DNA of 64,000 nt, taken from the IMG/VR virus record IMGVR_UViG_3300036399_001571, positions 1-64,000 of that record; one strand, given 5' to 3'. This DNA comes from a virus. Made by a program: the position numbers and the translations under genes. Below are positions 1-64,000 of this stretch, piece after piece. The number at the start of each line of letters is the position of its first letter. The first letter of the stretch is position 1. Under the pieces are notes generated by a model. It did no database searches, was not told where the DNA came from, and worked only from the letters and a program-made list of their open reading frames with translations.

Positions 1-3000
1 GTGTTCCACGTTCACGAGCCATGTGGCGCATTTCTGCCTGTCGCACATCTTCGCGTGTCATTCCAAGAGCCGAAGCAGTGTCCATGAGCGATTCTCCACC
101 CATGCGGCGCTCAAATATCTCCCTGTCGGAGATGCCAAGCTCCTCTTGATTCTTTCTCTTTCCAGAAGACAGATTTCTTGCTTGACGATTGTCGTACTGT
201 GTTTCTAGATAATCCTGGTATAGCTGTGACGCAGCGTACGCAACATCTTGAGTAAATCTTTCTCCACCAGCACCATACTCGTTGATGTACTCATCCCGTG
301 TTTCGCCGTCAGTATCCATCCAATGGTCAAGGATTCTCTCGGCCTCCTTATCGGTGTGGCCAATCTCTCCCAATTCCCAAATCTGGTCTTTTCTTATTGT
401 CGTCTCTGGGTCTTCCCCTGGTGTATACAGGCTTTCCCCACGACGACCCCCACGACGGCCCGAGCTGAGTCCTCGTGACTCTGAATTAGCAAATTGTCTT
501 TGTCGTATTTGTCCTAGTTCACGACGAAGCCTGGACTTGTACTCATCTCCATGCCCCCTGTATTCCAGGCTCGACAAAATCTGTCTTGCTCTTGCTTCGT
601 CTCTTGCTGGTTGCATGGCTTTTAGCTTTTCATCAGCCAAATCGTAAGCAATATCATCATCGACTTTGTTGTCGTCAATTTGTATAAGGGTGAAGCCTTC
701 GTTTTCTTTATCGTTTTGCTTCTTCCACATATCTTCATCTGCAATCAAGAAGCCAGTTCCGTTGTCGGTATCGAAAGAAACTTCATAACCGTCATTTAAG
801 TATTCTGGAGTATCCAGTAGATTGCCATTTTCATCGTGGGTAATCACGATGTCTATGCCACCAGCGATAGGTGTAGGAGTGTCTCTTCTGGAGCTGTATT
901 CACTCTCTCTGAGCTCGATGTCGAAATCAGAGCCATCAACAATGACGCCTCGTCTTCCGTCGTTCAGGGTTACTGTGTTGCCGATAAAATCGGTTCCATT
1001 TGCTGAAGATATGGTGTCCAGGTCGACTAGGTAATCGTCTGAGAATGGGCCACTATCATCCCATCCACCGGTTGCGAACTCTGCGTCAATGTCTCCGCCG
1101 TACCCATCAAAAGATGCTGGTTTTGAATCTCTGGACATTGCATCATTTAGTGCTTCTTTTCGGCCAGAAGAAAGACGAGAACCATCAGTGTCTTGATTTT
1201 TTTCTCCTGCAATGAATTTCTTTATGTCGTCAATCGAGATGTTCCCAGTCATGTCTTCGTAGTACTGGTCGATAACATCTTGCTCTGATGGCACGACGTC
1301 TGGCTCTGAGCCATACGGTCCAACTGGTTCAAGTCCCCAATCGGTTCCAAGTCTTACATCTTCCAGGTCGTCAGAAGTTGGCGCTCCATATATGGCGTCA
1401 ACCACTTCTTCCTTGCCATAATCGTTGTATACATCAATTATTTCGTTGTGAGTTACGCCTGTATCAGGGTCAACATAGTCTGGGTGTATTTCAGGATTTT
1501 TCTCTAGTAAGTCGCTAAAAAACTCGTCGTTATCATTGAGTGTTAATTGGTTGTTTCTGTCTCTTTTTGCTTTTCCAGTATTCCAGTCGCTATCCCAGCC
1601 ACGATTCCTCCACGCATAGGTGGCTTGAAGGATGCCCTTCTTTTCGTCATTGTCAAGATTTTCCCATGACCGCAATTCTGGAGTTTTATCGGAACGACCA
1701 GAAGAAAGGCGTGAAGAATCAGGCATATACTCATCAGCACCACTCATGCTCTCAATTATCTTGTCGTAATCTTTTTCTGCCCATCTCTTCGCAGCTGAAG
1801 GACTGCTGAATGTTCTATCGACATCTTCATCAAGTGCGTTTTGTCCACCATTTCTGTAGATATCAGAGAAACGGGTTATTGAGTACTTACCCTTGCCCTC
1901 GCTATTGATTCGGTACATGCCGTCAATATCTGGCGCGTCCATCTCAAAACCGTCTTCTGTTTCTGTCCAGTTATTTGTTGGGGTTTTCCCATAAAACACG
2001 TAGTCGTCTATGACGTCTCTGGCACTCTTTGGCTTCTTTTTGCCAGAAGAAAAACCAGGTTTTTCTTTTAGAGTTCCATCAGCATTAGCGAGAAATGTTT
2101 CTTTACCTTTATTTCTCTTGACTCGGTCGAGACGCCTCTTCTCAATTCCCTCAGGCGAGAAAAGTCTTTCTCGTGCTGCTCTCGCTCTCTCGGTTCGTGC
2201 AGCCATTTCCTCATTGGAAACCCCTTGAATATCAGCTAATGCTCTTTGACGAGCCCGCTCTTCGGCTCTTTCGGCAGGAGTCAGACCTTCGTCTTCATCA
2301 TCTTCTGCATCCTCGTCAATTACGTCATCTTCAATAACGGGTCTTGGTTTATAGTTCCCGTTTTCATCCCACATTAGGAGGGATTCTTTTCCGTCACCCT
2401 TCGCTTTTGCTCTCTCGTAATTGGCAGCGCGACGCAGACGGCGCTCTTCTTCCCTCTCCTCCGGGGTTGGCTTCTTTTTGTCACCAGAAGAAAGCTTGCC
2501 TTCTGAATTGAGTTTGCGAAGTTCCTGAAGGTCTGGTCCTTTTTCTGTCCCTGAACCACCCTTCTTTTTTTTCTTCTTCAGCTTGTCAACATCCAAAAGA
2601 CCAATGTCATTTAGGTACTCGTTGAGGGTGGCGATGTCTTCTTTTGCCCAGTCCTGCGTGTCTGGGTACTTGGACTTAACATCTGCTCTCAGGGCTGATT
2701 CAATTCCGTCCCAGTTATCTGAGTCATCTCTGCTGTGTGCATCAAGATAGGCACTAACTGATTTTGCATAGCTCGAATACCAGTTACTGTATTCATTGGA
2801 AGCTTTTTGCTTCTCGTTAAACTTTTCAGGACGCTTTCTTACAGAGTCGCCATTCCACATAACACGTGCTTGGTTGACTCCGATTTCGCGACCACGGAGA
2901 TAGTCAGAACTTAAATTGTTATCTGCGTTGTAGCGTGGAACTTCTTCCCAGCCAAGACCCTGCTCATCCCATGCTTTAGCGATTGCTTCGTGGTCTACGC

Positions 3001-5062
3001 GCTTCTGATTTTCTTCAGCATTTGGGAATTGCTTTTCCATGTCGGCAGAACGGTCTGCATGGCGACGCTCATTACGCTTGCCAGAAGAGAGTTTTTCTGT
3101 ATCAGCAAGTTCGGCTCGCTGACTCATCTGCCTCTTTGATGGCTTCGGTGAATTGATGGAGCCAGGACCAGAAGGCGTTGGGTCGGGTTGTTCCCATGGC
3201 GTGCCGTCGCCGACCATGCTGTTTAGGTTTGCGTCTTCGACTGTTCTTGGGTCCCAGCCTGGAGGCGGATTTATACCGGAACCACGAGAGCGCCGACCCC
3301 TTTTACCGCCAAGATTTGGTCGGTCAATTCCTCGGCTTGCAATCGCACGACCGATACGGCGGCCAAGTGCTTTTTCTTCTATTTGCTCAGAAGCTATTTT
3401 TTTTTTTAGAAATTCATAAGCAGAAGATGCAGCTCTAGTTATAGCGTCCTTCGACTCTTCGCTGAGCGGTGAGTTAATCACGATTCCGTACTCGTTGACG
3501 GTTGTGTCAATTCTGTGGTAATCAAGAACTGGGTCAATTACCGACTTGAACTCAAATGCGTCTTCAAGATTTACTGGGATGACGTATGACGAGTCTTGAG
3601 CCAAGAATGGGTCGAGACCCTTTTCCTCAAGCTCTTGCTCCTCTACGCCCCACTCCTCAAGAGTCTTATAAGAGCGACGCTTTCTACGGCGCTTCTTCAC
3701 CGTGTTACGCAAAACCCCAAGAATGAATTCTCCAGGGTACTTCGCTTCGATGTCCTCAACCATCTTGATTTCTTCGTCATCAAGAATGTCGTTGTATTCC
3801 TTCTTGCCAAATCCGACTACAACACCATCTGGGATGATTGCGAATCTGCACTTGGCTTCATCTTCAACCTTGAAGTCAAGAATCTTGCACTTGCCTTCAC
3901 CTTGGTAAAGAACACAGTTTGAGCACTTAACGCCAATGTCTTTTACTTTGTTTTCTGCCGGAGGATAGTATCCAGCCCAAATTCCGTCGCCGTCTTCGTC
4001 AAACTTTCCGTACTTGCGAGCGATACGAACAAGCGATTCGGCAAGCTCGCTCTCTTCTGCACCAAGCTCTGGCTTTTTGTTCTTGTCAGAACCTTCGTAC
4101 TCAACAGGCGCCAATGGAACCATGACCATTCCGCCATTAACTGGCTTCATTGCTACAGGCATTGCCATTGCAGGGTTATTTGTCGACGGCTTATTCGGTT
4201 TGCCCATAATCCCAGGCATTGGCGAAGGGCCAGACTGGACTGGCGGTTTTGCCTGTTCTGCGTGAATTAATTCTGGCTTACCAAACATGTACTCGCTTCC
4301 AGTGAAGTGGTAACCAATTCTGAATTTTCCTTTTCCTGGCTTCACAAAGACCACAGAGTTCTCAGTCGCTTCAACAACCATGACTGGTCCTGCGGCGCGG
4401 CGTGAAAGTTCGGCAACCACTCCTGCAAGCTGTGGTCCACTTATTCTTTGTGAAACACCTTCGTCAAACAGTCCGTCTCGTCGTGGCTCTGATGATGGAG
4501 CGCTTATTGACATAGGCATCATCCCGTGCGTCTTCTCTTCATCGCTCTTAACCGAAATTGTTCCGGTTAGCTGATTGGCTCCATGGAGAACGGGTGAAAC
4601 TTCGTAGAGTTCAACTTCGTAAAGAACGTTTGCCTGAAGGTTTTCATCGTATTGAGCTCTGAGAGTTTTGTAGCCGATTGACCACTCTTGTTCTTCACCA
4701 AAGAAGGCGACGTTTGCGAATGCTTCTCTGCCTTTTTCTGACTGAAGATTGAATTGAACTTTCGCGTAAAGACCGCCGATTCCAGCCATTTTCATCTTCA
4801 TTGGAAGTCTTGGGTCTGATGCTGGAACTTCGTAAATTTCCAGAACTTTACCAATTGGGTCATTCCAGTTGTGGCCCCATACAACACGCGGCTTGCGACG
4901 CTGAAGGCTCTTAGCAAATGCACCAGTAGCGCAGATATCTCCTACAGAGTCCTTGTTTCCAATCCCCGAAACGAAACATTCAACAATGCCCTCTAGTTCA
5001 TCGAGCTTGATGAGACCATTGGAGGCCTTGTATTGAATATTTCCGAAGTTAGAGTTTGGCAT
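1..5062 (-). CDS. Giant prohead (capsid maturation) protease fusion protein, HK97/U35-type protease at the N-terminus; 3' end outside window
   Basis: Manual translation from ATG at 5062 (AAGGAG RBS upstream) gives 1687 codons with no stop to the window edge, which is why the ORF track omits it. The N-terminus has VWGHNWNDPIG, EWSIGY and EVELYEVSPVLHGAN (His/Ser/Glu motifs of HK97-type proteases). It lies directly downstream of the portal. Confidence 0.9.
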   Translation of the reverse strand, partial: MPNSNFGNIQYKASNGLIKLDELEGIVECFVSGIGNKDSVGDICATGAFAKSLQRRKPRVVWGHNWNDPIGKVLEIYEVPASDPRLPMKMKMAGIGGLYAKVQFNLQSEKGREAFANVAFFGEEQEWSIGYKTLRAQYDENLQANVLYEVELYEVSPVLHGANQLTGTISVKSDEEKTHGMMPMSISAPSSEPRRDGLFDEGVSQRISGPQLAGVVAELSRRAAGPVMVVEATENSVVFVKPGKGKFRIGYHFTGSEYMFGKPELIHAEQAKPPVQSGPSPMPGIMGKPNKPSTNNPAMAMPVAMKPVNGGMVMVPLAPVEYEGSDKNKKPELGAEESELAESLVRIARKYGKFDEDGDGIWAGYYPPAENKVKDIGVKCSNCVLYQGEGKCKILDFKVEDEAKCRFAIIPDGVVVGFGKKEYNDILDDEEIKMVEDIEAKYPGEFILGVLRNTVKKRRRKRRSYKTLEEWGVEEQELEEKGLDPFLAQDSSYVIPVNLEDAFEFKSVIDPVLDYHRIDTTVNEYGIVINSPLSEESKDAITRAASSAYEFLKKKIASEQIEEKALGRRIGRAIASRGIDRPNLGGKRGRRSRGSGINPPPGWDPRTVEDANLNSMVGDGTPWEQPDPTPSGPGSINSPKPSKRQMSQRAELADTEKLSSGKRNERRHADRSADMEKQFPNAEENQKRVDHEAIAKAWDEQGLGWEEVPRYNADNNLSSDYLRGREIGVNQARVMWNGDSVRKRPEKFNEKQKASNEYSNWYSSYAKSVSAYLDAHSRDDSDNWDGIESALRADVKSKYPDTQDWAKEDIATLNEYLNDIGLLDVDKLKKKKKKGGSGTEKGPDLQELRKLNSEGKLSSGDKKKPTPEEREEERRLRRAANYERAKAKGDGKESLLMWDENGNYKPRPVIEDDVIDEDAEDDEDEGLTPAERAEERARQRALADIQGVSNEEMAARTERARAARERLFSPEGIEKRRLDRVKRNKGKETFLANADGTLKEKPGFSSGKKKPKSARDVIDDYVFYGKTPTNNWTETEDGFEMDAPDIDGMYRINSEGKGKYSITRFSDIYRNGGQNALDEDVDRTFSSPSAAKRWAEKDYDKIIESMSGADEYMPDSSRLSSGRSDKTPELRSWENLDNDEKKGILQATYAWRNRGWDSDWNTGKAKRDRNNQLTLNDNDEFFSDLLEKNPEIHPDYVDPDTGVTHNEIIDVYNDYGKEEVVDAIYGAPTSDDLEDVRLGTDWGLEPVGPYGSEPDVVPSEQDVIDQYYEDMTGNISIDDIKKFIAGEKNQDTDGSRLSSGRKEALNDAMSRDSKPASFDGYGGDIDAEFATGGWDDSGPFSDDYLVDLDTISSANGTDFIGNTVTLNDGRRGVIVDGSDFDIELRESEYSSRRDTPTPIAGGIDIVITHDENGNLLDTPEYLNDGYEVSFDTDNGTGFLIADEDMWKKQNDKENEGFTLIQIDDNKVDDDIAYDLADEKLKAMQPARDEARARQILSSLEYRGHGDEYKSRLRRELGQIRQRQFANSESRGLSSGRRGGRRGESLYTPGEDPETTIRKDQIWELGEIGHTDKEAERILDHWMDTDGETRDEYINEYGAGGERFTQDVAYAASQLYQDYLETQYDNRQARNLSSGKRKNQEELGISDREIFERRMGGESLMDTASALGMTREDVRQAEMRHMARERGT
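161..3091 (-). repeat. Seven dispersed [LF]SSG[KRD] peptide motifs in the giant ORF
   Basis: KLSSGKR 3080-3091, KLSSGDK 2483-2494, GFSSGKK 2042-2053, RLSSGRS 1697-1708, RLSSGRK 1163-1174, GLSSGRR 458-469 and NLSSGKR 161-172. All are in frame with ATG 5062. Confidence 0.85.
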
Positions 5063-5181
5063 AGCGCTCCTTGGTTCTAAACGATATTAGAGGAACAATG
5101 AGCGCGCTCACAGCAAGTATTGATACAAAATCAAATAGTTTCAGTAAATGAATTGTAAATCTGTTGTTTTACTGAAAGTCC

Positions 5182-7254
5182 CTAAATGAACTGCCCGAAC
5201 TTCCATGCTCTTCGCGATTCGTCCTCGGCAATTTCAAATCTTTGCTTAGCCATGAGATTTGCGTACATGCTTACAACAGCACCACGGAAGGAAGCAGCTC
5301 TTTCTTCCTCGCCCATCACGGATAGCGAGTTGAACATCATCGAAGATATTTGATTGAAGTTGTCAAGATTCATACTCTTGATGCGTGACATCTGTGAATC
5401 AATCTGGGCATTGAGGTCCGACTGATTTATGCTCTTTTCAGACTTCTGACCGTATCCATCATTGTACGTATTAAACGCATCCTGAATGATTGCCGATATA
5501 ACAGGCCTTATGTCCTCGTCCATTTGCTTGTCCCAAACCTCGGGGGAGAGTATTGAGTCAATTTCTAGAGTTCCAGCAAACAGCGACTTCTTTGCCTTCG
5601 AACCGCTTGCCTTCTCAAGCACAACTCTTTGCTGTCTCTCGATAACTCGCTCAATGCTTCTGTTGAGAATCTCGTTCCATCTCGTTAGCGATTCTGCGCT
5701 TTTTGCCTGCAACTCGCTCTCGATTGACTTGTACATCATTCCGCCTGTTGGAACAGATGCGGCTCCGCCTGGAACAGGCTCTGCGGTTGTCGCAACAGCA
5801 GCAAGTGCCTCTGGCGGAATCGTGCTTTGGGCTAGCTGGTCTGGAGCCGGAGCGACTGGTGCTTCAACTTGAGCCAATGCACCTTGCATTGTATTTGGGT
5901 CAAGTGGTGGCTGTCCTTCTGCGCCAGGGATTGGGGCTTCTGGCATTGGTGCTCCAGGGACTGGCGCGCCAGGGACGCCAGGTGCGCCACCCATCTCTGC
6001 TGACGGAGCGGTTTCCATCTTCTTTTTTGTGTTCGCGATTGGAATCAAGTTTGGATTCATCAATAACGAGTCGGCAAGGTCGGCTTCAACTTCTTTTCTT
6101 CCTGAGCCTGTTCTGTACTCATTGTTGCTGATGAGGCCAGTTTGGAACTCCTGCATCAGATATCTTTCACGCTCTTGCTTGTAGAGCTGAAGGATTGGGA
6201 CTTCACTTGTATCGAAGTCAACGTAGTACTCGTCATCAAGTTCATCCAATGAGCGAGCAAGTGGCTCAAGGTGCGGGAGCATTGTTTCCATCCAGAACAC
6301 ACGAATTTCTTCGCTTGCATTGCTGAAGGTTCTTCCCGCAGCGTTTCCGATTACTGACTCTGGAACACCAAATGATGCAAGGATTTCTTCCTTTGTAATC
6401 TGTCGCATCTGAGCGTACGCAACGTCTCTTGGCGACGCAGAAGTGTCCACATAGTCAACGCCATCGTCGGCAGAGATAACCGTCGTATGACCCGCTCTTC
6501 CGATGTTCCCACGGAATCTGCTCTTTAATTCTTCCTTGTCATCGTCTTCGATTTCTCCACGCAAAACGAGCAGACCACCAGGTCTACCGTCGTTGAGCAG
6601 ATAGTTTCTGTTGTACAGCTTTGCAAGATTTTCAATTTCAATTGCAACACCAGCCGACTCAAGAGGCGTAAGTGACAAATATGGGTCAAGAGGGTGAGGT
6701 CTTCTAATCCAGCAAACATCCTCTGGTTTCATTGTGATTTTTTGACCGTAAGGCATTTGTACTTCGTACCCAGAAACAAACTTCTTTGCATCTGGAATTG
6801 GCGCTGTTGATTGAGGAGGCAAAAGGTTAAGACCAATTATTCTTCCGTCTCTACCACGAACTTTTTCAATGAAAACACCGCGTGTACCCAGCAAGAGTTG
6901 AGCGGACATTCTGTATCGGAAAATAAATGAGTTTTCACCAACGTTTGATTTAGTGTTTAGGACTTCAAGCAAAGAGTTGTTTTTTGCTCTGTTTCCAATA
7001 AGCACCTCTCCGTCTGGAGAATTGTCTTTACGAAGAATGATTGGGAGTCGTGCTTGGTTCCCAGCGATTGCATCGATGCATCTTGCAACCCAGGTAACCT
7101 TCTGCATGCCTTCGCGGTATGCGCGCTCAACATCCCATGAGTCTCTATAAGGTCGTCCTGCATAACTTGGGTTCTGCGCTATGGGCGCACCAGGTCCAAG
7201 CTCCTTGGATTGTGCGTTTGCGAGCGATTTATTGCTCGATTGATTCCATGCCAT
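5182..7254 (-). CDS. Portal protein (HK97 family) with Pro/Ala linker and C-terminal extension
   Basis: Portal motifs: WVARCIDAIA, LLLGTRGV, HPLDPYLSLTPLESA, NDGRPGGLL, GVPESVIG, FWMETMLP. It lies next to the protease gene. Confidence 0.92.
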   Translation of the reverse strand: MAWNQSSNKSLANAQSKELGPGAPIAQNPSYAGRPYRDSWDVERAYREGMQKVTWVARCIDAIAGNQARLPIILRKDNSPDGEVLIGNRAKNNSLLEVLNTKSNVGENSFIFRYRMSAQLLLGTRGVFIEKVRGRDGRIIGLNLLPPQSTAPIPDAKKFVSGYEVQMPYGQKITMKPEDVCWIRRPHPLDPYLSLTPLESAGVAIEIENLAKLYNRNYLLNDGRPGGLLVLRGEIEDDDKEELKSRFRGNIGRAGHTTVISADDGVDYVDTSASPRDVAYAQMRQITKEEILASFGVPESVIGNAAGRTFSNASEEIRVFWMETMLPHLEPLARSLDELDDEYYVDFDTSEVPILQLYKQERERYLMQEFQTGLISNNEYRTGSGRKEVEADLADSLLMNPNLIPIANTKKKMETAPSAEMGGAPGVPGAPVPGAPMPEAPIPGAEGQPPLDPNTMQGALAQVEAPVAPAPDQLAQSTIPPEALAAVATTAEPVPGGAASVPTGGMMYKSIESELQAKSAESLTRWNEILNRSIERVIERQQRVVLEKASGSKAKKSLFAGTLEIDSILSPEVWDKQMDEDIRPVISAIIQDAFNTYNDGYGQKSEKSINQSDLNAQIDSQMSRIKSMNLDNFNQISSMMFNSLSVMGEEERAASFRGAVVSMYANLMAKQRFEIAEDESRRAWKFGQFI

Positions 7255-7256
7255 AT

Positions 7257-7457
7257 TTACTCAAGACCTAATAGGAAGCCGAAAAAACCACACGTTATGC
7301 CTGCCACTATCAGCCCGGCAGGTAGAAAAATCATTGCCGCACCAATACTGGTAAACAGTATAAATGAAATCATGAGCAAGTTGGCGAAGGTAGCCCGTTT
7401 AAATAAAGATTTGACGCGCGATGGCAAGGATTTAATCCTGAGCAGTAATTTTGACAT
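7257..7457 (-). CDS. Small two-helix membrane protein preceding the portal
   Basis: Hydrophobic stretch LLMISFILFTSIGAAMIFLPAGLIVAGITCGFFGFLLG. The start was moved to MSKLL (7457) to avoid overlap with terL. Confidence 0.6.
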   Translation of the reverse strand: MSKLLLRIKSLPSRVKSLFKRATFANLLMISFILFTSIGAAMIFLPAGLIVAGITCGFFGFLLGLE

Positions 7458-7510
7458 ATCACCTACAGTAGCGCATTCCGTGCTTAACTGTATCAAGAGG
7501 CAAATTAAAT

Positions 7511-8818
7511 ATGACAACAAATTGGAATCAGGTTCTGGAGTATCTTCAACCAAAGATGCCACCCTTCTGCCCTGAAGAGCCGTCAATAAATCAGAAAGTT
7601 TTTTTGCGAACAAACTCTATTGAGGCATTGTTTGGGGGAGCGGCAGGCGGTGGAAAGTCTTCTGCGCTACTCATGTCTGCCTTGCAGTACGTGGATGTTC
7701 CCAACTATTCCGCAATTCTCTTTCGTCGAACTTTTGCCGACTTGTCACTTCCTGGAGCGTTGATGGACCGCTTTAAGTCGTGGGTTGCTCTTTACGATGA
7801 CATCCACTGGAACAACAACAGTTTCCAAGCGACATTCCCGTCTGGGGCGAGAGTCTCATTCGGTTATCTGAATAACACCGGCGACTACCTTCGCTATAAA
7901 GGTTCGGAATTCCAATTTATTGGCATGGACGAAGTAACAGAAATCCGTGAAAGTGACTACAGATATATGTTCTCCCGTCTACGCCGTCCAGCATCTGGAC
8001 CCCTTTCCTCGGTTCCCCTTCGGATGCGTTCAGCCTCAAACCCTGCACCCAATTGGGTTAGGCAGCGTTTTATCGTTGAAGGTAAAAGCGAGGGCAGAAT
8101 CTTCGTTCCGTCAAAACTAACGGATAACCCAGGAATTGACGCTGTTTCATACCGCCAAGCCCTTCAGGCTCTTGACCCAATTGAAAGACGCAGACTGGAA
8201 GAAGGAGACTGGTGGAGCACGACTCTGGGCACCCTATTTGACAGGACCTCAATAGTCATTATTGACGATAGCGAAATCCCTCAAATAACCTCATCGGCCA
8301 GAGTGGTCAGATTTTGGGACCTTGCGGCCACCGAGCCAAACCACTCCAACCCCAACCCGGACTGGACGGTAGGAACGCTCATGCTTTTCGACCAAGGAAT
8401 TGCCTATGTTTTGGATGTGAAAAAGGCTCGGGTAAGAGGGGAAAAGGTCGAAGAGCTAATAGCCAGAACGGCCTACGAAGACGGAAAGGCTGTCCCGATT
8501 CGGATGGAACAAGAACCAGGCTCATCTGGAAAGGCCCTTATGGACCAGTACGCTAGATACGTCGTTCCTGGGTATGATTTTGCGGCAATCCGCTCAACTG
8601 GCGACAAGGTCACAAGGGCTAGACCTTTTGCTGCAGCATCCGCTAACGGGAACGTTCGGGTGGTCCGCGGAACATGGCTGTCAGACTGGCTTGACGAATT
8701 CTCCTCATTCCCGGAAGCCTGCGACCATGACGACCAGGTTGACTCTGCGGTTGGGGCATTTACACATTTAACAGGGCTCGGGTTGCCACAGCGAGGAAGA
8801 ATCGCTATAGTCGTGTGA
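7511..8818 (+). CDS. terL: Terminase large subunit
   Basis: Walker A GAAGGGKS, Walker B FIGMDEVTE, ASNP coupling motif, and nuclease motifs FWDLAAT, EQEPGSSGK and HDDQVDS. Confidence 0.95.
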   Translation: MTTNWNQVLEYLQPKMPPFCPEEPSINQKVFLRTNSIEALFGGAAGGGKSSALLMSALQYVDVPNYSAILFRRTFADLSLPGALMDRFKSWVALYDDIHWNNNSFQATFPSGARVSFGYLNNTGDYLRYKGSEFQFIGMDEVTEIRESDYRYMFSRLRRPASGPLSSVPLRMRSASNPAPNWVRQRFIVEGKSEGRIFVPSKLTDNPGIDAVSYRQALQALDPIERRRLEEGDWWSTTLGTLFDRTSIVIIDDSEIPQITSSARVVRFWDLAATEPNHSNPNPDWTVGTLMLFDQGIAYVLDVKKARVRGEKVEELIARTAYEDGKAVPIRMEQEPGSSGKALMDQYARYVVPGYDFAAIRSTGDKVTRARPFAAASANGNVRVVRGTWLSDWLDEFSSFPEACDHDDQVDSAVGAFTHLTGLGLPQRGRIAIVV

Positions 8819-8853
8819 GTTAACTATCCAAACCTAATAAGGACACTACTAAC

Positions 8854-9360
8854 ATGACACCAGAAAGAATACTTGAAGTTCGTCGATATCTGCTTGCCCT
8901 CGGTCAAGAGCTTGATGAATACATCAACTCAAACCCAGAGACGCAAGACGCTTGCGACATTCTCTACGAAATGAACATGGTCAAACGGGATATCTCAACA
9001 GTTTACGACTCGTTTTCAGTATCCGTGGGGCAACTAATCGCTGACGGGAAAAACATCCAGCTAAATAACGGCGGTGTGATTGAAAAGAAAAGCTCTTATG
9101 AGCGCCGTGCATGGCAACACAAAGACCTTGCAAGTGTTGTTGCTCAGAAACTTGTAAGAATGTCTGTCGACATTGATACTGGGGAAATAATCAAATCCCC
9201 TGAAGAGATTGCAATGCAGGTTCTTGACTACGTTCAACCTTCATACTGGAGAGTAAAAGAACTTTCCAGCCTCGGAATCAACGTAGATAACTACTGTGAA
9301 ACAGGTGTACTAAAAACAAGCATTATCGTCAGAAAGGGCGACGCAAATGACAAGCAATAA
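8854..9360 (+). CDS. Hypothetical phage protein
   Basis: 168-aa ORF with AAGGAC RBS; overlaps the next gene. Confidence 0.75.
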   Translation: MTPERILEVRRYLLALGQELDEYINSNPETQDACDILYEMNMVKRDISTVYDSFSVSVGQLIADGKNIQLNNGGVIEKKSSYERRAWQHKDLASVVAQKLVRMSVDIDTGEIIKSPEEIAMQVLDYVQPSYWRVKELSSLGINVDNYCETGVLKTSIIVRKGDANDKQ

Positions 9361-10009
9361 CATCTATCAAACTCTGTCAGAACCATTTCCAGCGGAGATG
9401 GAGAAGAGACTCAACAAGGGTGGGGCGAACCTCATCTACATCCCTGTAAGCGAAGTAATCAACCGAATGAACAAGGTTCTTGGGGTTGAGAACTGGTCGT
9501 TCACTGTTCATAGCTGGCAACAACTTGGAACATCGATTGTTGCTCACATTCAACTTCAGGCAAAAATTAATGGAGAAACCGTTCACCGCGACGGTGTTGG
9601 TGGGCAGAAAATCAAACTGAACAAACAAGGCGAACCAGTCGACATTGGCGACGAGGTTAAAGGTGCAGTATCTGACGCTTTAAAGAAGGCAGTCCAAACA
9701 CTCGGTGTTGGGCTTTACCTTGCGCGAAGCGAAGACGCAATTGAAATTGAACAAGTTATGGACAGCGAGATGGAAGCAGAGGCACGAGTGACACCTGAGG
9801 TTTCAACAAAGTGGGACAATTTCATGGGCATCGCAAAGGGGCTTTCTCCAGAGAATAGAGAAAAGCTCAATGAATATTGGAGCACATACAGCAATGGACA
9901 GCCAAAGCCAAAGCGTGAAACAGTAACCGAAGATGCTCTTGACAAGTTGATTGCAGAAGCGATTCGTCTTTCATTCGGCGGAGACTATGTGGTTGTAGAT
10001 GACAAGTGA
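9347..10009 (+). CDS. Rad52/Rad22-family (Sak-like) single-strand annealing protein
   Basis: YIPVSEVINRMNKVLGVENWSF, RDGVGG and KGAVSDALKKAVQTLGVGLYL. Confidence 0.88.
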   Translation: MTSNNIYQTLSEPFPAEMEKRLNKGGANLIYIPVSEVINRMNKVLGVENWSFTVHSWQQLGTSIVAHIQLQAKINGETVHRDGVGGQKIKLNKQGEPVDIGDEVKGAVSDALKKAVQTLGVGLYLARSEDAIEIEQVMDSEMEAEARVTPEVSTKWDNFMGIAKGLSPENREKLNEYWSTYSNGQPKPKRETVTEDALDKLIAEAIRLSFGGDYVVVDDK

Positions 10010-10802
10010 GCTAAAGGCTCCTGACTACTTGTCAGCATCTTCCATTGGGACATTTAAACAGTGCCCACAGAAGTTTAAGTTCAACAAAATTGACCTAATC
10101 CCAGACCCATCTAACCACTGGGCGGTATTAGGTAATTTTGTCCACGACATTCTTGAAGAGATGTATAAGCTCCCAGCTGAATTGCGGACACTTGCAAACT
10201 GTCGCCCATTAGCGAAACAGATATGGGATGAGAAGTGGGCAGAAGAAGCAATGAAAGTTGTTGACGGCTTTAAGGTCACTTACAAAATAGTCTCTCTTAG
10301 CGATGCTGAGGCGTTGAATAAATTTCGTTGGGCTGCATGGTTTTGTGTTGAGAATCTTTGGAACCTAGAGGACCCACAGAAACTTGAACCAACTGGCCTT
10401 GAATATGAACTAAATGGAGAGATAGCCGGAGTAAGGCTTCGTGGATTCATAGACAGATATAGCCAGACAGAAGGCAAAATGTCACTGACCGTAAGCGACT
10501 ACAAAACAGGCAAGACACCAAAGTATGACCTAGACGAAAAGTTTTCTCAGCTTTTAATTTATGCAAAACTTCTAATCAACCTTGGCGTTGGCGATGTCGA
10601 CAAAGTTGAACTTTTGTACCTCAAGGACGGAGTGAAACTCACGCGAGAAGTAACTCACTCTGAAATAGTAAAACTTGAAGAGATGATTCAAGAGACAAAG
10701 TCGCAAATAGATGAAAAATGCAGGACTGGTGAGTTTGAAGCAAAGACTTCGTTTCTGTGTAATTTTTGCAGTTACAAACGCATATGTCCGGCGTGGAGAT
10801 AA
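9999..10802 (+). CDS. PD-(D/E)XK RecB-like exonuclease
   Basis: LSASSIGTFKQCP, GNFVHDILE, LRGFIDR, VSDYKTGK, QLLIYA and C-terminal CNFCSYKRIC. Confidence 0.9.
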   Translation: MTSELKAPDYLSASSIGTFKQCPQKFKFNKIDLIPDPSNHWAVLGNFVHDILEEMYKLPAELRTLANCRPLAKQIWDEKWAEEAMKVVDGFKVTYKIVSLSDAEALNKFRWAAWFCVENLWNLEDPQKLEPTGLEYELNGEIAGVRLRGFIDRYSQTEGKMSLTVSDYKTGKTPKYDLDEKFSQLLIYAKLLINLGVGDVDKVELLYLKDGVKLTREVTHSEIVKLEEMIQETKSQIDEKCRTGEFEAKTSFLCNFCSYKRICPAWR

Positions 10803-10804
10803 AG

Positions 10805-11314
10805 ATGATGCTCAACGATGACGCATTTGCAAGAATGGTTGCAGAGGAAGTAAAGAACAAACTTTCTCCGCTTCATAAAAAACAATTGATGGAAAAGGAA
10901 AACTGGAACAGGTGGAGAGACGCGCTCCTATTTCTTTCCGAAAATCTAAAAGAACAGATTGACGAGATTGAGTACGACGCTCAAGCCGATGATGCCAGGT
11001 ATACGGCACTCGGCAGGGATGGCAGAAGGCTTGCTATTGAAGCAAAAGCGGCATACGACTCAAAGCTAAAGAAGGTCAGTAGGTTTAAGTTCCACGTTGA
11101 CAAGCGACTTGATGAAGTTGCTGCAATGATTGAAACTGGCGATGAAATATCTTCAGATGGATGGGAGCAAGTTGATTTCTACAAGAGAGCGATTGCCACC
11201 CATCGTGCAATGTTGAGAGACTACGACCTTGAAGAAACATCAATCGATAGGGCTCTCTGGGCGACCCTTGAAAGCAAGTGGGAGTTTGACCAGATTGACG
11301 TTGAGAATCTCTAA
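10805..11314 (+). CDS. Hypothetical coiled-coil protein
   Basis: Helical charged ORF in the operon; start moved to MMLND. Confidence 0.7.
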   Translation: MMLNDDAFARMVAEEVKNKLSPLHKKQLMEKENWNRWRDALLFLSENLKEQIDEIEYDAQADDARYTALGRDGRRLAIEAKAAYDSKLKKVSRFKFHVDKRLDEVAAMIETGDEISSDGWEQVDFYKRAIATHRAMLRDYDLEETSIDRALWATLESKWEFDQIDVENL

Positions 11315-11319
11315 CTAAG

Positions 11320-11694
11320 GTGAAACCTAGAAAGCCGCTCAAGAGAGGCAAACCGCCAAAAAGAGGCGCTCCCCCAAAGCGAACTGGTTCAATAAAGAAA
11401 AGAAGCAAAAAGCAATCTGAGCTTTATGAACTGCGGCGTCCATTTGTAGAAAAGATTCTTAGCGAACGACCTTTTTGTCAGGCTTGCAAAGTTTTTGCAC
11501 AGCATGATGAAAAAGTAACTTTTACCCAAAAGAACAGTACGGACGTTCACGAAATAATTCGTCGCTCACAGGGCGGCTCGATACTTGATGAAGATAACGT
11601 TCTTGCGGTTTGCAGACCATGTCACACAAGAATTGGAAACCATCCACAGCTTGCTTTTGATTTAGGGTTAGCAAAAAGAAGTTGGGAAAAATAA
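11320..11694 (+). CDS. HNH endonuclease with basic N-terminus
   Basis: CQAC, DVHE..RSQGG and NVLAVCRPCHTRI. Confidence 0.85.
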   Translation: MKPRKPLKRGKPPKRGAPPKRTGSIKKRSKKQSELYELRRPFVEKILSERPFCQACKVFAQHDEKVTFTQKNSTDVHEIIRRSQGGSILDEDNVLAVCRPCHTRIGNHPQLAFDLGLAKRSWEK

Positions 11695-11770
11695 TTTATT
11701 ATGTCTTTTTATTTGACACTTTCAGTATTTAAACTCAGTATAAACTGGAATTCCTTAGGACCGTTATAGG

Positions 11771-11808
11771 TGCGAAAGTCGGGTGGGGAGACTCACTCGG
11801 CTTTTGCA
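11771..11808 (+). ncRNA. Long G-U-rich hairpin with GAGA tetraloop (small RNA or terminator)
   Basis: TGCGAAAGTCGGGTGGG-GAGA-CTCACTCGGCTTTTGCA pairs over 17 bp using several G-U wobbles. Confidence 0.4.
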
Positions 11809-11886
11809 TGTTCGGTGTCTTTTACTAGATTTTTAATTATAAATGCTTTACTATTTAGCTTTAATAAATAGTGTTACTCTTTTTTC

Positions 11887-12035
11887 ATCTAGCCAATATC
11901 TACTCCGAGTGGAAGAAGGGCAGGTGGTCAAAAGGTCTAGTAGCGAAAGCTATGGCAAATCGAAGACTCGACTGCACGCCACCTGTGTCACTCGACAAAC
12001 CCGCTGAACCGGCTAGGTGTTCGGCGGGTTTTTGC
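11887..12035 (+). ncRNA. Candidate structured small RNA
   Basis: Extended -10-like TGTTACTCT at 11872-11880. Nested stems CGAGTG/CACTCG, CAGGTGG/CCACCTG, GTCT/AGAC and TAGC-GAAA-GCTA. Followed by a terminator. Confidence 0.5.
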
Positions 12036-12038
12036 TTT
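11997..12038 (+). terminator. Intrinsic terminator
   Basis: AAACCCGCTGAAC / GTTCGGCGGGTTT 13-bp stem (one G-U) followed by TTGCTTTT. Confidence 0.75.
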
Positions 12039-12057
12039 TATGGATTAGTATCTGTCC

Positions 12058-12588
12058 GTGAATATCAATCTACTTGGGCTTGACCTCTCCTTAACGTCCA
12101 CTGGGTATTCTCATAACGGCGATACGGGTGTCATCTCAACCAGCGAAAAGGGCGTCCAAAGGCTAAGGACAATTTCTGAAACAATTAAAAAAATAGTTTT
12201 AGAAAATGATATTGATGTTGTCATTGTTGAGGGTTATTCCTTCGCATCTCGCAGTGGGCAAGCATTTTCCATTGGAGAACTTGGTGGAGTCGTGCGGCTT
12301 TGCCTGTTTGAACTAGGCGTTCCATTCGTGGAAATACCGCCAACATGTAGGGCTAAGTTTGCCACCGGAAAAGGCAACGCTTCAAAGAACGAAGTAATTT
12401 CTGCTGTTTCTGCCAAGACCGGAATCGTATGGGGGAACCCTGGGGCAGACGACAAATGTGACGCTTGGATTCTCGAAGAGATGGCTCTTGCCTTTATAGA
12501 AAAACCGAGGTTTTCTTGGCCAGCAACGAATATGTCAGCCTTAGACAAAGTAGATTGGAGCCCACTACAAGTGAAAGGCAGTACATGA
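12058..12588 (+). CDS. ruvC: RuvC-like Holliday junction resolvase
   Basis: LGLDLSLTSTG, VEGYSF, GELGG, KFATGKGNASK and DDKCDA acidic motifs. Confidence 0.88.
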   Translation: MNINLLGLDLSLTSTGYSHNGDTGVISTSEKGVQRLRTISETIKKIVLENDIDVVIVEGYSFASRSGQAFSIGELGGVVRLCLFELGVPFVEIPPTCRAKFATGKGNASKNEVISAVSAKTGIVWGNPGADDKCDAWILEEMALAFIEKPRFSWPATNMSALDKVDWSPLQVKGST

Positions 12589-12920
12589 GAAGCGCACCTA
12601 TTAGTCAAGTTGAAATTGAACAAGAGATGCTCAGGCTCGTTGGGGAACTAGAAAAAGAAACTGAAGCATTTGAGGTTTTAGCCGTTGAGGCGGCCAAGAA
12701 AGAAGCAAGGTACAAGTCGAACTGGGCAAAGGAATATCTCGCTCGTTCTGGCTCAATCAAGGAACGTGAAGCTTGGGCCGACTATAAGCTTGATGACGTT
12801 AACTATGAATACAAGATTGCAGAGGCTCTTGTTAAAACAAAACGAGAAGCACTATTATCTTTGCGAACATCAATAGATGCAATGCGAACACTTAATGCAA
12901 ACGTGAGAGTACAGGTATGA
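12585..12920 (+). CDS. Hypothetical coiled-coil protein
   Basis: Start MRSAP overlaps the ruvC stop (ATGA). Confidence 0.7.
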   Translation: MRSAPISQVEIEQEMLRLVGELEKETEAFEVLAVEAAKKEARYKSNWAKEYLARSGSIKEREAWADYKLDDVNYEYKIAEALVKTKREALLSLRTSIDAMRTLNANVRVQV

Positions 12921-13711
12921 GCGGAATACATCCTTCTTTAAAATCACTCGCCGTAGACATCGACACTCTTGACTATCTTGAGGGGAATCCGCGAATAGGA
13001 AATGTTGAAGCAATCATGGCTTCATACTCAGAGTTCGGTCAGGTTAAGCCAATTGTCGCCAAGAAAAACGACGATGGAACTGCAACTGTTATCGCAGGTA
13101 ATCACCAACTTGAAGCAGCAGTCAATCTCGGATGGGAACAGATTGCGGTTATTTTCCTAGACGCCGACGACAAAAAAGCAATTGCTTTTGCTCTTGCCGA
13201 TAACAGGACAATGGAGCTTGGTTATACAGAACCAGAGCTCTTAACCGACATGCTTCTAGAAATTAGCGAGTACTACCCAGACCTTCTTGATGGATTGGGC
13301 TGGGACGAATTCGAACTTGCATCAATGGAAAGCGACATGATAATTGAGCAAGCAAGAATGGATAACTCCGAAGAAGAGATTCCACAGACTAGAGAACAAA
13401 TAGCAGAGCAAAAAGTTTACGACGATGCTGTTGACTCAATAAAGGGAATGGTTCAAAAAGATGATTCTGGAGAAAACAGAATCGTTGCCAATTCGAATCT
13501 AGACCATTCTGATATTGCTACTCGTGGCTCCACTATTGCTGTACCGGGCTCAGCTCCACAGGCAGCAGTTCAATACACAATTGTTTTTGATAATGCAGAC
13601 CAGCAGGCTCTGTGGTACAAATTTATCAAGTGGCTGCGTTCTGACCCAGCTGTTGACGGAGACACCACGGCAGAGAAATTGATTAACTTCATAGACCCAC
13701 ACATGCCATGA
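12917..13711 (+). CDS. ParB/sulfiredoxin-like domain protein
   Basis: NPRIGNVEAIMASYSEFGQVKPIV, VIAGNH and ALADNR. Confidence 0.85.
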   Translation: MSGIHPSLKSLAVDIDTLDYLEGNPRIGNVEAIMASYSEFGQVKPIVAKKNDDGTATVIAGNHQLEAAVNLGWEQIAVIFLDADDKKAIAFALADNRTMELGYTEPELLTDMLLEISEYYPDLLDGLGWDEFELASMESDMIIEQARMDNSEEEIPQTREQIAEQKVYDDAVDSIKGMVQKDDSGENRIVANSNLDHSDIATRGSTIAVPGSAPQAAVQYTIVFDNADQQALWYKFIKWLRSDPAVDGDTTAEKLINFIDPHMP

Positions 13712-14853
13712 CCAGACAAAGAATGTTCTTGAACATTTCTTGCGTGGAAGCTGCGCGCCAAAGAATCAGGCATGTCTACGACCAGTTCGACACTGTGTGC
13801 GTGCAGTTCTCTGGTGGCAAAGACTCAACGGCTGCTCTGCTATTGGCAAAGGAAGTTCACGAGGAACGTGGGCTTGGACCAGTCAAAGTTATCTTCAGAG
13901 ATGAAGAGATGGTTAGCCCAAAGACAATTGAATATGTTGAAAGAGTAAGGAACTACGACTGGGTAGATATGGAATGGTATTGCCTTCCATTCATTGCTGA
14001 AGTTTGGGTTCTTGGAAAGCGTGAACGAATCCTTCTATGGGGCGCTCTTCGCGGAAGCGAGGGCAGGTGGGTTAGAGATATGCCACCATGGGCAATCAAT
14101 GCTCAAACACTTGGATTGAATCCAGCCATGTCTCTTCCAGAGCAAACCGACTATTACACAATGCAGGGAAAGGTCGGCAACGTTGCCTTCATCACTGGTG
14201 TTCGTGCAAGTGAGTCAATGGTTCGTTATCGCTCAATTGTTCAGAAGCTTCATGAAAATTACATCGTTACTCCATACAAGCTAAAAAGAGGAATACCTCT
14301 TAAGTTCGCAAAGGTCATTTACGACTGGAATACGGATGATGTTTTCAAGTTCATAGTCGAAGAGCACGGTTCTGATTATTGCGAGTACTACGACCTTGCA
14401 GCTTTGACTGGCAGCAATACGCGAGTCGGTATCCCACTCCACTCCATTGCTATCAGAAGAATCGGAGATGTGGTTGCCACCGAACCGGAATTCTACGACA
14501 AGCTTGTTGAGTGTTTTCCGCACATTGACGCTCAAAGAAGAATATGGAAAGACTTCGATGTTGAGAAGTTGATTTCTAAGTATGCCAAGGATGGTTTTAC
14601 TGGTGCATCCAACTTCATCAATGATTTTATTATTGGCGAAGAAGCAGCTCGGTCTGCAAGAACTTTCGTTGCGAAGTTTAGGCAGAAGCACGCTATAGAC
14701 CCAGGCGGGTATCCACTCAATTATCTAATTAGAACTCTTCTCCTAAACCAGTTTGACTCAAACTCACCGACACCAGTTGGCCCCAAAACAAAAGCTCATG
14801 CCGTAAGAACCATTGAATCGACGGAGGAACAAAGTGAAACATTTGAATATTAA
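13708..14853 (+). CDS. PAPS-reductase/PP-loop family protein (IbrA/DndC-like)
   Basis: FSGGKDS PP-loop, FRDEE, ITGVRASES and IYDWNTDDVF. Confidence 0.85.
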   Translation: MTRQRMFLNISCVEAARQRIRHVYDQFDTVCVQFSGGKDSTAALLLAKEVHEERGLGPVKVIFRDEEMVSPKTIEYVERVRNYDWVDMEWYCLPFIAEVWVLGKRERILLWGALRGSEGRWVRDMPPWAINAQTLGLNPAMSLPEQTDYYTMQGKVGNVAFITGVRASESMVRYRSIVQKLHENYIVTPYKLKRGIPLKFAKVIYDWNTDDVFKFIVEEHGSDYCEYYDLAALTGSNTRVGIPLHSIAIRRIGDVVATEPEFYDKLVECFPHIDAQRRIWKDFDVEKLISKYAKDGFTGASNFINDFIIGEEAARSARTFVAKFRQKHAIDPGGYPLNYLIRTLLLNQFDSNSPTPVGPKTKAHAVRTIESTEEQSETFEY

Positions 14854-15391
14854 TTACGTAAAGGCAAGCGACTTAAAGATTCCGGAATGGAAGGCAACGC
14901 ACATACTCCGTCCAGACTTGCTTGTCTTGTCTGCATCGCTAATGGAATTTGGTTTTATTGAGCCAATCCACATCCGGGCATCAACCAAGGAAGTTATAGA
15001 CGGAAGCGAAAGACTCAGACTGGCCATGAATGTTTCAAGAATTGCCGATGCTCATGGGGACATGATTCCAGTCATCGAGCACGATTGCGATGGTCTGACC
15101 GCAATGATGATGCATCTACGCCTAAACAGGGGGCGCGGAAACCTGGTTTCAAAGAAGATTTCCAACATAGTACGGAAGCTAAAGCAGTCTGGAAAATACA
15201 ATCGCCATGATTTTGATTTGCTTTTGTGCATGAAGACTGACGAGCTTGAGGTAATGTTAGAGGCGTCAATCATCAAGACGAGAAACATAGCTGAACACAC
15301 GTACTCCCGTGCTTGGGTCCCAATTGAGGCTCCTGCAGGAACAGTGGACAGCGAGCCAGTTGTAGAAAGACCACCGAATCCGGATAGGTGA
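14834..15391 (+). CDS. ParB-like protein (IbrB-like)
   Basis: GTG start with GGAGGA RBS; GFIEPI, VIDGSERL and RLNRGRG. Confidence 0.75.
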   Translation: MKHLNINYVKASDLKIPEWKATHILRPDLLVLSASLMEFGFIEPIHIRASTKEVIDGSERLRLAMNVSRIADAHGDMIPVIEHDCDGLTAMMMHLRLNRGRGNLVSKKISNIVRKLKQSGKYNRHDFDLLLCMKTDELEVMLEASIIKTRNIAEHTYSRAWVPIEAPAGTVDSEPVVERPPNPDR

Positions 15392-15394
15392 CGG

Positions 15395-15403
15395 TGATAT
15401 AAT
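15395..15403 (+). promoter_or_regulatory. Extended -10 promoter element
   Basis: TGATATAAT is a perfect TGn-TATAAT, upstream of the basic protein gene. Confidence 0.6.
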
Positions 15404-15441
15404 TATTTTATTAGTCCGTCCAAAAACAAGGAACAATTAAT

Positions 15442-15894
15442 ATGCCACAGCCAATTCAAGGACCAACGCTTGCTGAAGTAGCTTTGAATCGAAGAGAAAA
15501 TGAAAAACTTGTTAAAGCGAGGGGTGTTCTTTCCAAAGACGGCAGGGACAGACTGAAGAAGGCGCTGAAAGCTCCAGACATGACTGGTGCCACTCAGAGA
15601 GAAAAAGCCAGACAAAGACAGATAGCCAGGGAACTCAAGAAGTACAGAACAGGAGCAAAGGGCGCTCCGTCGACACGAAAAGCCAACGCTCTTTTCAACG
15701 AGTCTGGAAGAATTGGCGCAAGAGCAAGAAAACGAGCAGCTGAAAAAACAGCAGCAGCAGCCAAGAAGGCAAAGAAGGCCAAGAAAGCCGCTAAGAAGGC
15801 ACCCGCCAAAAAGGCTGCTAAAAAGGCTCCAGCCAAGAAAGCAGCCAAGAAGGCAGCACGACCAGTTAAGAAAGCAGCCAAGAAAAGTCGCTAG
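15442..15894 (+). CDS. Lys/Ala-rich histone-like basic protein
   Basis: C-terminal AKKAAKKAPAKKAAKKAPAKKAAKK repeats. Confidence 0.75.
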   Translation: MPQPIQGPTLAEVALNRRENEKLVKARGVLSKDGRDRLKKALKAPDMTGATQREKARQRQIARELKKYRTGAKGAPSTRKANALFNESGRIGARARKRAAEKTAAAAKKAKKAKKAAKKAPAKKAAKKAPAKKAAKKAARPVKKAAKKSR

Positions 15895-15938
15895 GACTTA
15901 ATTATTGAGTTATAAATAATTAGTGCTTTTCTTTAAAG

Positions 15939-15947
15939 TGCTACAAT
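15939..15947 (+). promoter_or_regulatory. Extended -10 promoter element of the neck/tail operon
   Basis: TGCTACAAT upstream of 15981. Confidence 0.5.
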
Positions 15948-15980
15948 TGGACTGAAAAGTTGCAACCTCAGAGGTAAGCC

Positions 15981-16625
15981 ATGCTTGTATCAGTTCAAGA
16001 TTTAGTCACATATATGGACATCTCTCTGTCTATGCGTCAACAAGATGCTGCCGAGATGGTTCTTGAAGGTCTTCAAAGCGAGCTAGAAGCGTATCTTCGC
16101 AGACCTGTCGAGCCAACAGAGTTCACTGAAGAATATGTTCTTGACTCGGGTCACCTTGGCGTTCCAATGGGCACTTTCCTTTCAGTTAATAGGCCGGTTG
16201 GTGACTCATTTAGCACGACGAGTCCTGTGGAAAATACCGTCTATACGGAGCCTCCACAGACAATATATTTGCGCAACTCCCCTGTCGTCTCTGTAATCGA
16301 GGTCACCGTCAAGCCGCAATTCGGCGAAGAGCGCGTTTTGGTTCCGGAAAGCGACTATGTGGTTAGACGATACGGAATTGACTACTTCTTTGGATTCTCT
16401 AACGACATAGTGACGGTTAACTACACTGCTGGCCTTGATGGTGAAAACATAAAGATGTTTAAATTGATGATTCTTCGCGCGGCAACTCGTGAAATGCAAA
16501 ACATGCACGACGATGTCGTTGGTGTAAAAGACCTCAACACAAGAAACGTTGCGCCACTGGAAACAGGGTTCTCCGACCGCGAGCTTGCCTCTGTCAGAAA
16601 GTACAGAAGAGTTAGAGTTGCGTAA
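15981..16625 (+). CDS. Head-tail connector/adaptor
   Basis: LVSVQDL..Y N-terminus, LRNSPVVSV and VTVNYTAG; first gene of the tail operon. Confidence 0.75.
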   Translation: MLVSVQDLVTYMDISLSMRQQDAAEMVLEGLQSELEAYLRRPVEPTEFTEEYVLDSGHLGVPMGTFLSVNRPVGDSFSTTSPVENTVYTEPPQTIYLRNSPVVSVIEVTVKPQFGEERVLVPESDYVVRRYGIDYFFGFSNDIVTVNYTAGLDGENIKMFKLMILRAATREMQNMHDDVVGVKDLNTRNVAPLETGFSDRELASVRKYRRVRVA

Positions 16626-17110
16626 TGGCTAGGACAACTGGCAGGATAACAATTGAGGTTGAAGTCAAGGCGGATGATGTTCTTGAACTCCTAGAAAACA
16701 TGAAGGACAGGGCTAATGATATGCGGCCTGTTTTCAGATGGGCAAAGGGTCAACTTGAATTAGCCAATGCGGCAAACTTCATGGCTAACGGCCTTCCAAG
16801 CGGAAAGCCATGGGCGCCACTTGACAAGGACTACGGCACATGGAAATCAGCACGCTTCCCCGGACGCGGAACGATGGTTCAGACTGGCAACCTTTTTAGA
16901 AGCCTTATCAACATGAACGACTCGTCGGTTAACGTTATAGAAAAAGATACAGCTACATTTGGGACCAACGTTGAGTACGCAAAGTTTCATCAATATGGAA
17001 CCACAAAAATGGCCAAAAGAAAAATAGTTTTCACCCCACGGGAATTCCCACGAGAACTTGGAATTAACATGGTCAAATATATGGTTCTTGGTGAGGATGC
17101 GATTACATGA
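16625..17110 (+). CDS. Virion morphogenesis/neck protein (Mu gpG-like)
   Basis: WAPL, TGNLFRSL, FGTNVEYAKFHQYGT and MAKRK. Confidence 0.85.
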   Translation: MARTTGRITIEVEVKADDVLELLENMKDRANDMRPVFRWAKGQLELANAANFMANGLPSGKPWAPLDKDYGTWKSARFPGRGTMVQTGNLFRSLINMNDSSVNVIEKDTATFGTNVEYAKFHQYGTTKMAKRKIVFTPREFPRELGINMVKYMVLGEDAIT

Positions 17111-17715
17111 GCCTGATGCATGGCCCACAGTTTGCCAAGTCTTATGTCAATGAATATCTTAAATTGGATATTCCAACGAGAATAGTTAGCTATCGAAATG
17201 GCTGGAACGTTGACGACATTACTCTCCCGACACCAATCGACTTCTTCATCCACGAACCAATTGCAATGGATACCTGGCCGACAATAATCACCGCAGCAAT
17301 ATCTACAAGTAAATTTGAAAGAATTGGTTATGACGGGTCAGACCCTCTCTACCGTGTTGACTACTCAATGCGCACATATGTGTGGACTAGGTCAGATGGA
17401 GCCGAAGCTGTAACAACAATGAGAGACCGCTTAACCACGGTTCTCAGAGCAGCCCTTCTCGACTACCCATGCCTCAAGGCGTATGACGATAGGAACTCTT
17501 TTCGTGCAATGATTGACGAATCAACCATTCGTGAAGAGTTCTCCGACCTGACGCTGCTAAAGGGTGACAGGTTCCTTGCTGGTTCATACATCTCGTACAC
17601 ACTGCAAATAGACGAGATAGTCACAAGGGAGCCAATAGGTACGGTTTCAGAAATTGACCTGGAAGTAATAAATACTCCACTAACCGATAGTCTCCCTACT
17701 TTTGAACCTTTGTGA
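17107..17715 (+). CDS. Putative tail completion/terminator protein
   Basis: Position between neck and sheath genes; no motif recognised. Confidence 0.55.
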   Translation: MSLMHGPQFAKSYVNEYLKLDIPTRIVSYRNGWNVDDITLPTPIDFFIHEPIAMDTWPTIITAAISTSKFERIGYDGSDPLYRVDYSMRTYVWTRSDGAEAVTTMRDRLTTVLRAALLDYPCLKAYDDRNSFRAMIDESTIREEFSDLTLLKGDRFLAGSYISYTLQIDEIVTREPIGTVSEIDLEVINTPLTDSLPTFEPL

Positions 17716-17855
17716 AGTACAATAAAAAAGGTTTAAAACATAAAACCGTTTACATCAAATCTTTTTAACAGTTGCATTAGAAAAACGTTTTGCATCTGTA
17801 CAATTGAAACTAATAAGCGGGATTCCAATCCTAAAACGAGCAACAGGAGTGTCCA

Positions 17856-19316
17856 ATGCCCGGTGTAGTCATTTCAACAGCAGTAAGAACAGGTCCATCA
17901 GCAACAACGGTTCGCGAATCATCGCAGCTCTTTGTCGTTGGCAAAGCACAGCGCGGACCAGCCGACGAAGCAGTACTCATCGAGAGCATTGCTGACTTCG
18001 AAGCGAAGTTCGGTGGTTATCTTTCAAGCTCTTACTTGCACCCAACAGTCGAAACATTCTTTGAAGAGGGTGGCACACAGTGCTACGTTGCTCGTACAGT
18101 AGGTGCTTCTGCAACAGTCGGAACTCTAGACCTTGATGACTCCTCGTCGACAGCTGTTTTGACGATTGACGCAAACGGACCTGGCACATGGAGCGCCGAC
18201 GTAGATGTTGAAGTTGTCGAAGTTGTTGCTGGAACATCATTCAAAATCAACCTCCACTACCAAGATGCTCTTGTTTACTCAACTGGAACTGTCACATCAG
18301 CAGCACAGGCAGCTGGAAGAATTAACCTCAGCGCAGTAGCAACTCAGTATGTTTCTGCATCAGCAACAGAAGGAGCAACAACTCTTCCCGATGCGCTTGC
18401 AAAAACTGCACTTTCAACAGGAGCTGCTGGTTCAACTGTTGTTGTTGGTGACTATGTCTCATCGCTCGATTTGTTCAACGGAGCTCTTGGTTCAGGAGCT
18501 GTTACTTGCCCTGAAATTTCAAACTCAACAATGCACGATGCATTGATTGCTCATGCAAACACAAACAGCAGAATTGCAATCTTGCATGATGTTGAAAACG
18601 CAAGCATTGCAGCTGTCAAGGTGACTGCAGTAGCTCTCCAAGGCGGAGACAATGCAGAACATGCAGCACTTTACTTCCCATGGATTGAAGTTCCAACAAC
18701 AATCAATGGCGTAACACGCTTTATCCCACCAGTTGGATATGTTGCTGCCAAGCGAGCAACCGCACATAATCAGACTGGTTCACACGTTCCAGCTGCAGGC
18801 TTGCTCTCAGCATCACGTTTTGTTACTGGCGTAAAGACAGACATCGACAAGACAAACGGAGACTCACTCGATGATGCTGGTGTTAATGCAATCAGAATCA
18901 TTCAGAACTCCGTAAGAATCTACGGCGCACGTTCACTCTCGACAGATGATGAGAACTTTAGATACATCACAGCTCAAGACACCGTGAACCATGTTGTTAT
19001 CGAAGCTGGTAGAAGCCTCGAAGACCTCGTCTTCAGCACGATTGACGGAAGAAACACAATCTTCAGCGCAATCGAATCACGCCTCATTGCAATTCTTTCC
19101 CCGCTTCGCGACATTGGAGCCTTGTTTGAGGCTTACGATGCAAACGGAAGAAAGATTGACTCAGGTTTCACCGTCAGATGTGATGCAAAGCTCAACCCAG
19201 TTTCACAGCTTGCCGGTGGCACTGTGAAGGCAAAAGTTGGTCTTCGCGTGAGCAGCGTCGGCGACAAAATCGAAGTCGACATTATCAAGTCAAACCTTAC
19301 GGCGTCAGTCGTCTAA
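17856..19316 (+). CDS. Tail sheath protein
   Basis: MPGVVISTAV N-terminus, ALYFPWIEV, PPVGYVAA, GVNAIRII, IYGARSLS and RYITAQ. Confidence 0.93.
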   Translation: MPGVVISTAVRTGPSATTVRESSQLFVVGKAQRGPADEAVLIESIADFEAKFGGYLSSSYLHPTVETFFEEGGTQCYVARTVGASATVGTLDLDDSSSTAVLTIDANGPGTWSADVDVEVVEVVAGTSFKINLHYQDALVYSTGTVTSAAQAAGRINLSAVATQYVSASATEGATTLPDALAKTALSTGAAGSTVVVGDYVSSLDLFNGALGSGAVTCPEISNSTMHDALIAHANTNSRIAILHDVENASIAAVKVTAVALQGGDNAEHAALYFPWIEVPTTINGVTRFIPPVGYVAAKRATAHNQTGSHVPAAGLLSASRFVTGVKTDIDKTNGDSLDDAGVNAIRIIQNSVRIYGARSLSTDDENFRYITAQDTVNHVVIEAGRSLEDLVFSTIDGRNTIFSAIESRLIAILSPLRDIGALFEAYDANGRKIDSGFTVRCDAKLNPVSQLAGGTVKAKVGLRVSSVGDKIEVDIIKSNLTASVV

Positions 19317-19330
19317 CGGAGGAATAAAGC

Positions 19331-19804
19331 ATGCCAAATACCAAAGTTTCGCAAAGGCAAGTACTTGGAAGTATTGTGCCAATTAACCAGACTCACCCTA
19401 AGTGGACAAACTTTAAGTTCGCTCAGGTGTCTGGTGGTGAAATAACAGCCTCCGTTGAGAAGATTTACGAAGGCGGAAAACTTCGCCCGACAGTTCTTTG
19501 TGCTCCATCAGAAATTGGTGACATCACATTGACGGCTCACTACGACTCAGATAGAGTCGCTTCAGAGCTCGGAACTGGAATTGCAGAAAAGATTGCCCGT
19601 CTCCGCCCACTTGTTGGTCGTGCAGAGTACGACGTGACAGTGCAGGTTTACGACTGCGACCTCGCAGTGCCTGGTACTGACCGCGTCTACTACAAGGCCC
19701 TTCTTGTTGGAATCACTGAGCCAGATGGTGACTCATCATCAGGCGCACCAGCAACATTTGCTCTGACATTTGCAATCCAGGACGTTGAATCGCCAACAGC
19801 CTAG
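19331..19804 (+). CDS. Tail tube protein
   Basis: Follows the sheath; GGEITA, EIGDITLT and FALTFAI. Confidence 0.8.
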   Translation: MPNTKVSQRQVLGSIVPINQTHPKWTNFKFAQVSGGEITASVEKIYEGGKLRPTVLCAPSEIGDITLTAHYDSDRVASELGTGIAEKIARLRPLVGRAEYDVTVQVYDCDLAVPGTDRVYYKALLVGITEPDGDSSSGAPATFALTFAIQDVESPTA

Positions 19805-19870
19805 TTTCTTTAAAACTAGACAAAAAGTAGTTGCACTAGCTCCCACTATCTATGTGGTAGTTTTTGCAAC

Positions 19871-20416
19871 ATGAGCGACAACAGCCTTTACAGCACAGAA
19901 GTAGAAGTTCCAGTTTCACCAGCAAAAGCAAAGCAGGCTAAAGCAGAAGCCGCCCCAAAGAGCGACACTGCATTAGACCGACTTCGTGAGGTTATTACCA
20001 AAAAGGTAGAACGCACGGTGGTTTTGCTTGAAGTACCAGAGCGCCCTGGTGTTCATGTTCGCATTAGTCCGAACATCACCCAGAATCAAATGCGCAACTG
20101 GCGTAAGGCATCTGGTGAAGATTCGCGAAATGGTCTTGATGCAACAAAGTTTGCATGCATGGTTATTGGACACACAACTGTCGGTATCGAAATTGACGGT
20201 GAAGAAGTTTTTGATGAGAACGGAAACGAAATCACTTTTGCTTCACCACTTCTCCTTGAGATGACAGAAACATCACGTCCGCTTCCAGATTGCGTTCGAG
20301 CATTCTTTGGTGTTGACCCACACGTTGAGGCTGCTGCATTGGCAATTCTTGATGCATCTGGCTACTCGGATACGGTTGATGCCGTGGACCCCTCGAAGGG
20401 GTCTTCGACGAACTAG
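19871..20416 (+). CDS. Tail assembly chaperone (G)
   Basis: Canonical position between tube and tape measure; ends VDPSKGSSTN. Confidence 0.75.
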   Translation: MSDNSLYSTEVEVPVSPAKAKQAKAEAAPKSDTALDRLREVITKKVERTVVLLEVPERPGVHVRISPNITQNQMRNWRKASGEDSRNGLDATKFACMVIGHTTVGIEIDGEEVFDENGNEITFASPLLLEMTETSRPLPDCVRAFFGVDPHVEAAALAILDASGYSDTVDAVDPSKGSSTN

Positions 20417-20589
20417 TCGATTCGCCGGAAATTAAAACGGCCGCCAGACTTGGCGAACTATTCGGAACAGACCCCATAAAAATCCTTCAATCGGATGACA
20501 TTGACTGGATGATTAGGCTTGCCTGTGCTAAAGTTATATCTAACGACCGCGAAGAGCAAGAGCGAAAGTCGAAGACTCAGCAGGCATAA
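20380..20589 (+). CDS. Tail assembly chaperone -1 frame extension (T)
   Basis: Open -1 frame of 69 codons plus stop (..FDELVDSPEIKTAARLGELFGTDPIKIL..QQA*) overlapping the end of G, with no start of its own near the 5' end. Confidence 0.7.
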   Translation, partial: CRGPLEGVFDELVDSPEIKTAARLGELFGTDPIKILQSDDIDWMIRLACAKVISNDREEQERKSKTQQA

Positions 20590-20652
20590 ACTGCATAGCT
20601 CGGCCGCTTTTACACTCACGTGACTTAAAAACTCACATGGAGCAGTAAAGGT

Positions 20653-23600
20653 ATGGCAGACGAAAAAATCGTCATAAAAATTGATGTAGACGCAAGGACT
20701 ACAGCTATTGAAAAGACGACGCAGGCGGTTAAGCGTCTCAAGCGCGAGGCTGGGAAGTTCTCATCTGGGCGCAGCGACGTAACTTCTTATCTAAACACAA
20801 TGGATAAGAGTTTAACAAAAAGCACAAGCAAATTAAAAAGACATTTTGACTTCATAGATAAAGGGGTCAAAGCTTTTGGTGGTGTGTTAAAGAAATTTGT
20901 GTCTGTAGCCTTAAAGGGAATCATCCTGGAAATGGCCGCTCTTGGCGCAGCGATGCTTGGTGTCCACGCTTTATTTGTCGCTGGCAAATTCTTAGCCAAG
21001 GCCTATTCGGGGGCGATGCAGATATTAGCCGGAGGTGCAGCAGCCGCCACGGTTGCCATTGCCACTGCAGCAGCTGCGATAAGGGAACAGCAAGCTGCTA
21101 TGTACGCATACCGCGGGAAAGGCGCTAAAGAACTTGGTTCTGGATTAGACCAGGCACGAGCAGGAATGCGCGCCTTGCAAATGGATGCAGACCTAGCTGG
21201 TCTGGGTGTAGCTGCACTGAACAAATCGTATGCAGTCATGTCGAAAACAATGAGCACACCACAAATCAATGCAAGTACAGGTTTGTTCAAGGGTCTTATG
21301 GACTTCGGTTCTGCTGGTCAAGACCCAGCAGCCGCAGCAGAAAAAGTTGCGGCAGTAATTGAATCTCTTTCAAACTCAAAGAAGAGTCTTTCTGATGTTA
21401 AAGCTGCCGCAAATGCTGTTGGTCCAGAAATGGCAGAAGCACTAAAGAAAGCAAACGTAAAAACAAAAGACCAACTTAAACAATTGATTATGTCTGGAAA
21501 GCTTGCTGAGTTTGGCGGTGTTGCCGGGCAGTTTGATGCTGTTAACAATACTCTTATTGGTAAAGTCAAAACATTTTTTAACTTAGTAAAAGGTCAATTT
21601 GCTGACTTCGGACAGCAGTTTCTAGAGCCAGCAAAAGTAGCAATGCAGAAGATATTCAATATCATCTCTCGCGACCTAAGAAAGTTGATGGTTTTAACAT
21701 CCGATTTTGGCACCGGAACGTTCATGGACTCACTTGTAGCTGGTGTCGACAAGGTCAGTTCATTCATGGTCAATGTCATTGAAAAATGGCTCCCCAGGAC
21801 CCAGGGGTTCTTTACCAAAATAAGTAACTGGTGGAATTCATTTACCGGCGGCTGGAAGAGAATGGTCGATTCTATGCGTCCGTTGATTGATGGCGCGCGT
21901 GTTCTTGAAAAAGCATTTTCACCAATTTGGGCAGCGATAAAACAGGGCGGAATCGACAACCTAAACAACTTCAGAGAAGGACTAATTGAAAACGAAACCG
22001 AAGTTCTTGAGTTTGGGAATAGGGTGGGCGAACTTATATCTGGTATTTCAGATTTTGCCCAAGGTCTAAAGAAAGCATTCTTCGATATATTGCCAATCAT
22101 CAATGATGTTGTTGGTGGTCTCACCATGATGTTTAAGCAAGCAGCTGGATTCATGACGATGTTCAGCGGTAAGGGTGCCTTTCTTAGTCTTCTTCCAATC
22201 TTGACCATGTTCCTTGGTGGCAAGAAAATGGGGGCGACCAAGGGTGGATTCATGACTGCTGGGAGCATGGGTCTTCAGAACATGAACGTCAATGCACAAA
22301 ACGTGACGATAACAGGGACTGGTCCTGGTCCAGGTGGGCCACGTGCTCCGACACCAGGGCCTGGTACGCCAGGTTTTTCTAGCGGCAGAACAGGTGGGGC
22401 TCCAGTCCCACCTGGATACACGACCACATCAACTGGTCTAATAGTTCCTAGCAGTCCAAGAGTTATCCCTGGAGCACCTGGTGTGAGCGGAGCGCTTCCG
22501 CATACCGCTGCAGCATACGGTGGCCCAACTGCAACGGCACAACAAAGCGCGGGTATGCGGCCAGGCGTTCACTCGTATGGTGCAAACTTCGGCGTAGCAA
22601 ATGCATTTGTTCCTGGAAATTTTGCAGAAGGTAAAACTGGTTTTAGAAAAGGTATTGGGCGATATAGGGATTTTGCCATGAAACAAAGATACATGCGCAC
22701 ACAATCGGCCTATGGTTCAAGCCTCTTTGGGAACGAAGCACTTGGCAAAAAGGGCATCAATAACAGCATGACTGCAAAAATGGGAACCGCAATGGCTCTC
22801 AGTACTATGAGTCAATTTGCACCAGAAGAAATGCGTGGAGCAATGGCTCTTGGTGGCGCTGTTGGCGCATTTAATCCATTGGCCGGAATTGGTATCGCTG
22901 GAATTGGTGGAGCAATGAAAGCTCAAGGAGCAGGAAAGGGCGCACTAGCAGGAGCTGCTGGCGGTGCTGCAATGGGTGCATTCTTTGGTCCGGCAGGAAT
23001 CGCGATAGGCGCAGGAATTGGTCTTCTTGCTGGCGGAATAATGGGTGGTGTAAACGAAGTTAGACAACGAGCAAAAGAAGCACGCGCTGCAATTAAGAGC
23101 TCTGTTGGAAGTGTTCTTACAGGGATAATGACAGAACGTTCAATTGAATTTCAAGACAACCTCAATGCAGTGAACCGTGGAGGAATAACAACGGGTCGTC
23201 GCGGCTCACTTGAAGGTGTTGGCGCTGATTTCATTTCAAAAATGGCACCACTGTCAGAAAAAGCAAAAGATGCAAATCGTACGCGCAAAGGCGAACGCTA
23301 CTCGGATGTTATGAACTCAAACATCACAACAGCGGCAATGCTCAAGACACCACTTGCTCCATTGGGTGTTCTGAGAGCAAAGGTTCGCGTAATGAGCGCA
23401 CTAATCCCAGACATTATGGACGTTGGTTCTCTGATAGGTAAAATACCTGGTGCCGGGAAATTAAACAAATTACCAGGTGTTGGTGCTATAAAAAGCACTA
23501 TTGGGATGGATGTAAAAACAGCACGAACTGGAAGAAACGAAGCTTTCATTCAAGACCTGTTTGATAATCAAGCCAAGTATGGCATGAAGATGACAGAAGA

Positions 23601-25113
23601 TGAACTGAAAAAAGCTCTTAAAGACCCACAGAATTCAGTTCAAGAATTTGTAAAGCAAATAGAAGAACGCGGTGAAGCTTTCAAGATGATGGACGATGTC
23701 AATAAAACTCGCCTTGACACTCTTTCAAAAATGAGCGGAAAAACAAAGCCTGAACTCGAAGCTTTGGCTAAAAGCCTTGGTGTAAACCTGTACGACGCAA
23801 CATTGAAATTTGACGACCTGGTAACAAAACTGAAAATAAACATGCTTCGCTCTGCAGAAGAAATGAAGGCTGCACAGACAAATGCGTTGCTTGACTCAAC
23901 TAGCCTATTTGATGATGCAATAAAGCAGATAGACGCATCATATGCAATTGACTCTAAGTCAAGAACCCTTAAAGACCAATTTGATGCAGGAAGCCTAAGC
24001 GATAAGAATCTTCTTGAGTATATGAAGACTCTCCCAGCAGACCTTGCTGCCGCATACGGTGGAGACCCAGTAAAAGCTTTCTACGAACTACGTAGGTCTG
24101 TTGGTTCAGAAAAGGGAACTCAGTTCCAGACCGGCGGCGCGCTGGAGGGCATGGCGGCAACGTTCCTTAATAATCCAGTCTTCCAAAAGTATATGAAGCA
24201 GTCAGAGGACGCGATGCTTGGTGAAGCAGCCACCCAGGTTGGTGGAGTCATTAACCAAGGCGACAAAATGGTCGACCCAGCATTAATCAAGCAAAAACTT
24301 GCAAGCATGGACCCAGCTAAGCAAGAAGCATTCATGGCAAAGATATCTGCATACGAAACAACCATGAATCTTCCAGGCACCGATGCAGCAACGCGTATGG
24401 CAAAAACAAAAGGTTCAGAAGCTCTTATGGCTGAACTTGGAATACCACTAAGTGCATTGGAGAAGATTCCAGACAACGTAGACGCTGCTGCGACCTTGGA
24501 GGGTGCAAGCAAAAACTTCAAAGATGCAGTTCAACAGTATGTTGACAATACATCTAAATTTTTCGGTCCCGATGCCGATAAGCCAGATTGGTGGTCAAAA
24601 GAAGCCATGAAAGACATCATGACTGGTGGAGATACATCTTCTCCAAGAGGCAAAGGCATTGGCGATACAACAGCATCGCGCCTATCACAAACGATGAGCA
24701 GACATGCGGCGATGAATGGGCAGCTGACTGGAACAAGAAATATTACGTCTGCTTTCAGAACATTTGGTCTTGGCTCTCCAAGTTCCGACCATGCAACGGG
24801 AAGAGCTTACGACCTAACCGGACAGAACCTTGGCGCATACTCAAAGCTTGTTCATGCAAATGGTGGCTTTGCTGAGTTCCACGGCAACAACGCGAACAGA
24901 CATCTCCATGTTGTTCCTGGTCCTGGAGCAATGGGTGACACATCAGTTCCTTCGTTTGGAAGGATGCCACAATCAATGCCTGGTCAGAGCGGTTCAAGTA
25001 CTACAAACAACATAACCGTGAACGGCGCTCCTGGTCAATCCCCTGAAGCAATCGCTGCTGCAGTAATCCAAAAGATTGAAGCACGTGAAAGAAATATCAG
25101 GGAGCGTAGATAA
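20653..25113 (+). CDS. Tape measure protein with C-terminal M15/LAS-type Zn peptidase-like domain
   Basis: 1486 aa, Ala/Gly-rich and helical; SDHATGRAYD...HLHV near the C-terminus. Confidence 0.9.
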   Translation: MADEKIVIKIDVDARTTAIEKTTQAVKRLKREAGKFSSGRSDVTSYLNTMDKSLTKSTSKLKRHFDFIDKGVKAFGGVLKKFVSVALKGIILEMAALGAAMLGVHALFVAGKFLAKAYSGAMQILAGGAAAATVAIATAAAAIREQQAAMYAYRGKGAKELGSGLDQARAGMRALQMDADLAGLGVAALNKSYAVMSKTMSTPQINASTGLFKGLMDFGSAGQDPAAAAEKVAAVIESLSNSKKSLSDVKAAANAVGPEMAEALKKANVKTKDQLKQLIMSGKLAEFGGVAGQFDAVNNTLIGKVKTFFNLVKGQFADFGQQFLEPAKVAMQKIFNIISRDLRKLMVLTSDFGTGTFMDSLVAGVDKVSSFMVNVIEKWLPRTQGFFTKISNWWNSFTGGWKRMVDSMRPLIDGARVLEKAFSPIWAAIKQGGIDNLNNFREGLIENETEVLEFGNRVGELISGISDFAQGLKKAFFDILPIINDVVGGLTMMFKQAAGFMTMFSGKGAFLSLLPILTMFLGGKKMGATKGGFMTAGSMGLQNMNVNAQNVTITGTGPGPGGPRAPTPGPGTPGFSSGRTGGAPVPPGYTTTSTGLIVPSSPRVIPGAPGVSGALPHTAAAYGGPTATAQQSAGMRPGVHSYGANFGVANAFVPGNFAEGKTGFRKGIGRYRDFAMKQRYMRTQSAYGSSLFGNEALGKKGINNSMTAKMGTAMALSTMSQFAPEEMRGAMALGGAVGAFNPLAGIGIAGIGGAMKAQGAGKGALAGAAGGAAMGAFFGPAGIAIGAGIGLLAGGIMGGVNEVRQRAKEARAAIKSSVGSVLTGIMTERSIEFQDNLNAVNRGGITTGRRGSLEGVGADFISKMAPLSEKAKDANRTRKGERYSDVMNSNITTAAMLKTPLAPLGVLRAKVRVMSALIPDIMDVGSLIGKIPGAGKLNKLPGVGAIKSTIGMDVKTARTGRNEAFIQDLFDNQAKYGMKMTEDELKKALKDPQNSVQEFVKQIEERGEAFKMMDDVNKTRLDTLSKMSGKTKPELEALAKSLGVNLYDATLKFDDLVTKLKINMLRSAEEMKAAQTNALLDSTSLFDDAIKQIDASYAIDSKSRTLKDQFDAGSLSDKNLLEYMKTLPADLAAAYGGDPVKAFYELRRSVGSEKGTQFQTGGALEGMAATFLNNPVFQKYMKQSEDAMLGEAATQVGGVINQGDKMVDPALIKQKLASMDPAKQEAFMAKISAYETTMNLPGTDAATRMAKTKGSEALMAELGIPLSALEKIPDNVDAAATLEGASKNFKDAVQQYVDNTSKFFGPDADKPDWWSKEAMKDIMTGGDTSSPRGKGIGDTTASRLSQTMSRHAAMNGQLTGTRNITSAFRTFGLGSPSSDHATGRAYDLTGQNLGAYSKLVHANGGFAEFHGNNANRHLHVVPGPGAMGDTSVPSFGRMPQSMPGQSGSSTTNNITVNGAPGQSPEAIAAAVIQKIEARERNIRERR

Positions 25114-26699
25114 TGACAACCGGAGATACAGTTGGTCCGTACTACACGGGCTCAATACATTACAGAGTTATTAGAAGACTCAGCTATCTAGACGCTCTCA
25201 GCAAATACCAGGGATACAGAATTTGGGGCATGTTCAAAGTAACTGATTCTAGGTTGGCAAAGCCCGATGAGCCATTGGGTGCTGGTTGGCTTCGACTAAA
25301 TAACAAACAATATTGGAATCCATTTCCATTTTATGCAACAACGCACGTTCAAGAGTATTTTGCTGGAGACGAATACACAACTCAGGTGTATGGGTCAAGG
25401 CCTGTTGGGCCGAATCTAACTGACCCAAGTGGTGTTGATGTTTCAAAACTTGGAATTGTTAATGCTCAAAGCCAACCAGGTTACAAATTTGTTGACCCTG
25501 GGACATCAAGACTGTGGGTCTCTTCTATATACAGAGCAACATTTCAATACGTCCAATGGGAATCAATCAAAAACACATCTCAGGCAATAAAATCAAAAGG
25601 CATAAATCCATACGGAGGAACAACAGTCCAAGTATGGGTCAAGGTGACCGGAACCGGAACAAGTACAGAAACCGGACTGACGTACTGGTATCACCCTACA
25701 TTCCAGGCGTTTTATTCAATACCTCCAAGTGTTGATTATTTGATTGGCGCTGTTGGGAATGAAACTACAGACTCTCTTAGAGAGGGAAAAATACTTTCAC
25801 TAATAGCTCAAGGAAACACTAGAGCACAGGCAATTGCTCTTATCGATTCGAAGACCGCAGGCCCAGGTTCACCTGGAGCTGGTGGCGGTGCTGGGGCAGG
25901 AGGGGCAGGAGGGGCTGGGAATGGGAATGGTGGGAATCAGAATGGAAGTCAGTCAGAACAGTCTGCTGGACCAAAAGCTGCAATAAAAGCAACAGTCAGA
26001 GTGCGCGGGAATTTCGGATTCGTAGCCCCAGGAGAGCCAGAGGGCGGAGAACCGCAGATGGTTCAGTACTACAAGTCTGGTGACAGTCAGTTACAGACAA
26101 CTGCTAGACATTATTTCCTGCCAAAACCAAACCAGGTTAATTATCAGAACCTTGGTTCCGAATGGACAGAGATAGAGCGAGTTGGAAGAATTCCATTGGT
26201 CGACTGGAAAAACTACAGACTAATGAAGGTTTCATTTCAGTTTTTAGTTATTCCAGACAATACATATAGAACCGGTGCATTTGGAGAAACAGCAGACGAT
26301 GGAATAACGTTCTCAATTGATGAAAAGTTGGAAAATCTTAGAAATATGGCGGCAAGGCCGTACCCGGTAATACTTTATGGATTTGATGACCTTTTGATAA
26401 ATTCGAATCCATTTTCTATGTCAACCGGTGCAGGCGTCCAGTTTGTAATAAATGAATTAACAATATCTTCTCTAATCAGAACAACAACAGGCTCGATAAA
26501 TAGAGCAACGTGTGACATAACTCTTCAAGAAGTACCAATTGAATACATCAATATCATTTCATTGCCAAAACTCGTTCCTGGACAAATAATCCCTCCTCCG
26601 CCAACCCTTGTCCCACCAGCATTCGGAGAGAGAGACTCCTTCCTAGACAGAGTGCAAAATTATGGGAATCCATTCAAGACAACAACGCAGGAACCATAG
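25113..26699 (+). CDS. Baseplate/tube-initiator-like protein
   Basis: Follows the tape measure; C-terminal tube-fold-like segment (P.QVNYQNLG.EW.EI.R.GR.PL, RATCDITLQE). Confidence 0.55.
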   Translation: MTTGDTVGPYYTGSIHYRVIRRLSYLDALSKYQGYRIWGMFKVTDSRLAKPDEPLGAGWLRLNNKQYWNPFPFYATTHVQEYFAGDEYTTQVYGSRPVGPNLTDPSGVDVSKLGIVNAQSQPGYKFVDPGTSRLWVSSIYRATFQYVQWESIKNTSQAIKSKGINPYGGTTVQVWVKVTGTGTSTETGLTYWYHPTFQAFYSIPPSVDYLIGAVGNETTDSLREGKILSLIAQGNTRAQAIALIDSKTAGPGSPGAGGGAGAGGAGGAGNGNGGNQNGSQSEQSAGPKAAIKATVRVRGNFGFVAPGEPEGGEPQMVQYYKSGDSQLQTTARHYFLPKPNQVNYQNLGSEWTEIERVGRIPLVDWKNYRLMKVSFQFLVIPDNTYRTGAFGETADDGITFSIDEKLENLRNMAARPYPVILYGFDDLLINSNPFSMSTGAGVQFVINELTISSLIRTTTGSINRATCDITLQEVPIEYINIISLPKLVPGQIIPPPPTLVPPAFGERDSFLDRVQNYGNPFKTTTQEP

Positions 26700-28325
26700 A
26701 TGGCAACTTTTCAATACGTAAGTCCAGACATTGGTGCGTATTCAGGGAATCTACCAAATACTGCTGGAAAGATTTCAATTGGCTCACTATCCGATGGCGT
26801 GATGACCAACATAGACCACTCCATCATTTCGGTAAGCGTTGATTACTCCATGAATGAGGCATCCCAGCTGAGCTTCGATGTGATTGAAACAATGAATACT
26901 GATTTTTCACAGATTGCAGAAGCTGAGAGAACATATCCAAGAGTTCTTGAATTTGCACAAAATAATTATTTTCAAATCGGCAGAGATGTAATATATGAAA
27001 CAAATACCCTGAATGAGATAAGCAATACAAACAACTCTGGAACAAATTTAATAAAACAAAAACAACTTTTTGAGATTGCAAGCGTAACATTTACCCAGGG
27101 TCCTGGCGGAAGTCCAGTATGGCAGGTTAAGTGTTTTACAAAAGCAATACAACAGATGAAGAGAGACAGAAAACCAGGCACGGTAAAAGGAACTGGAAGT
27201 ACATTTGTAAAAAATGCAGCAAGAAAATACGGGCTTAAGTACTTTGGTGAAGAAACATCAAAAAAACAGACCGTAACAAAAGCATCTGGAGATAAACAAG
27301 CCGACTCGCTATGGGACGTTCTAACCAGACTTGCGCAAGATGCAAAATTTGTTATTTATGAAGTCGATGGATTCTTGGTGTTCGCTTCAGAAAAATTCCT
27401 TATGCATAAATGGGGTATTGACAGTGGTGACACTGTTCGAGTTTGGAGTAAAAAAGAAAAAAAGTTTAAAACAAAAAGCACAAAATACATACCGCTTCAA
27501 TACCCTGCTGTCGGCAAAGGGACTCCTGGTTATTTTTTTGCTATGTCCTACCCGACTATAAATGTGTCAACAAATGACCCCAGGTACGGAGATGGCTCGA
27601 TAGTTGTTGATAGACAAAACGGAACTCAGATAAGACCAGGAATGACAGCGTATGTTGGTGATGTTCCAAGTCTGAACGGATACTACCTAATTGACTCGGT
27701 GGGCTTCACAGACAGAACACCAGACCCGGTGACTGTTAATTTCAGAAAACCAACACTTGAGAAAAAAGAAGAAAAAGAACTACCAGTAGGAGTTAGGTTT
27801 CTTCAAACAAATGCTGAAAGACCAATACCTACAAGGGTTGCAGCAGCCGCCGTACCATATCCACCAAACGGCGCATACTTTCCGCTTCCGACAGAATTCA
27901 CTGAATATGATTTTCCATCTGTCTACCCTCGCATGAAAAGCGGTTTGGTGTCTATCGGCAACATCCCTCTTTACTCGCGTCCAATACTGACGGTAAATGG
28001 TGAACCCAAAACTACATTTTCAATCACGATATTCCAAAAACCAGATTTAACAATTAATCCAAATGGATGGAAACCAGGGAATACTGCGGTTCTAATAACA
28101 CCAATATGGACTGTTGGTGGATTTGCGGTAGAACTAACAGAGGCAGAGGCAATTGCTAAGTATCTGTCTGATGGATTGTTTTTAGCAAAACTTGACAGTC
28201 CTGCAAATGCATCAAAGTATGCAGACTTTATCCATAGGCAGCAAGTAGAGATACTGAGAGTCAGATTTCCAGAAATTGATTTCTATAACGGTGGCGTCTA
28301 TCCCAATACGGCTGGTTTGACATGA
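26700..28325 (+). CDS. Baseplate hub (late control D-like) with extra C-terminal domain
   Basis: SLWDVLTRLAQDAKFVIYEVDGFLVFAS, IRPGMT..V, and GYYLIDSV. Confidence 0.7.
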   Translation: MATFQYVSPDIGAYSGNLPNTAGKISIGSLSDGVMTNIDHSIISVSVDYSMNEASQLSFDVIETMNTDFSQIAEAERTYPRVLEFAQNNYFQIGRDVIYETNTLNEISNTNNSGTNLIKQKQLFEIASVTFTQGPGGSPVWQVKCFTKAIQQMKRDRKPGTVKGTGSTFVKNAARKYGLKYFGEETSKKQTVTKASGDKQADSLWDVLTRLAQDAKFVIYEVDGFLVFASEKFLMHKWGIDSGDTVRVWSKKEKKFKTKSTKYIPLQYPAVGKGTPGYFFAMSYPTINVSTNDPRYGDGSIVVDRQNGTQIRPGMTAYVGDVPSLNGYYLIDSVGFTDRTPDPVTVNFRKPTLEKKEEKELPVGVRFLQTNAERPIPTRVAAAAVPYPPNGAYFPLPTEFTEYDFPSVYPRMKSGLVSIGNIPLYSRPILTVNGEPKTTFSITIFQKPDLTINPNGWKPGNTAVLITPIWTVGGFAVELTEAEAIAKYLSDGLFLAKLDSPANASKYADFIHRQQVEILRVRFPEIDFYNGGVYPNTAGLT

Positions 28326-28409
28326 GCAATGTGAAAATTATGAACCTTCATTCAATTAAGCACTTTAATGTAAACTTTACTTGTCAAACTCAAAGAAACA
28401 AGGCTTAAC

Positions 28410-28787
28410 ATGACTACCCCTAACATTGTAAATAGAGAAAAAGGCTCGTCTCACCCGCTTCAGCCTGGACAGTTTTATAAGGGAATCGTTGAATATGTTA
28501 ACGATTCTGGTCTTGTGACGGTCAAAGTAAACGCACTTGGTGCTTCATTCGGCCCGGTTGCGCCGGTTGGGGTGACTACCCTCAATAAGCTCAACAAGGA
28601 TGACGTCGTAACGTGCACATTTACTGATGAATTTTTTACTGAATTGATAGTTTTTGGTTCTTCCAATATAAAAGCCGATGTATTTGCATCGAAGGTTGTT
28701 GTCGACGGTCTTGTAGCCACAATAACAAGTCTTCAGAGTCAAATCACAGCCCTCGATGGGCGCGTAACCACATTGGAGAACGCATAA
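28410..28787 (+). CDS. Baseplate spike-like protein (OB-fold N-terminus, coiled-coil end)
   Basis: YKGIVEYV...VTVKV...GDDVV-type pattern; position after the hub. Confidence 0.55.
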   Translation: MTTPNIVNREKGSSHPLQPGQFYKGIVEYVNDSGLVTVKVNALGASFGPVAPVGVTTLNKLNKDDVVTCTFTDEFFTELIVFGSSNIKADVFASKVVVDGLVATITSLQSQITALDGRVTTLENA

Positions 28788-29095
28788 TGGACATGATTAA
28801 ATTTCCAGTAAAGTTTGACAGAAGCGGTTTACAAAAACACAGAGATGGGAGCGAGGACTACTACGCCCAGCTCTTGACAATATCAATTCTCACAGAGCCA
28901 AGAACACACGTATTCTCTCCACGTTTTGGCGTTCTTGACCCATCATTTCGCGGAATTGACAAGGGCGTATTTATTTTAAATGCTGCGAGATTCGTGCCTG
29001 AAGTACAAATAACAAACTTAAATACGAATATCAATACAAATGGGAACGAAATGAAAGTTGAGTTTTCTTTTAGGGTTAAAGGCGAGGTTAGATAA
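28787..29095 (+). CDS. Baseplate wedge gp25/gpW-like
   Basis: IKFPVKF, LTEPRTHVFSPRFG; position before J. Confidence 0.7.
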   Translation: MDMIKFPVKFDRSGLQKHRDGSEDYYAQLLTISILTEPRTHVFSPRFGVLDPSFRGIDKGVFILNAARFVPEVQITNLNTNINTNGNEMKVEFSFRVKGEVR

Positions 29096-30543
29096 TGGCC
29101 GCAGATTTTTCCAAATATATCGACCTAAGCATATTTGATGCTGAGCCAGGCGACATTTATTTTGACGCGATAGAAGCTGCAAGATTAACTCTTCCTGAAT
29201 TCAATCTGCGCGTAGGAACTCCAGAGGACGCAATATTTCAAGCTGCAGCATATATTGGCTCGTTGAGTATTGCATCAATAAACAGACTTCCAGACAGGTT
29301 GATGGAAGGAATAATGAACATACTTGGCTACTCAAAGCAGCAGGCTGTTTCGGCCGAGGTCGACGTAACCATAACTCTCGATTCTTATTCGGGCGGAACG
29401 ATTCCTGCTGGAACAATATTTAGTTATGAGACATTATTTGAAGACGAAGTGACAGAATTTGCTTTTCAGACTTCCACAACAGTTGTTATTGAAGGGATTG
29501 AGAACCCTGGACCAGAAGACGACTTGCCTAGTGCCTCGGTAACAGTATCCTGCCTGACTCCAGGAATAATCCCACCAATAACCACGCCGGGGACAGAACT
29601 TAATGTAATCAGTGCTGGAACAAATATATTTTCCGTAGTTACTTTTTCAAATTTTACAAACGGCATAAATGCGGATGAGGATTCAGATTACTTGTCTAAA
29701 TCCGCAACATATCTTCGCTCGCTGAGTTCCGCTATAAATAAATCATCACAGCTTGATGCATATGTTATATCAAGCTATCCAGATGTTGTTGGTCGCGCTA
29801 AATCATATGACCTAACAGATGGCGACCCAGGACTTGGCGATATATCTGTTCCAAGACAGTCGAACGTTGTGACAACATTTCTTAATACAAACCTTGCTAC
29901 TGTTGAGACTGACGAAAATCACCTATTTGTTGTTGGAGACGTTGTTACCCTTGAAAACTGTGGAGCTTCATTTAACGGACAAAGAACAATCACTGGAGCA
30001 TCAGACACAACATTTTCTTTTGTTAGCGTAAACACAAACTCTGGAAGCACAAGCATAACTGGAACAGCATCTGCTGGAATCGAAAATCCTGGCAATGTTT
30101 CACTATTCACTTATGGACTTAATACTTTTTTAACAAGTACCGAAAAAGAAACGATACTCCTAGATATCACAGATAGGTCTGTTGCTGGTCTTTCCTTCAA
30201 TGTGCTTGATGCAAATCTATTAACAATGGAGTTGGTTGCATCTATTGTTCTTGACCCATCATTTGTGCAAGAGACATTGCAGGAGAATATTGAAAACAAT
30301 ATAGTTGCATATCTATCCCCAGCTGAATTTCCATTTGGTGATGACAGGGTTAGAAAAACACGTCTTATTTCTTTAATTAGTAATATCCCTGGTGTAATTT
30401 ATGTTGAGTCTCTTTCAATAACTGGAACAAATAATGGATGGCTGCCTCAGTTTGGTGACGATATTCTCTTTTTGAATAAAGGCTCTCTCCCGCTTATCTC
30501 TGCAGAAGATTTGACTATAACTTATACATTGGCGCCTGAATGA
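29095..30543 (+). CDS. Baseplate J-like protein
   Basis: IPAGTIF, GINADEDSDYL, VGRAKSYD and IPGVIYV. Confidence 0.85.
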   Translation: MAADFSKYIDLSIFDAEPGDIYFDAIEAARLTLPEFNLRVGTPEDAIFQAAAYIGSLSIASINRLPDRLMEGIMNILGYSKQQAVSAEVDVTITLDSYSGGTIPAGTIFSYETLFEDEVTEFAFQTSTTVVIEGIENPGPEDDLPSASVTVSCLTPGIIPPITTPGTELNVISAGTNIFSVVTFSNFTNGINADEDSDYLSKSATYLRSLSSAINKSSQLDAYVISSYPDVVGRAKSYDLTDGDPGLGDISVPRQSNVVTTFLNTNLATVETDENHLFVVGDVVTLENCGASFNGQRTITGASDTTFSFVSVNTNSGSTSITGTASAGIENPGNVSLFTYGLNTFLTSTEKETILLDITDRSVAGLSFNVLDANLLTMELVASIVLDPSFVQETLQENIENNIVAYLSPAEFPFGDDRVRKTRLISLISNIPGVIYVESLSITGTNNGWLPQFGDDILFLNKGSLPLISAEDLTITYTLAPE

Positions 30544-30544
30544 T

Positions 30545-32071
30545 ATGGCAACAACAGTAAACCTCCTATCGGCTGACAGCGCCCTGCTGAGGTCAACATC
30601 TGCAAGCGTCACTATCCCTATTTCTTCCTCTGGAACAGAATGGATTTCAACAAATAGCACGCTCAGCGTTATACCAACTGAATTCATCACAAACTTGCGG
30701 TACGTTCTACGAATTGCGCCTTCTGGTTCTGGTGATATAACCATAATTCTAGATGAGCAACTTTTAAGACTTGCTGAAAATGGAGAAACATTATCCTTTA
30801 ACGCAAAGATAAGACCATCTTCCGAATGCACTATTACTTCTCAGCTCGTGGTTGATGGCGAGACCGCAATCGACCCTCATCAACAAAGTCTTTCTGGTGG
30901 AGTGTATGGTGCCATACAGTCAAATACTGTTTTGGTTCCAGATGATGAGCAAGTGCATTCTGTTTCCGCATCAATAACGGTATCTGGTCATGGTGGTGGA
31001 AATATATACTTAACCTATCCAAACCTAATTAATGACAGAGCTTTCTACAACAATCAATACATACCGCTGTCTAGAAACTTCATGCCAGATTTCTATTGGG
31101 AAATAGATAGCGCAGAGCAGTATCCGACTGCTCCATTTCATAGATTAATCGATGTTCTCACATCTGCAGGAAATGAGGTAATGGCCGAGTACCAATCAAT
31201 ATATCCATTTGAACGTAACGAAATCAGTAACGCAGAACAGCTTGCAGAGCTAGAAATAAACAGCTCTCTTACAAATCCTGCATTTGTAAAAGACAAGTAC
31301 ATTAACTGGCTCTCTCAGTTCAGCGGCTCCGGTATTCGAAAAAATATTTCCAAATCAGATGGGTCACGATTTTTTGAAACTTATGGGGAAGAAAGAGAAT
31401 TCATAGAATGGCAGCTGCTTACATCCTATTATGGACGTGGTTCTGGTACTCGAGGTGCTTTACTCAACTCGGCAAAGCAAGTGCTAATAAAAACCAAAGA
31501 CGATACCGAATCATCAAGAAGCGTTTCTATAACTCCAAACTACAACGGGGATAATTGGAGCTTTCTTGTAAGAACTCTAGAGAACGAAACGCCAGATGCA
31601 TCAAACGGTGAATCCAGCCATCTCGTCCTTGCTGCAATGGAACCAGCAAGGCCAATGGGTTATAAAATTTACCATAGCACCGTTGATGAGTTCTATTTAA
31701 CACTTAACGATATATCATTTGGGCGTCTCTCGGAGATAAGACTTGGTGTCGTTGTTGCCCCCACAGACGCTCCAGACAGCATTACCGTGACCTCTGTGAC
31801 GTCTACAAGTGCAACCCTTACGTTCTTGCCACTTTCTGTTCCAGGGGGCGGAGATGGTGGTGGAATCATCTCGAATTACCAGTATGCGCTGTCAACAAAT
31901 GGGACAACTTATGGTTCATACACAGCACTGTCGCCTGCAAAGGGGAGCCCGCCCATCACCATAACAGGGCTTAGTAGTTCAACAAATTATTGGGTCAAGT
32001 TGAAAGCGGTTAATGAAGCTGGTGTTAGCGCAGTTGAATCAGCCGCCGTTACCTTCACGACTTCGGCATAA
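30545..32071 (+). CDS. Baseplate wedge/tail I-like protein with C-terminal FN3 domain
   Basis: YINWLSQFSG, YGRGSGTRGAL and ARPMGY; the C-terminus PDAP...NYQY...ITGL...Y.VKLKAVN.AG is FN3-like. Confidence 0.7.
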   Translation: MATTVNLLSADSALLRSTSASVTIPISSSGTEWISTNSTLSVIPTEFITNLRYVLRIAPSGSGDITIILDEQLLRLAENGETLSFNAKIRPSSECTITSQLVVDGETAIDPHQQSLSGGVYGAIQSNTVLVPDDEQVHSVSASITVSGHGGGNIYLTYPNLINDRAFYNNQYIPLSRNFMPDFYWEIDSAEQYPTAPFHRLIDVLTSAGNEVMAEYQSIYPFERNEISNAEQLAELEINSSLTNPAFVKDKYINWLSQFSGSGIRKNISKSDGSRFFETYGEEREFIEWQLLTSYYGRGSGTRGALLNSAKQVLIKTKDDTESSRSVSITPNYNGDNWSFLVRTLENETPDASNGESSHLVLAAMEPARPMGYKIYHSTVDEFYLTLNDISFGRLSEIRLGVVVAPTDAPDSITVTSVTSTSATLTFLPLSVPGGGDGGGIISNYQYALSTNGTTYGSYTALSPAKGSPPITITGLSSSTNYWVKLKAVNEAGVSAVESAAVTFTTSA

Positions 32072-32078
32072 ATAAAAA

Positions 32079-32087
32079 TGATAAACT
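32079..32087 (+). promoter_or_regulatory. Extended -10 promoter element
   Basis: TGATAAACT upstream of 32116. Confidence 0.4.
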
Positions 32088-32115
32088 TTTCACTTAATAA
32101 TAAGGAGATTTAAAA

Positions 32116-33093
32116 ATGGCTGGCTCAGGAATCAGGGTATTTGCTTCTGGAGAGATACTCACGGCAGCACAGGTTAATGGCTATCTCATGGACCAGACTG
32201 TCACCCGTTTCGCGGACGCCGCAACTCGCGACGCCGCTTTTGGCGGAGTGGGGCAGCCAGCGCTAGATGAGGGCCGTATTTGCTACCTCGATGATGTGAA
32301 CTTAATTCAATTTTTTGACGGCGCTACATGGGTTGACTCAGCCCAGTTTACCGTAGGCGACGGAACAATCTCTAACGTAAAGCTTGCTGCAAACTCTGTA
32401 ACATCAGACAAAATTGCTCCGGGAACCGTAATCGCGGCGGATATAGCTGCTGGAACAATCACGGCAACAGAGTTGGCAGATGGGGCGGTTACTTCAGGCA
32501 AAATTCTTAACGACACCATTGTCAACGCCGATATAAACAGTTCCGCGGCAATTGCTGACACCAAGCTTGCAACAATTTCAACTGCTGGAAAAGTTTCTAA
32601 CTCGGCAACAACTGCTACAGATGCCAACACTGCTTCCGCGATAGTGGCCCGAGATGCTTCTGGAAACTTTGTTGCTGGAAAAGCAACGCTTGCAACGGCA
32701 GATGTAACCACAGTAATTGAAATGGCAAATATTGTTTCAGCTTCAGCCAATGGGACAATCAATATTGATTTCAACACAAATCCAACTGTGTACTACACCG
32801 GAAATGCATCAGCTGACTGGACGCTAAACGTAAGAGGAACATCAAGCGTCTCTCTTAATGACACTATCTCAACTGGACAAATTGCTACAGTGACTTTTCT
32901 TGCAACGATAGGTACGACGCAGAGAAGACCGACTGTATTCCAAGTCGACGGTTCAGCTATTACGCCAAAGTGGATGGGTGGAGCAGCTCCAACTATCGGA
33001 AATGCAAGCTCGATAGACGCCTATACGCTGGCAATTATAAAGACTGGTAGCGCTGCGTTCACGATGCTTGCGAGTCAGACAAGATTCGCATAA
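32116..33093 (+). CDS. Tail fibre-like structural protein
   Basis: F.SGEILTAAQVN N-terminus, low-complexity I.A..I repeats, VARDASGNF, and a beta-rich C-terminus. Confidence 0.7.
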   Translation: MAGSGIRVFASGEILTAAQVNGYLMDQTVTRFADAATRDAAFGGVGQPALDEGRICYLDDVNLIQFFDGATWVDSAQFTVGDGTISNVKLAANSVTSDKIAPGTVIAADIAAGTITATELADGAVTSGKILNDTIVNADINSSAAIADTKLATISTAGKVSNSATTATDANTASAIVARDASGNFVAGKATLATADVTTVIEMANIVSASANGTINIDFNTNPTVYYTGNASADWTLNVRGTSSVSLNDTISTGQIATVTFLATIGTTQRRPTVFQVDGSAITPKWMGGAAPTIGNASSIDAYTLAIIKTGSAAFTMLASQTRFA

Positions 33094-33099
33094 AAATAT

Positions 33100-34035
33100 A
33101 TGCCATTTGTCAATCGCATCGGAAGCGGAGCAACCCGCAAGTTCGGGTTTGGGACAGGGGTTAAACCTGGCGCACCAACGATTGGGACGGCCACACGGGG
33201 AGACCAGCAGGCAAGCGTTGTTTTTACTGAACCCGCAGTACTTGGAACTGGGGCACCTACGTATACGGCTACTTCAAGCCCAGGTGGCTTAACGGCGTCC
33301 GGTGCAAGCTCGCCAGTCGTGGTTACAGGTTTAACAAACGGTACCGAATACACATTTACAGTCACGGCATCCAACTCTTTTGGCTCGTCGACATCTGGGT
33401 CTTCAAATTCAGTGACCCCAGCAGGAGTTCCAGCTACACCTTCAGCTCCAACGCAATCTGCAGGGAACGCTTCAGTCGCCCTCTCATGGACTGCACCATC
33501 GGCCAATGGTTCTGCAATTACCGATTACAAGATTTACTACGCAACTTCAGAAGCCGGCACTTACACGCTATTCAGCGACACCGTAAGCACCACTACGTCA
33601 GTCACGGTTACTGGACTAACGAATGGCACAGCCTATTACTTCAAGATTGCCGCAGTAAACTCAGTTGGAGATAGCGCCCTGTCTGCTGCTTCTGCTTCTT
33701 CCACTCCTGCCGCTCCACCGTTCTTCCCGTTCTTCCCTACCTTCGCTCCACCGTTCTTCCCGTTCTTCCCGTTCTTCCCTGACTTCGTCGACCCATGTGC
33801 TGGCGTGAATTGCGCTGCATACGGAGCCCCACCAGGGGGAGTATGGCAATCACAGGGATTTAACACCCAACCTTGGGACCCACACTGCATTAATGCAGGA
33901 TACCCTGCAGACCCACCATACTGCTGTAACTTTGGCACCAACACATGTGGGAGCGGTAATTCGTATTGGACCTCGTATATCAGCTCAGATGGTTGTTGTC
34001 AATTTAACTTGTATGTATACTGTGCTTGCAGTTAA
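33100..34035 (+). CDS. FN3 x2 + Pro/Phe repeat + Cys-rich C-terminal protein (putative fibre/decoration)
   Basis: Two FN3 units (PGAPTIGTA..TGLTNGTEYTFTVTASN; PATPSAP..TGLTNGTAYYFKIAAVN), PPFFPFFPTFAPPFFPFFPFFPDF, then 10 Cys. Confidence 0.8.
   Translation: MPFVNRIGSGATRKFGFGTGVKPGAPTIGTATRGDQQASVVFTEPAVLGTGAPTYTATSSPGGLTASGASSPVVVTGLTNGTEYTFTVTASNSFGSSTSGSSNSVTPAGVPATPSAPTQSAGNASVALSWTAPSANGSAITDYKIYYATSEAGTYTLFSDTVSTTTSVTVTGLTNGTAYYFKIAAVNSVGDSALSAASASSTPAAPPFFPFFPTFAPPFFPFFPFFPDFVDPCAGVNCAAYGAPPGGVWQSQGFNTQPWDPHCINAGYPADPPYCCNFGTNTCGSGNSYWTSYISSDGCCQFNLYVYCACS
33715..33786 (+). repeat. PFF-type coding repeat
   Basis: CCGTTCTTC units encoding PPFFPFFPTFAPPFFPFFPFFPDF. Confidence 0.9.
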
Positions 34036-34072
34036 GATGTTCACAACCAACACGCTAAAGGATTGACTATCA

Positions 34073-34306
34073 ATGGAACCAATTAACATTTATCCGCAAG
34101 ATAACCCGGACAACTTTCTATGGGTTGCTTTTGTCGTTGATGGAGAGGTTGGGGTCAAAATGCCGTTTCCACTACAAGCAAACCTATTGACAGCGGTTAT
34201 GTCATCAAACCCACAGGCTATTGTCATCACTGAAGAAGACAGACTCAATGTTACAACCGGATGGACATATAGTGACGGAGTATTCAGTCCGCCGGCAGGT
34301 GAGTGA
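34073..34306 (+). CDS. Small VVDGEV protein (paralog of 63253-63498)
   Basis: AFVVDGEV..AVMSSNPQAIVI..GWTYSDGVFSPP. Confidence 0.75.
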   Translation: MEPINIYPQDNPDNFLWVAFVVDGEVGVKMPFPLQANLLTAVMSSNPQAIVITEEDRLNVTTGWTYSDGVFSPPAGE

Positions 34307-34536
34307 GAATGACGCCATGGCAGGAATATAAGAAAAAACTTGGCACGACCAGGCCATGGGACATGGTCAATCCAAAAGCTGAGCATGTTTCGGTAGAGGA
34401 GGCTACGGCGCGTATGGATATATGCGAATTGTGCCCAAGTCTTCTAGGGGCTACTCATCAATGCAAGGAGTGCGGATGTTTCATGAAGTTGAAGACGAAA
34501 CTCAAGAACGCTGAGTGCCCTCTTGGAAAATGGTAA
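34303..34536 (+). CDS. Small Cys-rich metal-binding protein (DUF6171-like)
   Basis: RMDICELC, QCKECGCFM and AECPLGKW. Confidence 0.7.
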   Translation: MRMTPWQEYKKKLGTTRPWDMVNPKAEHVSVEEATARMDICELCPSLLGATHQCKECGCFMKLKTKLKNAECPLGKW

Positions 34537-34552
34537 TTTCAATCACTAATCT

Positions 34553-35212
34553 TTAATACCTGTTTCTTTCGTAAAAACCTATTTCTTTTACGAAACCAAC
34601 TACAACATACCTCACTGGTCCATCAGAAACAGTCTTTACCCCATGTTCGTACTCGCTGTTGCCAGGGAAAAATAAAAGGTCTTTTGGATTTGGTTTCAAG
34701 GCAATTTCACGATTCTTGAAGAAAATCTCCCCAGAATTGTAATCATCGTTTATATATAGTATTGAGGCATACCTGATTGACGGGTCAGTATGTTGGTCAA
34801 CATGTGATTTCAATTCCGTGCCGGGTGGCAATCTTTGCACGGTTGATAAACCGCTAAGAGTTAGAGATTGGTCGCATTCAAGTATCATTGATGACAAGCG
34901 GCGATGAATAGAGCGACAAACACCAAGATGCTCAATACCTAGTGTCTTGTCTGAAAAACCATGGGTGATTTCAAATTTTCCCTCTGCAATCAAGTTGTCA
35001 ATATCGGTTCTTCCAAACTTGAGCTTGCAAAAATTAACAACACCAGACATGTAGTGGGTTTCCCAATCTTTTTGCGTAGTGTTCTCTATTGCACTAGTTA
35101 TCGCATCTAGCTCTTCCTGTGTTATGAAATTTTTAATCCGAATCAACTCGTCGGTAATTTCTTCAAATTCCAGATTATTCAACTTGAGTTGAAGCAGAAA
35201 GTTCTCAATCAT
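34553..35212 (-). CDS. 2OG-Fe(II) dioxygenase (P4H-like)
   Basis: HVD, YINDDYNSGE, HGV and R motifs. Confidence 0.9.
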   Translation of the reverse strand: MIENFLLQLKLNNLEFEEITDELIRIKNFITQEELDAITSAIENTTQKDWETHYMSGVVNFCKLKFGRTDIDNLIAEGKFEITHGFSDKTLGIEHLGVCRSIHRRLSSMILECDQSLTLSGLSTVQRLPPGTELKSHVDQHTDPSIRYASILYINDDYNSGEIFFKNREIALKPNPKDLLFFPGNSEYEHGVKTVSDGPVRYVVVGFVKEIGFYERNRY

Positions 35213-35901
35213 TGGCGACACCACAAACAGTCACAATATTCCTCAACAAAATAACTATGATTCATTTGTTTTTCATTTCTAAGCCTATAATCTGTATCTG
35301 GCTTGTAGTCTCTGCTATGAGTGACATATCGCTGGTCGAATATCTGCGCCACTTTAGACCTGTTAGAAGCAACTGTTTTTCTAAATAAGTGATGTGTAGG
35401 TGTTTTTTTTGGTTTTGCATTATTTTTGAGTCTTTCTTCATTTTCTTCAAAATGTTTTTTTACGTCAGCTAAAAGACTAAGACCTATTTCACTATGTAAT
35501 TTAAGAATAAAATTACAATTGTTGGACCCAGGAAGCCCATTTACTTGGTCCCCATTTGGCAAGGCAACCATTTCTATTGTGTGGTTTAATTCATGAAGTA
35601 TTGGCTCTATATTTAATATTGGAATTGAATCCAAATCCGCATACATGCCGCCGTAAAAACAGGTCACAGAATATCTCCAGATATCCGATTGAGTCATTCC
35701 TGAATAATTGTCATATATTTCGGCCTCAATTGGAGATAGGCATAAAATATTTATTACTTCTTCGCGTCTTTCTTTGGGGTTTTTAAAACAATATTTCCAA
35801 TCTGGATATGTGTTTTTCCATAAGTTGCAGCATTTTTTGAAAGATTCATGAAGTTCTTCAAAGTCGCACTCATATGTTTGAAATATGTTTTTATTCCACA
35901 T
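35209..35901 (-). CDS. Glycosyltransferase, GT32/OCH1-like
   Basis: IFQTY, YPDWKY and SDIWRY...GGMYADLD (DXD). Confidence 0.85.
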   Translation of the reverse strand: MWNKNIFQTYECDFEELHESFKKCCNLWKNTYPDWKYCFKNPKERREEVINILCLSPIEAEIYDNYSGMTQSDIWRYSVTCFYGGMYADLDSIPILNIEPILHELNHTIEMVALPNGDQVNGLPGSNNCNFILKLHSEIGLSLLADVKKHFEENEERLKNNAKPKKTPTHHLFRKTVASNRSKVAQIFDQRYVTHSRDYKPDTDYRLRNEKQMNHSYFVEEYCDCLWCRQ

Positions 35902-35930
35902 TTCAAATTCTTACACTGTTATATAATTTT

Positions 35931-36635
35931 TTATTTTGTTGTGTCATTCACATATAATCTTAACACTTTTGCTTCGTGCGAACCTATGGATTCGTTCTTC
36001 TCGTTTACTGCATCCCTGTACCAGTCGGTGAACTCTCCAGCTCGATTAAGTTTTTGCGCTGCGTACCCATAGCTCGAATTTGCTTTAAGTCTTGTGTTTT
36101 CTGGGTCCGAATAAGTTGTGATATTTATTGACGAATTATTTAAAGCAGTTAGCGATATAGGGATTATTGTGGCAATTGGTGTTCCAGCTATTATTCGTGT
36201 CTCCGCATTGGCATTTTTTGCTTTTATTGCCAGAGGTATCGGGTGGTCATAAAATGACGTGCTAATAAAGTTGGACATTGTCTCAAAATCATTATTAAAA
36301 TAATTGACTGGATTGATTGTCCAAAGACTTATGTCTTCGGCGGTTCTAAAAATTAGTCCGGTGTTTAAACTTATCGAAGACTGACCCCTGCCAGCATATG
36401 CATCAATAGGGCTTGTTATTTTTATATGGTCTGGGGTCTGGTCGTTGATTCCGTCCCATGTGAAAACTATGTCTTCTTTACAGGAGAGGCTCCACCCGAC
36501 CACATTCGCCTGCGTGACCGGGAAGCACCTATACGCATGGTTCCCTGATGTTTCGTCCATCCAGTCTCTTTTTACGGACATCTGAGAGATTTCAAAAATT
36601 GAACCGTTTGTTTTTTCAACAGAAATTTCAATCAT
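35931..36635 (-). CDS. DUF6065-like protein
   Basis: HAYRCFPVTQANVVGW and AGTP; paralog of 49466-50167. Confidence 0.65.
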   Translation of the reverse strand: MIEISVEKTNGSIFEISQMSVKRDWMDETSGNHAYRCFPVTQANVVGWSLSCKEDIVFTWDGINDQTPDHIKITSPIDAYAGRGQSSISLNTGLIFRTAEDISLWTINPVNYFNNDFETMSNFISTSFYDHPIPLAIKAKNANAETRIIAGTPIATIIPISLTALNNSSINITTYSDPENTRLKANSSYGYAAQKLNRAGEFTDWYRDAVNEKNESIGSHEAKVLRLYVNDTTK

Positions 36636-37297
36636 TTCTCATCATTCCATTTCCTGTCGTACATATCTGGCGTATGATATTTTTTGCTGTAATCAAGCAT
36701 GGTTACGATTGAGTACTTTGTCCCTGCGGTCACCGGCATGGCTTGATGTGGGTACATGTAGTTTGACGGAAATACATAAAGGTCTCCTGCCTGTGGTTTT
36801 ATTTTTAAATTTTGCAGTCTAAAAAATAGCTCTCCGCCTTCGTAATCGTCGTTGACATATCCAACCAACGAGACCGTGCAGTTATATGAGAATCCGTGGT
36901 CTTGGTGTTCTTTGAAGTGCTGACCTGGGCCATACTTAACAAAATTCATTGCTTCCCAATACTTGAGGGACGCTATGTTGTGTTCGGAGCGATAGTCTCT
37001 GACGGCCGGAAGTGCGGAATCATAAATGTCCTGCCAAAGCGATTGTAAATTCAAGCTAACAGTGCTTTTGTCGTGTTCAATATCTGTTTTTTTAAATTTA
37101 AAATCAACACAGTCTCTGTACTCTGGCACTAATTCTTGGTATCCAACATATGCTGGCTGCCAACTATAACCAGTTGTATCGCCGACTGGTTTTAGGTTCG
37201 ATTCAATTCTATTGATAACATCAAAACTCGATTTGATTATATTTCTGTAACACTTTATGCCATGCCCAAAATCGATTTTTTCTGTCCATGTTTGCAT
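36632..37297 (-). CDS. 2OG-Fe(II) dioxygenase (HxDHG subfamily)
   Basis: HQDHGFSYNCTVS, YVNDDYEGGEL and HQA..V..GTKY; start moved to MQTW. Confidence 0.9.
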   Translation of the reverse strand: MQTWTEKIDFGHGIKCYRNIIKSSFDVINRIESNLKPVGDTTGYSWQPAYVGYQELVPEYRDCVDFKFKKTDIEHDKSTVSLNLQSLWQDIYDSALPAVRDYRSEHNIASLKYWEAMNFVKYGPGQHFKEHQDHGFSYNCTVSLVGYVNDDYEGGELFFRLQNLKIKPQAGDLYVFPSNYMYPHQAMPVTAGTKYSIVTMLDYSKKYHTPDMYDRKWNDEK

Positions 37298-37307
37298 TTG
37301 AAATGCC

Positions 37308-38084
37308 CTACTTGTATTTTCTTCTTGACCAAATTTTGTTTTTGTAAACCCCACCATCGGGCTGGCGGTAAAATCTTGCATTGTTCATGTATTTGGACTG
37401 CATTTCTTCTTGTCCCAACATTTCCACTTTGTGTTCCCAGTCTTCTCTTTTGAACGGGAAAATCTGGAGATAGGGAGTCCCAGCAGGTATTACGCCCTCC
37501 CAGCCCTCAATGAGGAAAAACGGAAAACTTCCCAGTAAATGAACCTTATCTGAGTCAACGATTCCTGTTGTGTTCAAGAATGGAAGGTCAAACCTATTCA
37601 TCGGCGTCATAAACAAGGCACTATAACCTTCTGGGAGTTCTATGCCCCAGTCAGCAAACCATGCAAAATGGTGGTCGTAATAACCCTGTGGATGTACGAA
37701 ATCCGGCATCGGCGTTCTTGGCGTGCAGAAGTTTTTATACTGACTATTTTCTACCTTGACGTCAATTAAACCTTGAGTGTTTTTGTAAAATGTCAAGTCG
37801 CAAGGAGTTTTAAAAACATATCCGGTTAAAAAGGCGTCCAGAATAGCAGGACAGGCTTTCCATGTCGGAATTTTACCGTAATCGTCTGTTGTTCCTTCTT
37901 TTGGAAATGGACAAATTTCTTTTGTTGCTTTACGGTATTCCCCGTTTAGATTTTTTTCAAAACTGTCAGCATCTTTATACCATTGTGGAGCGGCGCTTTG
38001 TGCTGCTGATGGGGCGTATTTATTTTCTTTGTCCAGCCATGGTCTATGTGGTCTGAATATTGCGATGTTGTATTGCTCGCTCAT
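37308..38084 (-). CDS. DUF6065-related protein
   Basis: KACPAILDAFLTGY, TGIVDSD and IPAGTP. Confidence 0.55.
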   Translation of the reverse strand: MSEQYNIAIFRPHRPWLDKENKYAPSAAQSAAPQWYKDADSFEKNLNGEYRKATKEICPFPKEGTTDDYGKIPTWKACPAILDAFLTGYVFKTPCDLTFYKNTQGLIDVKVENSQYKNFCTPRTPMPDFVHPQGYYDHHFAWFADWGIELPEGYSALFMTPMNRFDLPFLNTTGIVDSDKVHLLGSFPFFLIEGWEGVIPAGTPYLQIFPFKREDWEHKVEMLGQEEMQSKYMNNARFYRQPDGGVYKNKIWSRRKYK

Positions 38085-38794
38085 TGTTTATGCCCTAGCT
38101 TATTTATGTCGGTCATGACTACTACACAGTACTTTATGCCAGATTTTATTGGAAGTGACGCATGCTCGTAAATATAATTTGATGGAAAAATTGCAATATC
38201 CCCAACTTTTGGTTTGTGCACATAACCGTCAAGTCTTGGGAATTCAATTTCTCCACCCTCATAATCGTCGTTGATGTAGATGACGGCAGAAACAGTGCAA
38301 TTGTATGCCGGTCCATGGTCTGCATGTATATTGAAATGCTTACCCTCGCCATCGTATTTTACGAAGTTGAAAGCTTCATAGTAAACAACACTTATACCCC
38401 AGTATCTAGCATAGTCATCAATGCAAAACTTGAGTTTTTCATATATCTCTTGATGAAGGTCCAGAAGCTCGGAGTTGTGCTCGTCTCTTGGTCCTAGATT
38501 TTCTTGCTTGTATTTGAAATCGTAACAGTCTCTTGCTTTTTTTATCGGAATATTAGAATTTGTTACCTGGGCTTCGTTCCAGCTGTATTTTTTGTTCCCG
38601 GACAAATTTGACTCAAGAATCTTGATGTATCTATTTGAATCTTCAAGCGAAAAAGTATTTTGGTATATGTTTAATCCTAGTGCTGGATTTTGGGCTGTAA
38701 TTGTTTCACTGGCAGCTCGATGGATTCTATTTGACGCAGTCTCTGACCTGTCTTTTGTGAACCATGGAATTGCGTTTTCATCATAAATACTCAT
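38081..38794 (-). CDS. 2OG-Fe(II) dioxygenase (HxDHG subfamily)
   Basis: HADHGPAYNCTVS, YINDDYEGGE and HAS..I..GIKY. Confidence 0.9.
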   Translation of the reverse strand: MSIYDENAIPWFTKDRSETASNRIHRAASETITAQNPALGLNIYQNTFSLEDSNRYIKILESNLSGNKKYSWNEAQVTNSNIPIKKARDCYDFKYKQENLGPRDEHNSELLDLHQEIYEKLKFCIDDYARYWGISVVYYEAFNFVKYDGEGKHFNIHADHGPAYNCTVSAVIYINDDYEGGEIEFPRLDGYVHKPKVGDIAIFPSNYIYEHASLPIKSGIKYCVVVMTDINKLGHKQ

Positions 38795-38834
38795 ACATGT
38801 ATCTTATAGTCAGGCTCGGTGCTAGCATCGTTAC

Positions 38835-39134
38835 ATGGAATTAATAGGAACATGGTTCATAACCGCAACCTCGCCCCTGGGAAAAGAGACATATAACCTG
38901 CGTTTGAATGACGATGGTTCTGGCTCAATTTCACATGACAGGGGAATCGTGGAATTTTCAGATGCTCTAATCAGCACCTCTGACGAGTCCATGACAGTGA
39001 AGATTTGCGGCCACACAGACATACCAATGAGCGTCGACTTTCTGTGTCAATTTGAGTCAGTAGGCAAATCTCTTGCTGGATTTGTAGAAATCGGCAAATA
39101 CGCAAACATCGAAATAAACGGGGTAAAGATATGA
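38835..39134 (+). CDS. Small beta-rich hypothetical protein
   Basis: GTW.IT..SPLG beta-barrel-like start; ATGA-coupled to the next gene. Confidence 0.6.
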   Translation: MELIGTWFITATSPLGKETYNLRLNDDGSGSISHDRGIVEFSDALISTSDESMTVKICGHTDIPMSVDFLCQFESVGKSLAGFVEIGKYANIEINGVKI

Positions 39135-39754
39135 GCATCAAGTCAGTTTTTGATATGCCGATAAAATCTGTAGATGGAACGTTTGATGTTATGGACTCGG
39201 TTCGTGGCAAGGTTTGCTTATTCACGAACATCGTCACCAAGACTGGCTACACCCCAAAATGTAGCCCCATCTGGTCTTACGCAAGAGCTGCCAGACAATT
39301 ATGGGAGCTACAGCAGCTTCATGAAATGTTTTCAGACAAAGGTTTTAGCGTTGTGGGATTTCCGTGCAATCAGTTTGGCCAAATGGAACCATCCGACAAT
39401 GAGGATATAAGTCAATTCATATCAGAGGCCTATCCATTTGTGACTTTCCCAATTACAGAAAAAATTGAAGTAAACGGTCCGGGCGAACATAAAATATGGA
39501 GTTTCCTAAAAGGTGACACCGTTCGTGCTTTTGATGACAGCAAGGCAGATGGTTCAGATAAAGCTGCATCCGGGCAGAACCTAGCTGGACAAGCGATAAT
39601 GCGCATACCTCACAACTATGAGAAATTCATGGTTAGCAGAGAAGGTCAGCAAGTTGCGAGATTGAACTGGGCCGACCTCCCACTTGCCGAACAGCCGCTT
39701 GCAGCGGGCTCCTCATGGACCGTTATAGAGGCAGTGAAGTCTCTTGTAGGTTGA
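39131..39754 (+). CDS. Glutathione peroxidase-like protein with atypical active site
   Basis: VVGFPCNQFGQMEP, VTFPITEKIEVNG and HNYEKF. Confidence 0.85.
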   Translation: MSIKSVFDMPIKSVDGTFDVMDSVRGKVCLFTNIVTKTGYTPKCSPIWSYARAARQLWELQQLHEMFSDKGFSVVGFPCNQFGQMEPSDNEDISQFISEAYPFVTFPITEKIEVNGPGEHKIWSFLKGDTVRAFDDSKADGSDKAASGQNLAGQAIMRIPHNYEKFMVSREGQQVARLNWADLPLAEQPLAAGSSWTVIEAVKSLVG

Positions 39755-39756
39755 TT

Positions 39757-40755
39757 ATGAAAATGCCTTCGACCCCGACCATTGGGGCCAATGAACTTAA
39801 AGAGATAAGTGAATTAGTTGTCGAGGACCTTGGCAGTGGAATAGTCGTTTTTAGAAACGCTTTTTCCGTTGAGGACTTTATTCTCAGACATATAGACGAT
39901 TGTGCTGCAGAGGCACATAAGAGCAGATGGTCGTATGTAACCGATGAGGATGGGGTTGAATACGGGATAAACGAGGACGGCTTTAGATACCGCCTAGAAG
40001 ACGTCCCAAATGCCCCTGTAAGGCTCCTGGAGCCCGTTACAGAGGCGACAAGCCCCAATGTGGTCGAATACTTCACCTATCTTGAGGACGCAATCTACAA
40101 GTGTCTAATACGCTATACGGACATGTTTCCGCTGATAGTCGGAAGCCTCTGGTGGAGGACCAGGGGTCACATACTCAGATATGACGGTGGGGGCATTCTT
40201 GGGTGGCATCAAGACAATGACACGAACTACAAAGTGACCCAGGGTGTCAGGTATATGCCAAGGGGGCAGGTGGCGCTCCGACAGACCGCTGGAGCCCTTG
40301 CGTATTTCAACGACTGCGTTGACACTAAGGAAGAACTTGATGGCACCAACTTTTCTGGCGGCCATCTTAAGTTTGCATACCTCGGGATTGACTACAAGCC
40401 CAAAAAGGGGGACATCATTATGTTCCCTACAAACTACATATGCGCTCACGGTGTAACAAAGATGGATGGTGGCACAAGATATGCATATCTCTCGTTCTTC
40501 GGACAAGGCGGAACAGATAATGCTGCAAACATAAGAATAAAGGAAAAAGACGCGAGTATTCAATGGTGTGAGCCAGTTTGGTTCGACAACATCTATGACG
40601 ACTACGAGTTTTATTGCAAGTCTGAATACTCAATCTGGTCAAAACCAACCCCAGGTTTAGAGCTTGGCTCAAACCCTGTATTCCAAAATAGATGCGTCAC
40701 TCAATACGGCGATACGCACACTGCGCTGGAGGTGAACCAAGTTGAAACGATATGA
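39757..40755 (+). CDS. 2OG-Fe(II) dioxygenase (LGGG/HxDND subfamily)
   Basis: DLGSGIVVFRNA, HQDND, FSGG and HGV...GTRY. Confidence 0.9.
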   Translation: MKMPSTPTIGANELKEISELVVEDLGSGIVVFRNAFSVEDFILRHIDDCAAEAHKSRWSYVTDEDGVEYGINEDGFRYRLEDVPNAPVRLLEPVTEATSPNVVEYFTYLEDAIYKCLIRYTDMFPLIVGSLWWRTRGHILRYDGGGILGWHQDNDTNYKVTQGVRYMPRGQVALRQTAGALAYFNDCVDTKEELDGTNFSGGHLKFAYLGIDYKPKKGDIIMFPTNYICAHGVTKMDGGTRYAYLSFFGQGGTDNAANIRIKEKDASIQWCEPVWFDNIYDDYEFYCKSEYSIWSKPTPGLELGSNPVFQNRCVTQYGDTHTALEVNQVETI

Positions 40756-41713
40756 GACCAGGACACTTGAAGTCACGGATGAGGTTATAGAAGAAATATC
40801 GAATCTTGAATTCACGGACCTTGGTGGAGGTGTGATTGTATTTCATAATGCAGTCGACGTTGACCTAGAAACCATGTCGAATTGGATTGACAAAAATGCT
40901 CTTGCAGCACACCAGCAAAGATGGAAGTACGACATCGACATAAATGGCGTAGTCTACGCAAAGAACGAAGATGGGAATAAGTTCTCTATCGAGCAAGTGG
41001 AGAGAGTCCCTGTAAGAGTTCTTGAGCCGGTCCAGGACCATACAGAAGAAGAAATTGTATCCGTGTTCAGAAACTGGGAAGACTGCATATACAAGTCTCT
41101 AATACGGTATGTGGATATGTTTCCACTCGTGGTTGGGACTATATGGTGGAGAAGCAGGGGACACGTTCTGAGGTACGACTCTGGAAAGTACCTGGGACTA
41201 CACAACGACAACGACACAAACTATAGAGCCACGAACGGGGAGAGGTACATCCCCTATGGTCAGCTTGGAGCCAGGCAGACAGTTGCCGTCTTGCTGTATA
41301 TAAATGACTGCGTTGCCACTCCGGACGAATTAGACGGAACGAATTACTCTGGAGGGGAGCTCTACTTCCCATACCTTGGAATTAGCCATATGGCAAAGCG
41401 TGGGGACATCATAATATTCCCAACAAATTACATTGCTTCGCACGGGGTAAACACCGTCACCGGCGGAACAAGGTACGCCTATCTTGAATTCTTTTCGCAA
41501 GGAAGCCCTGACCCAAACGCAAGGATAGAAGTCTCGGAAGAGGATGAGGTTTCCAGCTGGTGCGTTCCGCACTGGATTGATACGATTTACGATGACTACC
41601 AAAAGTACGCGTCCTCAGTTAACCCAGGTGACAGCAAAACACTCGTAAGAAATCTTGAGGGCAAAAATGGTTACATTAATCCGTTGAACATGAAAGCTGA
41701 ATCAGTTGAGTAA
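40742..41713 (+). CDS. 2OG-Fe(II) dioxygenase (LGGG/HxDND subfamily)
   Basis: DLGGGVIVFHNA, HNDND and HGV...GTRY; close paralog of the upstream gene. Confidence 0.9.
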   Translation: MKRYETRTLEVTDEVIEEISNLEFTDLGGGVIVFHNAVDVDLETMSNWIDKNALAAHQQRWKYDIDINGVVYAKNEDGNKFSIEQVERVPVRVLEPVQDHTEEEIVSVFRNWEDCIYKSLIRYVDMFPLVVGTIWWRSRGHVLRYDSGKYLGLHNDNDTNYRATNGERYIPYGQLGARQTVAVLLYINDCVATPDELDGTNYSGGELYFPYLGISHMAKRGDIIIFPTNYIASHGVNTVTGGTRYAYLEFFSQGSPDPNARIEVSEEDEVSSWCVPHWIDTIYDDYQKYASSVNPGDSKTLVRNLEGKNGYINPLNMKAESVE

Positions 41714-42248
41714 GGTTGGAATAGTATCTCTTGGCAATATGGGTGTGACAATTGCTCACAGCGTTATTAATTCTGGGCATATTGTCCACTGGACATCAGA
41801 AGGTCGTTCTGAAACGACAGTTGCCGCAGGCAGAAAAATAAAAGATGCCATAGAACACGAGTCGGTTAAAGAACTATTTGGCTCAGTAGACATTTTCATT
41901 TGCATCGGCAGAGGTGGAGTTGCAGAGGAAACAATAGAGCTGGCAAAGAAGTACGCATTTACAGGAATATATGTAGACGGCAACAATCTCCACGGTCTAG
42001 AATCAGAACTGAATATTGCATCAATAGCGGAATCTGGCGGGATTAATTATGTGGAGGCTCTTTTCCGAGGCTATCCGCTTGGTTATGACCAAGGTGGAGG
42101 AGAGGACAAAAGAAATTTATATCTTTCAGGTCTGTGGAAGTCAGCAAAAGTGATTGAATCACTATTCGTTGACGGAATATGGAAAGTAGAAATTGTTGCA
42201 GAGTCAGCAAAAGCTTTAAACCGAACAAGATTTAAAAGACTTTTTTAA
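41706..42248 (+). CDS. NAD(P)-binding Rossmann domain (6PGD/3-hydroxyisobutyrate dehydrogenase-like N-terminus)
   Basis: KVGIVSLGNMG and YVDGN motifs; only 180 aa. Confidence 0.7.
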   Translation: MSKVGIVSLGNMGVTIAHSVINSGHIVHWTSEGRSETTVAAGRKIKDAIEHESVKELFGSVDIFICIGRGGVAEETIELAKKYAFTGIYVDGNNLHGLESELNIASIAESGGINYVEALFRGYPLGYDQGGGEDKRNLYLSGLWKSAKVIESLFVDGIWKVEIVAESAKALNRTRFKRLF

Positions 42249-42985
42249 TGGTTTTGTGTTTTATGCTCGCCGACTAAAACCTGTTTTTGTTGGCTATTCA
42301 GCAAACCAACATCTGACCTGAATTTATTAACCCAATCATAAGCGCCTGGTTTATTTTCTTGGCCATTACCGTGATAAAACCACGACAGAAATGCCCAGCG
42401 CTCTCCACTTGTGACTTCATCTACTTCGTGGCAACCAATAAAATTAGATGGATATATAAGTGCGGAGCCAAACTCCGGTTTTGCATTTATTCCCCAGGTC
42501 CTGAATCTGACGTCCCCGCCTGCATAGCCATCATTTATAAAAATTGATGTTGTGAGCGTGTTGAAAGCAGGGCTTGTTGTTAGTGGTTCCAATGTTCCGG
42601 GTTTGTAAGGAATGTTGCAGTCTGAATGCGGCCCCATTCCATTGCCAGTTAGGTATCTAATTAGGTATCCATCGGTTTGACCAGTTATGCACTCCGTTGC
42701 AACAGGAAAAATTTTGCAGTACTCCACAGCAGCTGAATAAATTGCTTTTCTTAGCAATGTTGTTATCCCGAGTTCTTCTATGTCCGTGTATCTGCTTGGA
42801 GCTGCTTGCTTGCCTTGTTCGTCAAATTCATAACCACCATCACTTATAAGCTTGCCGTCAATAAGCGAATAACCCTGAGGAATCTTTGCATTGGCTATAT
42901 GCAGCAATTCGTTTTCGTCAATTTCATCACGCTCGATTAGGCCATAAACGATGGCTATCCCATGACCCAAGTGTTTGATTTTCAT
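42245..42985 (-). CDS. 2OG-Fe(II) dioxygenase
   Basis: HSD, FINDGYAGG and HEV..V.SGERW. Confidence 0.9.
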   Translation of the reverse strand: MKIKHLGHGIAIVYGLIERDEIDENELLHIANAKIPQGYSLIDGKLISDGGYEFDEQGKQAAPSRYTDIEELGITTLLRKAIYSAAVEYCKIFPVATECITGQTDGYLIRYLTGNGMGPHSDCNIPYKPGTLEPLTTSPAFNTLTTSIFINDGYAGGDVRFRTWGINAKPEFGSALIYPSNFIGCHEVDEVTSGERWAFLSWFYHGNGQENKPGAYDWVNKFRSDVGLLNSQQKQVLVGEHKTQNH

Positions 42986-43872
42986 GCGTGTTCACCCATT
43001 GCCAGTCGATATGTATTAGAAGATTTTTCCTCGCCAACCGATTCCAGATATTCAATAAATCTTTCCCTGAGATGCGGGATATAAACATTGGAGGATACAG
43101 CCGCTTTTTCTGGGTTGACGAGAGGGTCTTCAACTTCTTCGTTAACTGATGGATTTGGCGTTCCATGAGCGTACCATCCAAGATAGGTGAATCTGTTGCC
43201 TGATTCAACCGGAGTAACTTCATGCGCAGCAATATAGTTTGATGGAAACATCAAAACATCGCCTCTTCTTGGAATGTACTCAATATCCAAATATGTAAAC
43301 TTATGATGCCCACCTGTAAAGTCACCCAGCTCAAAAACTTTCTCCCCATCTAGGCAGTTACCAAAATAAACCAAACATGACAGTGTGTTTCTTGAAGCAA
43401 GCTGATGTTGAGGGTGTGGTAATCCATAAACATAGTCAACGCTCGTGTCGCTATGCTCCCCTATGAAACCCCCACACTCGGAAGAGTAATTGACTAAATG
43501 TCCTTTCACTTTCCACCATATGTTTTTGAAAACAATTGGGAACATGTGCATATATCTGAAAAGATATTTATCTTTGCATTCCTCAATAAAACAAAATAAT
43601 TCAGCTACTTCTGGTCTTGTGTCCTGGTGTACCCTAGACCCCCTTCTTGGCATTCTATCTATCCCATTTTTTGAAAAAAAATAACCACTTCTGTTAACAT
43701 ATTCTTCCAAGCCATTGTCTGGATTGATAGCCGGCTGGTACATATCGCCCATCTCTCTGTCAACAATTTCTTTAGATATTCGGTTAACGTAATCCCAATC
43801 AAGGCTTATGGCGTTACGAAATACAACAACACCACCACCAAGATGTTCGGCTTTAGAGTTGTTAAAAATCAT
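42982..43872 (-). CDS. 2OG-Fe(II) dioxygenase (LGGG subfamily)
   Basis: HLGGGVVVFRNA, HSD and HEV..V.SGNRF. Confidence 0.9.
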   Translation of the reverse strand: MIFNNSKAEHLGGGVVVFRNAISLDWDYVNRISKEIVDREMGDMYQPAINPDNGLEEYVNRSGYFFSKNGIDRMPRRGSRVHQDTRPEVAELFCFIEECKDKYLFRYMHMFPIVFKNIWWKVKGHLVNYSSECGGFIGEHSDTSVDYVYGLPHPQHQLASRNTLSCLVYFGNCLDGEKVFELGDFTGGHHKFTYLDIEYIPRRGDVLMFPSNYIAAHEVTPVESGNRFTYLGWYAHGTPNPSVNEEVEDPLVNPEKAAVSSNVYIPHLRERFIEYLESVGEEKSSNTYRLAMGEHA

Positions 43873-44729
43873 TGATGGTCATCTTTTCTTGATTTGAATG
43901 GAGTCTTTCCTGATGGTATCTTACCCTCATCACCATATTTATCCATTAAGTATTGTTCGTAGTCTTCAACTATGGTTTTCATCCACCATTGTCCACCCAC
44001 CGGCCTTTGTGCGGAATCCGTTGGCTCTTGCGGTGAGACCCCTTTGTCTTGTTGCGGGGAGCCCTGTGCAAACCACGAAAGGTATGAGTACCTAGAACCT
44101 GAAGTTACTTCTAGTATTTCATGAGCGCCCAAGTAGTTTGCTGGCATAAAAAGAATTGTTCCACTTTTAGGTTTTATGGTTATGTCAAAATACGGCAAAA
44201 CCATTTCTCCGCCAGTAAATGAATACTCATCGCAATCCGATTCATCGCAATTATCGTTTATATAGAGGAGAGCACTTATGACGTTTCTAGTGGCGTGCTC
44301 AAAAGGAGGGAAATGACCATACCTGTAGTTGACATCGTTGTCGCAGTGGAAACCCAGTTTTGAGCCAGATGGATATTTAAGTGCGTGCCCTTCGCTTTTC
44401 CACCAAAGACACTGCAGTACAGCGGGAAACATTTCTACATACTCAAGTAAGCACCTGTAGATAGCTTCTTCGCACTCTATAAAGAAACCGTGATTCAGCT
44501 CTTGAACTCTTATTGGAGTTTTTGATATTTCATTAAGTTCGTAAATAAAACCACTTTTGTTTATTGCGTGAATTGGTTTTCCGTCAATATCGTATACATA
44601 CTCATACTGTGCTTTTATGGCTGCGTCAGAAAGTTCATCTATCAGGCCTGTAATCTCCACGACTGGAACATTTACTGCATCCCTGAATACAACTACACCA
44701 CCACCGAGATTTTCCACATTGAAAGACAT
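43869..44729 (-). CDS. 2OG-Fe(II) dioxygenase (LGGG/HxDND subfamily)
   Basis: NLGGGVVVFRDA, HCDND and HEI..V.SGSRY. Confidence 0.9.
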   Translation of the reverse strand: MSFNVENLGGGVVVFRDAVNVPVVEITGLIDELSDAAIKAQYEYVYDIDGKPIHAINKSGFIYELNEISKTPIRVQELNHGFFIECEEAIYRCLLEYVEMFPAVLQCLWWKSEGHALKYPSGSKLGFHCDNDVNYRYGHFPPFEHATRNVISALLYINDNCDESDCDEYSFTGGEMVLPYFDITIKPKSGTILFMPANYLGAHEILEVTSGSRYSYLSWFAQGSPQQDKGVSPQEPTDSAQRPVGGQWWMKTIVEDYEQYLMDKYGDEGKIPSGKTPFKSRKDDHQ

Positions 44730-44738
44730 GTCAGTATG

Positions 44739-45389
44739 TTAGTCAGTTTTTTTAACCACCGGAGATTCTATGATTGGTCTATCCGTGTATATTCCCCAAT
44801 CTGCATTTGGGTTTACTCTGGGTTCAATTGGGCTAAGATTCATGCTTACAACAATCCTTGGACTTTCAATCATTTGCCGTGCTGTCATGTGGGTAATAAA
44901 TGAGTTAAAAATAATCAACAGTCCATCTTGCGGCTTAACAGAAATAGTGTTGTGCATATAACCACACCAGTGCGCTGAAAAAATTAAATCCGCAGAATCA
45001 AGTGGGGCAGATGGGTAGTAAGCAATAGAAAAATAGTCACCAGGGTGTGTGTGATGGTTTTTGTAATGACTGTGAGCTATCACACTCTGCCCAGGCATTA
45101 ATTTTATCGCCCATATTTCATCAATTTTGTATTTACGATTTGTTACTTCGTCAACAATTTGAACAATTAATTTTTCAAGTTTTGTGAATTCAGGTGTTAC
45201 TGGAACAACTGTATCTTCATACTGCACAAAACCACGACTTACTGAGCCATATTCTTCGCAATCTGCATTAACTGGAAAACCGTATAAGTTTATATCGGAC
45301 ACAATCTGTTCATTGTCTATGTCCAAAAGCTGCGATGTAAATATGTTTTGATTTATTAAAGGAATAGTATTTATTTTACTCATATACAA
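44739..45389 (-). CDS. 2OG-Fe(II) dioxygenase (HxH type, TIGR02466-like)
   Basis: HSH, SIAYY, GLLIIFNSFITH and RIVVSMN. Confidence 0.8.
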   Translation of the reverse strand: MYMSKINTIPLINQNIFTSQLLDIDNEQIVSDINLYGFPVNADCEEYGSVSRGFVQYEDTVVPVTPEFTKLEKLIVQIVDEVTNRKYKIDEIWAIKLMPGQSVIAHSHYKNHHTHPGDYFSIAYYPSAPLDSADLIFSAHWCGYMHNTISVKPQDGLLIIFNSFITHMTARQMIESPRIVVSMNLSPIEPRVNPNADWGIYTDRPIIESPVVKKTD

Positions 45390-46047
45390 AGTTGGACATA
45401 TCTACTGGTGGGTTTGATTTCAGCCACACATTGACAACCATTACATTTCTAACCCCATACAAACAAGGGCTAGTTTGATGCACAACCCGACCTGCATCAA
45501 ATATAACCAATCGATTTTCTCTAAAGGCAATTCGCTCTCGCATCTCAATCGGGTCAATATGTTTTTTCAAATTTTCCCATTCAAGCGCATTGTGCTCACC
45601 AAAGACAAGCTTTGATTCAAAAAGCTCAAGAAACCCACCAACCACTTTTTCTTTTGATGGGCCGTAATAGACACACCCAACTTCAGGCCCGTTGTATATT
45701 TTTTTATCCTGATAAAGAAAAGTGTCTTCATCAACATGGGGTCCAAGAAACTGTCCAGCCCCAAATGTTCTTGTCCAGTACTCAAATCCAAGAACTTCAC
45801 TTATCGGCATTGGTAGATTGGTTTCCCATATCTCCCTAATGACTTGCTTCCTAAGTGTGTTGGCCGAAGAAGACCACCAACCATGCCAAAACATATAAGG
45901 TGCATAGCAGCTGGATTTTTCATCATGATAAGAGTTGAGCTCGCTAGCAATGCGTGAATCAGCTGTCATTGGACCAGGGAAAAATGATGCATCCTGGATG
46001 ATTGCTGAATAAACAGTCTCATCTATGGCGTCATCGTAAATTTTCAT
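45376..46047 (-). CDS. 2OG-Fe(II) dioxygenase
   Basis: PHVDED, VGGFL, NRLVIFD and HQT...VR. Confidence 0.85.
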   Translation of the reverse strand: MKIYDDAIDETVYSAIIQDASFFPGPMTADSRIASELNSYHDEKSSCYAPYMFWHGWWSSSANTLRKQVIREIWETNLPMPISEVLGFEYWTRTFGAGQFLGPHVDEDTFLYQDKKIYNGPEVGCVYYGPSKEKVVGGFLELFESKLVFGEHNALEWENLKKHIDPIEMRERIAFRENRLVIFDAGRVVHQTSPCLYGVRNVMVVNVWLKSNPPVDMSNFVYE

Positions 46048-46868
46048 ATATTTTTAACTTTATTCAATTTGTAAAATGGTACGCTTGGCTTTAGGTGGTG
46101 GTTAAGGTGCTTATGGTGTAGTCCGGTAAATATGAATCCAAAAACAAATTTATTATTTTTTGCAGTAAAATTTTGGTTCTCTGCCTCTGTTGTTTTCCCA
46201 GAAACGTACGAATAGCTTATGTGTGGGAACCACGATAAGAAAACGAACACTAGATACGGAAAAATAAAGGTTGGGAAAAGCCATATGAACGTAAATTCCA
46301 TCAGTTTCCCAAACATATACGACGAAAGAAATAAGACGAAAGTTGCTCTGTAAAAATTAACTTGAGCCTTATCTTTATACATTAAATACGCAAATATCGC
46401 CTCTCTTCTGCCTAACGTTTTTTTTAAAAGCTTAATGCCACCTGGAAAACAAACAACTACTTTTTCGTACAATCTTTTTGTTGGGAATTCAATTATTGAA
46501 ATAGCACCATCCGAACAACTACTATCAGGGTCCAATTTTGAATTTGCGTACCTATGATGCGCGATATGTAATTTGCCGTAACCCAAAAACGGCAAACCCA
46601 AAAACACGGAACTAGAATGACCAACTAACTTATTCAAAAATTTAAACTTTTTTATTCCACCGTTTACGTTCCCGTGTATTGCCTCGTGCATTACCACAAA
46701 TAGGTAGTAACAAATTACCGTGTTTATTAATGTGGCGATAAACAGTGGGAAATGCCCAACAATGGAAACTAACGCAACCAACACGTAGGAGAACATAAGA
46801 GAAATCCAGAAAAAAATTATCGGCCACCTTATTCCGTCGTTTGTTTTGTCTGGGTACAGTTGGTTCAC
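46044..46868 (-). CDS. Membrane fatty-acid desaturase/hydroxylase family protein
   Basis: His boxes HEAIH, HIAHH and HLNHH, plus transmembrane helices. Confidence 0.88.
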   Translation of the reverse strand: MNQLYPDKTNDGIRWPIIFFWISLMFSYVLVALVSIVGHFPLFIATLINTVICYYLFVVMHEAIHGNVNGGIKKFKFLNKLVGHSSSVFLGLPFLGYGKLHIAHHRYANSKLDPDSSCSDGAISIIEFPTKRLYEKVVVCFPGGIKLLKKTLGRREAIFAYLMYKDKAQVNFYRATFVLFLSSYMFGKLMEFTFIWLFPTFIFPYLVFVFLSWFPHISYSYVSGKTTEAENQNFTAKNNKFVFGFIFTGLHHKHLNHHLKPSVPFYKLNKVKNI

Positions 46869-47560
46869 AGGTACCCACTACCAACCGTATCGCGTAGATA
46901 CTCTAGGTCAAAATCAAATATTAAAACCACCCTGTCATTTGTTCCTTCGTGTATTACAGAGTGCCTGTATGGCGGGCCATCCTTGAACGCAAGAATTTTC
47001 CCCTCATCCCATGTCCTGGTCTCATTTCCAACGGTAATTTTGCATTGTTTATCGTTTACAATGCATAAGTGACATCTCATTATTTTGTCAGAACCATTGT
47101 GTGGATTAATTATTGCCCCTGGTTTCACTATGCTGAACATTCCGCCAGAACACTGTCCATCATCTGCAAACTCTGAGACTATTGAATTAAATGTCTTAAA
47201 ATAAGAACTTGAGTAATCAAGATGTGCCTCTAGGTCTTTTTTTGTCTTCCACTTAACCACGCTACCCAGCAGTTCGGTATTTCCCCACTGCCTGCTATCT
47301 GCGCTTGGTCTTGTCCCAGCAAAACAAACATCCCACACCCCTGAATAAAGGTCTATTTCTTCTTCTTCTTCTTTTTCGTTTGATTTTATCTTGAGCTTTG
47401 GCGACGCAAGAGTGTTGCCGCCACCCCTGGTTGGGAATGGGTGGCTATGTTCCATATAGGAATTAAATTCGTCTTTTATAGAGAGCCAATTTTTTTCAAT
47501 CTCCACGCATACGGGGATTTCCCTAATAATATCATCCCAGAATGCTGGCTCCATTGACAT
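46865..47560 (-). CDS. Aspartyl/asparaginyl beta-hydroxylase family (2OG-Fe(II))
   Basis: INPHNG, MRCHL, WDEGK, HSV.H.G and RVVLIFD; start moved to MSMEP. Confidence 0.88.
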   Translation of the reverse strand: MSMEPAFWDDIIREIPVCVEIEKNWLSIKDEFNSYMEHSHPFPTRGGGNTLASPKLKIKSNEKEEEEEIDLYSGVWDVCFAGTRPSADSRQWGNTELLGSVVKWKTKKDLEAHLDYSSSYFKTFNSIVSEFADDGQCSGGMFSIVKPGAIINPHNGSDKIMRCHLCIVNDKQCKITVGNETRTWDEGKILAFKDGPPYRHSVIHEGTNDRVVLIFDFDLEYLRDTVGSGYL

Positions 47561-47561
47561 T

Positions 47562-48323
47562 TTAGTCCTTAACGAAAGCCGTGTATCCGTAACTTTCAGA
47601 GTTGTGAAATGTGCTTCCATTTGAAAACTTTAGCACTTCGTGTAAATCACTTAGTGGGTGCAGGTTGTAATCGTCTCTGTAAATCTTCCCGGAATTGTTT
47701 GTTGAGTTTATCAGCAGCACACCGCCAGAAGACAGGGAGCCAATGCATTTTTCAAGCAACTCTATATCGTAAGCAACATCCCAGCCCATAACTTGAATTA
47801 GGTCAAAACCGGAAGCCTCTCCGTCGCCTATCTCGTCTGGCTCGACAACGCCATAACTTGTATCTCTAAGGCTTTCCGAACCGATACTCATGGAGTGGTC
47901 ACGTAGAAAAGTTTCAAAATTATAAAGAGATTGATTGTTAACAAAATTTATGCTGATGTTTTTTCTCTTAGAGAATTCTATGAATTGCGAACTCCACAAA
48001 TCCGGACTAAAAAACAGTATTTTTTCTGGATTCTTGACAGACATAAACAACTCAACCGAGTTATGCATGTTTGCCATTATCTCTCTCCACCCAGTCTGTG
48101 GGTTTAGGAGCAAATCCATATACCAAACCCCCTCCGAAGTACCCCTGGATGCGATTGACATATTCAAGTTCAAGGATGCTCGCCAATCAATTGCTTTTTG
48201 CGCTGACTCAAAGACCTCGTTAGTTATATCTTCCCAGGATGATTCCGTCCCCAGAACACGCTGCATGGGAGTATTACTCAACAGATGCGTAACCATTGCA
48301 GTACGTAGCCACCTATTGTCCAT
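47562..48323 (-). CDS. Possible SAM-dependent methyltransferase-fold protein
   Basis: FDLI and LSSGGVLLI C-terminal pattern; no clear glycine-rich SAM loop. Confidence 0.4.
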   Translation of the reverse strand: MDNRWLRTAMVTHLLSNTPMQRVLGTESSWEDITNEVFESAQKAIDWRASLNLNMSIASRGTSEGVWYMDLLLNPQTGWREIMANMHNSVELFMSVKNPEKILFFSPDLWSSQFIEFSKRKNISINFVNNQSLYNFETFLRDHSMSIGSESLRDTSYGVVEPDEIGDGEASGFDLIQVMGWDVAYDIELLEKCIGSLSSGGVLLINSTNNSGKIYRDDYNLHPLSDLHEVLKFSNGSTFHNSESYGYTAFVKD

Positions 48324-48633
48324 TTTCAGACGCCTTTGCCAACTTGTAGTTCCAGTATGCCTCTCGTGCAATACTTGTCATCTTTACATTTATTTTTGCC
48401 AAAAATCTTGGTATTGAATTAGACGTATAATCAGCGCTTGCGCCTCCCCTAATGTCACTGCTGTACTTCCAGAGCTGGCGTATTTTTACAGCTGCGTAAT
48501 CAATCCTCATTGAATCAATGTCGCTTGGGTCTTGGTCTGTAATAAAACATATGACCGCAAGTTTTTGTTCATTTCTTTTGGCGTCTTTTTCGGCGTCGTA
48601 CAAGTTTGCTCCGCCACTTTCCCTAGTTCTCAT
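48313..48633 (-). CDS. Hypothetical protein
   Basis: Fills the operon and overlaps its neighbours; start uncertain. Confidence 0.6.
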   Translation of the reverse strand: MRTRESGGANLYDAEKDAKRNEQKLAVICFITDQDPSDIDSMRIDYAAVKIRQLWKYSSDIRGGASADYTSNSIPRFLAKINVKMTSIAREAYWNYKLAKASENGQ

Positions 48634-48931
48634 TTGCTATTTCCTCCACTAATTCGTTACGGGTGAAGTCTCCAGGTTCTGTTTCTTCCCATTTTCTCTG
48701 TGGGTCATTTGACTGGAGTAGGTCGCAAAAAAAGGCAGCTCCATCTGGGAGTTCAAAGGATAAAAGCGCTGGATTCCAGCGAGGAACTTGGCTATCCCTA
48801 TTCGGGTTTTGCATTGGTTCTTGGATGAATGGATAATCCGGGTCCATATCTGGGCATATTTCATACCTCCCAGAATTTAGTGCAATTTCGACTATTGAAA
48901 TCTTCCGTGGTATTTTTGGAGCTATTTTCAT
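48623..48931 (-). CDS. Hypothetical protein
   Basis: Operon context. Confidence 0.6.
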   Translation of the reverse strand: MKIAPKIPRKISIVEIALNSGRYEICPDMDPDYPFIQEPMQNPNRDSQVPRWNPALLSFELPDGAAFFCDLLQSNDPQRKWEETEPGDFTRNELVEEIANEN

Positions 48932-48940
48932 AACCGCCCA

Positions 48941-49174
48941 CTAATCCCGGAGTCTTGCCAGCGCCGCCAATTGAAGTTTCAAACATTCGTATGCATCGTA
49001 CTGTGCAAGCAATGCAGTGTTTTCGTTTACCGAAAGGTCAACTGGGTTTTCCATACCAGCCTCTAGGTCATCATCTTCCACACCAAGAACAAAAGCAAGC
49101 GTGTATATTGAGTATTCGAGTATCTGAATTGCTTCAGCCTTGGCCTTTGCCAATTGTTCTGGTGTTAGTGCCAT
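48941..49174 (-). CDS. Small helical hypothetical protein
   Basis: 77 aa; operon context. Confidence 0.65.
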   Translation of the reverse strand: MALTPEQLAKAKAEAIQILEYSIYTLAFVLGVEDDDLEAGMENPVDLSVNENTALLAQYDAYECLKLQLAALARLRD

Positions 49175-49183
49175 GTTGGAAGC

Positions 49184-49420
49184 TTACTCAGCAATTCTTA
49201 ACTTGATGTTGTTAATCTTTGAGATAAAATCAGCAATCAATTTGTGGCCATGAATAATGCCGTTTGAGTCCATACCTGGGGTGAAGTTGACATCATCAAA
49301 CGTGTCTGGGTCGAAACCTTCTTGGAGCAGTCTCTCCATAAGCTGTCTCTCAATGTCCTTCAGGGTGCGCTGATAAACAAGCTTTTTTTCCTGAGTTGTA
49401 AAAGAAGATTCAAATTTCAT
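49184..49420 (-). CDS. Small helical hypothetical protein
   Basis: 78 aa; GGAGCAGCC upstream. Confidence 0.65.
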   Translation of the reverse strand: MKFESSFTTQEKKLVYQRTLKDIERQLMERLLQEGFDPDTFDDVNFTPGMDSNGIIHGHKLIADFISKINNIKLRIAE

Positions 49421-49465
49421 GGCTGCTCCGTAATCCGTACGTTGGACAAGTACCCATATTCTACA

Positions 49466-50167
49466 CTACGGATTGGCCAATTTCGGCAGACCAGTGAATG
49501 TCGGCCCTATCCGATTATCGTCAGCGTCAAGACCTGTACGAATCCCTTTGGTCCAAGTCCATGGTTTTTCAATACCATTTCGCGCCTTGAGTTCACCATA
49601 TTTCATTCTAGAATCCACCAGCTCGGCATCGTCCCAGAAATTTGAAACAATAACTTCGGTGTTTTCCAGAATTGAATTATCGTAAATATTAAAAAAACAA
49701 AATGGACTTCCTGCTTCAAAAACTACAGGCTCTCCAATTTTTGTTATTTTCCAGTTCATTTGAGATTCATCCGGCCACCAGTAGCTGGGTATTGTCGCAG
49801 TGAGCGGTATTGCTCCATCTACAAAATAGTTTGGAGAGCCTGAAAACCACGTGTTGTAACCTTCTTCAGTATTAATGACCCACCCCATATGGATGGAAAT
49901 CATTCCTATTATTGAAGATGTAGCCTGAACGCGACCGGATGAAGATATCTCGCCAGAAAGAATAACGGGAGGAGTATTTCCTCCATCCCACTGGACAACA
50001 AGGTCTTCCTCCATTTGCAATTCCCATCCGTAGACGTTTGCAACAGTCATTGGCAGGCACTGATAAGCGTGTTTATTGTAGGTGTTATCCATCCAGTCTC
50101 TTTTAATACGAGACTGTTCTATAACAGGTGGTTTCGAGTGCATTTTTTTAAGGAATAACTTTGTCAT
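49466..50167 (-). CDS. DUF6065-like protein
   Basis: HAYQCLPMTVANVYGW, VQWDGG, SGSPN, WWP and AGSPFC. Confidence 0.75.
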   Translation of the reverse strand: MTKLFLKKMHSKPPVIEQSRIKRDWMDNTYNKHAYQCLPMTVANVYGWELQMEEDLVVQWDGGNTPPVILSGEISSSGRVQATSSIIGMISIHMGWVINTEEGYNTWFSGSPNYFVDGAIPLTATIPSYWWPDESQMNWKITKIGEPVVFEAGSPFCFFNIYDNSILENTEVIVSNFWDDAELVDSRMKYGELKARNGIEKPWTWTKGIRTGLDADDNRIGPTFTGLPKLANP

Positions 50168-50898
50168 TTTTTAAAAATAAACCTTTCCCCAATGTCGCTA
50201 GATGTTGAAAAAACATTTGACTTATCGTATGTTGCTTTTTCCCCGTCAAGGTCTTTGCCGTAACCTTTCCACATTTTATGGAATCTGTCATTGTAGTCAA
50301 ACATTGTAACTGCTGCGTATTTGGTACCCCTCGTTACAGGCAGAGATGCATGAGCATAAATGTATGTAGATGGGAACATCACTATGTCGCCATAAGTTGG
50401 TTTGAACTTTATGTCAAGGTATGGGAACCATAATTCTCCACCCTCGTAATCGTCATTTAAATACATAACCGAAGACACTGTGCATATGTAAGAAAAACCA
50501 TGGTCAGCGTGTATGCTGAAGTGCTGCCCCTCCCTGTATCTAACATAATTAATTGCCTCCATAAAATCCATGCGCAAGTTGTATCTTGCTTCGTAATCTT
50601 GAAGGCAGGCTGTTAATCCATATACGGTATCGTTGTATATATTTATTAATTCAGAAAATTCTGATGGACAATTTTCAAGATGTGTTGGACTTATTTTACA
50701 GTCCACGCAATCTCTGTAGTCCTTCATTACTTCACCATCGCCAACCAGCGCCTGCATCCATGAGTATGGTGGCGTACTGCTTCCCCCAACAGTCGCCTCG
50801 AGGCGCTCTGGGATTCTCAAATCCTCGCTAAGCACATTTCTGTAAACTAGAAAACCTGCTTTGGGGTCGCCAACATATTCTACTTCAATGTTTTTCAT
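50164..50898 (-). CDS. 2OG-Fe(II) dioxygenase (HxDHG subfamily)
   Basis: HADHGFSYICTVS, YLNDDYEGGEL and HAS..V..GTKY. Confidence 0.9.
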   Translation of the reverse strand: MKNIEVEYVGDPKAGFLVYRNVLSEDLRIPERLEATVGGSSTPPYSWMQALVGDGEVMKDYRDCVDCKISPTHLENCPSEFSELINIYNDTVYGLTACLQDYEARYNLRMDFMEAINYVRYREGQHFSIHADHGFSYICTVSSVMYLNDDYEGGELWFPYLDIKFKPTYGDIVMFPSTYIYAHASLPVTRGTKYAAVTMFDYNDRFHKMWKGYGKDLDGEKATYDKSNVFSTSSDIGERFIFKK

Positions 50899-50902
50899 GA
50901 AA

Positions 50903-51436
50903 TCATCCTACACCCTCAAACCAGAGCGGCAACACCAAGCGATAGCCGTTTTTTACATTATCCACATAGTGCGAATAATCGATTCCGCTTGGGAAAAGCA
51001 CGCAGCTACGAGCAATTGGTTTGTATGAAATAGATAATTTTGGAAAAACTAGTTCTCCTCCTAAAAAATCATCATTAAAGTAAACAATCGAAGAAACAAC
51101 AAAATTTGAACAGCCATCCTTGTGGGAGCCATCCATGTTGACATTGTCTGCATGCTCTTCCGGTTTGTGGCCGACCTCCGTTTTGAACAAATTTGGCACA
51201 CAGGAATCAAGACTCAAACCGAACATTTCCTCAGCAGCAATTCGCACCCTTTCGGAAATAGAAAAAAGAATACCGTAGACAAAATCGTCTAAACACAAAA
51301 TATAATCACTACTGTAATACCTTACGCAATCATCGTCTTTTGCGTGATTTTCAACTTCTGGATATTTATTTACAAATTCAATAATTAACGAGCGTTCTTT
51401 CTCGGAAATAAAATTAAATTCATAGAATATTTTCAC
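50903..51436 (-). CDS. 2OG-Fe(II) dioxygenase
   Basis: HADN, YFNDDFLGGEL and HYV..V..GYR. Confidence 0.88.
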   Translation of the reverse strand: MKIFYEFNFISEKERSLIIEFVNKYPEVENHAKDDDCVRYYSSDYILCLDDFVYGILFSISERVRIAAEEMFGLSLDSCVPNLFKTEVGHKPEEHADNVNMDGSHKDGCSNFVVSSIVYFNDDFLGGELVFPKLSISYKPIARSCVLFPSGIDYSHYVDNVKNGYRLVLPLWFEGVG

Positions 51437-52066
51437 TCACTTCTCCACAGTATAAAAAGATGGCGTTGTATACCTGTAGCCTTTTTCAATCATGGTCACA
51501 CCATGCAAATAATTAACATCTCCTGGGTGTATTACTGCTAAACCTGGTCTTGGTTTAACGCTGATTTCGTGTTGCGGATAATAAAGTTCGCCACCGTCAA
51601 AATCATCGTTGTAATAAAATAACGAGTTTATATCGTAATTTACAAAAGCGTTTGGTCTTCCATCATTGAGCTGTTTGTCTGCATGCGGGCGTTGCTCTAT
51701 CCCGGGTCGCCACTTCATTATCACGGGTGGTCGGACTGATACCTGTACATTGAAAATATTTTCAATTGTGTTCTTCATTTTATGTATATATTTATCTATT
51801 ATTTTATGGACATCAGGATTTAGTCTAAGAATGATTTCGCTGCTGCACTGTCTATCATTCCAATAATCAGCGTTGTACAAACATGTTCCATCTTCCGAGT
51901 AAACGCTTTCTGCTTCATTGTTCCACTCGTTTATAGTTGGGCAAAAATTTTGTATTTTGTTTAGGTCTTCTTGGTCTATAAAATTTTCGATTATATGAAT
52001 ATTTTCTGGACCGCTACCAAAATGGCCCGGTGGTATTTCCCATGGTGAATTTTCAATTGCCGACAT
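51437..52066 (-). CDS. 2OG-Fe(II) dioxygenase
   Basis: HADK, YYNDDFDGGEL and HGV....GYRY. Confidence 0.9.
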   Translation of the reverse strand: MSAIENSPWEIPPGHFGSGPENIHIIENFIDQEDLNKIQNFCPTINEWNNEAESVYSEDGTCLYNADYWNDRQCSSEIILRLNPDVHKIIDKYIHKMKNTIENIFNVQVSVRPPVIMKWRPGIEQRPHADKQLNDGRPNAFVNYDINSLFYYNDDFDGGELYYPQHEISVKPRPGLAVIHPGDVNYLHGVTMIEKGYRYTTPSFYTVEK

Positions 52067-52084
52067 GTCAACAAGACTACCAAA

Positions 52085-52831
52085 TTACCGTTTCTGCACC
52101 AAATCATACAAATATTGGTCTATCTCAGAACGTCGTTTTATTTCTTTTATGTGGCTTTTATCTGGTTTGAATCCATTTTTATTTGAACAATTTAATGTGT
52201 TATAAATTGATTTATCCAAAGAAAAACCATGTGATTTTTTTAATTTTTGCTCAAGCCAGCTAATTGCCTCTAATCTTTTAGGAAGCGAAAACAAGTTCAT
52301 ATATTCAATTAACTCTTTTATCCCATCTTCGTCCGGCATGTCATTTTCTATAAAAACAATATTTTCATCATTCCGAACATCGTCATTACTAAGCGACACA
52401 AGAGACTTGTCAACAAATGCAATTCTGCAAAACAACATTTTTGACTGTATGTTTCCAGAGTTTGAAAACAGCTCATTAACCCCAAAGGGTGTCATGTTCC
52501 CATAGATGAACTCATCCATGTATTCATTCGACATTTTTAAACCAGCGCCAACTGATGCGTAAGCCGCAATACTCACAAAATGCTCTACTGGGTCTCTGAC
52601 TATTGAGAAAACTTCAAAGCCGTCGTTATTGTAAACAATTGGATTTTTTGCAAAGTGTCCAGATATGAAAGGAAAGTCTCTCATTCCTTCGTCGTCGTAC
52701 ATTAGCTGTGATTCATGTGCGTCTGGTAAATACACATCAACAATTCCATTATTGTAAAATGTTTTCCATAGTGCGTGGCAAATACCCATTCCTGAAGTTC
52801 TGGGTATATGCAAGTGGTACAAGCGCTTCAT
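52085..52831 (-). CDS. Sulfotransferase-like protein
   Basis: HLHIPRTSG (5'-PSB-like), SGHF and VRDP....S (3'-PB-like). Confidence 0.75.
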   Translation of the reverse strand: MKRLYHLHIPRTSGMGICHALWKTFYNNGIVDVYLPDAHESQLMYDDEGMRDFPFISGHFAKNPIVYNNDGFEVFSIVRDPVEHFVSIAAYASVGAGLKMSNEYMDEFIYGNMTPFGVNELFSNSGNIQSKMLFCRIAFVDKSLVSLSNDDVRNDENIVFIENDMPDEDGIKELIEYMNLFSLPKRLEAISWLEQKLKKSHGFSLDKSIYNTLNCSNKNGFKPDKSHIKEIKRRSEIDQYLYDLVQKR

Positions 52832-52835
52832 AAAT

Positions 52836-53585
52836 TTATCGTGCATCAAGAATTCTTTTTTGTTCTTTAGTAAAAAGTATGTTGTAAATTTCAAAATCTA
52901 GCCAAATTTTTGACATGATTAAATTTTTATGTTTTTTGCTTATCTTAAAATCTAGTCTTGGTGTTGAATTTACTATCTCAATGCTGTTCTCTATTTTTAT
53001 CTGAAACAAATCATACAAATACGCATTTAAAATATTGATAAAATAATCTCTATTTACAACAGTTCCAATAATTATGTTTTCAATTTTATTCATCACATCT
53101 TCTATTGATTGTGGTTTTTCCACAAACACAACTTTTTCGTGATTTGCAGTTTGCAATGCGAGGTATGAAGTCTTTGAATAAAGAAAACAAGACTGAGGGT
53201 TTTCGCAGCCGGACATACCCTCAAATTGAGACAACATTTCATTGCCCTCTGTCAAAAAAAAATCAAGAAAATCTTCCGTGAACGGTTGATTCGTATAGCT
53301 CGCAGCGTATTTTAATGTGCTTAGGTATTGTTCGTATGGCTCACGAATCATAGAAAATGAAAAAATGTTTTTAACTGTTTCTATTGGATTTCTCCCGAAA
53401 TGTCCACAGATTATTTCATTTGTTTTGGCTGTATCTGGGTTGAATACAAATTCAAATTCGCCCGGCAAATACACAGAAGGCTTAACTTTGTTTTTGCATT
53501 TACGAGCAGCATTTAACAAGTCGTACTGCATCTTCATTCCGGATGTTTTTGGTATGTGCAAAAAATAAGCTTTTTTATATTTCAT
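52836..53585 (-). CDS. Sulfotransferase-like protein
   Basis: FLHIPKTSG, CGHF and IREP....S. Confidence 0.78.
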   Translation of the reverse strand: MKYKKAYFLHIPKTSGMKMQYDLLNAARKCKNKVKPSVYLPGEFEFVFNPDTAKTNEIICGHFGRNPIETVKNIFSFSMIREPYEQYLSTLKYAASYTNQPFTEDFLDFFLTEGNEMLSQFEGMSGCENPQSCFLYSKTSYLALQTANHEKVVFVEKPQSIEDVMNKIENIIIGTVVNRDYFINILNAYLYDLFQIKIENSIEIVNSTPRLDFKISKKHKNLIMSKIWLDFEIYNILFTKEQKRILDAR

Positions 53586-54189
53586 TAATTTTAGCCATGT
53601 CAACCAACATTTTATTTTTTGTTGGAACCCAAAAATGGGCAGATGTGTACCGCACGCCAGAAATAATTTCGTTAACTCCGTGAGTGTAATTTCTGTTTGA
53701 TGGGAAAAATATGAGTGTCCCAGGTTTCGGTTTAAGTTTTATGTGATATTTTGGGAAAAAAATTTCTCCGCCCTCATAGTTGTCGTTCAAATACATAATT
53801 GAACCATAATCAACTATGTAGTTGTATGTAGGCCATCCACCTGCGGTTTCTCCGTCAGCATGAAGGTCTTGTCTTTCGCCTGGATGCCATTTCCTTAAAC
53901 CTGGATTTGCTTTTTCGAGTTCTCTACCAAAATGATATTCAATTTCATATTGAACATCATTTACACAATTTTGCAGTATCTGGTGTATCTGCGGAGAATT
54001 GTTTTGTATTTGAATATGTGTATGAATACTGTCAGAACCTAGTGGGCTCTGTGTTCCCCACTCAGTTGTTTTTTTGCAATATTCGTATATTTTTTTTACA
54101 TTTTCCGCAGAAATAAAATTTTCTTTTATAACTATGTTTCCAGGGTTTGAAAATGGAAGAGACTCTACATCAATCCAATCTGAATCCAT
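53575..54189 (-). CDS. 2OG-Fe(II) dioxygenase
   Basis: HADG, YLNDNYEGGE and HGV..I..GVRY. Confidence 0.9.
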   Translation of the reverse strand: MDSDWIDVESLPFSNPGNIVIKENFISAENVKKIYEYCKKTTEWGTQSPLGSDSIHTHIQIQNNSPQIHQILQNCVNDVQYEIEYHFGRELEKANPGLRKWHPGERQDLHADGETAGGWPTYNYIVDYGSIMYLNDNYEGGEIFFPKYHIKLKPKPGTLIFFPSNRNYTHGVNEIISGVRYTSAHFWVPTKNKMLVDMAKINEI

Positions 54190-54198
54190 CTACAGCGC

Positions 54199-55440
54199 TC
54201 ACTTAAATCCTGGAAAGAATGACGGAGGGAAGAACGGTGGGAAGAAAGGTGGGAAAAACGGTGGGAAAAACGGTGGGAAGAAAGGTGGAAAAAATGGAGG
54301 GAAGAATGGCGGGAAGAATGGAGGAAAATAAGGTGGAAAGTAAGGTGGGGCAACTGGTGTAACCGAACCTGAAGTTGCAGATTGCGAGCCATACGCGTTT
54401 GATGCCGTTACGGTAAACGTATAAGAAGTACCGTTGCTAAGACCAGTAAGGGTGACTGGTGATGCCCCAGTTGATGAAACCCCACCAGGGGACGAAACTG
54501 TTGTATGCGTTGTAGCACCAGTTCCAGCAGTGGCATTTGTATATGTAATAGTTGCTTGCGCGTTGCCGCCAGCAGCAGAAACGCTCGTTGGCGCTCCTGG
54601 TCTATTTCCTGCAGTAACAGAGTTTGATGATACTGACGTTGCAGAGCCGTATGTCGTAGATGCACTGACGGTGAATGTATAAGCGGTTCCAGCTGTTAGC
54701 CCAGTTGCTCTGATTGGACTTGTACCAGTAAAAGTCAAGCTGCCTGGAGTCGTGGTTACCGTATAAGTTGGAGAACCAGTCCCAGCTGAACCAGGAGTGA
54801 AGGGGACATCGATTGCTCTGTCCACGTTTTGAACTATTGCTGCGGTACCAATTGTTGGAGCGGTTGGAGCGTTACCTGCAGTCACTGAGTTTGAAGAACC
54901 AGAAGTTGCTGAACCAAATAGGTTTGATGCAGTAACGGTAAACGTATAAGCGGTTCCAGCAGTTAGGCCGGTAACTCGAATTGGGCTAGAACCAGTTGCG
55001 GTTATTCCACCGGGTGATGATGTCGCGGTAAAAGTTGTTACACCAGTTCCTGCAGTTCCAGCTGTGTATGGAACATCAATTGCTCTATCGACGTTTGCGA
55101 CAATTGAAGCAGTTCCAATTGTTGGTGCACCTGGGTTTTGGCCGATTGCAACAGACCCAGTTGTGACAGTGTCGGATGGAACTCCATAGTTTGTGTTTGC
55201 TACTAGAGAAAATGTATAAGTTGTTCCAGAAGTAAGACCTGTGAGTGTTATTGGTGAGCTAGATGCTGAAGCACTAACGTCTCCAGGGCTAGACGTCACC
55301 GTATAGGTAATTGTGTCTTTGCCAATATATTCAGACGGGGTAAAAGATATTGAAGCTACTGTGCCTGCGCCGGTATTGGTCGCAACGACATCTGTCGGTG
55401 TCGTTGGCTTTTTACCGCCACTATCTTTTAGTGCTTCCAT
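54199..55440 (-). CDS. FN3 x4 protein ending in a PPFF tandem repeat
   Basis: Four FN3 units (TGLT.GT.YTF) and C-terminal (PPYF)2(PPFF)8PPSFFPGFK. Confidence 0.85.
   Translation of the reverse strand: MEALKDSGGKKPTTPTDVVATNTGAGTVASISFTPSEYIGKDTITYTVTSSPGDVSASASSSPITLTGLTSGTTYTFSLVANTNYGVPSDTVTTGSVAIGQNPGAPTIGTASIVANVDRAIDVPYTAGTAGTGVTTFTATSSPGGITATGSSPIRVTGLTAGTAYTFTVTASNLFGSATSGSSNSVTAGNAPTAPTIGTAAIVQNVDRAIDVPFTPGSAGTGSPTYTVTTTPGSLTFTGTSPIRATGLTAGTAYTFTVSASTTYGSATSVSSNSVTAGNRPGAPTSVSAAGGNAQATITYTNATAGTGATTHTTVSSPGGVSSTGASPVTLTGLSNGTSYTFTVTASNAYGSQSATSGSVTPVAPPYFPPYFPPFFPPFFPPFFPPFFPPFFPPFFPPFFPPFFPPSFFPGFK
54211..54348 (-). repeat. 12-bp coding repeat encoding PP(F/Y)F
   Basis: Ten 12-bp units with synonymous variation, plus PPSFFP. 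Confidence 0.92.
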
Positions 55441-55443
55441 GAT

Positions 55444-56220
55444 TTACGCCGAAAGGTCTCCGATGAGCACCCAGGTATCGGCTGCTCTTTTTATCAGCGT
55501 AGCACCAGACCACTGTGCGCGAAGCTTACGTCCTGGAGTTGCATTGACTGTCACCCCTGAACCTTGTGTTACAGTGCACTGCCCTGAGCCGGTCTGAATA
55601 ATCGTGATGTGAGTTCCAGTGGGAAATAGGACTGTTGAGTCTGGCGGAACCGTCAAAGTGTTTGCAGTTCCAACACCCATTTCAACAATCTTATTTCTAT
55701 CTGAAAGCACAAGTACGTAACTGGCTGCTTGAGCATTTGTCAATGGCTCGGCCAATTTGTTTCTACCTATTCCAGCATCTGATGATATGTCTCCGTCGAC
55801 GATGGTTCCATCTTCAATCATGTATGAAGTAATCACTGCCTGGTCTGTTAAAACTACAGCAGTACCCGCAATTTTGTCCGGGTTAATTTCTGCGCCGCTG
55901 GTAATATGGATATCGCTAATAGCGTCATCATTAATCGTCAAAACACCAGAGCTAGTCATTTCAACATCGCCGGATATGGCGGTTGAAGTAGCAACACCGG
56001 ATGAGTTGTACATAACAATTTTCCCAGCGTCGCTGTCCACAAGTCTGTTGAGAGGAACAGAATCCTCGGTTAGAGACGAACCAGCAACAGCGCCCGAAGA
56101 AAACATTGCTGATGGGATTGTTACAAGAACCCAACCAGAACCGTTGAAGGTCCAGGTCTTACCCGCACTTACGTGAAGGTCGCCTGATTGCGCGTCTGAT
56201 GGAAAGTCAATCGCTGGCAT
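55444..56220 (-). CDS. Tail fibre-like structural protein
   Basis: IDFP....GD...GKTWTF.G.GW N-terminus; C-terminal TLTVPP..FP.GT..Q.GSGQ..GATLIKR..WVL.GDL; start moved to MPAID. Confidence 0.65.
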   Translation of the reverse strand: MPAIDFPSDAQSGDLHVSAGKTWTFNGSGWVLVTIPSAMFSSGAVAGSSLTEDSVPLNRLVDSDAGKIVMYNSSGVATSTAISGDVEMTSSGVLTINDDAISDIHITSGAEINPDKIAGTAVVLTDQAVITSYMIEDGTIVDGDISSDAGIGRNKLAEPLTNAQAASYVLVLSDRNKIVEMGVGTANTLTVPPDSTVLFPTGTHITIIQTGSGQCTVTQGSGVTVNATPGRKLRAQWSGATLIKRAADTWVLIGDLSA

Positions 56221-56222
56221 GA

Positions 56223-58988
56223 TTAAGCCTGTGCTTCCGTCCATGAGAGGCGGGCAAACACTGTCGCAGAAGCAGAACCGATGTTTGTAGCAACAATGTG
56301 CAATGTGTCTGGACCGTCTGGGTAAATGCCTGTTGTTGTTATCGTCGTGCCTCCGCCAAGAATTGAGTTACCAAGGTCTCGAACGTCTCCGAGGTCAATC
56401 TGCACACCACCTGTACCACCCACAAAGAAACCACCAGTTACTTCGCCACCGCTAACCGTTGTTGATGTTCCTTGGTAGTCTGCAATTTGGGCCAAACTTG
56501 ATGTAACCGCTGTTGGCTTTGCCCATGTACGAGAGTTTGATGGAACACCATTCAGGATAGCCTGAACAAGAACGTTTGATGTAGAAGAAGTAGTCGTTAC
56601 GTCAAGGTTTCTTAGCACCAACTGCATTCTGTTAACAAGCTCTCTTTCACCGAAGAACGCCGAGGTTCCGTTGTCTGCTGATGGAGAGACGCGAATAGCA
56701 ATCAGGGTTCGTGTTGCTCCTGCCGAGATAGAAATACCGGTTGTCTGACCATAAGTAAACACGAGCGACTTGTCGTCGTCGAATCTTCCGTCCATGATTG
56801 CCGATGTACCCCAGTGAGATATTGAAGGCGCATATGTTGGGAATGCAAGCTCAACTCCAACTGGATTGGATGCTGAGTATGTAAATGCAAGAGCTGCGCT
56901 TGTTCCCATCGGGATTGCGTTTACTGTTGGGTTAGCCCCAGTCACAGCAGCACTTAACTTGATATTGGTGCCATCAATCTGTTGAATGAATGTTCCGTCT
57001 GGTACGTCTGTTCCAGTGACTCTTTGACCGACTTGCAGTCCAGAGTTTGATGCGACAGTTCCATCGTTTGCCCCAGCAGCAATTGTTAAGGCGAGGGAAG
57101 CGTTTCCTGTTTTTTGTCTTGTAAGACCAGTAAATGTTGTTGCAGTTTTCCCAGTGTAGTTGATGTATTCGTAACCAGTTGCCGTATTGAATACACACAA
57201 TGTTCCAATGCTTGGGAATCCTGTTGTGCTTCCAACATTCATCGTTGTTGTTTCGGAGTCAGACAAAGTTCCAGTTAGCTGCGTATGTGGCGGCTGGCTG
57301 AGAGATTCGTATCGCGCTGGAAGGTTTCCCGAACGCATGTACGCTTCGGCATTTGTGTTGTTGTTGATTATCTTGTGACAGTAAGTAACTTTTCCGTCTT
57401 TTGCACGCATACCCCAACGGATGAAACCAGCACCATACCAAGAATAGTCGATGTAGAACATCTGCATTCTAGAAAGGTCAACGTTGTAACCAGATGCTCC
57501 AGTTCCATCAAACTTGTCTAGATTCCATTCAGCTTGTGGATACTTTGAGTCCACTGTTTTGGAAACTGAAACCATGGTTGAAGTAGAACCACGCCATGCA
57601 GGGCTGATTGTCAATTCAGTGTTGCTTGCAATGTCGGTAATTCTGTACGACTGACCTCGAGCAACGATGTAGTCACCGATTTCAAGCTGACCAGCATATC
57701 TCGTTGGGAACGCTGCGTTTGTTTGAGTCACGGTGCATGAGCCATTTGTGAATGTTGACTTTCCAGAAATCTGGAATGTTGATGAACGTTTTACGGCCCA
57801 CAACGTTTGCCCGTCAAATTCAAAGAACACTCCGTTTTGGTCGTCAAACAAACCAATTCTGTTTACGTTTCCATACCAACCTGCAACGGTAATGTAATAA
57901 GGACCAGAAGCAAGAACGTTCGTTCCAGTCGAAGTTGCTGGAGTATACGTAAATGTATTGTACCCAGTAATCGTATAAACGGTTGTTGTACCGTTAAAGA
58001 TTGCCTCATTAGCACCAAAAATGGTTATTGTCGAGCCTGGGTAGAGGTTATGCTTTTCCTTGGTTTGCACTGTAACCAAGTTTGTTGACGTGCTGTATGA
58101 CAACTGGTCCAACTGAAGGTCTGGTTTGAGCAGTGTTCCAGATGACATCTGGATGCCTTTTCCTGACTGATAGCGGAAATAACGGCGTGTTTGACGTGCG
58201 GCCATTTCGTAATTAGATGTTCCGTTGTTTGAGAAAATAACACCGCCGTCAAAAGGTCTGTGTAGAAAGTTTCCTGATGGGGCTGTATAAATCGCCGCGC
58301 TTGTTGCTGTAAGAGTCCCGGTTGGTGCAACTGGGGCATGATAAACAAACTGTGTTGCGCTAATTATTCTTGAAACAAAGTTTGCGCCGTTTGGTGGGTT
58401 TGTGCCTGAAGTAGTAATTCCAGTTACTGCCACTTCGTTACCGATTGAAAGACCGTGCGGAATTGTCGTGGTCACTGTAACTGCAGTGCCAGAATACGAA
58501 ACTGTTGGAGCTGCGCCTATTTTTGCGTTTGTAAAAATAACACCAGTAAAAATTGAAGTCTTATTTGCATCAAAAATTGCTGTCAATGTTCCGGTGTTTA
58601 CCGCTTTACCTGTGTACGTAAATGATGTATTTGTCGTAACAGATTCAATTAGGTACGCACCGTTGGCAATAGATAGCTGTGTATCTCTGACGGTAATAGG
58701 CGTTCCAACAGCAAGCCCAGTTGTATCAGTCAGTGCAACCGTGACTGTTCTTGATGAAGTACTCATCGTAATGCCAGTAATCGACGATATAAAACTTGCC
58801 GAGTCATAAATAAACGGTCTATTTCCAACTGTCGTAAGGTTTTCCCACTTTGAAATTTGTGTTCCATACTCAAAGTCGGTGTCAATCAACGACTGTGGCT
58901 GTGAGACTCTTAACTTTTGGACAGGGTCAAAAAGTACTTCTTCTGGTGTAATCGGCGTTAAGCCAGGTGGTATTTGGTTAAGACCCAT
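56223..58988 (-). CDS. Large virion structural protein
   Basis: 921 aa, Thr/Ser/Gly-rich and beta-rich; RQTRRYFRYQSGKG, GFIRWG and YMRSGNLPARYE. Confidence 0.7.
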   Translation of the reverse strand: MGLNQIPPGLTPITPEEVLFDPVQKLRVSQPQSLIDTDFEYGTQISKWENLTTVGNRPFIYDSASFISSITGITMSTSSRTVTVALTDTTGLAVGTPITVRDTQLSIANGAYLIESVTTNTSFTYTGKAVNTGTLTAIFDANKTSIFTGVIFTNAKIGAAPTVSYSGTAVTVTTTIPHGLSIGNEVAVTGITTSGTNPPNGANFVSRIISATQFVYHAPVAPTGTLTATSAAIYTAPSGNFLHRPFDGGVIFSNNGTSNYEMAARQTRRYFRYQSGKGIQMSSGTLLKPDLQLDQLSYSTSTNLVTVQTKEKHNLYPGSTITIFGANEAIFNGTTTVYTITGYNTFTYTPATSTGTNVLASGPYYITVAGWYGNVNRIGLFDDQNGVFFEFDGQTLWAVKRSSTFQISGKSTFTNGSCTVTQTNAAFPTRYAGQLEIGDYIVARGQSYRITDIASNTELTISPAWRGSTSTMVSVSKTVDSKYPQAEWNLDKFDGTGASGYNVDLSRMQMFYIDYSWYGAGFIRWGMRAKDGKVTYCHKIINNNTNAEAYMRSGNLPARYESLSQPPHTQLTGTLSDSETTTMNVGSTTGFPSIGTLCVFNTATGYEYINYTGKTATTFTGLTRQKTGNASLALTIAAGANDGTVASNSGLQVGQRVTGTDVPDGTFIQQIDGTNIKLSAAVTGANPTVNAIPMGTSAALAFTYSASNPVGVELAFPTYAPSISHWGTSAIMDGRFDDDKSLVFTYGQTTGISISAGATRTLIAIRVSPSADNGTSAFFGERELVNRMQLVLRNLDVTTTSSTSNVLVQAILNGVPSNSRTWAKPTAVTSSLAQIADYQGTSTTVSGGEVTGGFFVGGTGGVQIDLGDVRDLGNSILGGGTTITTTGIYPDGPDTLHIVATNIGSASATVFARLSWTEAQA

Positions 58989-59299
58989 TACGCTATCTCC
59001 ATCCCGCTGATGTGGAATTTAATGTCAGTTGAGTTTGCATTCCCAGTGATTGTGTCCCCTGCCGCGAGAACCTGCTTGAGGTCTAGGGAAATAACAGAAT
59101 TTCCAGGTATTTCAAGTGTTGGAACAAGAGGGATACCATCCAGACCGATTGAGTATGTGCCGCCAGCTACGGCATTATTGGCCACGACAATATTCGTAAC
59201 AACAGTAGTCGTCAACGACGGCACTGTGTAGAGCACCGTCGCAGGGTTTGTGTAAACCGTTGCAGCGCCTCTAAAAAGAATTTCAGCTGTATTAGCCAT
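58988..59299 (-). CDS. Small structural protein
   Basis: TVLYTVP..TTTVVTNIVVAN and ISGMEI; coupled to the downstream gene. Confidence 0.7.
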   Translation of the reverse strand: MANTAEILFRGAATVYTNPATVLYTVPSLTTTVVTNIVVANNAVAGGTYSIGLDGIPLVPTLEIPGNSVISLDLKQVLAAGDTITGNANSTDIKFHISGMEIA

Positions 59300-59315
59300 T
59301 GATTACTCCAGTCAT

Positions 59316-62300
59316 TTAGAACGCTCCCATGATAGACGCTACTCCGACATCGTCGGTGCTAGTTGAACGAGATACAAGAACCCAGGCTCCGTCATAGTAG
59401 ACGAAAACTTCGCTAGTTGTATTTTTAAACCAAAATTGTCCATTGGACGGGTTTTCTGGAGAGCTAGACCCAATGACGGCACCAATTCCAGATGAGCCAA
59501 TTTCAACCCAGTACGAGTCGTAGTAGACAAAGGTTATGGCGGAGTCTGTCTCAAACCAGAAGTCACCATCATCTGGGGAGCTTGGCGGCGTTGTACTTAG
59601 CGTCATTTTTGCGCCAGCGTCAATGATGTGGTAGCTACTTCCGTCTCTAGTTGCTTCCCATCTGTCTTCTATTTCATTCCATCTAATATCGACGCTTGCA
59701 CTTGAGCCTCGGTCAATTACGATTGCACCGTTGACCGTAGGTGCGCCAATTGTCCCAGCATTAAGAACAATCTTGCTGTCGGCGATATTTAGTTCTGCTT
59801 GGCTAGTTGTTTCTTGGTTTGTAGCAAATAGGTTAGTTACTACAAGTGTGTCAAACTGAACGCATGCGCTGGTTCCAACTTCCTGCCCAATTGAAATAGT
59901 TGGGGTTGCGCTTTCCCCGGAATTTTCAATAATCGTTACACCTGTGCCAGCAATAAGGTTGGCTACATAATTCCCAGTTGTATCAGTTCCCATTACAACA
60001 GAGTTTGGCTGGATGGCTGTTGACATCGTCACATTGCCAAGGTCGGTGAAGGTAACTGAGCCAGAAACATCACCAGACAATGTCAGTATTGGAGATACGC
60101 CAGTAATTATTGGGCTTGTTAAGGTCTTATTTGTTAACGTGTCTGTGGTGTTCGTTCCAATTAGGGTGGTAGTTGCGTCTGGGAATGAAATAACCCTATC
60201 TGCTGTTGGATTTGTAAACGTGATTACTGTTTCAAATTCATCAGGGCTTGAGCCTTCAAAGGTTATTCCTCCGCCAAACTTCACCTCTGGGCTTCCAGAC
60301 GAGATTGATGATGACGGTGTTACTACTGGGGTGTATCTAAACTGGTATGCAGATGTTACTTGAGCAACAGTAAAGTCTCCGTTATACCCCTCTTGCGTTG
60401 CTCCGGAAACTGTAATCCTTGCTCCGACATAAAGGCCGTGCTCGGAAAGAGTGTTGACAGTAGCAAGATTTGTTCCTGCATTATATGTCAAGTTGCCGTT
60501 TACGCTTAGGTTTGTGTTCCCTATCGAGAGTCCTGAAAATAGTGGTGAGTCTCCAGAACCGACAGGTTGTCCGATATTGATAGTTGGGGTTCCTGCCTCT
60601 GAAGCCACTCCATTTGTTAGAGAAACACCAGTTCCGGCTATGACCGAAGCAACGAAGTTTCCACTTGTGTCAGTGCTTAGGTCAACCAAATCTGGAACCC
60701 AAGCTGTTCCGTTCCACTTAAGAAACTGACCACTTGTTGGTGCTGATGCAGAAACATCAGAAAGTTCATCCAATGCATGAGTTGATATTGATGAAACTGT
60801 TGCCGAGTTTCCTGAGATGCTTCCGTCAACAGAACCGGTTACGTTTCCGGTTAAGTTTCCAGTTACGTTTCCAAATAGGTTTCCAGTAACATTTCCAAGA
60901 ACATCTCCGCTTACGCTTCCAGAGACGTTTCCAATCAGGTTTCCCGTTACATCTCCTGATACGTTTCCAATATGAAGACCTGTTGTATCTCCAAACACAT
61001 CTCCGTAGACATTGCCAGTTAAATCTCCGGTTACATTTCCTGCCACGCTTCCAGAAACACTTCCGTATAGAATTCCTGTTACATCTCCAGTAACTTCTCC
61101 AATATGAGTACCAACTAGCGTGCCTTGAAACTCGGAGGCATAGATATTGTTGGTTGCGGTTATATTGCTGTAGAAAATTGGATTAAGCAGGTCTGCTTTT
61201 TCATTTAGCTGTGATTGAATATTTGCGCTTGCGCTATTTAGATATTCGAGCTGTTCTCTTGTGGTTGCAATTTCAAATAATTTATTTAAATCACCAGAAG
61301 TTGCAGTAAGACCATTTATGTCTGTTGTGTATAGGGTGATATTAGCTGAACCATCAAATGATTGACCGCCAATCAATCTTGGCGTTTCAAGAACTACAGC
61401 TTCAGCGGCTACACCGTTTAGATATGCAGTTACTCCAGCAAATGTAACGCTTGAGCTTGTGGCTACATTTTGACCAATAGCAAGTGTGTTTCCGGTTTTT
61501 GTTATTCCAGTTCCAGCTGTTATTGGTGCTGTTCCAGAAAATTGTGTAAAGTTTATTGCGTCTACGCCGATTATGTGTGCTTTGTCATCACCGGTTCCAG
61601 ACGAGACAACTAGAAAACCTTGGTTTACATTGGTTGCTCCAGAACCTACATAAAGTGCTTCTCCAGGTTGTATTTCTGCGCTATATGTACTTGAGTCAAA
61701 ATCTGAAGCTCTTTCCAAAACCCATTGAGAAGAAACACTTCCCTGAGCTTCTACAACGTAGACACCGTTATGAATGGGATTGGCTTGGTTCTTTACAAGA
61801 ATTCGTTGCCCGTCTGATGCGTTTTGTCCGTCAACAACAAGTCTTGCGTTGCCAACAGAAGTGAGTGTTGCGCCAACACCATTAGTTCCATTTGAGTACG
61901 TTGGTGTGTTTGGAAGAACTGCGGCAGTAGCGAAGATTGCAAAATCATGCCAATTTATAGACGCAGCAATTCCGTCAACATAGGCTTTTGTGGCTGCATG
62001 GGAGTCATCTGTCGGGAGATTATTAAGAGTTACCTGAGCAAATGCTGGAGACGCTGAAACAGCAACGCTCTGCCCGATGTTTATGGTCGGCGTAGTTCCA
62101 GAGCCTGAGTTGCCCGTAATTGTTACGCCAGTGCCCTGTGTGAGGGACTCTACGTAGTTGACAGCGTCAAGACTTCCATAGAAATAGTCAAGCTCAGTCC
62201 ATGAACTCGACCCATCGCCAAGCTTTATCTTCTCAGTGTCTGACTCAAGGCCTATTTCGCCGGCCGAAAGTACTGGGTCTACTGAGGTCCAGTTGGCAGC

Positions 62301-62336
62301 AAGGTCGCGACGGAATAAAATCTTCTTATAAGCCAT
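59316..62336 (-). CDS. Long tail fibre with Mtd-N-like N-terminus and GNVTG repeats
   Basis: ILFRRD.AANW...PVLSAGEIGLESDT..IKLGDG, RILVKNQ..NGVY, and G(N/D)V(T/S)G repeats at about 60800-61130. Confidence 0.82.
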   Translation of the reverse strand: MAYKKILFRRDLAANWTSVDPVLSAGEIGLESDTEKIKLGDGSSSWTELDYFYGSLDAVNYVESLTQGTGVTITGNSGSGTTPTINIGQSVAVSASPAFAQVTLNNLPTDDSHAATKAYVDGIAASINWHDFAIFATAAVLPNTPTYSNGTNGVGATLTSVGNARLVVDGQNASDGQRILVKNQANPIHNGVYVVEAQGSVSSQWVLERASDFDSSTYSAEIQPGEALYVGSGATNVNQGFLVVSSGTGDDKAHIIGVDAINFTQFSGTAPITAGTGITKTGNTLAIGQNVATSSSVTFAGVTAYLNGVAAEAVVLETPRLIGGQSFDGSANITLYTTDINGLTATSGDLNKLFEIATTREQLEYLNSASANIQSQLNEKADLLNPIFYSNITATNNIYASEFQGTLVGTHIGEVTGDVTGILYGSVSGSVAGNVTGDLTGNVYGDVFGDTTGLHIGNVSGDVTGNLIGNVSGSVSGDVLGNVTGNLFGNVTGNLTGNVTGSVDGSISGNSATVSSISTHALDELSDVSASAPTSGQFLKWNGTAWVPDLVDLSTDTSGNFVASVIAGTGVSLTNGVASEAGTPTINIGQPVGSGDSPLFSGLSIGNTNLSVNGNLTYNAGTNLATVNTLSEHGLYVGARITVSGATQEGYNGDFTVAQVTSAYQFRYTPVVTPSSSISSGSPEVKFGGGITFEGSSPDEFETVITFTNPTADRVISFPDATTTLIGTNTTDTLTNKTLTSPIITGVSPILTLSGDVSGSVTFTDLGNVTMSTAIQPNSVVMGTDTTGNYVANLIAGTGVTIIENSGESATPTISIGQEVGTSACVQFDTLVVTNLFATNQETTSQAELNIADSKIVLNAGTIGAPTVNGAIVIDRGSSASVDIRWNEIEDRWEATRDGSSYHIIDAGAKMTLSTTPPSSPDDGDFWFETDSAITFVYYDSYWVEIGSSGIGAVIGSSSPENPSNGQFWFKNTTSEVFVYYDGAWVLVSRSTSTDDVGVASIMGAF

Positions 62337-62518
62337 TAAGCATCGCCTCCGTCAGCAACCTGGGTATCGTTGGCCTCATCGATTTCGATGTCGGCAAACC
62401 CACCGTCAATTATCGCAGATTTAAACCTTTGCCAACGCAACCCATTCCACACCCAAGACTTTCCGGCGACAGAAAACTCGTCATTTGTTGACGGCGATGG
62501 TGGGAAAACAATTGGCAT
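62336..62518 (-). CDS. Small fibre-associated protein
   Basis: FP.SP..ND......W.W.G.RW; coupled to the fibre gene. Confidence 0.65.
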   Translation of the reverse strand: MPIVFPPSPSTNDEFSVAGKSWVWNGLRWQRFKSAIIDGGFADIEIDEANDTQVADGGDA

Positions 62519-62537
62519 GTGTTCATTATGGCATACC

Positions 62538-62780
62538 TCAGTCTTTCACTACCTCTAGTCTTTCGTTTTCCATTAGCTTTTTTGAAAATGTATTCAGTCC
62601 GTGAACATAGCCGAGTGGTTCTGGAATGTTTAATTCAATGCAAACATCTACGAGCTTTCCGTCCCTAATGTCAGTCCAGGCATCAATCATTGCTTGCGCC
62701 CCAGATTTGCCACTGATGTGGTATTTATCTGAAATAAGCTGAACAAGCTCATCATCGTAATTCCATGTTTTTAAAGTCAT
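62538..62780 (-). CDS. Hypothetical protein
   Basis: ATGA-coupled to the upstream GNAT gene. Confidence 0.6.
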   Translation of the reverse strand: MTLKTWNYDDELVQLISDKYHISGKSGAQAMIDAWTDIRDGKLVDVCIELNIPEPLGYVHGLNTFSKKLMENERLEVVKD

Positions 62781-63244
62781 TGTGGATTTTCTTCTGCTCG
62801 CTTCTGCTCAATGTATTTTTGAGCCCATCTTGCTCCGGCTGCAGTGCTTTTTACACCCAATAGACCCTCATTGAAGTCGTATTCATATCCGCGCCCGTTC
62901 AGAAACTCTTCTCGCGAATAATCCAAGACCTTTGAAGCTATTCCCATATTTTGGTAATCTGGGTGGACATTGAGCATGAACGGCTTTTGCACCTCGTCTT
63001 TTATGTACGAACCGTAAACACACAGAAGCAAGCCATCTTCTCCGCGATATAAATCTATGTTTACATCGACCGAATTCTCGTGGCCGAAAAGGTGTGGGGC
63101 GGCTGCTGGAATTGTCTGTTTAGAAAAACCTGGCTCTCCAAATTCTCCAAACCTATACTCCAAAAAAGACCATTCGGCAAATGTGAAATCCTGAACGTTG
63201 GTATCTAGATTTTCCCATGGCTTATCTACGTTTGCATCGCTCAT
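62777..63244 (-). CDS. GNAT-fold acetyltransferase-like protein
   Basis: LNVHPDYQNMGIASKVL motif A. Confidence 0.7.
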   Translation of the reverse strand: MSDANVDKPWENLDTNVQDFTFAEWSFLEYRFGEFGEPGFSKQTIPAAAPHLFGHENSVDVNIDLYRGEDGLLLCVYGSYIKDEVQKPFMLNVHPDYQNMGIASKVLDYSREEFLNGRGYEYDFNEGLLGVKSTAAGARWAQKYIEQKRAEENPQ

Positions 63245-63252
63245 AACTGTGA

Positions 63253-63498
63253 CTAATCCTCCAATGGCGCTCGTGGGGCGCCGTTTTCATACACCCATCC
63301 ACCTCGGATGTGGTCGTAGTATTCACTATCTATTGGTATCTCTATTATCTTTGGGTCACTTGCTAGGGCTGTAACAATATATTCATAGCCGCCCTGCTGG
63401 TCTATCCATTCAGGATTTGGAGCCCAAGTAAAGGCAACTTCTCCGTCAACGACAACTGAGAATTTTCTTAAACGTTTTGCAGTTTTTTGTTGTTCCAT
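63253..63498 (-). CDS. Small VVDGEV protein (paralog of 34073-34306)
   Basis: FSVVVDGEVA..TALASDPKIIEI..GGWVYENG. Confidence 0.72.
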   Translation of the reverse strand: MEQQKTAKRLRKFSVVVDGEVAFTWAPNPEWIDQQGGYEYIVTALASDPKIIEIPIDSEYYDHIRGGWVYENGAPRAPLED

Positions 63499-63550
63499 AG
63501 TGTTTAGATTCTAGCGGTATCTAATGCACTACCGAATACCGATTCACACT

Positions 63551-64000
63551 CTAGATACATATAAAACCGTCCTTAAACCCGCCGCAACCAGCTGGAGGGC
63601 AACATGGTCCAATTCCTGGACAGTCAGGGCATGCGAAGGTCGGGAAGAACGGGAAGAACGGGAAGAACGGGAAGAACGGGAAGAACGGCGGCGCTGGGTT
63701 GGTGGTTTCTGATATGTAGATAGCGTCAGAGTTTGCCCACCCTGGTTTTGAAACATATACATATGTGTATCTAGTTGTGTCATAACCAAGACCAAACCAT
63801 CCATGACAACTTCCAGATTGGTCGTTTGGCGCGTCAACATTGAATCCGTAGTAATTGTACGTAGCGGTTCCACCGTTGCCAGGTTGCTCTAGGCCATCAG
63901 TGAAGTAGTTGGTGTAACACCATGGAATTGAACTTTCCGTCTCTGCAATATCTCCAATAATCGGAGTTGGAACCTTGCCGAACAACGGAGTGATTGAGCT
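63551..64000 (-). CDS. C-terminal part of a third PFF-repeat/Cys-rich protein (5' end outside window)
   Basis: Frame is open to the window edge; PAPPFFPFFPFFPFFPFFPTFACPDCPGIGPCCPPAGCGGFKDGFICI*. Confidence 0.8.
   Translation of the reverse strand, partial: SSITPLFGKVPTPIIGDIAETESSIPWCYTNYFTDGLEQPGNGGTATYNYYGFNVDAPNDQSGSCHGWFGLGYDTTRYTYVYVSKPGWANSDAIYISETTNPAPPFFPFFPFFPFFPFFPTFACPDCPGIGPCCPPAGCGGFKDGFICI
63642..63686 (-). repeat. Perfect 9-bp tandem repeat x5 encoding PFF units
   Basis: GGGAAGAAC x5 on the + strand. Confidence 0.95.

Follow-up and report, generated by a model that had tools for sequence, protein, structure and literature searches.

For the polyvalent proteins of phages and conjugative elements, it has been proposed that they are injected together with the DNA and processed by a peptidase embedded in the chain (Iyer, Burroughs, Anand, de Souza, and Aravind 2017, PMC5512222). 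In T4, phiKZ, and SPN3US, the prohead protease processes head and ejection proteins, for which it recognizes motifs of three residues (PMC10052503). T4 gp21 cleaves at L/I-x-E and SPN3US gp245 at A-x-E, with Ser preferred at P1' in SPN3US; the phiKZ protease is gp175. In these phages each substrate is the product of its own gene and is trimmed of an N-terminal propeptide, and the cargo is ejected into the host. Here we describe a phage gene in which an HK97-type (S78) prohead protease is fused to a long series of modules with a short peptide tag, LSSG, at their joints. As read from the genes, the tag most probably serves as a proteolytic junction code in a cargo protein of the polyvalent kind. 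We tentatively favor the fuller reading that the fused S78 domain is the most likely reader of this code and that its action releases separate injected proteins.

The window analyzed is the first 64,000 nucleotides of IMG/VR virus record IMGVR_UViG_3300036399_001571, a contig of 172,519 nt. An ORF of at least 1687 aa had been predicted at its left edge, and the reading frame found there is real, comprising 1687 codons with an open 3' end and an AAGGAG sequence 5 nt upstream of the start codon. It is missing from the default ORF list solely because that list omits ORFs running off the window. The last 127 nt of the contig are identical to window positions 1166-1292, and the window up to this point is an 81%-identical variant of the last ~1277 nt. 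This duplication is an assembly overlap through a strain variant and not a second gene copy. Because the contig ends overlap, the gene continues at the other end (G000:C1:172519 down to a stop at 166570), giving a polyprotein of ~3,239 aa of which the window ORF makes up just the first half. The join is spanned without a break by L005, an independent IMG/VR contig. Extending the contig leftwards in this way, as the original prediction had proposed, brought the count of motifs in the full chain to 16 copies of [LFM]SSG and one LSSR.

The coordinates of all features are collected in Table 1. The portal gene adjoining the polyprotein gene places the latter in the head-assembly module. The major capsid protein gene lies on the same strand (genome 152368..151013), so that the S78-polyprotein gene is positioned between portal and capsid genes, as is the case for Peptidase S78 prohead proteases. 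The protein encoded after the polyprotein, P0003, is acidic and scaffold-like. We also considered whether giant protein 2, the second giant head protein, ends in a capsid protein, and rejected this since the capsid gene is located elsewhere.

Table 1. Features of the polyprotein locus and of the other tag-bearing genes (window coordinates unless a contig is named)
Feature	Coordinates	Strand	Remarks
Protease-cargo polyprotein gene, 5' part, 1687 codons	2..5062	-	start ATG 5062
HK97-type (S78) prohead protease domain, residues 26-173	4544..4987	-	Pfam and PHROG matches
Conserved carrier region, residues 174-657 (~480 aa), motif-free	3092..4543	-	conservation
Junction 1, LSSGK, residue 658	3077..3091	-	junction here in 25/25 distinct relatives
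Junction 2, LSSGD, residue 857	2480..2494	-	variable middle region starts here
Junction 3, FSSGK, residue 1004	2039..2053	-	
Junction 4, LSSGR, residue 1119	1694..1708	-	
Junction 5, LSSGR, residue 1297	1160..1174	-	LSSRR in variant copy at contig end
Junction 6, LSSGR, residue 1532	455..469	-	
Junction 7, LSSGK, residue 1631	158..172	-	
Assembly-overlap stretch	1..1292	.	duplicates contig's last ~1277 nt; 127 identical bases at 1166-1292
Portal protein gene	5182..7254	-	Pfam Phage_portal E 9e-49; immediately upstream of polyprotein gene
Tape measure protein	20653..25113	+	assigned by position after tail assembly chaperone
Giant protein 2, adjoining polyprotein	L001:3070-11028	-	zinc endopeptidase with HEIAH near residue 590

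The N-terminal protease that had been claimed for this ORF was recovered by two profile searches. Pfam Peptidase_S78 (PF04586) matched residues 26-173 with an E value of 1.1e-9 (score 39.1 bits, cut-off 21). The family PHROG 80 'head maturation protease' matched the polyprotein with an E value of 2.5e-25; a search of the PDB by sequence with this domain returned no match. His64 (in VWGH) and Ser128 (in EWSIGY), which we take to be catalytic by analogy with His65 and Ser114 of HK97 gp4, are invariant in 21 relatives. The protease domain is N-terminal in all relatives listed, which amount to hundreds of clusters. It is followed by the carrier region, which contains a Met/Pro-rich linker, a conserved block of four Cys residues (Cys380, Cys383, Cys392, and Cys405), and a further conserved domain. 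The carrier region matched no known family and has no sequence likeness to P0003.

Beyond the carrier region, the motif [LF]SSG[KRD] occurs at exactly the seven residue positions originally reported, compared with 0.016 copies expected from composition; the maximum in 5000 shuffles of the sequence was 2. All SSG occurrences in the 1687-aa protein fall within these motifs. The Leu, Ser, and Gly codons differ between copies (e.g. AGC TCG at residue 1532), extending the variation first noticed for Ser and showing that the motif is not a DNA repeat. The conserved core is [L>>F>M]-[S>A]-S-G, and across 216 unique contexts only L/F/M-S-S-G is fixed. The fifth position of the motif as first defined, [KRD], falls outside the core. 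LSSG is the most frequent tetrapeptide in nearly every relative. At junction 1 the flanks are 17-30% identical among relatives and L-S-S-G is kept; indeed, across 25 relatives the tag provides the sole conserved residues at the joints. The alignment of homologs thus gave the pattern that had been foreseen, a conserved motif with variable flanks and segment content.

In an AlphaFold model, seven motifs all fall in coil: six in segments with pLDDT<50 that separate folded domains, and the seventh immediately ahead of the first ArdC helix. The tag flanks are poor in order-promoting residues (0.17-0.19 versus 0.28). The tags are thus predicted to sit in disordered linkers. The segments between them are mutually unrelated, as proposed; BLAST at E<=1e-6 detected no similarity among them. 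Consistent with the claimed fusion of a protease to a long cargo chain, the S78 domain and carrier are followed within the same polypeptide by ~15 unrelated modules. These include an ArdC module, sigma-70-region-4-type HTH repeats, a WYL-like domain, and many modules of unknown family. Apart from S78, the domain matches are Sigma70_r4, ArdcN (PF08401, E 3.7e-26), MPTase-PolyVal (PF18818, E 1.6e-42), and WYL. Pfam searches with ten single modules at E<=1 gave nothing credible, and a search of the ESM Atlas gave leads below threshold only. The ArdC module begins 3 residues past one tag and ends ahead of the next, and the match to PHROG 7245 covers positions 6-311 of 324 of that family. The two tags therefore bound the equivalent of a whole stand-alone anti-restriction protein.

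The modules reappear in changed order in relatives. In a 98%-identical relative all homology ends exactly at the motif at residue 857, and an 83%-identical relative stops there too. Overall, 30% of homology breakpoints fall no more than 5 aa from a motif, compared with 5% at random. The suggestion that segments are swapped at motif boundaries is supported by these comparisons.

The tag is not confined to the polyprotein. Giant protein 2 carries four copies, and the tape measure protein carries two, at residues 36-39 (nt 20758-20769) and 575-578 (nt 22375-22386), both kept at aligned positions in related genomes. Sister lineages carry other tags, G-[LFM]-x-S or G-x-M-[SA]. In the GMRS-type sister lineage the tag has switched together in the polyprotein, giant protein 2, and the tape measure. 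The sharing of a tag by three proteins and its concerted switching argue for one reader per genome. All tag classes have in common a core of Leu, Phe, or Met followed by a small residue.

On the reading that we favor, each tag would be a cutting site for a phage protease, most probably the S78 domain of the chain itself, which would recognize the core of Leu/Phe/Met plus small residue that is constant in all lineages. This would turn the chain into separate proteins, which would enter the next host along with the DNA, and the same enzyme would also process giant protein 2 and the tape measure, which have the same tag. Packaging in the capsid and delivery with the DNA are suggested solely by the position of the gene in the head module. 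As to the identity of the reader, S78 is present in cis in every tag-bearing polyprotein found, with the putative catalytic His64 and Ser128 unchanged, and the core shared by all tag classes is in keeping with a protease that hardly varies. S78 also appears to have no other obvious substrate. The major capsid protein has neither an LSSG tag nor, since it aligns with its relatives from residue 1-5, a propeptide, and the scaffold-like P0003 has no LSSG tag; either might still be cut at other sites. Several observations nevertheless count against S78. There is no tag within the ~480 aa after the protease domain, where self-release would be expected. The tape measure is never inside the prohead, which would put its two conserved tags out of reach of an S78 confined to the capsid. 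Moreover, the domain is 74-78% identical between lineages using LSSG, GMRS, and GxM[SA], and one conservative column alone separates the LSSG from the G-Phi-x-S class (Phi is Leu, Phe, or Met; 51 clusters); near-invariance across tag classes means that the enzyme does not follow the tag flanks. The tag-bearing relatives are all uncultured phages, in which cleavage is a putative event read from sequence.

The fused S78 domain is not the sole candidate reader. A second, apparently intact protease of a site-specific type adjoins it, in the conserved N-terminal body of giant protein 2. This zincin might cut the tags just before the Leu, Phe, or Met, which would be P1', leaving S78 with another task in head maturation. 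We consider this possible but rather unlikely. All 27 homologs retain the HExxH motif of the zincin and two downstream Glu residues (H190, E191, H194, E288, and E292 in the numbering of the aligned stretch). The best VIA-align match of its AlphaFold model (pLDDT 77) is the catalytic domain of anthrax lethal factor (1yqy_A, Z 10.1, rmsd 4.0, 185 aligned), followed by the Pro-Pro endopeptidases PPEP-3 and PPEP-2 (Z 6.7 and 6.6); these are enzymes that cut defined linear motifs. However, a Z score of 10 for a region that has no Pfam match and no Foldseek match against the PDB denotes fold-level likeness only. A hydrophobic P1' followed by a small residue suits every tag class, and the domain occurs in all three classes examined. 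Since S78 does so too, presence or absence of the zincin proved uninformative as a discriminator between the two. The zincin diverges rapidly, with 37-49% identity within the LSSG class, 25-30% to the GMRS class, and none detectable to the GxM class, whereas S78 stays at 74-91%; fast divergence is, however, in itself no evidence of co-variation with the tag. Access to the tape measure is as much a problem for the zincin as for S78. N-terminal Leu or Phe marks bacterial proteins for degradation (the N-end rule), and a cut before these residues would leave exactly this signal on the products. The zincin could equally be an injected effector directed against host proteins.

A further zincin, the ArdC-type MPTase within the polyprotein itself, is a very improbable reader. 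Its HExxH motif is intact in 21/21 aligned relatives, and autoproteolysis by this domain was proposed by Iyer et al. (PMC5512222). We rejected it since many tag-bearing chains have no HExxH anywhere, including at least 25 polyproteins of sister lineages such as P0047 (21 tags), as well as the L106 polyprotein (24 tags). Cleavage by a host enzyme would account for the presence of one tag in a tail protein and in head proteins, and Staphylococcus phage 80alpha reportedly relies on the host protease Prp. Close phage relatives, however, differ in their tags, each tag being uniform over the three proteins of a genome, and we regard a host reader as improbable. Alternatively, the tag may stay uncut and act as a docking motif for loading ejected proteins, as a threading or hinge signal when the protein passes through the tail, or as a modification site. 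All tag carriers are proteins expected to exit through the tail, and reports describe phi24B gp47 (2,811 aa) and the N4 virion RNA polymerase as very large virion proteins that do not undergo such processing. On the other hand, a whole stand-alone ArdC module and the exchange of cassettes at the tags suit release better than tethering, and modification of Ser is made unlikely by AGMA-type sister tags that contain no Ser. An uncut tag thus seems to us unlikely, though less so than a host reader.

If the tags are cut as proposed for the junction code, a four-residue peptide reveals from sequence which proteins a phage packs and injects, together with the bounds of each. In hundreds of uncultured phages, this would yield ~15-25 candidate early effectors per genome, most without a known family. 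A polyprotein strategy with exchangeable cassettes, so far known mainly from RNA viruses, would thereby be shown for DNA phages as well. In the broadest form of the proposal, for which we judge the case evenly balanced, a superfamily of freshwater phages (hundreds of clusters) builds polyproteins of 1.4-5.4 kaa on the capsid protease and dissects them by a lineage-specific code (LSSG, G-[LFM]-x-S, or G-x-M-[SA]) that also appears in a second giant protein and in the tape measure. Such a code would serve as an index, readable from sequence, of every protein that the virion injects, and the cassettes as a large library of exchangeable, for the most part unknown early effectors; the invariant S78 and the fast-evolving lethal-factor-like zincin may divide the work. 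The question is raised of why the tail ruler protein has the same code as the head cargo. A tag peptide combined with S78 or with the zincin offers a simple biochemical test.

We found no published description of an LSSG junction code. Literature searches returned nothing joining 'LSSG' with phage and cleavage, and no junction code in searches on polyvalent proteins or polyproteins. The tag is not carried by the cultured relatives searched, DalanDe, Cantare, and Cece. For the tag-bearing family itself, a freshwater actinobacterium is the probable host. The 1633-aa gp27 of Gordonia phage DalanDe is a large fusion encoded ahead of the capsid gene, with an S78 domain 43% identical to that described here (the capsid proteins are 47% identical). 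Unlike the N-terminal S78 here, its protease is near the C terminus. DalanDe and Microbacterium phage Cece share with P0003 a C-terminal 'GSYPI..DLRNAIQAFGRA' domain, and Cece has large protease fusions as well (gp70 of 1548 aa, and gp68). That the large protease fusions of these actinophage relatives have no recurring junction peptide counts against the junction-code reading.

Among the closest known systems are the polyvalent proteins. Here, too, disparate domains (ArdC-N, MPTase-PolyVal, HTH, and peptidase) are joined in one head-module polypeptide; the chain holds at least two disparate domains and contains the signature pair PF18818 and PF08401. In the set of Iyer et al. [quoted passage not shown] With T4, phiKZ, and SPN3US this phage shares a capsid protease of the same clan and a short motif recurring above chance in head proteins, although here the motif is known from the genes alone. 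It differs from them in that its cargo forms a single chain with the protease and has tags at the module joints, and in that the capsid and scaffold-like proteins have no tag and a tail protein has one. The arrangement also resembles the polyproteins of positive-strand RNA viruses, in which an embedded protease of 3C or NS3 type is combined with short conserved junction peptides between unrelated products. There is no homology between the two; the present case is a DNA phage, which could use separate genes, and its cargo is probably delivered by the virion instead of forming replication machinery.

The 172,519-nt source record is a single IMG/VR virus contig, and its first 64 kb make up the window. 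The giant ORF that had been described as hidden is real: it runs on the minus strand from an ATG at position 5062 to the window edge (1687 codons, 3′ end open), and an AAGGAG sequence lies 5 nt upstream of this ATG. It appeared hidden because the default ORF list leaves out ORFs running off the window. Window positions 1166–1292 recur unchanged as the final 127 nt of the contig, and window positions 1–1292 align with the last ∼1277 nt of the contig (G000:C1:171243–172519) with identities of 81% (nucleotide) and 83% (protein), showing that the two ends are alleles of one stretch. Judged from its end sequences, the genome record is a circle closed via a strain variant, its first ∼1.2 kb being redundant. 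Extension of the gene past the window edge, with a count of further motifs, had been proposed as a check. Read over the join, the gene stops at genome position 166570 and encodes a polyprotein of about 3,239 aa containing 16 [LFM]SSG motifs, here called tags, and one LSSR. An independent IMG/VR contig (L005) spans the join contiguously with 98% identity, and the ORF is intact in 25 distinct relatives (2,874–3,702 aa).

The polyprotein begins, as originally proposed, with an HK97-type protease. Residues 26–173 gave an above-threshold match to Pfam Peptidase_S78 and also matched PHROG 80. This S78 domain is ∼90% conserved, with His64 and Ser128 invariant. It is directly followed by a conserved, tag-free 480-aa carrier region containing a four-Cys block (C380, C383, C392, and C405; IGVKCxNC...CKI...KCRFA) that is kept in 25 of 25 relatives and may be a zinc ribbon. 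The position of the first tag, after the carrier region, is likewise kept in all 25. Downstream modules recognized by Pfam are a Sigma70_r4-type HTH, ArdcN with MPTase-PolyVal, and a weak WYL match; the remaining cargo modules had no Pfam match. The ArdC module starts 3 residues past one tag, ends ahead of the next, and covers positions 6–311 of a 324-position PHROG profile. This tag-bounded unit is therefore equivalent to a whole stand-alone protein.

The seven [LF]SSG[KRD] motifs of the original prediction were found in the 1687-codon ORF at exactly the residues claimed, and every SSG in the ORF product belongs to one of them. Only 0.016 copies are expected by composition, and the maximum in 5000 shuffles was 2. 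Codons differ from copy to copy and BLAST between the segments detected no similarity, in agreement with the claims of codon variation and of mutually unrelated segments. Comparison of 216 unique tag contexts taken from relatives gave [L>>F>M]-[S>A]-S-G as the fixed core, with position −1 frequently K, R, or S and positions +1 and +2 frequently basic. The expectation of conserved motifs between variable segments is borne out at the first joint, where L-S-S-G is kept while flank identity is only 17–30%. Order-promoting residues are depleted in the ten residues on each side of the tags. Seven tags fall within the 981 residues modelled with AlphaFold: six are in coil of pLDDT <50 between folded domains, and the remaining one is in coil just before the first ArdC helix.

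When the 25 proteins were split at their tags and the pieces clustered, core order was conserved and the middle was variable, with the same module families differing in order and number between relatives. In one relative, 98% identical over residues 1–862, homology breaks off completely right at tag 857. Homology breakpoints fall ≤5 aa from a tag in 30% of 203 internal cases versus 5% at random, and the median breakpoint-to-tag distance is 16 aa versus 69 aa, with the caveat that poorly conserved linkers alone draw alignment ends towards themselves. Subject to that caveat, the reordering of families and the enrichment of breakpoints uphold the proposal that segments are swappable.

Only two other proteins of the genome contain a tag with a basic residue after it, besides scattered chance-like single matches. 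Giant protein 2 (2,652 aa) is encoded two genes downstream of the polyprotein. The first ∼1,250 aa of this protein, in which an intact zincin lies, are conserved across related genomes; its 4 tags are confined to the C-terminal cargo part, none lying before residue 1633. Related genomes carry its tag-bounded modules as separate or duplicated units. For its last module (residues 2319–2652), the Atlas pointed weakly to OspC/DUF3626-type (ART-like) families (0.86–0.87). The other carrier is, by its position, the tape measure protein, with tags at residue 36, near the N terminus, and residue 575, in a Gly/Pro-rich linker. Both are at aligned positions in relatives 45–50% identical, a pattern of sequence conservation which suggests that one enzyme would process both the tail ruler and the head cargo. 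The tag was sought in the major capsid protein and in the acidic protein P0003 and was absent from both. The capsid protein of the cultured Gordonia phage DalanDe shares 47% identity with the major capsid protein here, which lacks a propeptide. P0003 is probably the scaffold; its C-terminal 'GSYPI..DLRNAIQAFGRAKDK' domain shares 60% identity with the C termini of protease fusions from Gordonia and Microbacterium phages.

Coordinates of features of the phage genome (L001, a stretch of the same genome; G000:C1, the full contig)
Feature	Location	Strand	Remarks
Four-Cys block, residues 380–405	window 3845–3925	−	conservation in 25 relatives
Rad52-family annealing protein with PD-(D/E)XK/Cas4-like nuclease	window 9347–10802	+	
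ParB-like protein, then PAPS-reductase-like protein	window 12917–14853	+	
Tape measure protein, 1,486 aa	window 20653–25113	+	by position after tail assembly chaperone
Run of ∼15 genes	window 42245–54189	−	
Giant protein 2	L001:3070–11028 = G000:C1:157069–165027	−	head module
P0003, 482 aa	L001:10985–12433 = G000:C1:164984–166432	−	very acidic, Met-rich, Cys clusters

The annealing protein, nuclease, ParB-like, and PAPS-reductase-like genes lie between the terminase and tail genes. The run of ∼15 same-strand genes, whose products are 200–300 aa long, resembles an array of paralogs.

Polyprotein residues 1–661 were used to search 1.84 billion representatives without a profile; at E ≤ 1e-3 there were 3,683 matching proteins, among them dozens of 1,400–5,358 aa with an N-terminal S78 domain. 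Sister-lineage polyproteins of this kind (P0066, P0047, P0048, P0108, P0105, and P0090) have other junction peptides, in up to 26 copies per chain. One type is G-[LFM]-[A/R/S]-S (e.g. GMRS ×21, GLAS ×13), and the 5,358-aa chain has GFAS/GLAS ×26, usually followed by RG. Further types are [DE]-[TS]-G-x-M-[SA], [DE]-A-G-M-[AS], and G-P-V-G-x-M. Common to all tag classes is Leu, Phe, or Met followed by a small residue. A GMRS-type genome has its local tag in the polyprotein (24 tags) and in giant protein 2 (5 tags), and its tape measure has GMSS and GMRS in the Gly/Pro-rich linker that here holds site 575. The tag is therefore a property of the genome rather than of one protein. All relatives of the polyprotein are uncultured; judged only by the nearest cultured relatives, which are actinophages, the host is probably an actinobacterium.

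Two enzymes encoded by the phage are the main candidates for reading the tags. We give the fused S78 domain somewhat less than an even chance: it is present in cis in every tag-bearing case, is by its residues apparently catalytically intact, and has no other evident substrate in this genome, and prohead proteases are known to cleave ejection proteins at short sequence motifs (PMC10052503). However, the domain is 74–78% identical between tag classes, and one conservative column alone separates 24 LSSG-class sequences from 27 G-Φ-x-S-class clusters (Φ = Leu, Phe, or Met). Moreover, no tag directly follows the protease domain itself, and the tape measure, a tag carrier, is not in the prohead. 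The zincin of giant protein 2, which diverges much faster than S78, is a second, less likely candidate. Its HExxH motif (HEIAH) and two Glu residues are invariant, and its confidently folded model most closely resembles the catalytic domain of lethal factor (Z 10.1) and then Pro-Pro endopeptidases (Z 6.6–6.7), all site-specific enzymes. Presence or absence does not separate the two, as both are found in all tag classes examined.

Cutting after and cutting before Leu/Phe/Met both fit every tag class, which does not tell S78 from the zincin either; that no cutting occurs at the tags we consider improbable, and cutting by a host protease very unlikely. The ArdC MPTase is scarcely credible as the reader and was set aside because many tag-bearing chains are without any HExxH.

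A literature search for a junction peptide of this kind found no published description. The polyprotein is a polyvalent protein as defined by Iyer et al. 2017 (PMC5512222). Assemblin-like peptidases are stated in that paper to sit C-terminally, whereas the peptidase here is N-terminal. A polyvalent virion protein of 2,811 aa, phi24B gp47, has been detected experimentally (bioRxiv 10.64898/2026.04.10.717836). Processing at the tags would resemble the processing of T4 and phiKZ head proteins and, by analogy, that of an RNA-virus polyprotein.

Follow-up and report, generated by a model that had tools for sequence, protein, structure and literature searches.

A candidate fibre-tract tailoring island of 2-oxoglutarate oxygenases beside Pro-Phe tract genes in an uncultured phage

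The locus lies in an uncultured phage genome of 172.5 kb (IMG/VR record IMGVR_UViG_3300036399_001571), and the window analysed here is the first 64,000 nucleotides of that record. Three genes in the window encode tandem Pro-Phe-Phe or Pro-Pro-Phe-Phe units, here called (P)PFF tracts: 33100-34035 on the plus strand, 54199-55440 on the minus strand, and one on the minus strand running from 63551 to past the window end. A six-frame scan of the whole genome finds exactly these three and no further tract gene. The interval from the first to the second contains 15 2OG-Fe(II) oxygenase genes and three of DUF6065 type, together with a GT32-like gene, a pair of sulfotransferase-like genes, and one gene each of desaturase-like and glutathione peroxidase type. 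The original prediction, made from the letters alone, had described the same tract genes and nearly the same enzymes, and that observation is confirmed. Absent from it were the glutathione peroxidase gene (39131-39754), an NAD-binding gene (41706-42248) and a methyltransferase-like gene (47562-48371). Because WhiB genes are present and psbA was not found in the phage genome, the host is probably a member of the Actinobacteria.

Two cassettes are joined in the island, and they differ in the tract type that goes with them: mixed PFF/PPFF for cassette A and pure PP[FY]F for cassette B. On the plus strand, fibre/baseplate-region genes (29095-30543, 30545-32071 and 32116-33093; PHROG tail, baseplate-wedge and tail-fibre families, with modest E-values) run up to the first tract gene at 33100. 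This gene encodes an FN3 protein (fn3, E 5e-20) with a mixed PPFF/PFF tract (33715-33777) and a Cys-rich tail of ~85 aa, and relatives of this tract type stand before cassette A in other phages. The second tract gene encodes a protein resembling four FN3 domains (fn3, E 1e-17), the candidate substrate of cassette B. Its C-terminus is formed by ten PP[YF]F units (54229-54348) and a 9-aa tail, and a homologue in another phage locus (L218) is 81% identical and occupies the same position. Synonymous codons vary within the PPFF tract, and the tract is therefore maintained at the peptide level. The third gene is represented in the window by its 3' part (63551-64000; PPFF plus four PFF units and a short Cys-rich tail), with the frame open to 64603.

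Upstream of the PPFF gene, on the same strand, are fibre genes (55444-62336) for a fibre-like protein of 266 aa, a virion structural protein of 921 aa, a 103-aa protein and a fibre protein of 1006 aa, as assigned with PHROGs. Their identity to virion structural proteins of cyanomyoviruses is 42-45%, and their order is found again before tract genes in relatives. Across phages, tract proteins carry FN3, PASTA, He_PIG, CBM and Peptidase_S74 fibre chaperone domains. From this domain content they look like fibre or adhesin proteins, in line with what had been predicted. Outside the tract they differ widely, falling into 29 clusters at 60% identity and carrying various Pfam domains, whereas the tract itself, 40-130 residues at the end of a fibre-region protein with adhesin-type domains, is nearly invariant. 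In one locus (L037) the Peptidase_S74 chaperone begins straight after '...PPAFK', a motif that is the protein end in other tract proteins. The collagen-like side of the original prediction was overstated, as a tract without Gly cannot form a collagen helix.

Cassette A (34553-38794, minus strand) reads, in transcription order, 2OG_c (38081-38794), DUF6065-like_b (37308-38084), 2OG_b (36632-37381), DUF6065_a (35931-36635), a GT32-like gene (35209-35901; PF04488, E 9e-10) and 2OG_a (34553-35224). It is followed by a plus-strand block (38835-42248) of hyp99, the glutathione peroxidase (NCBIfam, E 2e-26), two long 2OG oxygenases that are 55% identical to each other (39715-40755 and 40742-41713) and the NAD-binding protein, which is 6PGDH-N-like. 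The remainder of the island is on the minus strand. Five oxygenases (42245-46047; 2OG_f, 2OG_g_long, 2OG_h_long, 2OG5_i and 2OG_j) have homologues that recur among cassette-B loci. Accessory genes (46044-48931), including hyp106 and hyp102, then encode a desaturase-like di-iron hydroxylase (46044-46868; PF00487, E 1.5e-24), an AspH-type oxygenase (46865-47620) and hyp269, which is methyltransferase-like only by an atlas lead of 0.88. Two small ORFs of 77 and 78 aa fill the sole apparent gap in the array (48941-49420). The cassette B core (49466-52066) reads 2OG_m (51437-52066), 2OG_l (50903-51436), 2OG_k (50164-50898) and DUF6065_c (49466-50167). Two sulfotransferase-like genes (52085-52894 and 52836-53603) and 2OG_n (53575-54189; PF13640, E 3.8e-8), the first oxygenase of the run, complete the island. 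The 9-bp gap between the PPFF gene stop (54199) and the 2OG_n start (54189) was correctly noted before.

PF13640 is matched by thirteen of the oxygenases. Eleven pass its gathering score of 27, which 2OG_j (24.2 bits) and 2OG_m (24.4 bits) narrowly miss; for 2OG_m the oxygenase identity is confirmed by fold. The other two belong to PF13759 (2OG5_i) and PF05118 (the AspH type). All PF13640 matches found in a search of the 172.5-kb genome (12/12) fall within the island. In 13-14 of the 15, a candidate HxD...H...R/K motif can be recognised, and the enzymes are old paralogues with 26-55% identity. By sequence, their nearest solved structures are of the P4H and PLOD types. The 2OG_m model (pLDDT 94.4) has PBCV-1 vCPH as its top structural match (PDB 5c5t, E 1.7e-10), and its closest folds are vCPH, P3H1, B. 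anthracis P4H, LH3 and PHD2. Of 69 array loci, 68 have a gene resembling 2OG_m. By both sequence and fold the enzymes are thus of collagen/P4H type, as originally proposed, with the core ones nearest to protein Pro/Lys hydroxylases.

Could such enzymes serve general infection physiology instead? Marine cyanomyoviruses carry 1-5 2OG oxygenases, for which roles in 2-oxoglutarate consumption (host nitrogen signalling, succinate supply) or DNA repair have been proposed (Sullivan 2010, PMC3037559). For the island this is very improbable. Burning 2-oxoglutarate needs no fifteen old paralogues that share a fibre-linked operon with DUF6065, sulfotransferase and glycosyltransferase genes, and no oxygenase was AlkB-like in fold or sequence searches. 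In addition, with WhiB present and psbA absent, an NtcA-based cyanobacterial logic probably does not apply.

The DUF6065 genes are a second constant element. Two are recognised by Pfam; the third, DUF6065-like_b, has no Pfam match, but hhalign shows it to be distantly related (91.7%, E 7.7e-7). The model of DUF6065_c has a dUTPase-like fold, and the protein has an invariant Cys. Natural fusions found elsewhere join DUF6065 to PF13640 (P4H-type), JmjC, Stf0 sulfotransferase and PF11397 GlcNAc-transferase domains.

The original prediction could have failed if tract genes and arrays were distributed independently, which was not seen: whichever of the two is taken as the starting point, they are very strongly adjacent. 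Among 129 informative tract genes, 113 (88%) have oxygenase or DUF6065 genes within 4 kb downstream. In a reverse sample drawn through DUF6065 genes alone, a tract gene stands just upstream in 25/27 cases for cassette A and 37/47 for cassette B. Of the 35 records that have a tract and measure at least 40 kb, 31 contain PF13640 genes, mostly in 6-13 copies; the tracts of the other four proved to be spurious short simple-sequence ORFs. In at least ten records the tract gene is directly upstream of the array on the same strand. Moreover, tract type follows cassette type. Cassette A recurs in the same gene order and at 56-79% identity in an unrelated 108.9-kb phage (G034), whereas other genes common to cassette-sharing genomes reach only 25-37% identity, and none of the head or tail genes match between these genomes. 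The cassette therefore appears to be a mobile module that moves across backbones sharing almost nothing.

The association is not universal. In one clade of 98-205-kb phages that keep related arrays, no Pro/aromatic tract was found anywhere in the records, and the array comes right after a fiber266-like fibre gene. On the DUF6065_c tree, tract presence and absence need just one change, so the association is conserved synteny rather than repeated co-gain. Both observations count against tract tailoring. Perhaps, then, the battery hydroxylates other proteins, such as neighbouring fibres, further virion proteins or proteins of the host (translation factors, for example), and the tract protein is an independent fibre element, adjacent since both occupy the variable fibre region. 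Many diverged paralogues would suit many substrates better than a single repeat, and one of the nearest structures, a B. anthracis-type P4H (5v7y), is titled as EF-Tu-modifying. This is a possible but rather unlikely explanation. The match of tract type to cassette type, the persistence of the tract as the rest of the protein varies, and the 9-bp junction with 88% downstream adjacency all go beyond what a shared place in a variable region would by itself lead one to expect.

Alternatively, what the island makes or modifies could be a small molecule, a peptide metabolite or a lipid, for host envelope remodelling or as a secondary metabolite. Tandem dioxygenase arrays have been taken for secondary-metabolite pathways before (Iyer 2010, PMC2938197), and DUF6065 also occurs in a cellular genome, that of Caulobacter. 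Some accessory enzymes are, at family level, similar to hydroxylases of lipids or free amino acids, which also counts against tract tailoring: the AspH-type gene weakly matches OlsC/LpxO and the desaturase-like gene GntB/CrtR. However, these NCBIfam matches are far under the cut-offs, lipid-type genes are rare (6-8 of 69 loci), and the core enzymes are nearest to protein Pro/Lys hydroxylases. No NRPS, PKS, ATP-grasp, halogenase or transporter turned up when the island was scanned with Pfam. A metabolite or lipid product is therefore clearly unlikely.

The best explanation, to which we give a probability of about 0.5, is that freshwater phages, probably actinophages, share a mobile module for fibre-tract tailoring whose hydroxylases act on tract prolines. 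The tract gene comes after tail-fibre genes, and directly behind it on the same strand follows a dense battery of diverged P4H/PLOD-type hydroxylases with interleaved DUF6065. During late gene expression the hydroxylases would act on the tract prolines, with separate paralogues for separate positions or stereochemistry, and possibly for other residues or neighbouring fibre proteins. Nevertheless, 6-15 diverged hydroxylases exceed the obvious need of a two-residue repeat. DUF6065 may be a shared substrate-holding or adaptor subunit of the modifying enzymes, and the glutathione peroxidase and NAD-binding protein may handle oxidative by-products. A trimeric fibre might thereby gain a stiff, hydroxylated stalk or adhesive end.

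In this phage the new hydroxyls may then be sulfated, and perhaps glycosylated or methylated. The two sulfotransferase-like proteins, neither with a Pfam match, are paralogues (26% identity, E 1e-18) that share HIP[RK]TSGM, and for one of them the atlas gives a score of 0.97 to Sulfotransfer_2 clusters. The proposed order of hydroxylation and then decoration draws support from the DUF6065 fusions, but GT32 occurs in only 3/69 array loci and sulfotransferase homologues in ~19/69, so any decoration would be a lineage-specific extra. Phe hydroxylation of the tract is pure conjecture. As a whole the original interpretation is partly supported: adjacency, enzyme type and the fibre-like tract proteins favour a candidate system for virion modification, which was overstated given the rarity of the decorating genes and an array lineage without the tract.

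Nor is the idea without precedent; published ones are the array of Synechococcus phage Syn9, operon predictions (both PMC2938197) and the PBCV-1 P4H (PMC7019647). Syn9 gp41-gp54 is a tandem array with 10 dioxygenases (Iyer, Abhiman, de Souza and Aravind 2010, PMC2938197), for which the authors proposed metabolite synthesis rather than virion modification. Like the island, it has many diverged 2OG dioxygenases directly after tail-fibre genes on the same strand, and a dUTPase-fold protein with a conserved Cys, gp43, which matches the DUF6065 profile built here (E 3.4e-11). In contrast to the island, it has one DUF6065-type gene rather than three, a JmjC/MINA member as well as two tryptophan halogenases (neither type found in the island), and Gly-rich proteins before the array, with no Pro/Phe tract in the 40-kb stretch examined, another point against tract tailoring and in favour of a battery that acts on other proteins. 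The oxygenases of the two are only 21-32% identical.

Mimivirus L230, a collagen lysyl hydroxylase/glycosyltransferase (PDB 6ax6), modifies viral collagen-like fibres. As in the logic proposed for the island, a virus modifies its own surface fibre by 2OG hydroxylation and then glycosylation, and the L230 chain is among weak sequence matches of 2OG_c (E 0.14-0.18). However, L230 combines both activities in a single enzyme, its target is Lys in Gly-X-Y collagen repeats, and it belongs to a giant eukaryotic virus. Chlorovirus PBCV-1 vCPH, the best structural match of 2OG_m, is likewise virus-encoded and of P4H type, but is a single enzyme of a eukaryotic virus, without an adjacent substrate gene or DUF6065, whereas the island is a phage battery. 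Its peptide substrates are not known to be Pro-Phe repeats. As cited in PMC7019647, Eriksson et al. (1999) found this small P4H to be sequence-specific on Pro-rich peptides. Despite this active viral P4H, hydroxyproline was not detected in PBCV-1 virions (PMC7019647), which again counts against tract tailoring.

The same logic has been proposed for bacterial operons in which tail-collar or collagen-like proteins were predicted to be hydroxylated and sulfated (Iyer 2010, PMC2938197). There, a co-encoded repetitive or fibre-like protein would be modified by beta-hydroxylase or phytanoyl-CoA-hydroxylase-type 2OG enzymes and sulfotransferases; the island has its AspH-type and two sulfotransferase-like genes. 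Those operons are cellular, predicted only, and involve Gly-rich collagen-like or T4 tail-collar proteins, whereas the island has core enzymes of P4H/PLOD type and a Gly-free Pro/Phe tract as candidate substrate. Phage dioxygenase arrays were thus already known. What is newly added is the two-cassette structure, cassette mobility, the fold, relatives and fusions of DUF6065, and the match of 2OG_m to the PBCV-1 prolyl hydroxylase. The island also comes with a strong candidate substrate: because its pairing with the enzymes is kept across unrelated phage backbones, the (P)PFF tract offers a testable candidate for abundant phage oxygenases.

The gene layout described in the original prediction was borne out by ORF calling and Pfam. 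An FN3 protein with a PPFF/PFF tract and a Cys-rich tail is encoded at 33100-34035 (+), and a second FN3 protein, with a C-terminal end made of ten PP[YF]F units, at 54199-55440 (-). An ORF and repeat scan placed a third tract gene at 63551-64603 (-), crossing the window end. These are the only three tract genes in the whole 172.5-kb genome, of which the window is the first 64 kb. The first two flank 15 oxygenases (13 PF13640, 11 of them above the cut-off, one PF13759 and one PF05118), together with GT32-like, desaturase-like, glutathione peroxidase and NAD-binding genes. This island is tightly packed, its sole apparent gap being filled by two small ORFs, and the first oxygenase starts 9 bp past the stop of the PPFF gene. 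Promoter and terminator scans gave counts no higher than shuffled controls. Within the otherwise minus-strand array is a five-gene block on the plus strand (38835-42248), which encodes hyp99, a glutathione peroxidase, two long oxygenases and an NAD-binding protein. In a close relative, L218, the peroxidase and hyp99 genes share the strand of the array; hence there have been local inversions. A 98-aa ORF at 34090-34386 (-) occupies the 0.5-kb spacer where the PFF-Cys gene converges with the end of cassette A (described below), and is doubtful as a real gene.

What kind of polymer might the tract be? Its codons are synonymously varied, and it is made up of P, F and Y and shows no Gly periodicity. 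A collagen-like (Gly-X-Y) triple helix is ruled out because Gly does not occur at every third residue. A RiPP-like reading was set aside because of the size of the tract proteins, most of which are large (the ORFs have a median of 272 aa and reach 1,561 aa). It is also disfavored by the folded adhesin domains of many tract proteins and by the absence of a nearby protease or exporter gene. The domains include FN3 (13/31), PASTA, He_PIG, CBM_4_9 and SusE. The N-terminal parts of the tract proteins form 29 clusters at 60% identity, and the tract columns are nearly invariant.

The neighboring enzymes are predicted to be protein hydroxylases of the P4H/PLOD type, judging by family model, fold (of 2OG_m) and ligand residues. 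PF13640 is matched by 11 island proteins above its gathering score of 27 bits and by two more at 24.2-24.4 bits. A search of the whole genome gave 12 PF13640 matches, every one of them within the island. Fold comparison covers one modeled paralog, 2OG_m (pLDDT 94.4), for which the top Foldseek match is 5c5t (PBCV-1 vCPH, E 1.7e-10), followed by P3H1, 3itq (a bacterial P4H), LH3, PHD2, 2jig and C-P4H-II. The nearest solved structures by sequence, for both 2OG_c and 2OG_m, are B. anthracis P4H, LH3/PLOD and P3H1; a sequence query with 2OG_g_long matched no solved structure. A regex scan found candidates for the HxD/E...H iron triad and the distal basic 2OG residue in 13-14 of the 15 oxygenases, and 2OG5_i did not match this ligand pattern. 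In the 2OG_m family, H127, D129, H187 and R197 are invariant. Identity to the nearest paralog is 26-55% among the 15, three of which have no significant similarity to the rest. At such distances the paralogs are old.

The expectation that tract genes and oxygenase arrays travel together held in both directions of sampling. DNA pattern scans gave at least 119 viral loci per repeat type. PF13640 genes, mostly in 6-13 copies, are present in 31 of the 35 records of 40 kb or more that bear a tract. The four records scored as having a tract without oxygenases are spurious, the hits being in short simple-sequence ORFs; G025, G026, G029, G033 and giant-virus contigs have only 9-18-residue runs in such ORFs and no tract proteins. 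Repeat positions and gene maps give a constant order on one strand: fiber genes, then the tract protein, then the oxygenase/DUF6065 array. Among the matches listed for the pattern-sampled loci, a homolog of an island oxygenase or DUF6065 gene lies at most 4 kb downstream of 113 of the 129 tract genes that have at least 2.5 kb of downstream sequence. Reverse sampling through DUF6065 genes, which is independent of the tract, found a same-strand upstream tract gene in 25/27 informative cases for cassette A and 37/47 for cassette B, the two versions of the array described below. One of the cassette-A negatives (L228) has the two-cassette layout of the window, with a tract farther upstream on its contig.

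It is not the case that every array has a tract. In a clade of 98-205-kb phages, related arrays come right after a gene resembling fiber266 (a 266-aa fiber-like protein), and no tract was found anywhere in these records. On the DUF6065_c tree, tract presence or absence requires exactly one change (support 100/100). Therefore, the association reflects deep conservation of synteny and block transfer, not repeated independent co-gain. The array-only clade also favors the main rival, in which the battery modifies other fiber proteins or host proteins. Set against it are the co-occurrence counts, and the rival is considered less likely. The most likely explanation, with a probability of about 0.5, is that the adjacent oxygenase battery would hydroxylate the tract post-translationally, with DUF6065 acting as an adaptor for this reaction.

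Two versions of the module can be distinguished. Cassette A consists of 2OG_c, DUF6065-like_b, 2OG_b, DUF6065_a, a 2OG_m-like gene and 2OG_a, and its tracts are of the mixed PFF/PPFF type and have a tail of about 21-38 aa behind them. In the window, this cassette spans 34553-38794 (-) and includes the GT32-like gene. Cassette B (core 49466-52066, -) comprises 2OG_m, 2OG_k, DUF6065_c and long oxygenases, and the tracts that pair with it are PP[FY]F almost throughout (PP units 99%), with tails of 1-11 aa. The window holds both cassettes and both tract types, and the island is a fusion of the two modules. It is one of the largest seen: the loci that were fetched have a median of 8 oxygenases and at most 12, and the island has 15. 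One comparison bears on mobility. The complete 108.9-kb genome G034 has just 26 ORFs in common with the source genome, with no head or tail gene match. Identity outside the module is 25-37%, the longest match being ribonucleotide reductase, versus 56-79% for the cassette-A genes. G034 also encodes another tract protein, 1,152 aa long (15373-18828, -), far from its array, and the third tract gene of the window (63551 onward) likewise does not adjoin an array. Multiple tract proteins per genome seem to be usual.

How the tract proteins end is variable. Several cassette-B tract proteins terminate at the '...PPAFK' motif itself. In a 226-aa tract protein (L037:1085-1762, -) a Peptidase_S74 intramolecular fiber chaperone (E 3.6e-11) begins at residue 123, directly past this motif. 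S74 chaperones act on trimeric fibers. Other tract proteins run on into Cys-initiated Hint/intein-like domains, which are weak Pfam matches below the gathering score (L195:4273-5502, L158:5253-6659, L056:2140-3858, L160:3619-5091 and L086:3566-6478). These domains suggest autoprocessing, after which the protein would end in the tract or the tract would be passed to another molecule. In either arrangement, S74 (a single example) or Hint/intein, the tract would form the C-terminus of the mature protein.

The other frequent partner is DUF6065. Two island proteins match PF19541 above the gathering score (148.7 bits for 49466-50167 and 87.1 bits for 35931-36635), and a third (37308-38084) has no Pfam match and is tied to the family by hhalign alone (91.7%). 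Two methods assign a dUTPase-like fold to the DUF6065_c model (pLDDT 82), Foldseek with a probability of 1.0 and VIA-align with Z values as high as 11.1, and C36 of the protein is invariant. dUTPases are trimers, which would fit the proposed model. A full profile search returned 3,690 clusters, and the long members are fusions to PF13640, JmjC/Cupin_8, Stf0 sulfotransferase, PF11397 GlcNAc-transferase and TPR domains (P0242, P0245, P0196, P0244, P0209, P0188, P0179, P0200 and P0253). PF11397, the Skp1 hydroxyproline GlcNAc-transferase family, would again fit the model. Cellular contigs as long as 786 kb carry some of these fusions, and DUF6065 is also found in Caulobacter. Because the fusion partners belong to the same enzyme classes as the island, they suggest that protein-modifying enzymes share DUF6065 as a partner. 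A literature search found no paper mentioning DUF6065. The profile does detect gp43 of phage Syn9 (E 3.4e-11). This match and the fold together identify DUF6065 as the 'dUTPase-fold protein with a conserved cysteine' of the Syn9 array (Iyer et al., 2010).

The genes that might decorate a hydroxylated tract are less constant. The GT32-like gene (35209-35901) matches PF04488 (Gly_transf_sug, DXD sugar-binding region) with 39.6 bits and E 9.1e-10, the cut-off being 23 bits. The two sulfotransferase-like genes are paralogs with no Pfam match at E up to 5. One of them has an atlas feature score of 0.97, with 26 of 30 matches in Sulfotransfer_2 (PF03567) clusters, and their HIP[RK]TSGM motif may be a PAPS-binding loop. 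There is a weak methyltransferase lead for the conserved 269-aa hyp269 (47562-48371), and the AspH-type and desaturase-like genes have weak matches to lipid or free-amino-acid hydroxylases. Among the 69 loci that are 12 kb or longer, homologs of 2OG_m are present in 68, 2OG_k in 55, DUF6065_c in 54, glutathione peroxidase and hyp269 in 31 each, the sulfotransferase-like ST_a in 19, the desaturase-like gene in eight, the AspH type in six and the GT32-like gene in three. Sulfation and glycosylation, if present at all, are therefore lineage-specific additions, given the counts for ST_a and the GT32-like gene. Elsewhere in the window, a PAPS-reductase-family gene at 13708-14853 (+; phrog_2302, E 4e-79), for which NCBIfam gives weak matches, DndC among them, could function in DNA modification or sulfur metabolism.

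Which host do these phages infect? The source phage has genes for a portal, a large terminase and a tail sheath and is a myovirus; its fiber-region proteins, including a 921-aa structural protein, are 42-45% identical to those of cyanomyoviruses. Despite this, a cyanophage reading was rejected: a search of the source genome for psbA found none, and three WhiB genes lie outside the window (90062-90253, 117730-117894 and 139995-140207). Other phages that bear the module, G034, G038 and G015, have WhiB as well, and Corynebacterium was the sole control genome to match in the WhiB search. An actinobacterial host is therefore most likely, making this probably an actinophage, and WhiB points to actinobacterial hosts for the whole module-bearing group. 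A PF07068 (Gp23) search was uninformative, with no match anywhere, control genomes included. Ten PPFF matches were found among 185,579 cellular species genomes. In at least six of these loci, portions of the phage module lie on contigs whose bins belong to unrelated phyla, and they were rejected as host evidence since mis-binning is most likely. Among 50,697 cultured phage records there was no match for the fiber region (megablast), for DUF6065_c (tblastn) or for tract DNA (blastn), the last subject to a low-complexity filter that may mask tract matches. Oxygenases of cultured phages are only 25-32% identical, and BLAST detects no DUF6065 in them.

The proposal that the phage hydroxylates and then glycosylates or sulfates its own fibers thus survives in part. 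Tract-array co-occurrence and the P4H/PLOD-type enzymes speak for it, whereas the decorating genes are only lineage-specific and one clade has the array without the tract. A broader view, offered tentatively, is that of a complete multi-enzyme phage pathway. It would convert an encoded Pro-Phe polymer at the fiber tip into a material rich in hydroxyl groups, to which some lineages would add sulfate or sugar. Such a biopolymer, built after translation, would represent a new class and would resemble extensins or mussel adhesive proteins in function. DUF6065, with its dUTPase fold, would act as a substrate-presenting subunit not recognized before and common to P4H-type, JmjC, sulfotransferase and glycosyltransferase enzymes of viruses and cells. 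In aquatic phages, 2OG-Fe(II) oxygenases rank among the most frequent accessory genes that lack an explanation. The module offers a candidate adaptor domain, DUF6065, and a specific candidate substrate that is cheap to test and whose gene ends 9 bp before the first of the enzymes. Should modification of the tract be found, the tract would be the first known natural substrate of these phage oxygenases, a case of a dedicated enzyme battery tailoring a phage fiber protein, and a new Pro-Phe-based structural or adhesive material. If it is not, other fiber proteins are the next candidates, as the array-only lineage and Syn9 indicate.

Roles proposed for aquatic phage 2OG-Fe(II) oxygenases range from DNA repair to metabolite synthesis (Iyer et al., 2010; Sullivan, 2010), and marine cyanomyoviruses carry 1-5 such enzymes, for which other roles were proposed (Sullivan, 2010; PMC3037559). 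The viral P4H of PBCV-1 acts on Pro-rich peptides, and hydroxyproline was not detected in PBCV-1 virions (PMC7019647). A precedent is the 2010 prediction of tandem dioxygenase arrays in phages, and of hydroxylation followed by sulfation of co-encoded fiber-like proteins (PMC2938197). Like the Syn9-type array (Iyer et al., 2010), the island has several diverged dioxygenase families in tandem and, within the array, a dUTPase-fold protein with a conserved Cys (DUF6065_c). Gene order is also alike: in Syn9 fiber genes gp32-39 precede array gp41-54, and in the window fiber genes (62336-55444) precede the tract gene and then the array. However, the tryptophan halogenases and the JmjC/MINA-clade member of the Syn9 array have no Pfam match in any island protein. 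Just upstream of the Syn9 dioxygenase array, gp36, gp38 and gp39 (8856-12328 of the Syn9 locus L361) are extremely glycine-rich. These may be the counterpart candidate substrates in Syn9. A literature search found no paper tying Pro-Phe repeats or tracts to phages. What is new here is the pairing of two cassettes with two tract types, the array-only clade with its single-event tree, the fold and fusions of DUF6065, its identity with Syn9 gp43 and the probable assignment to the actinophages.
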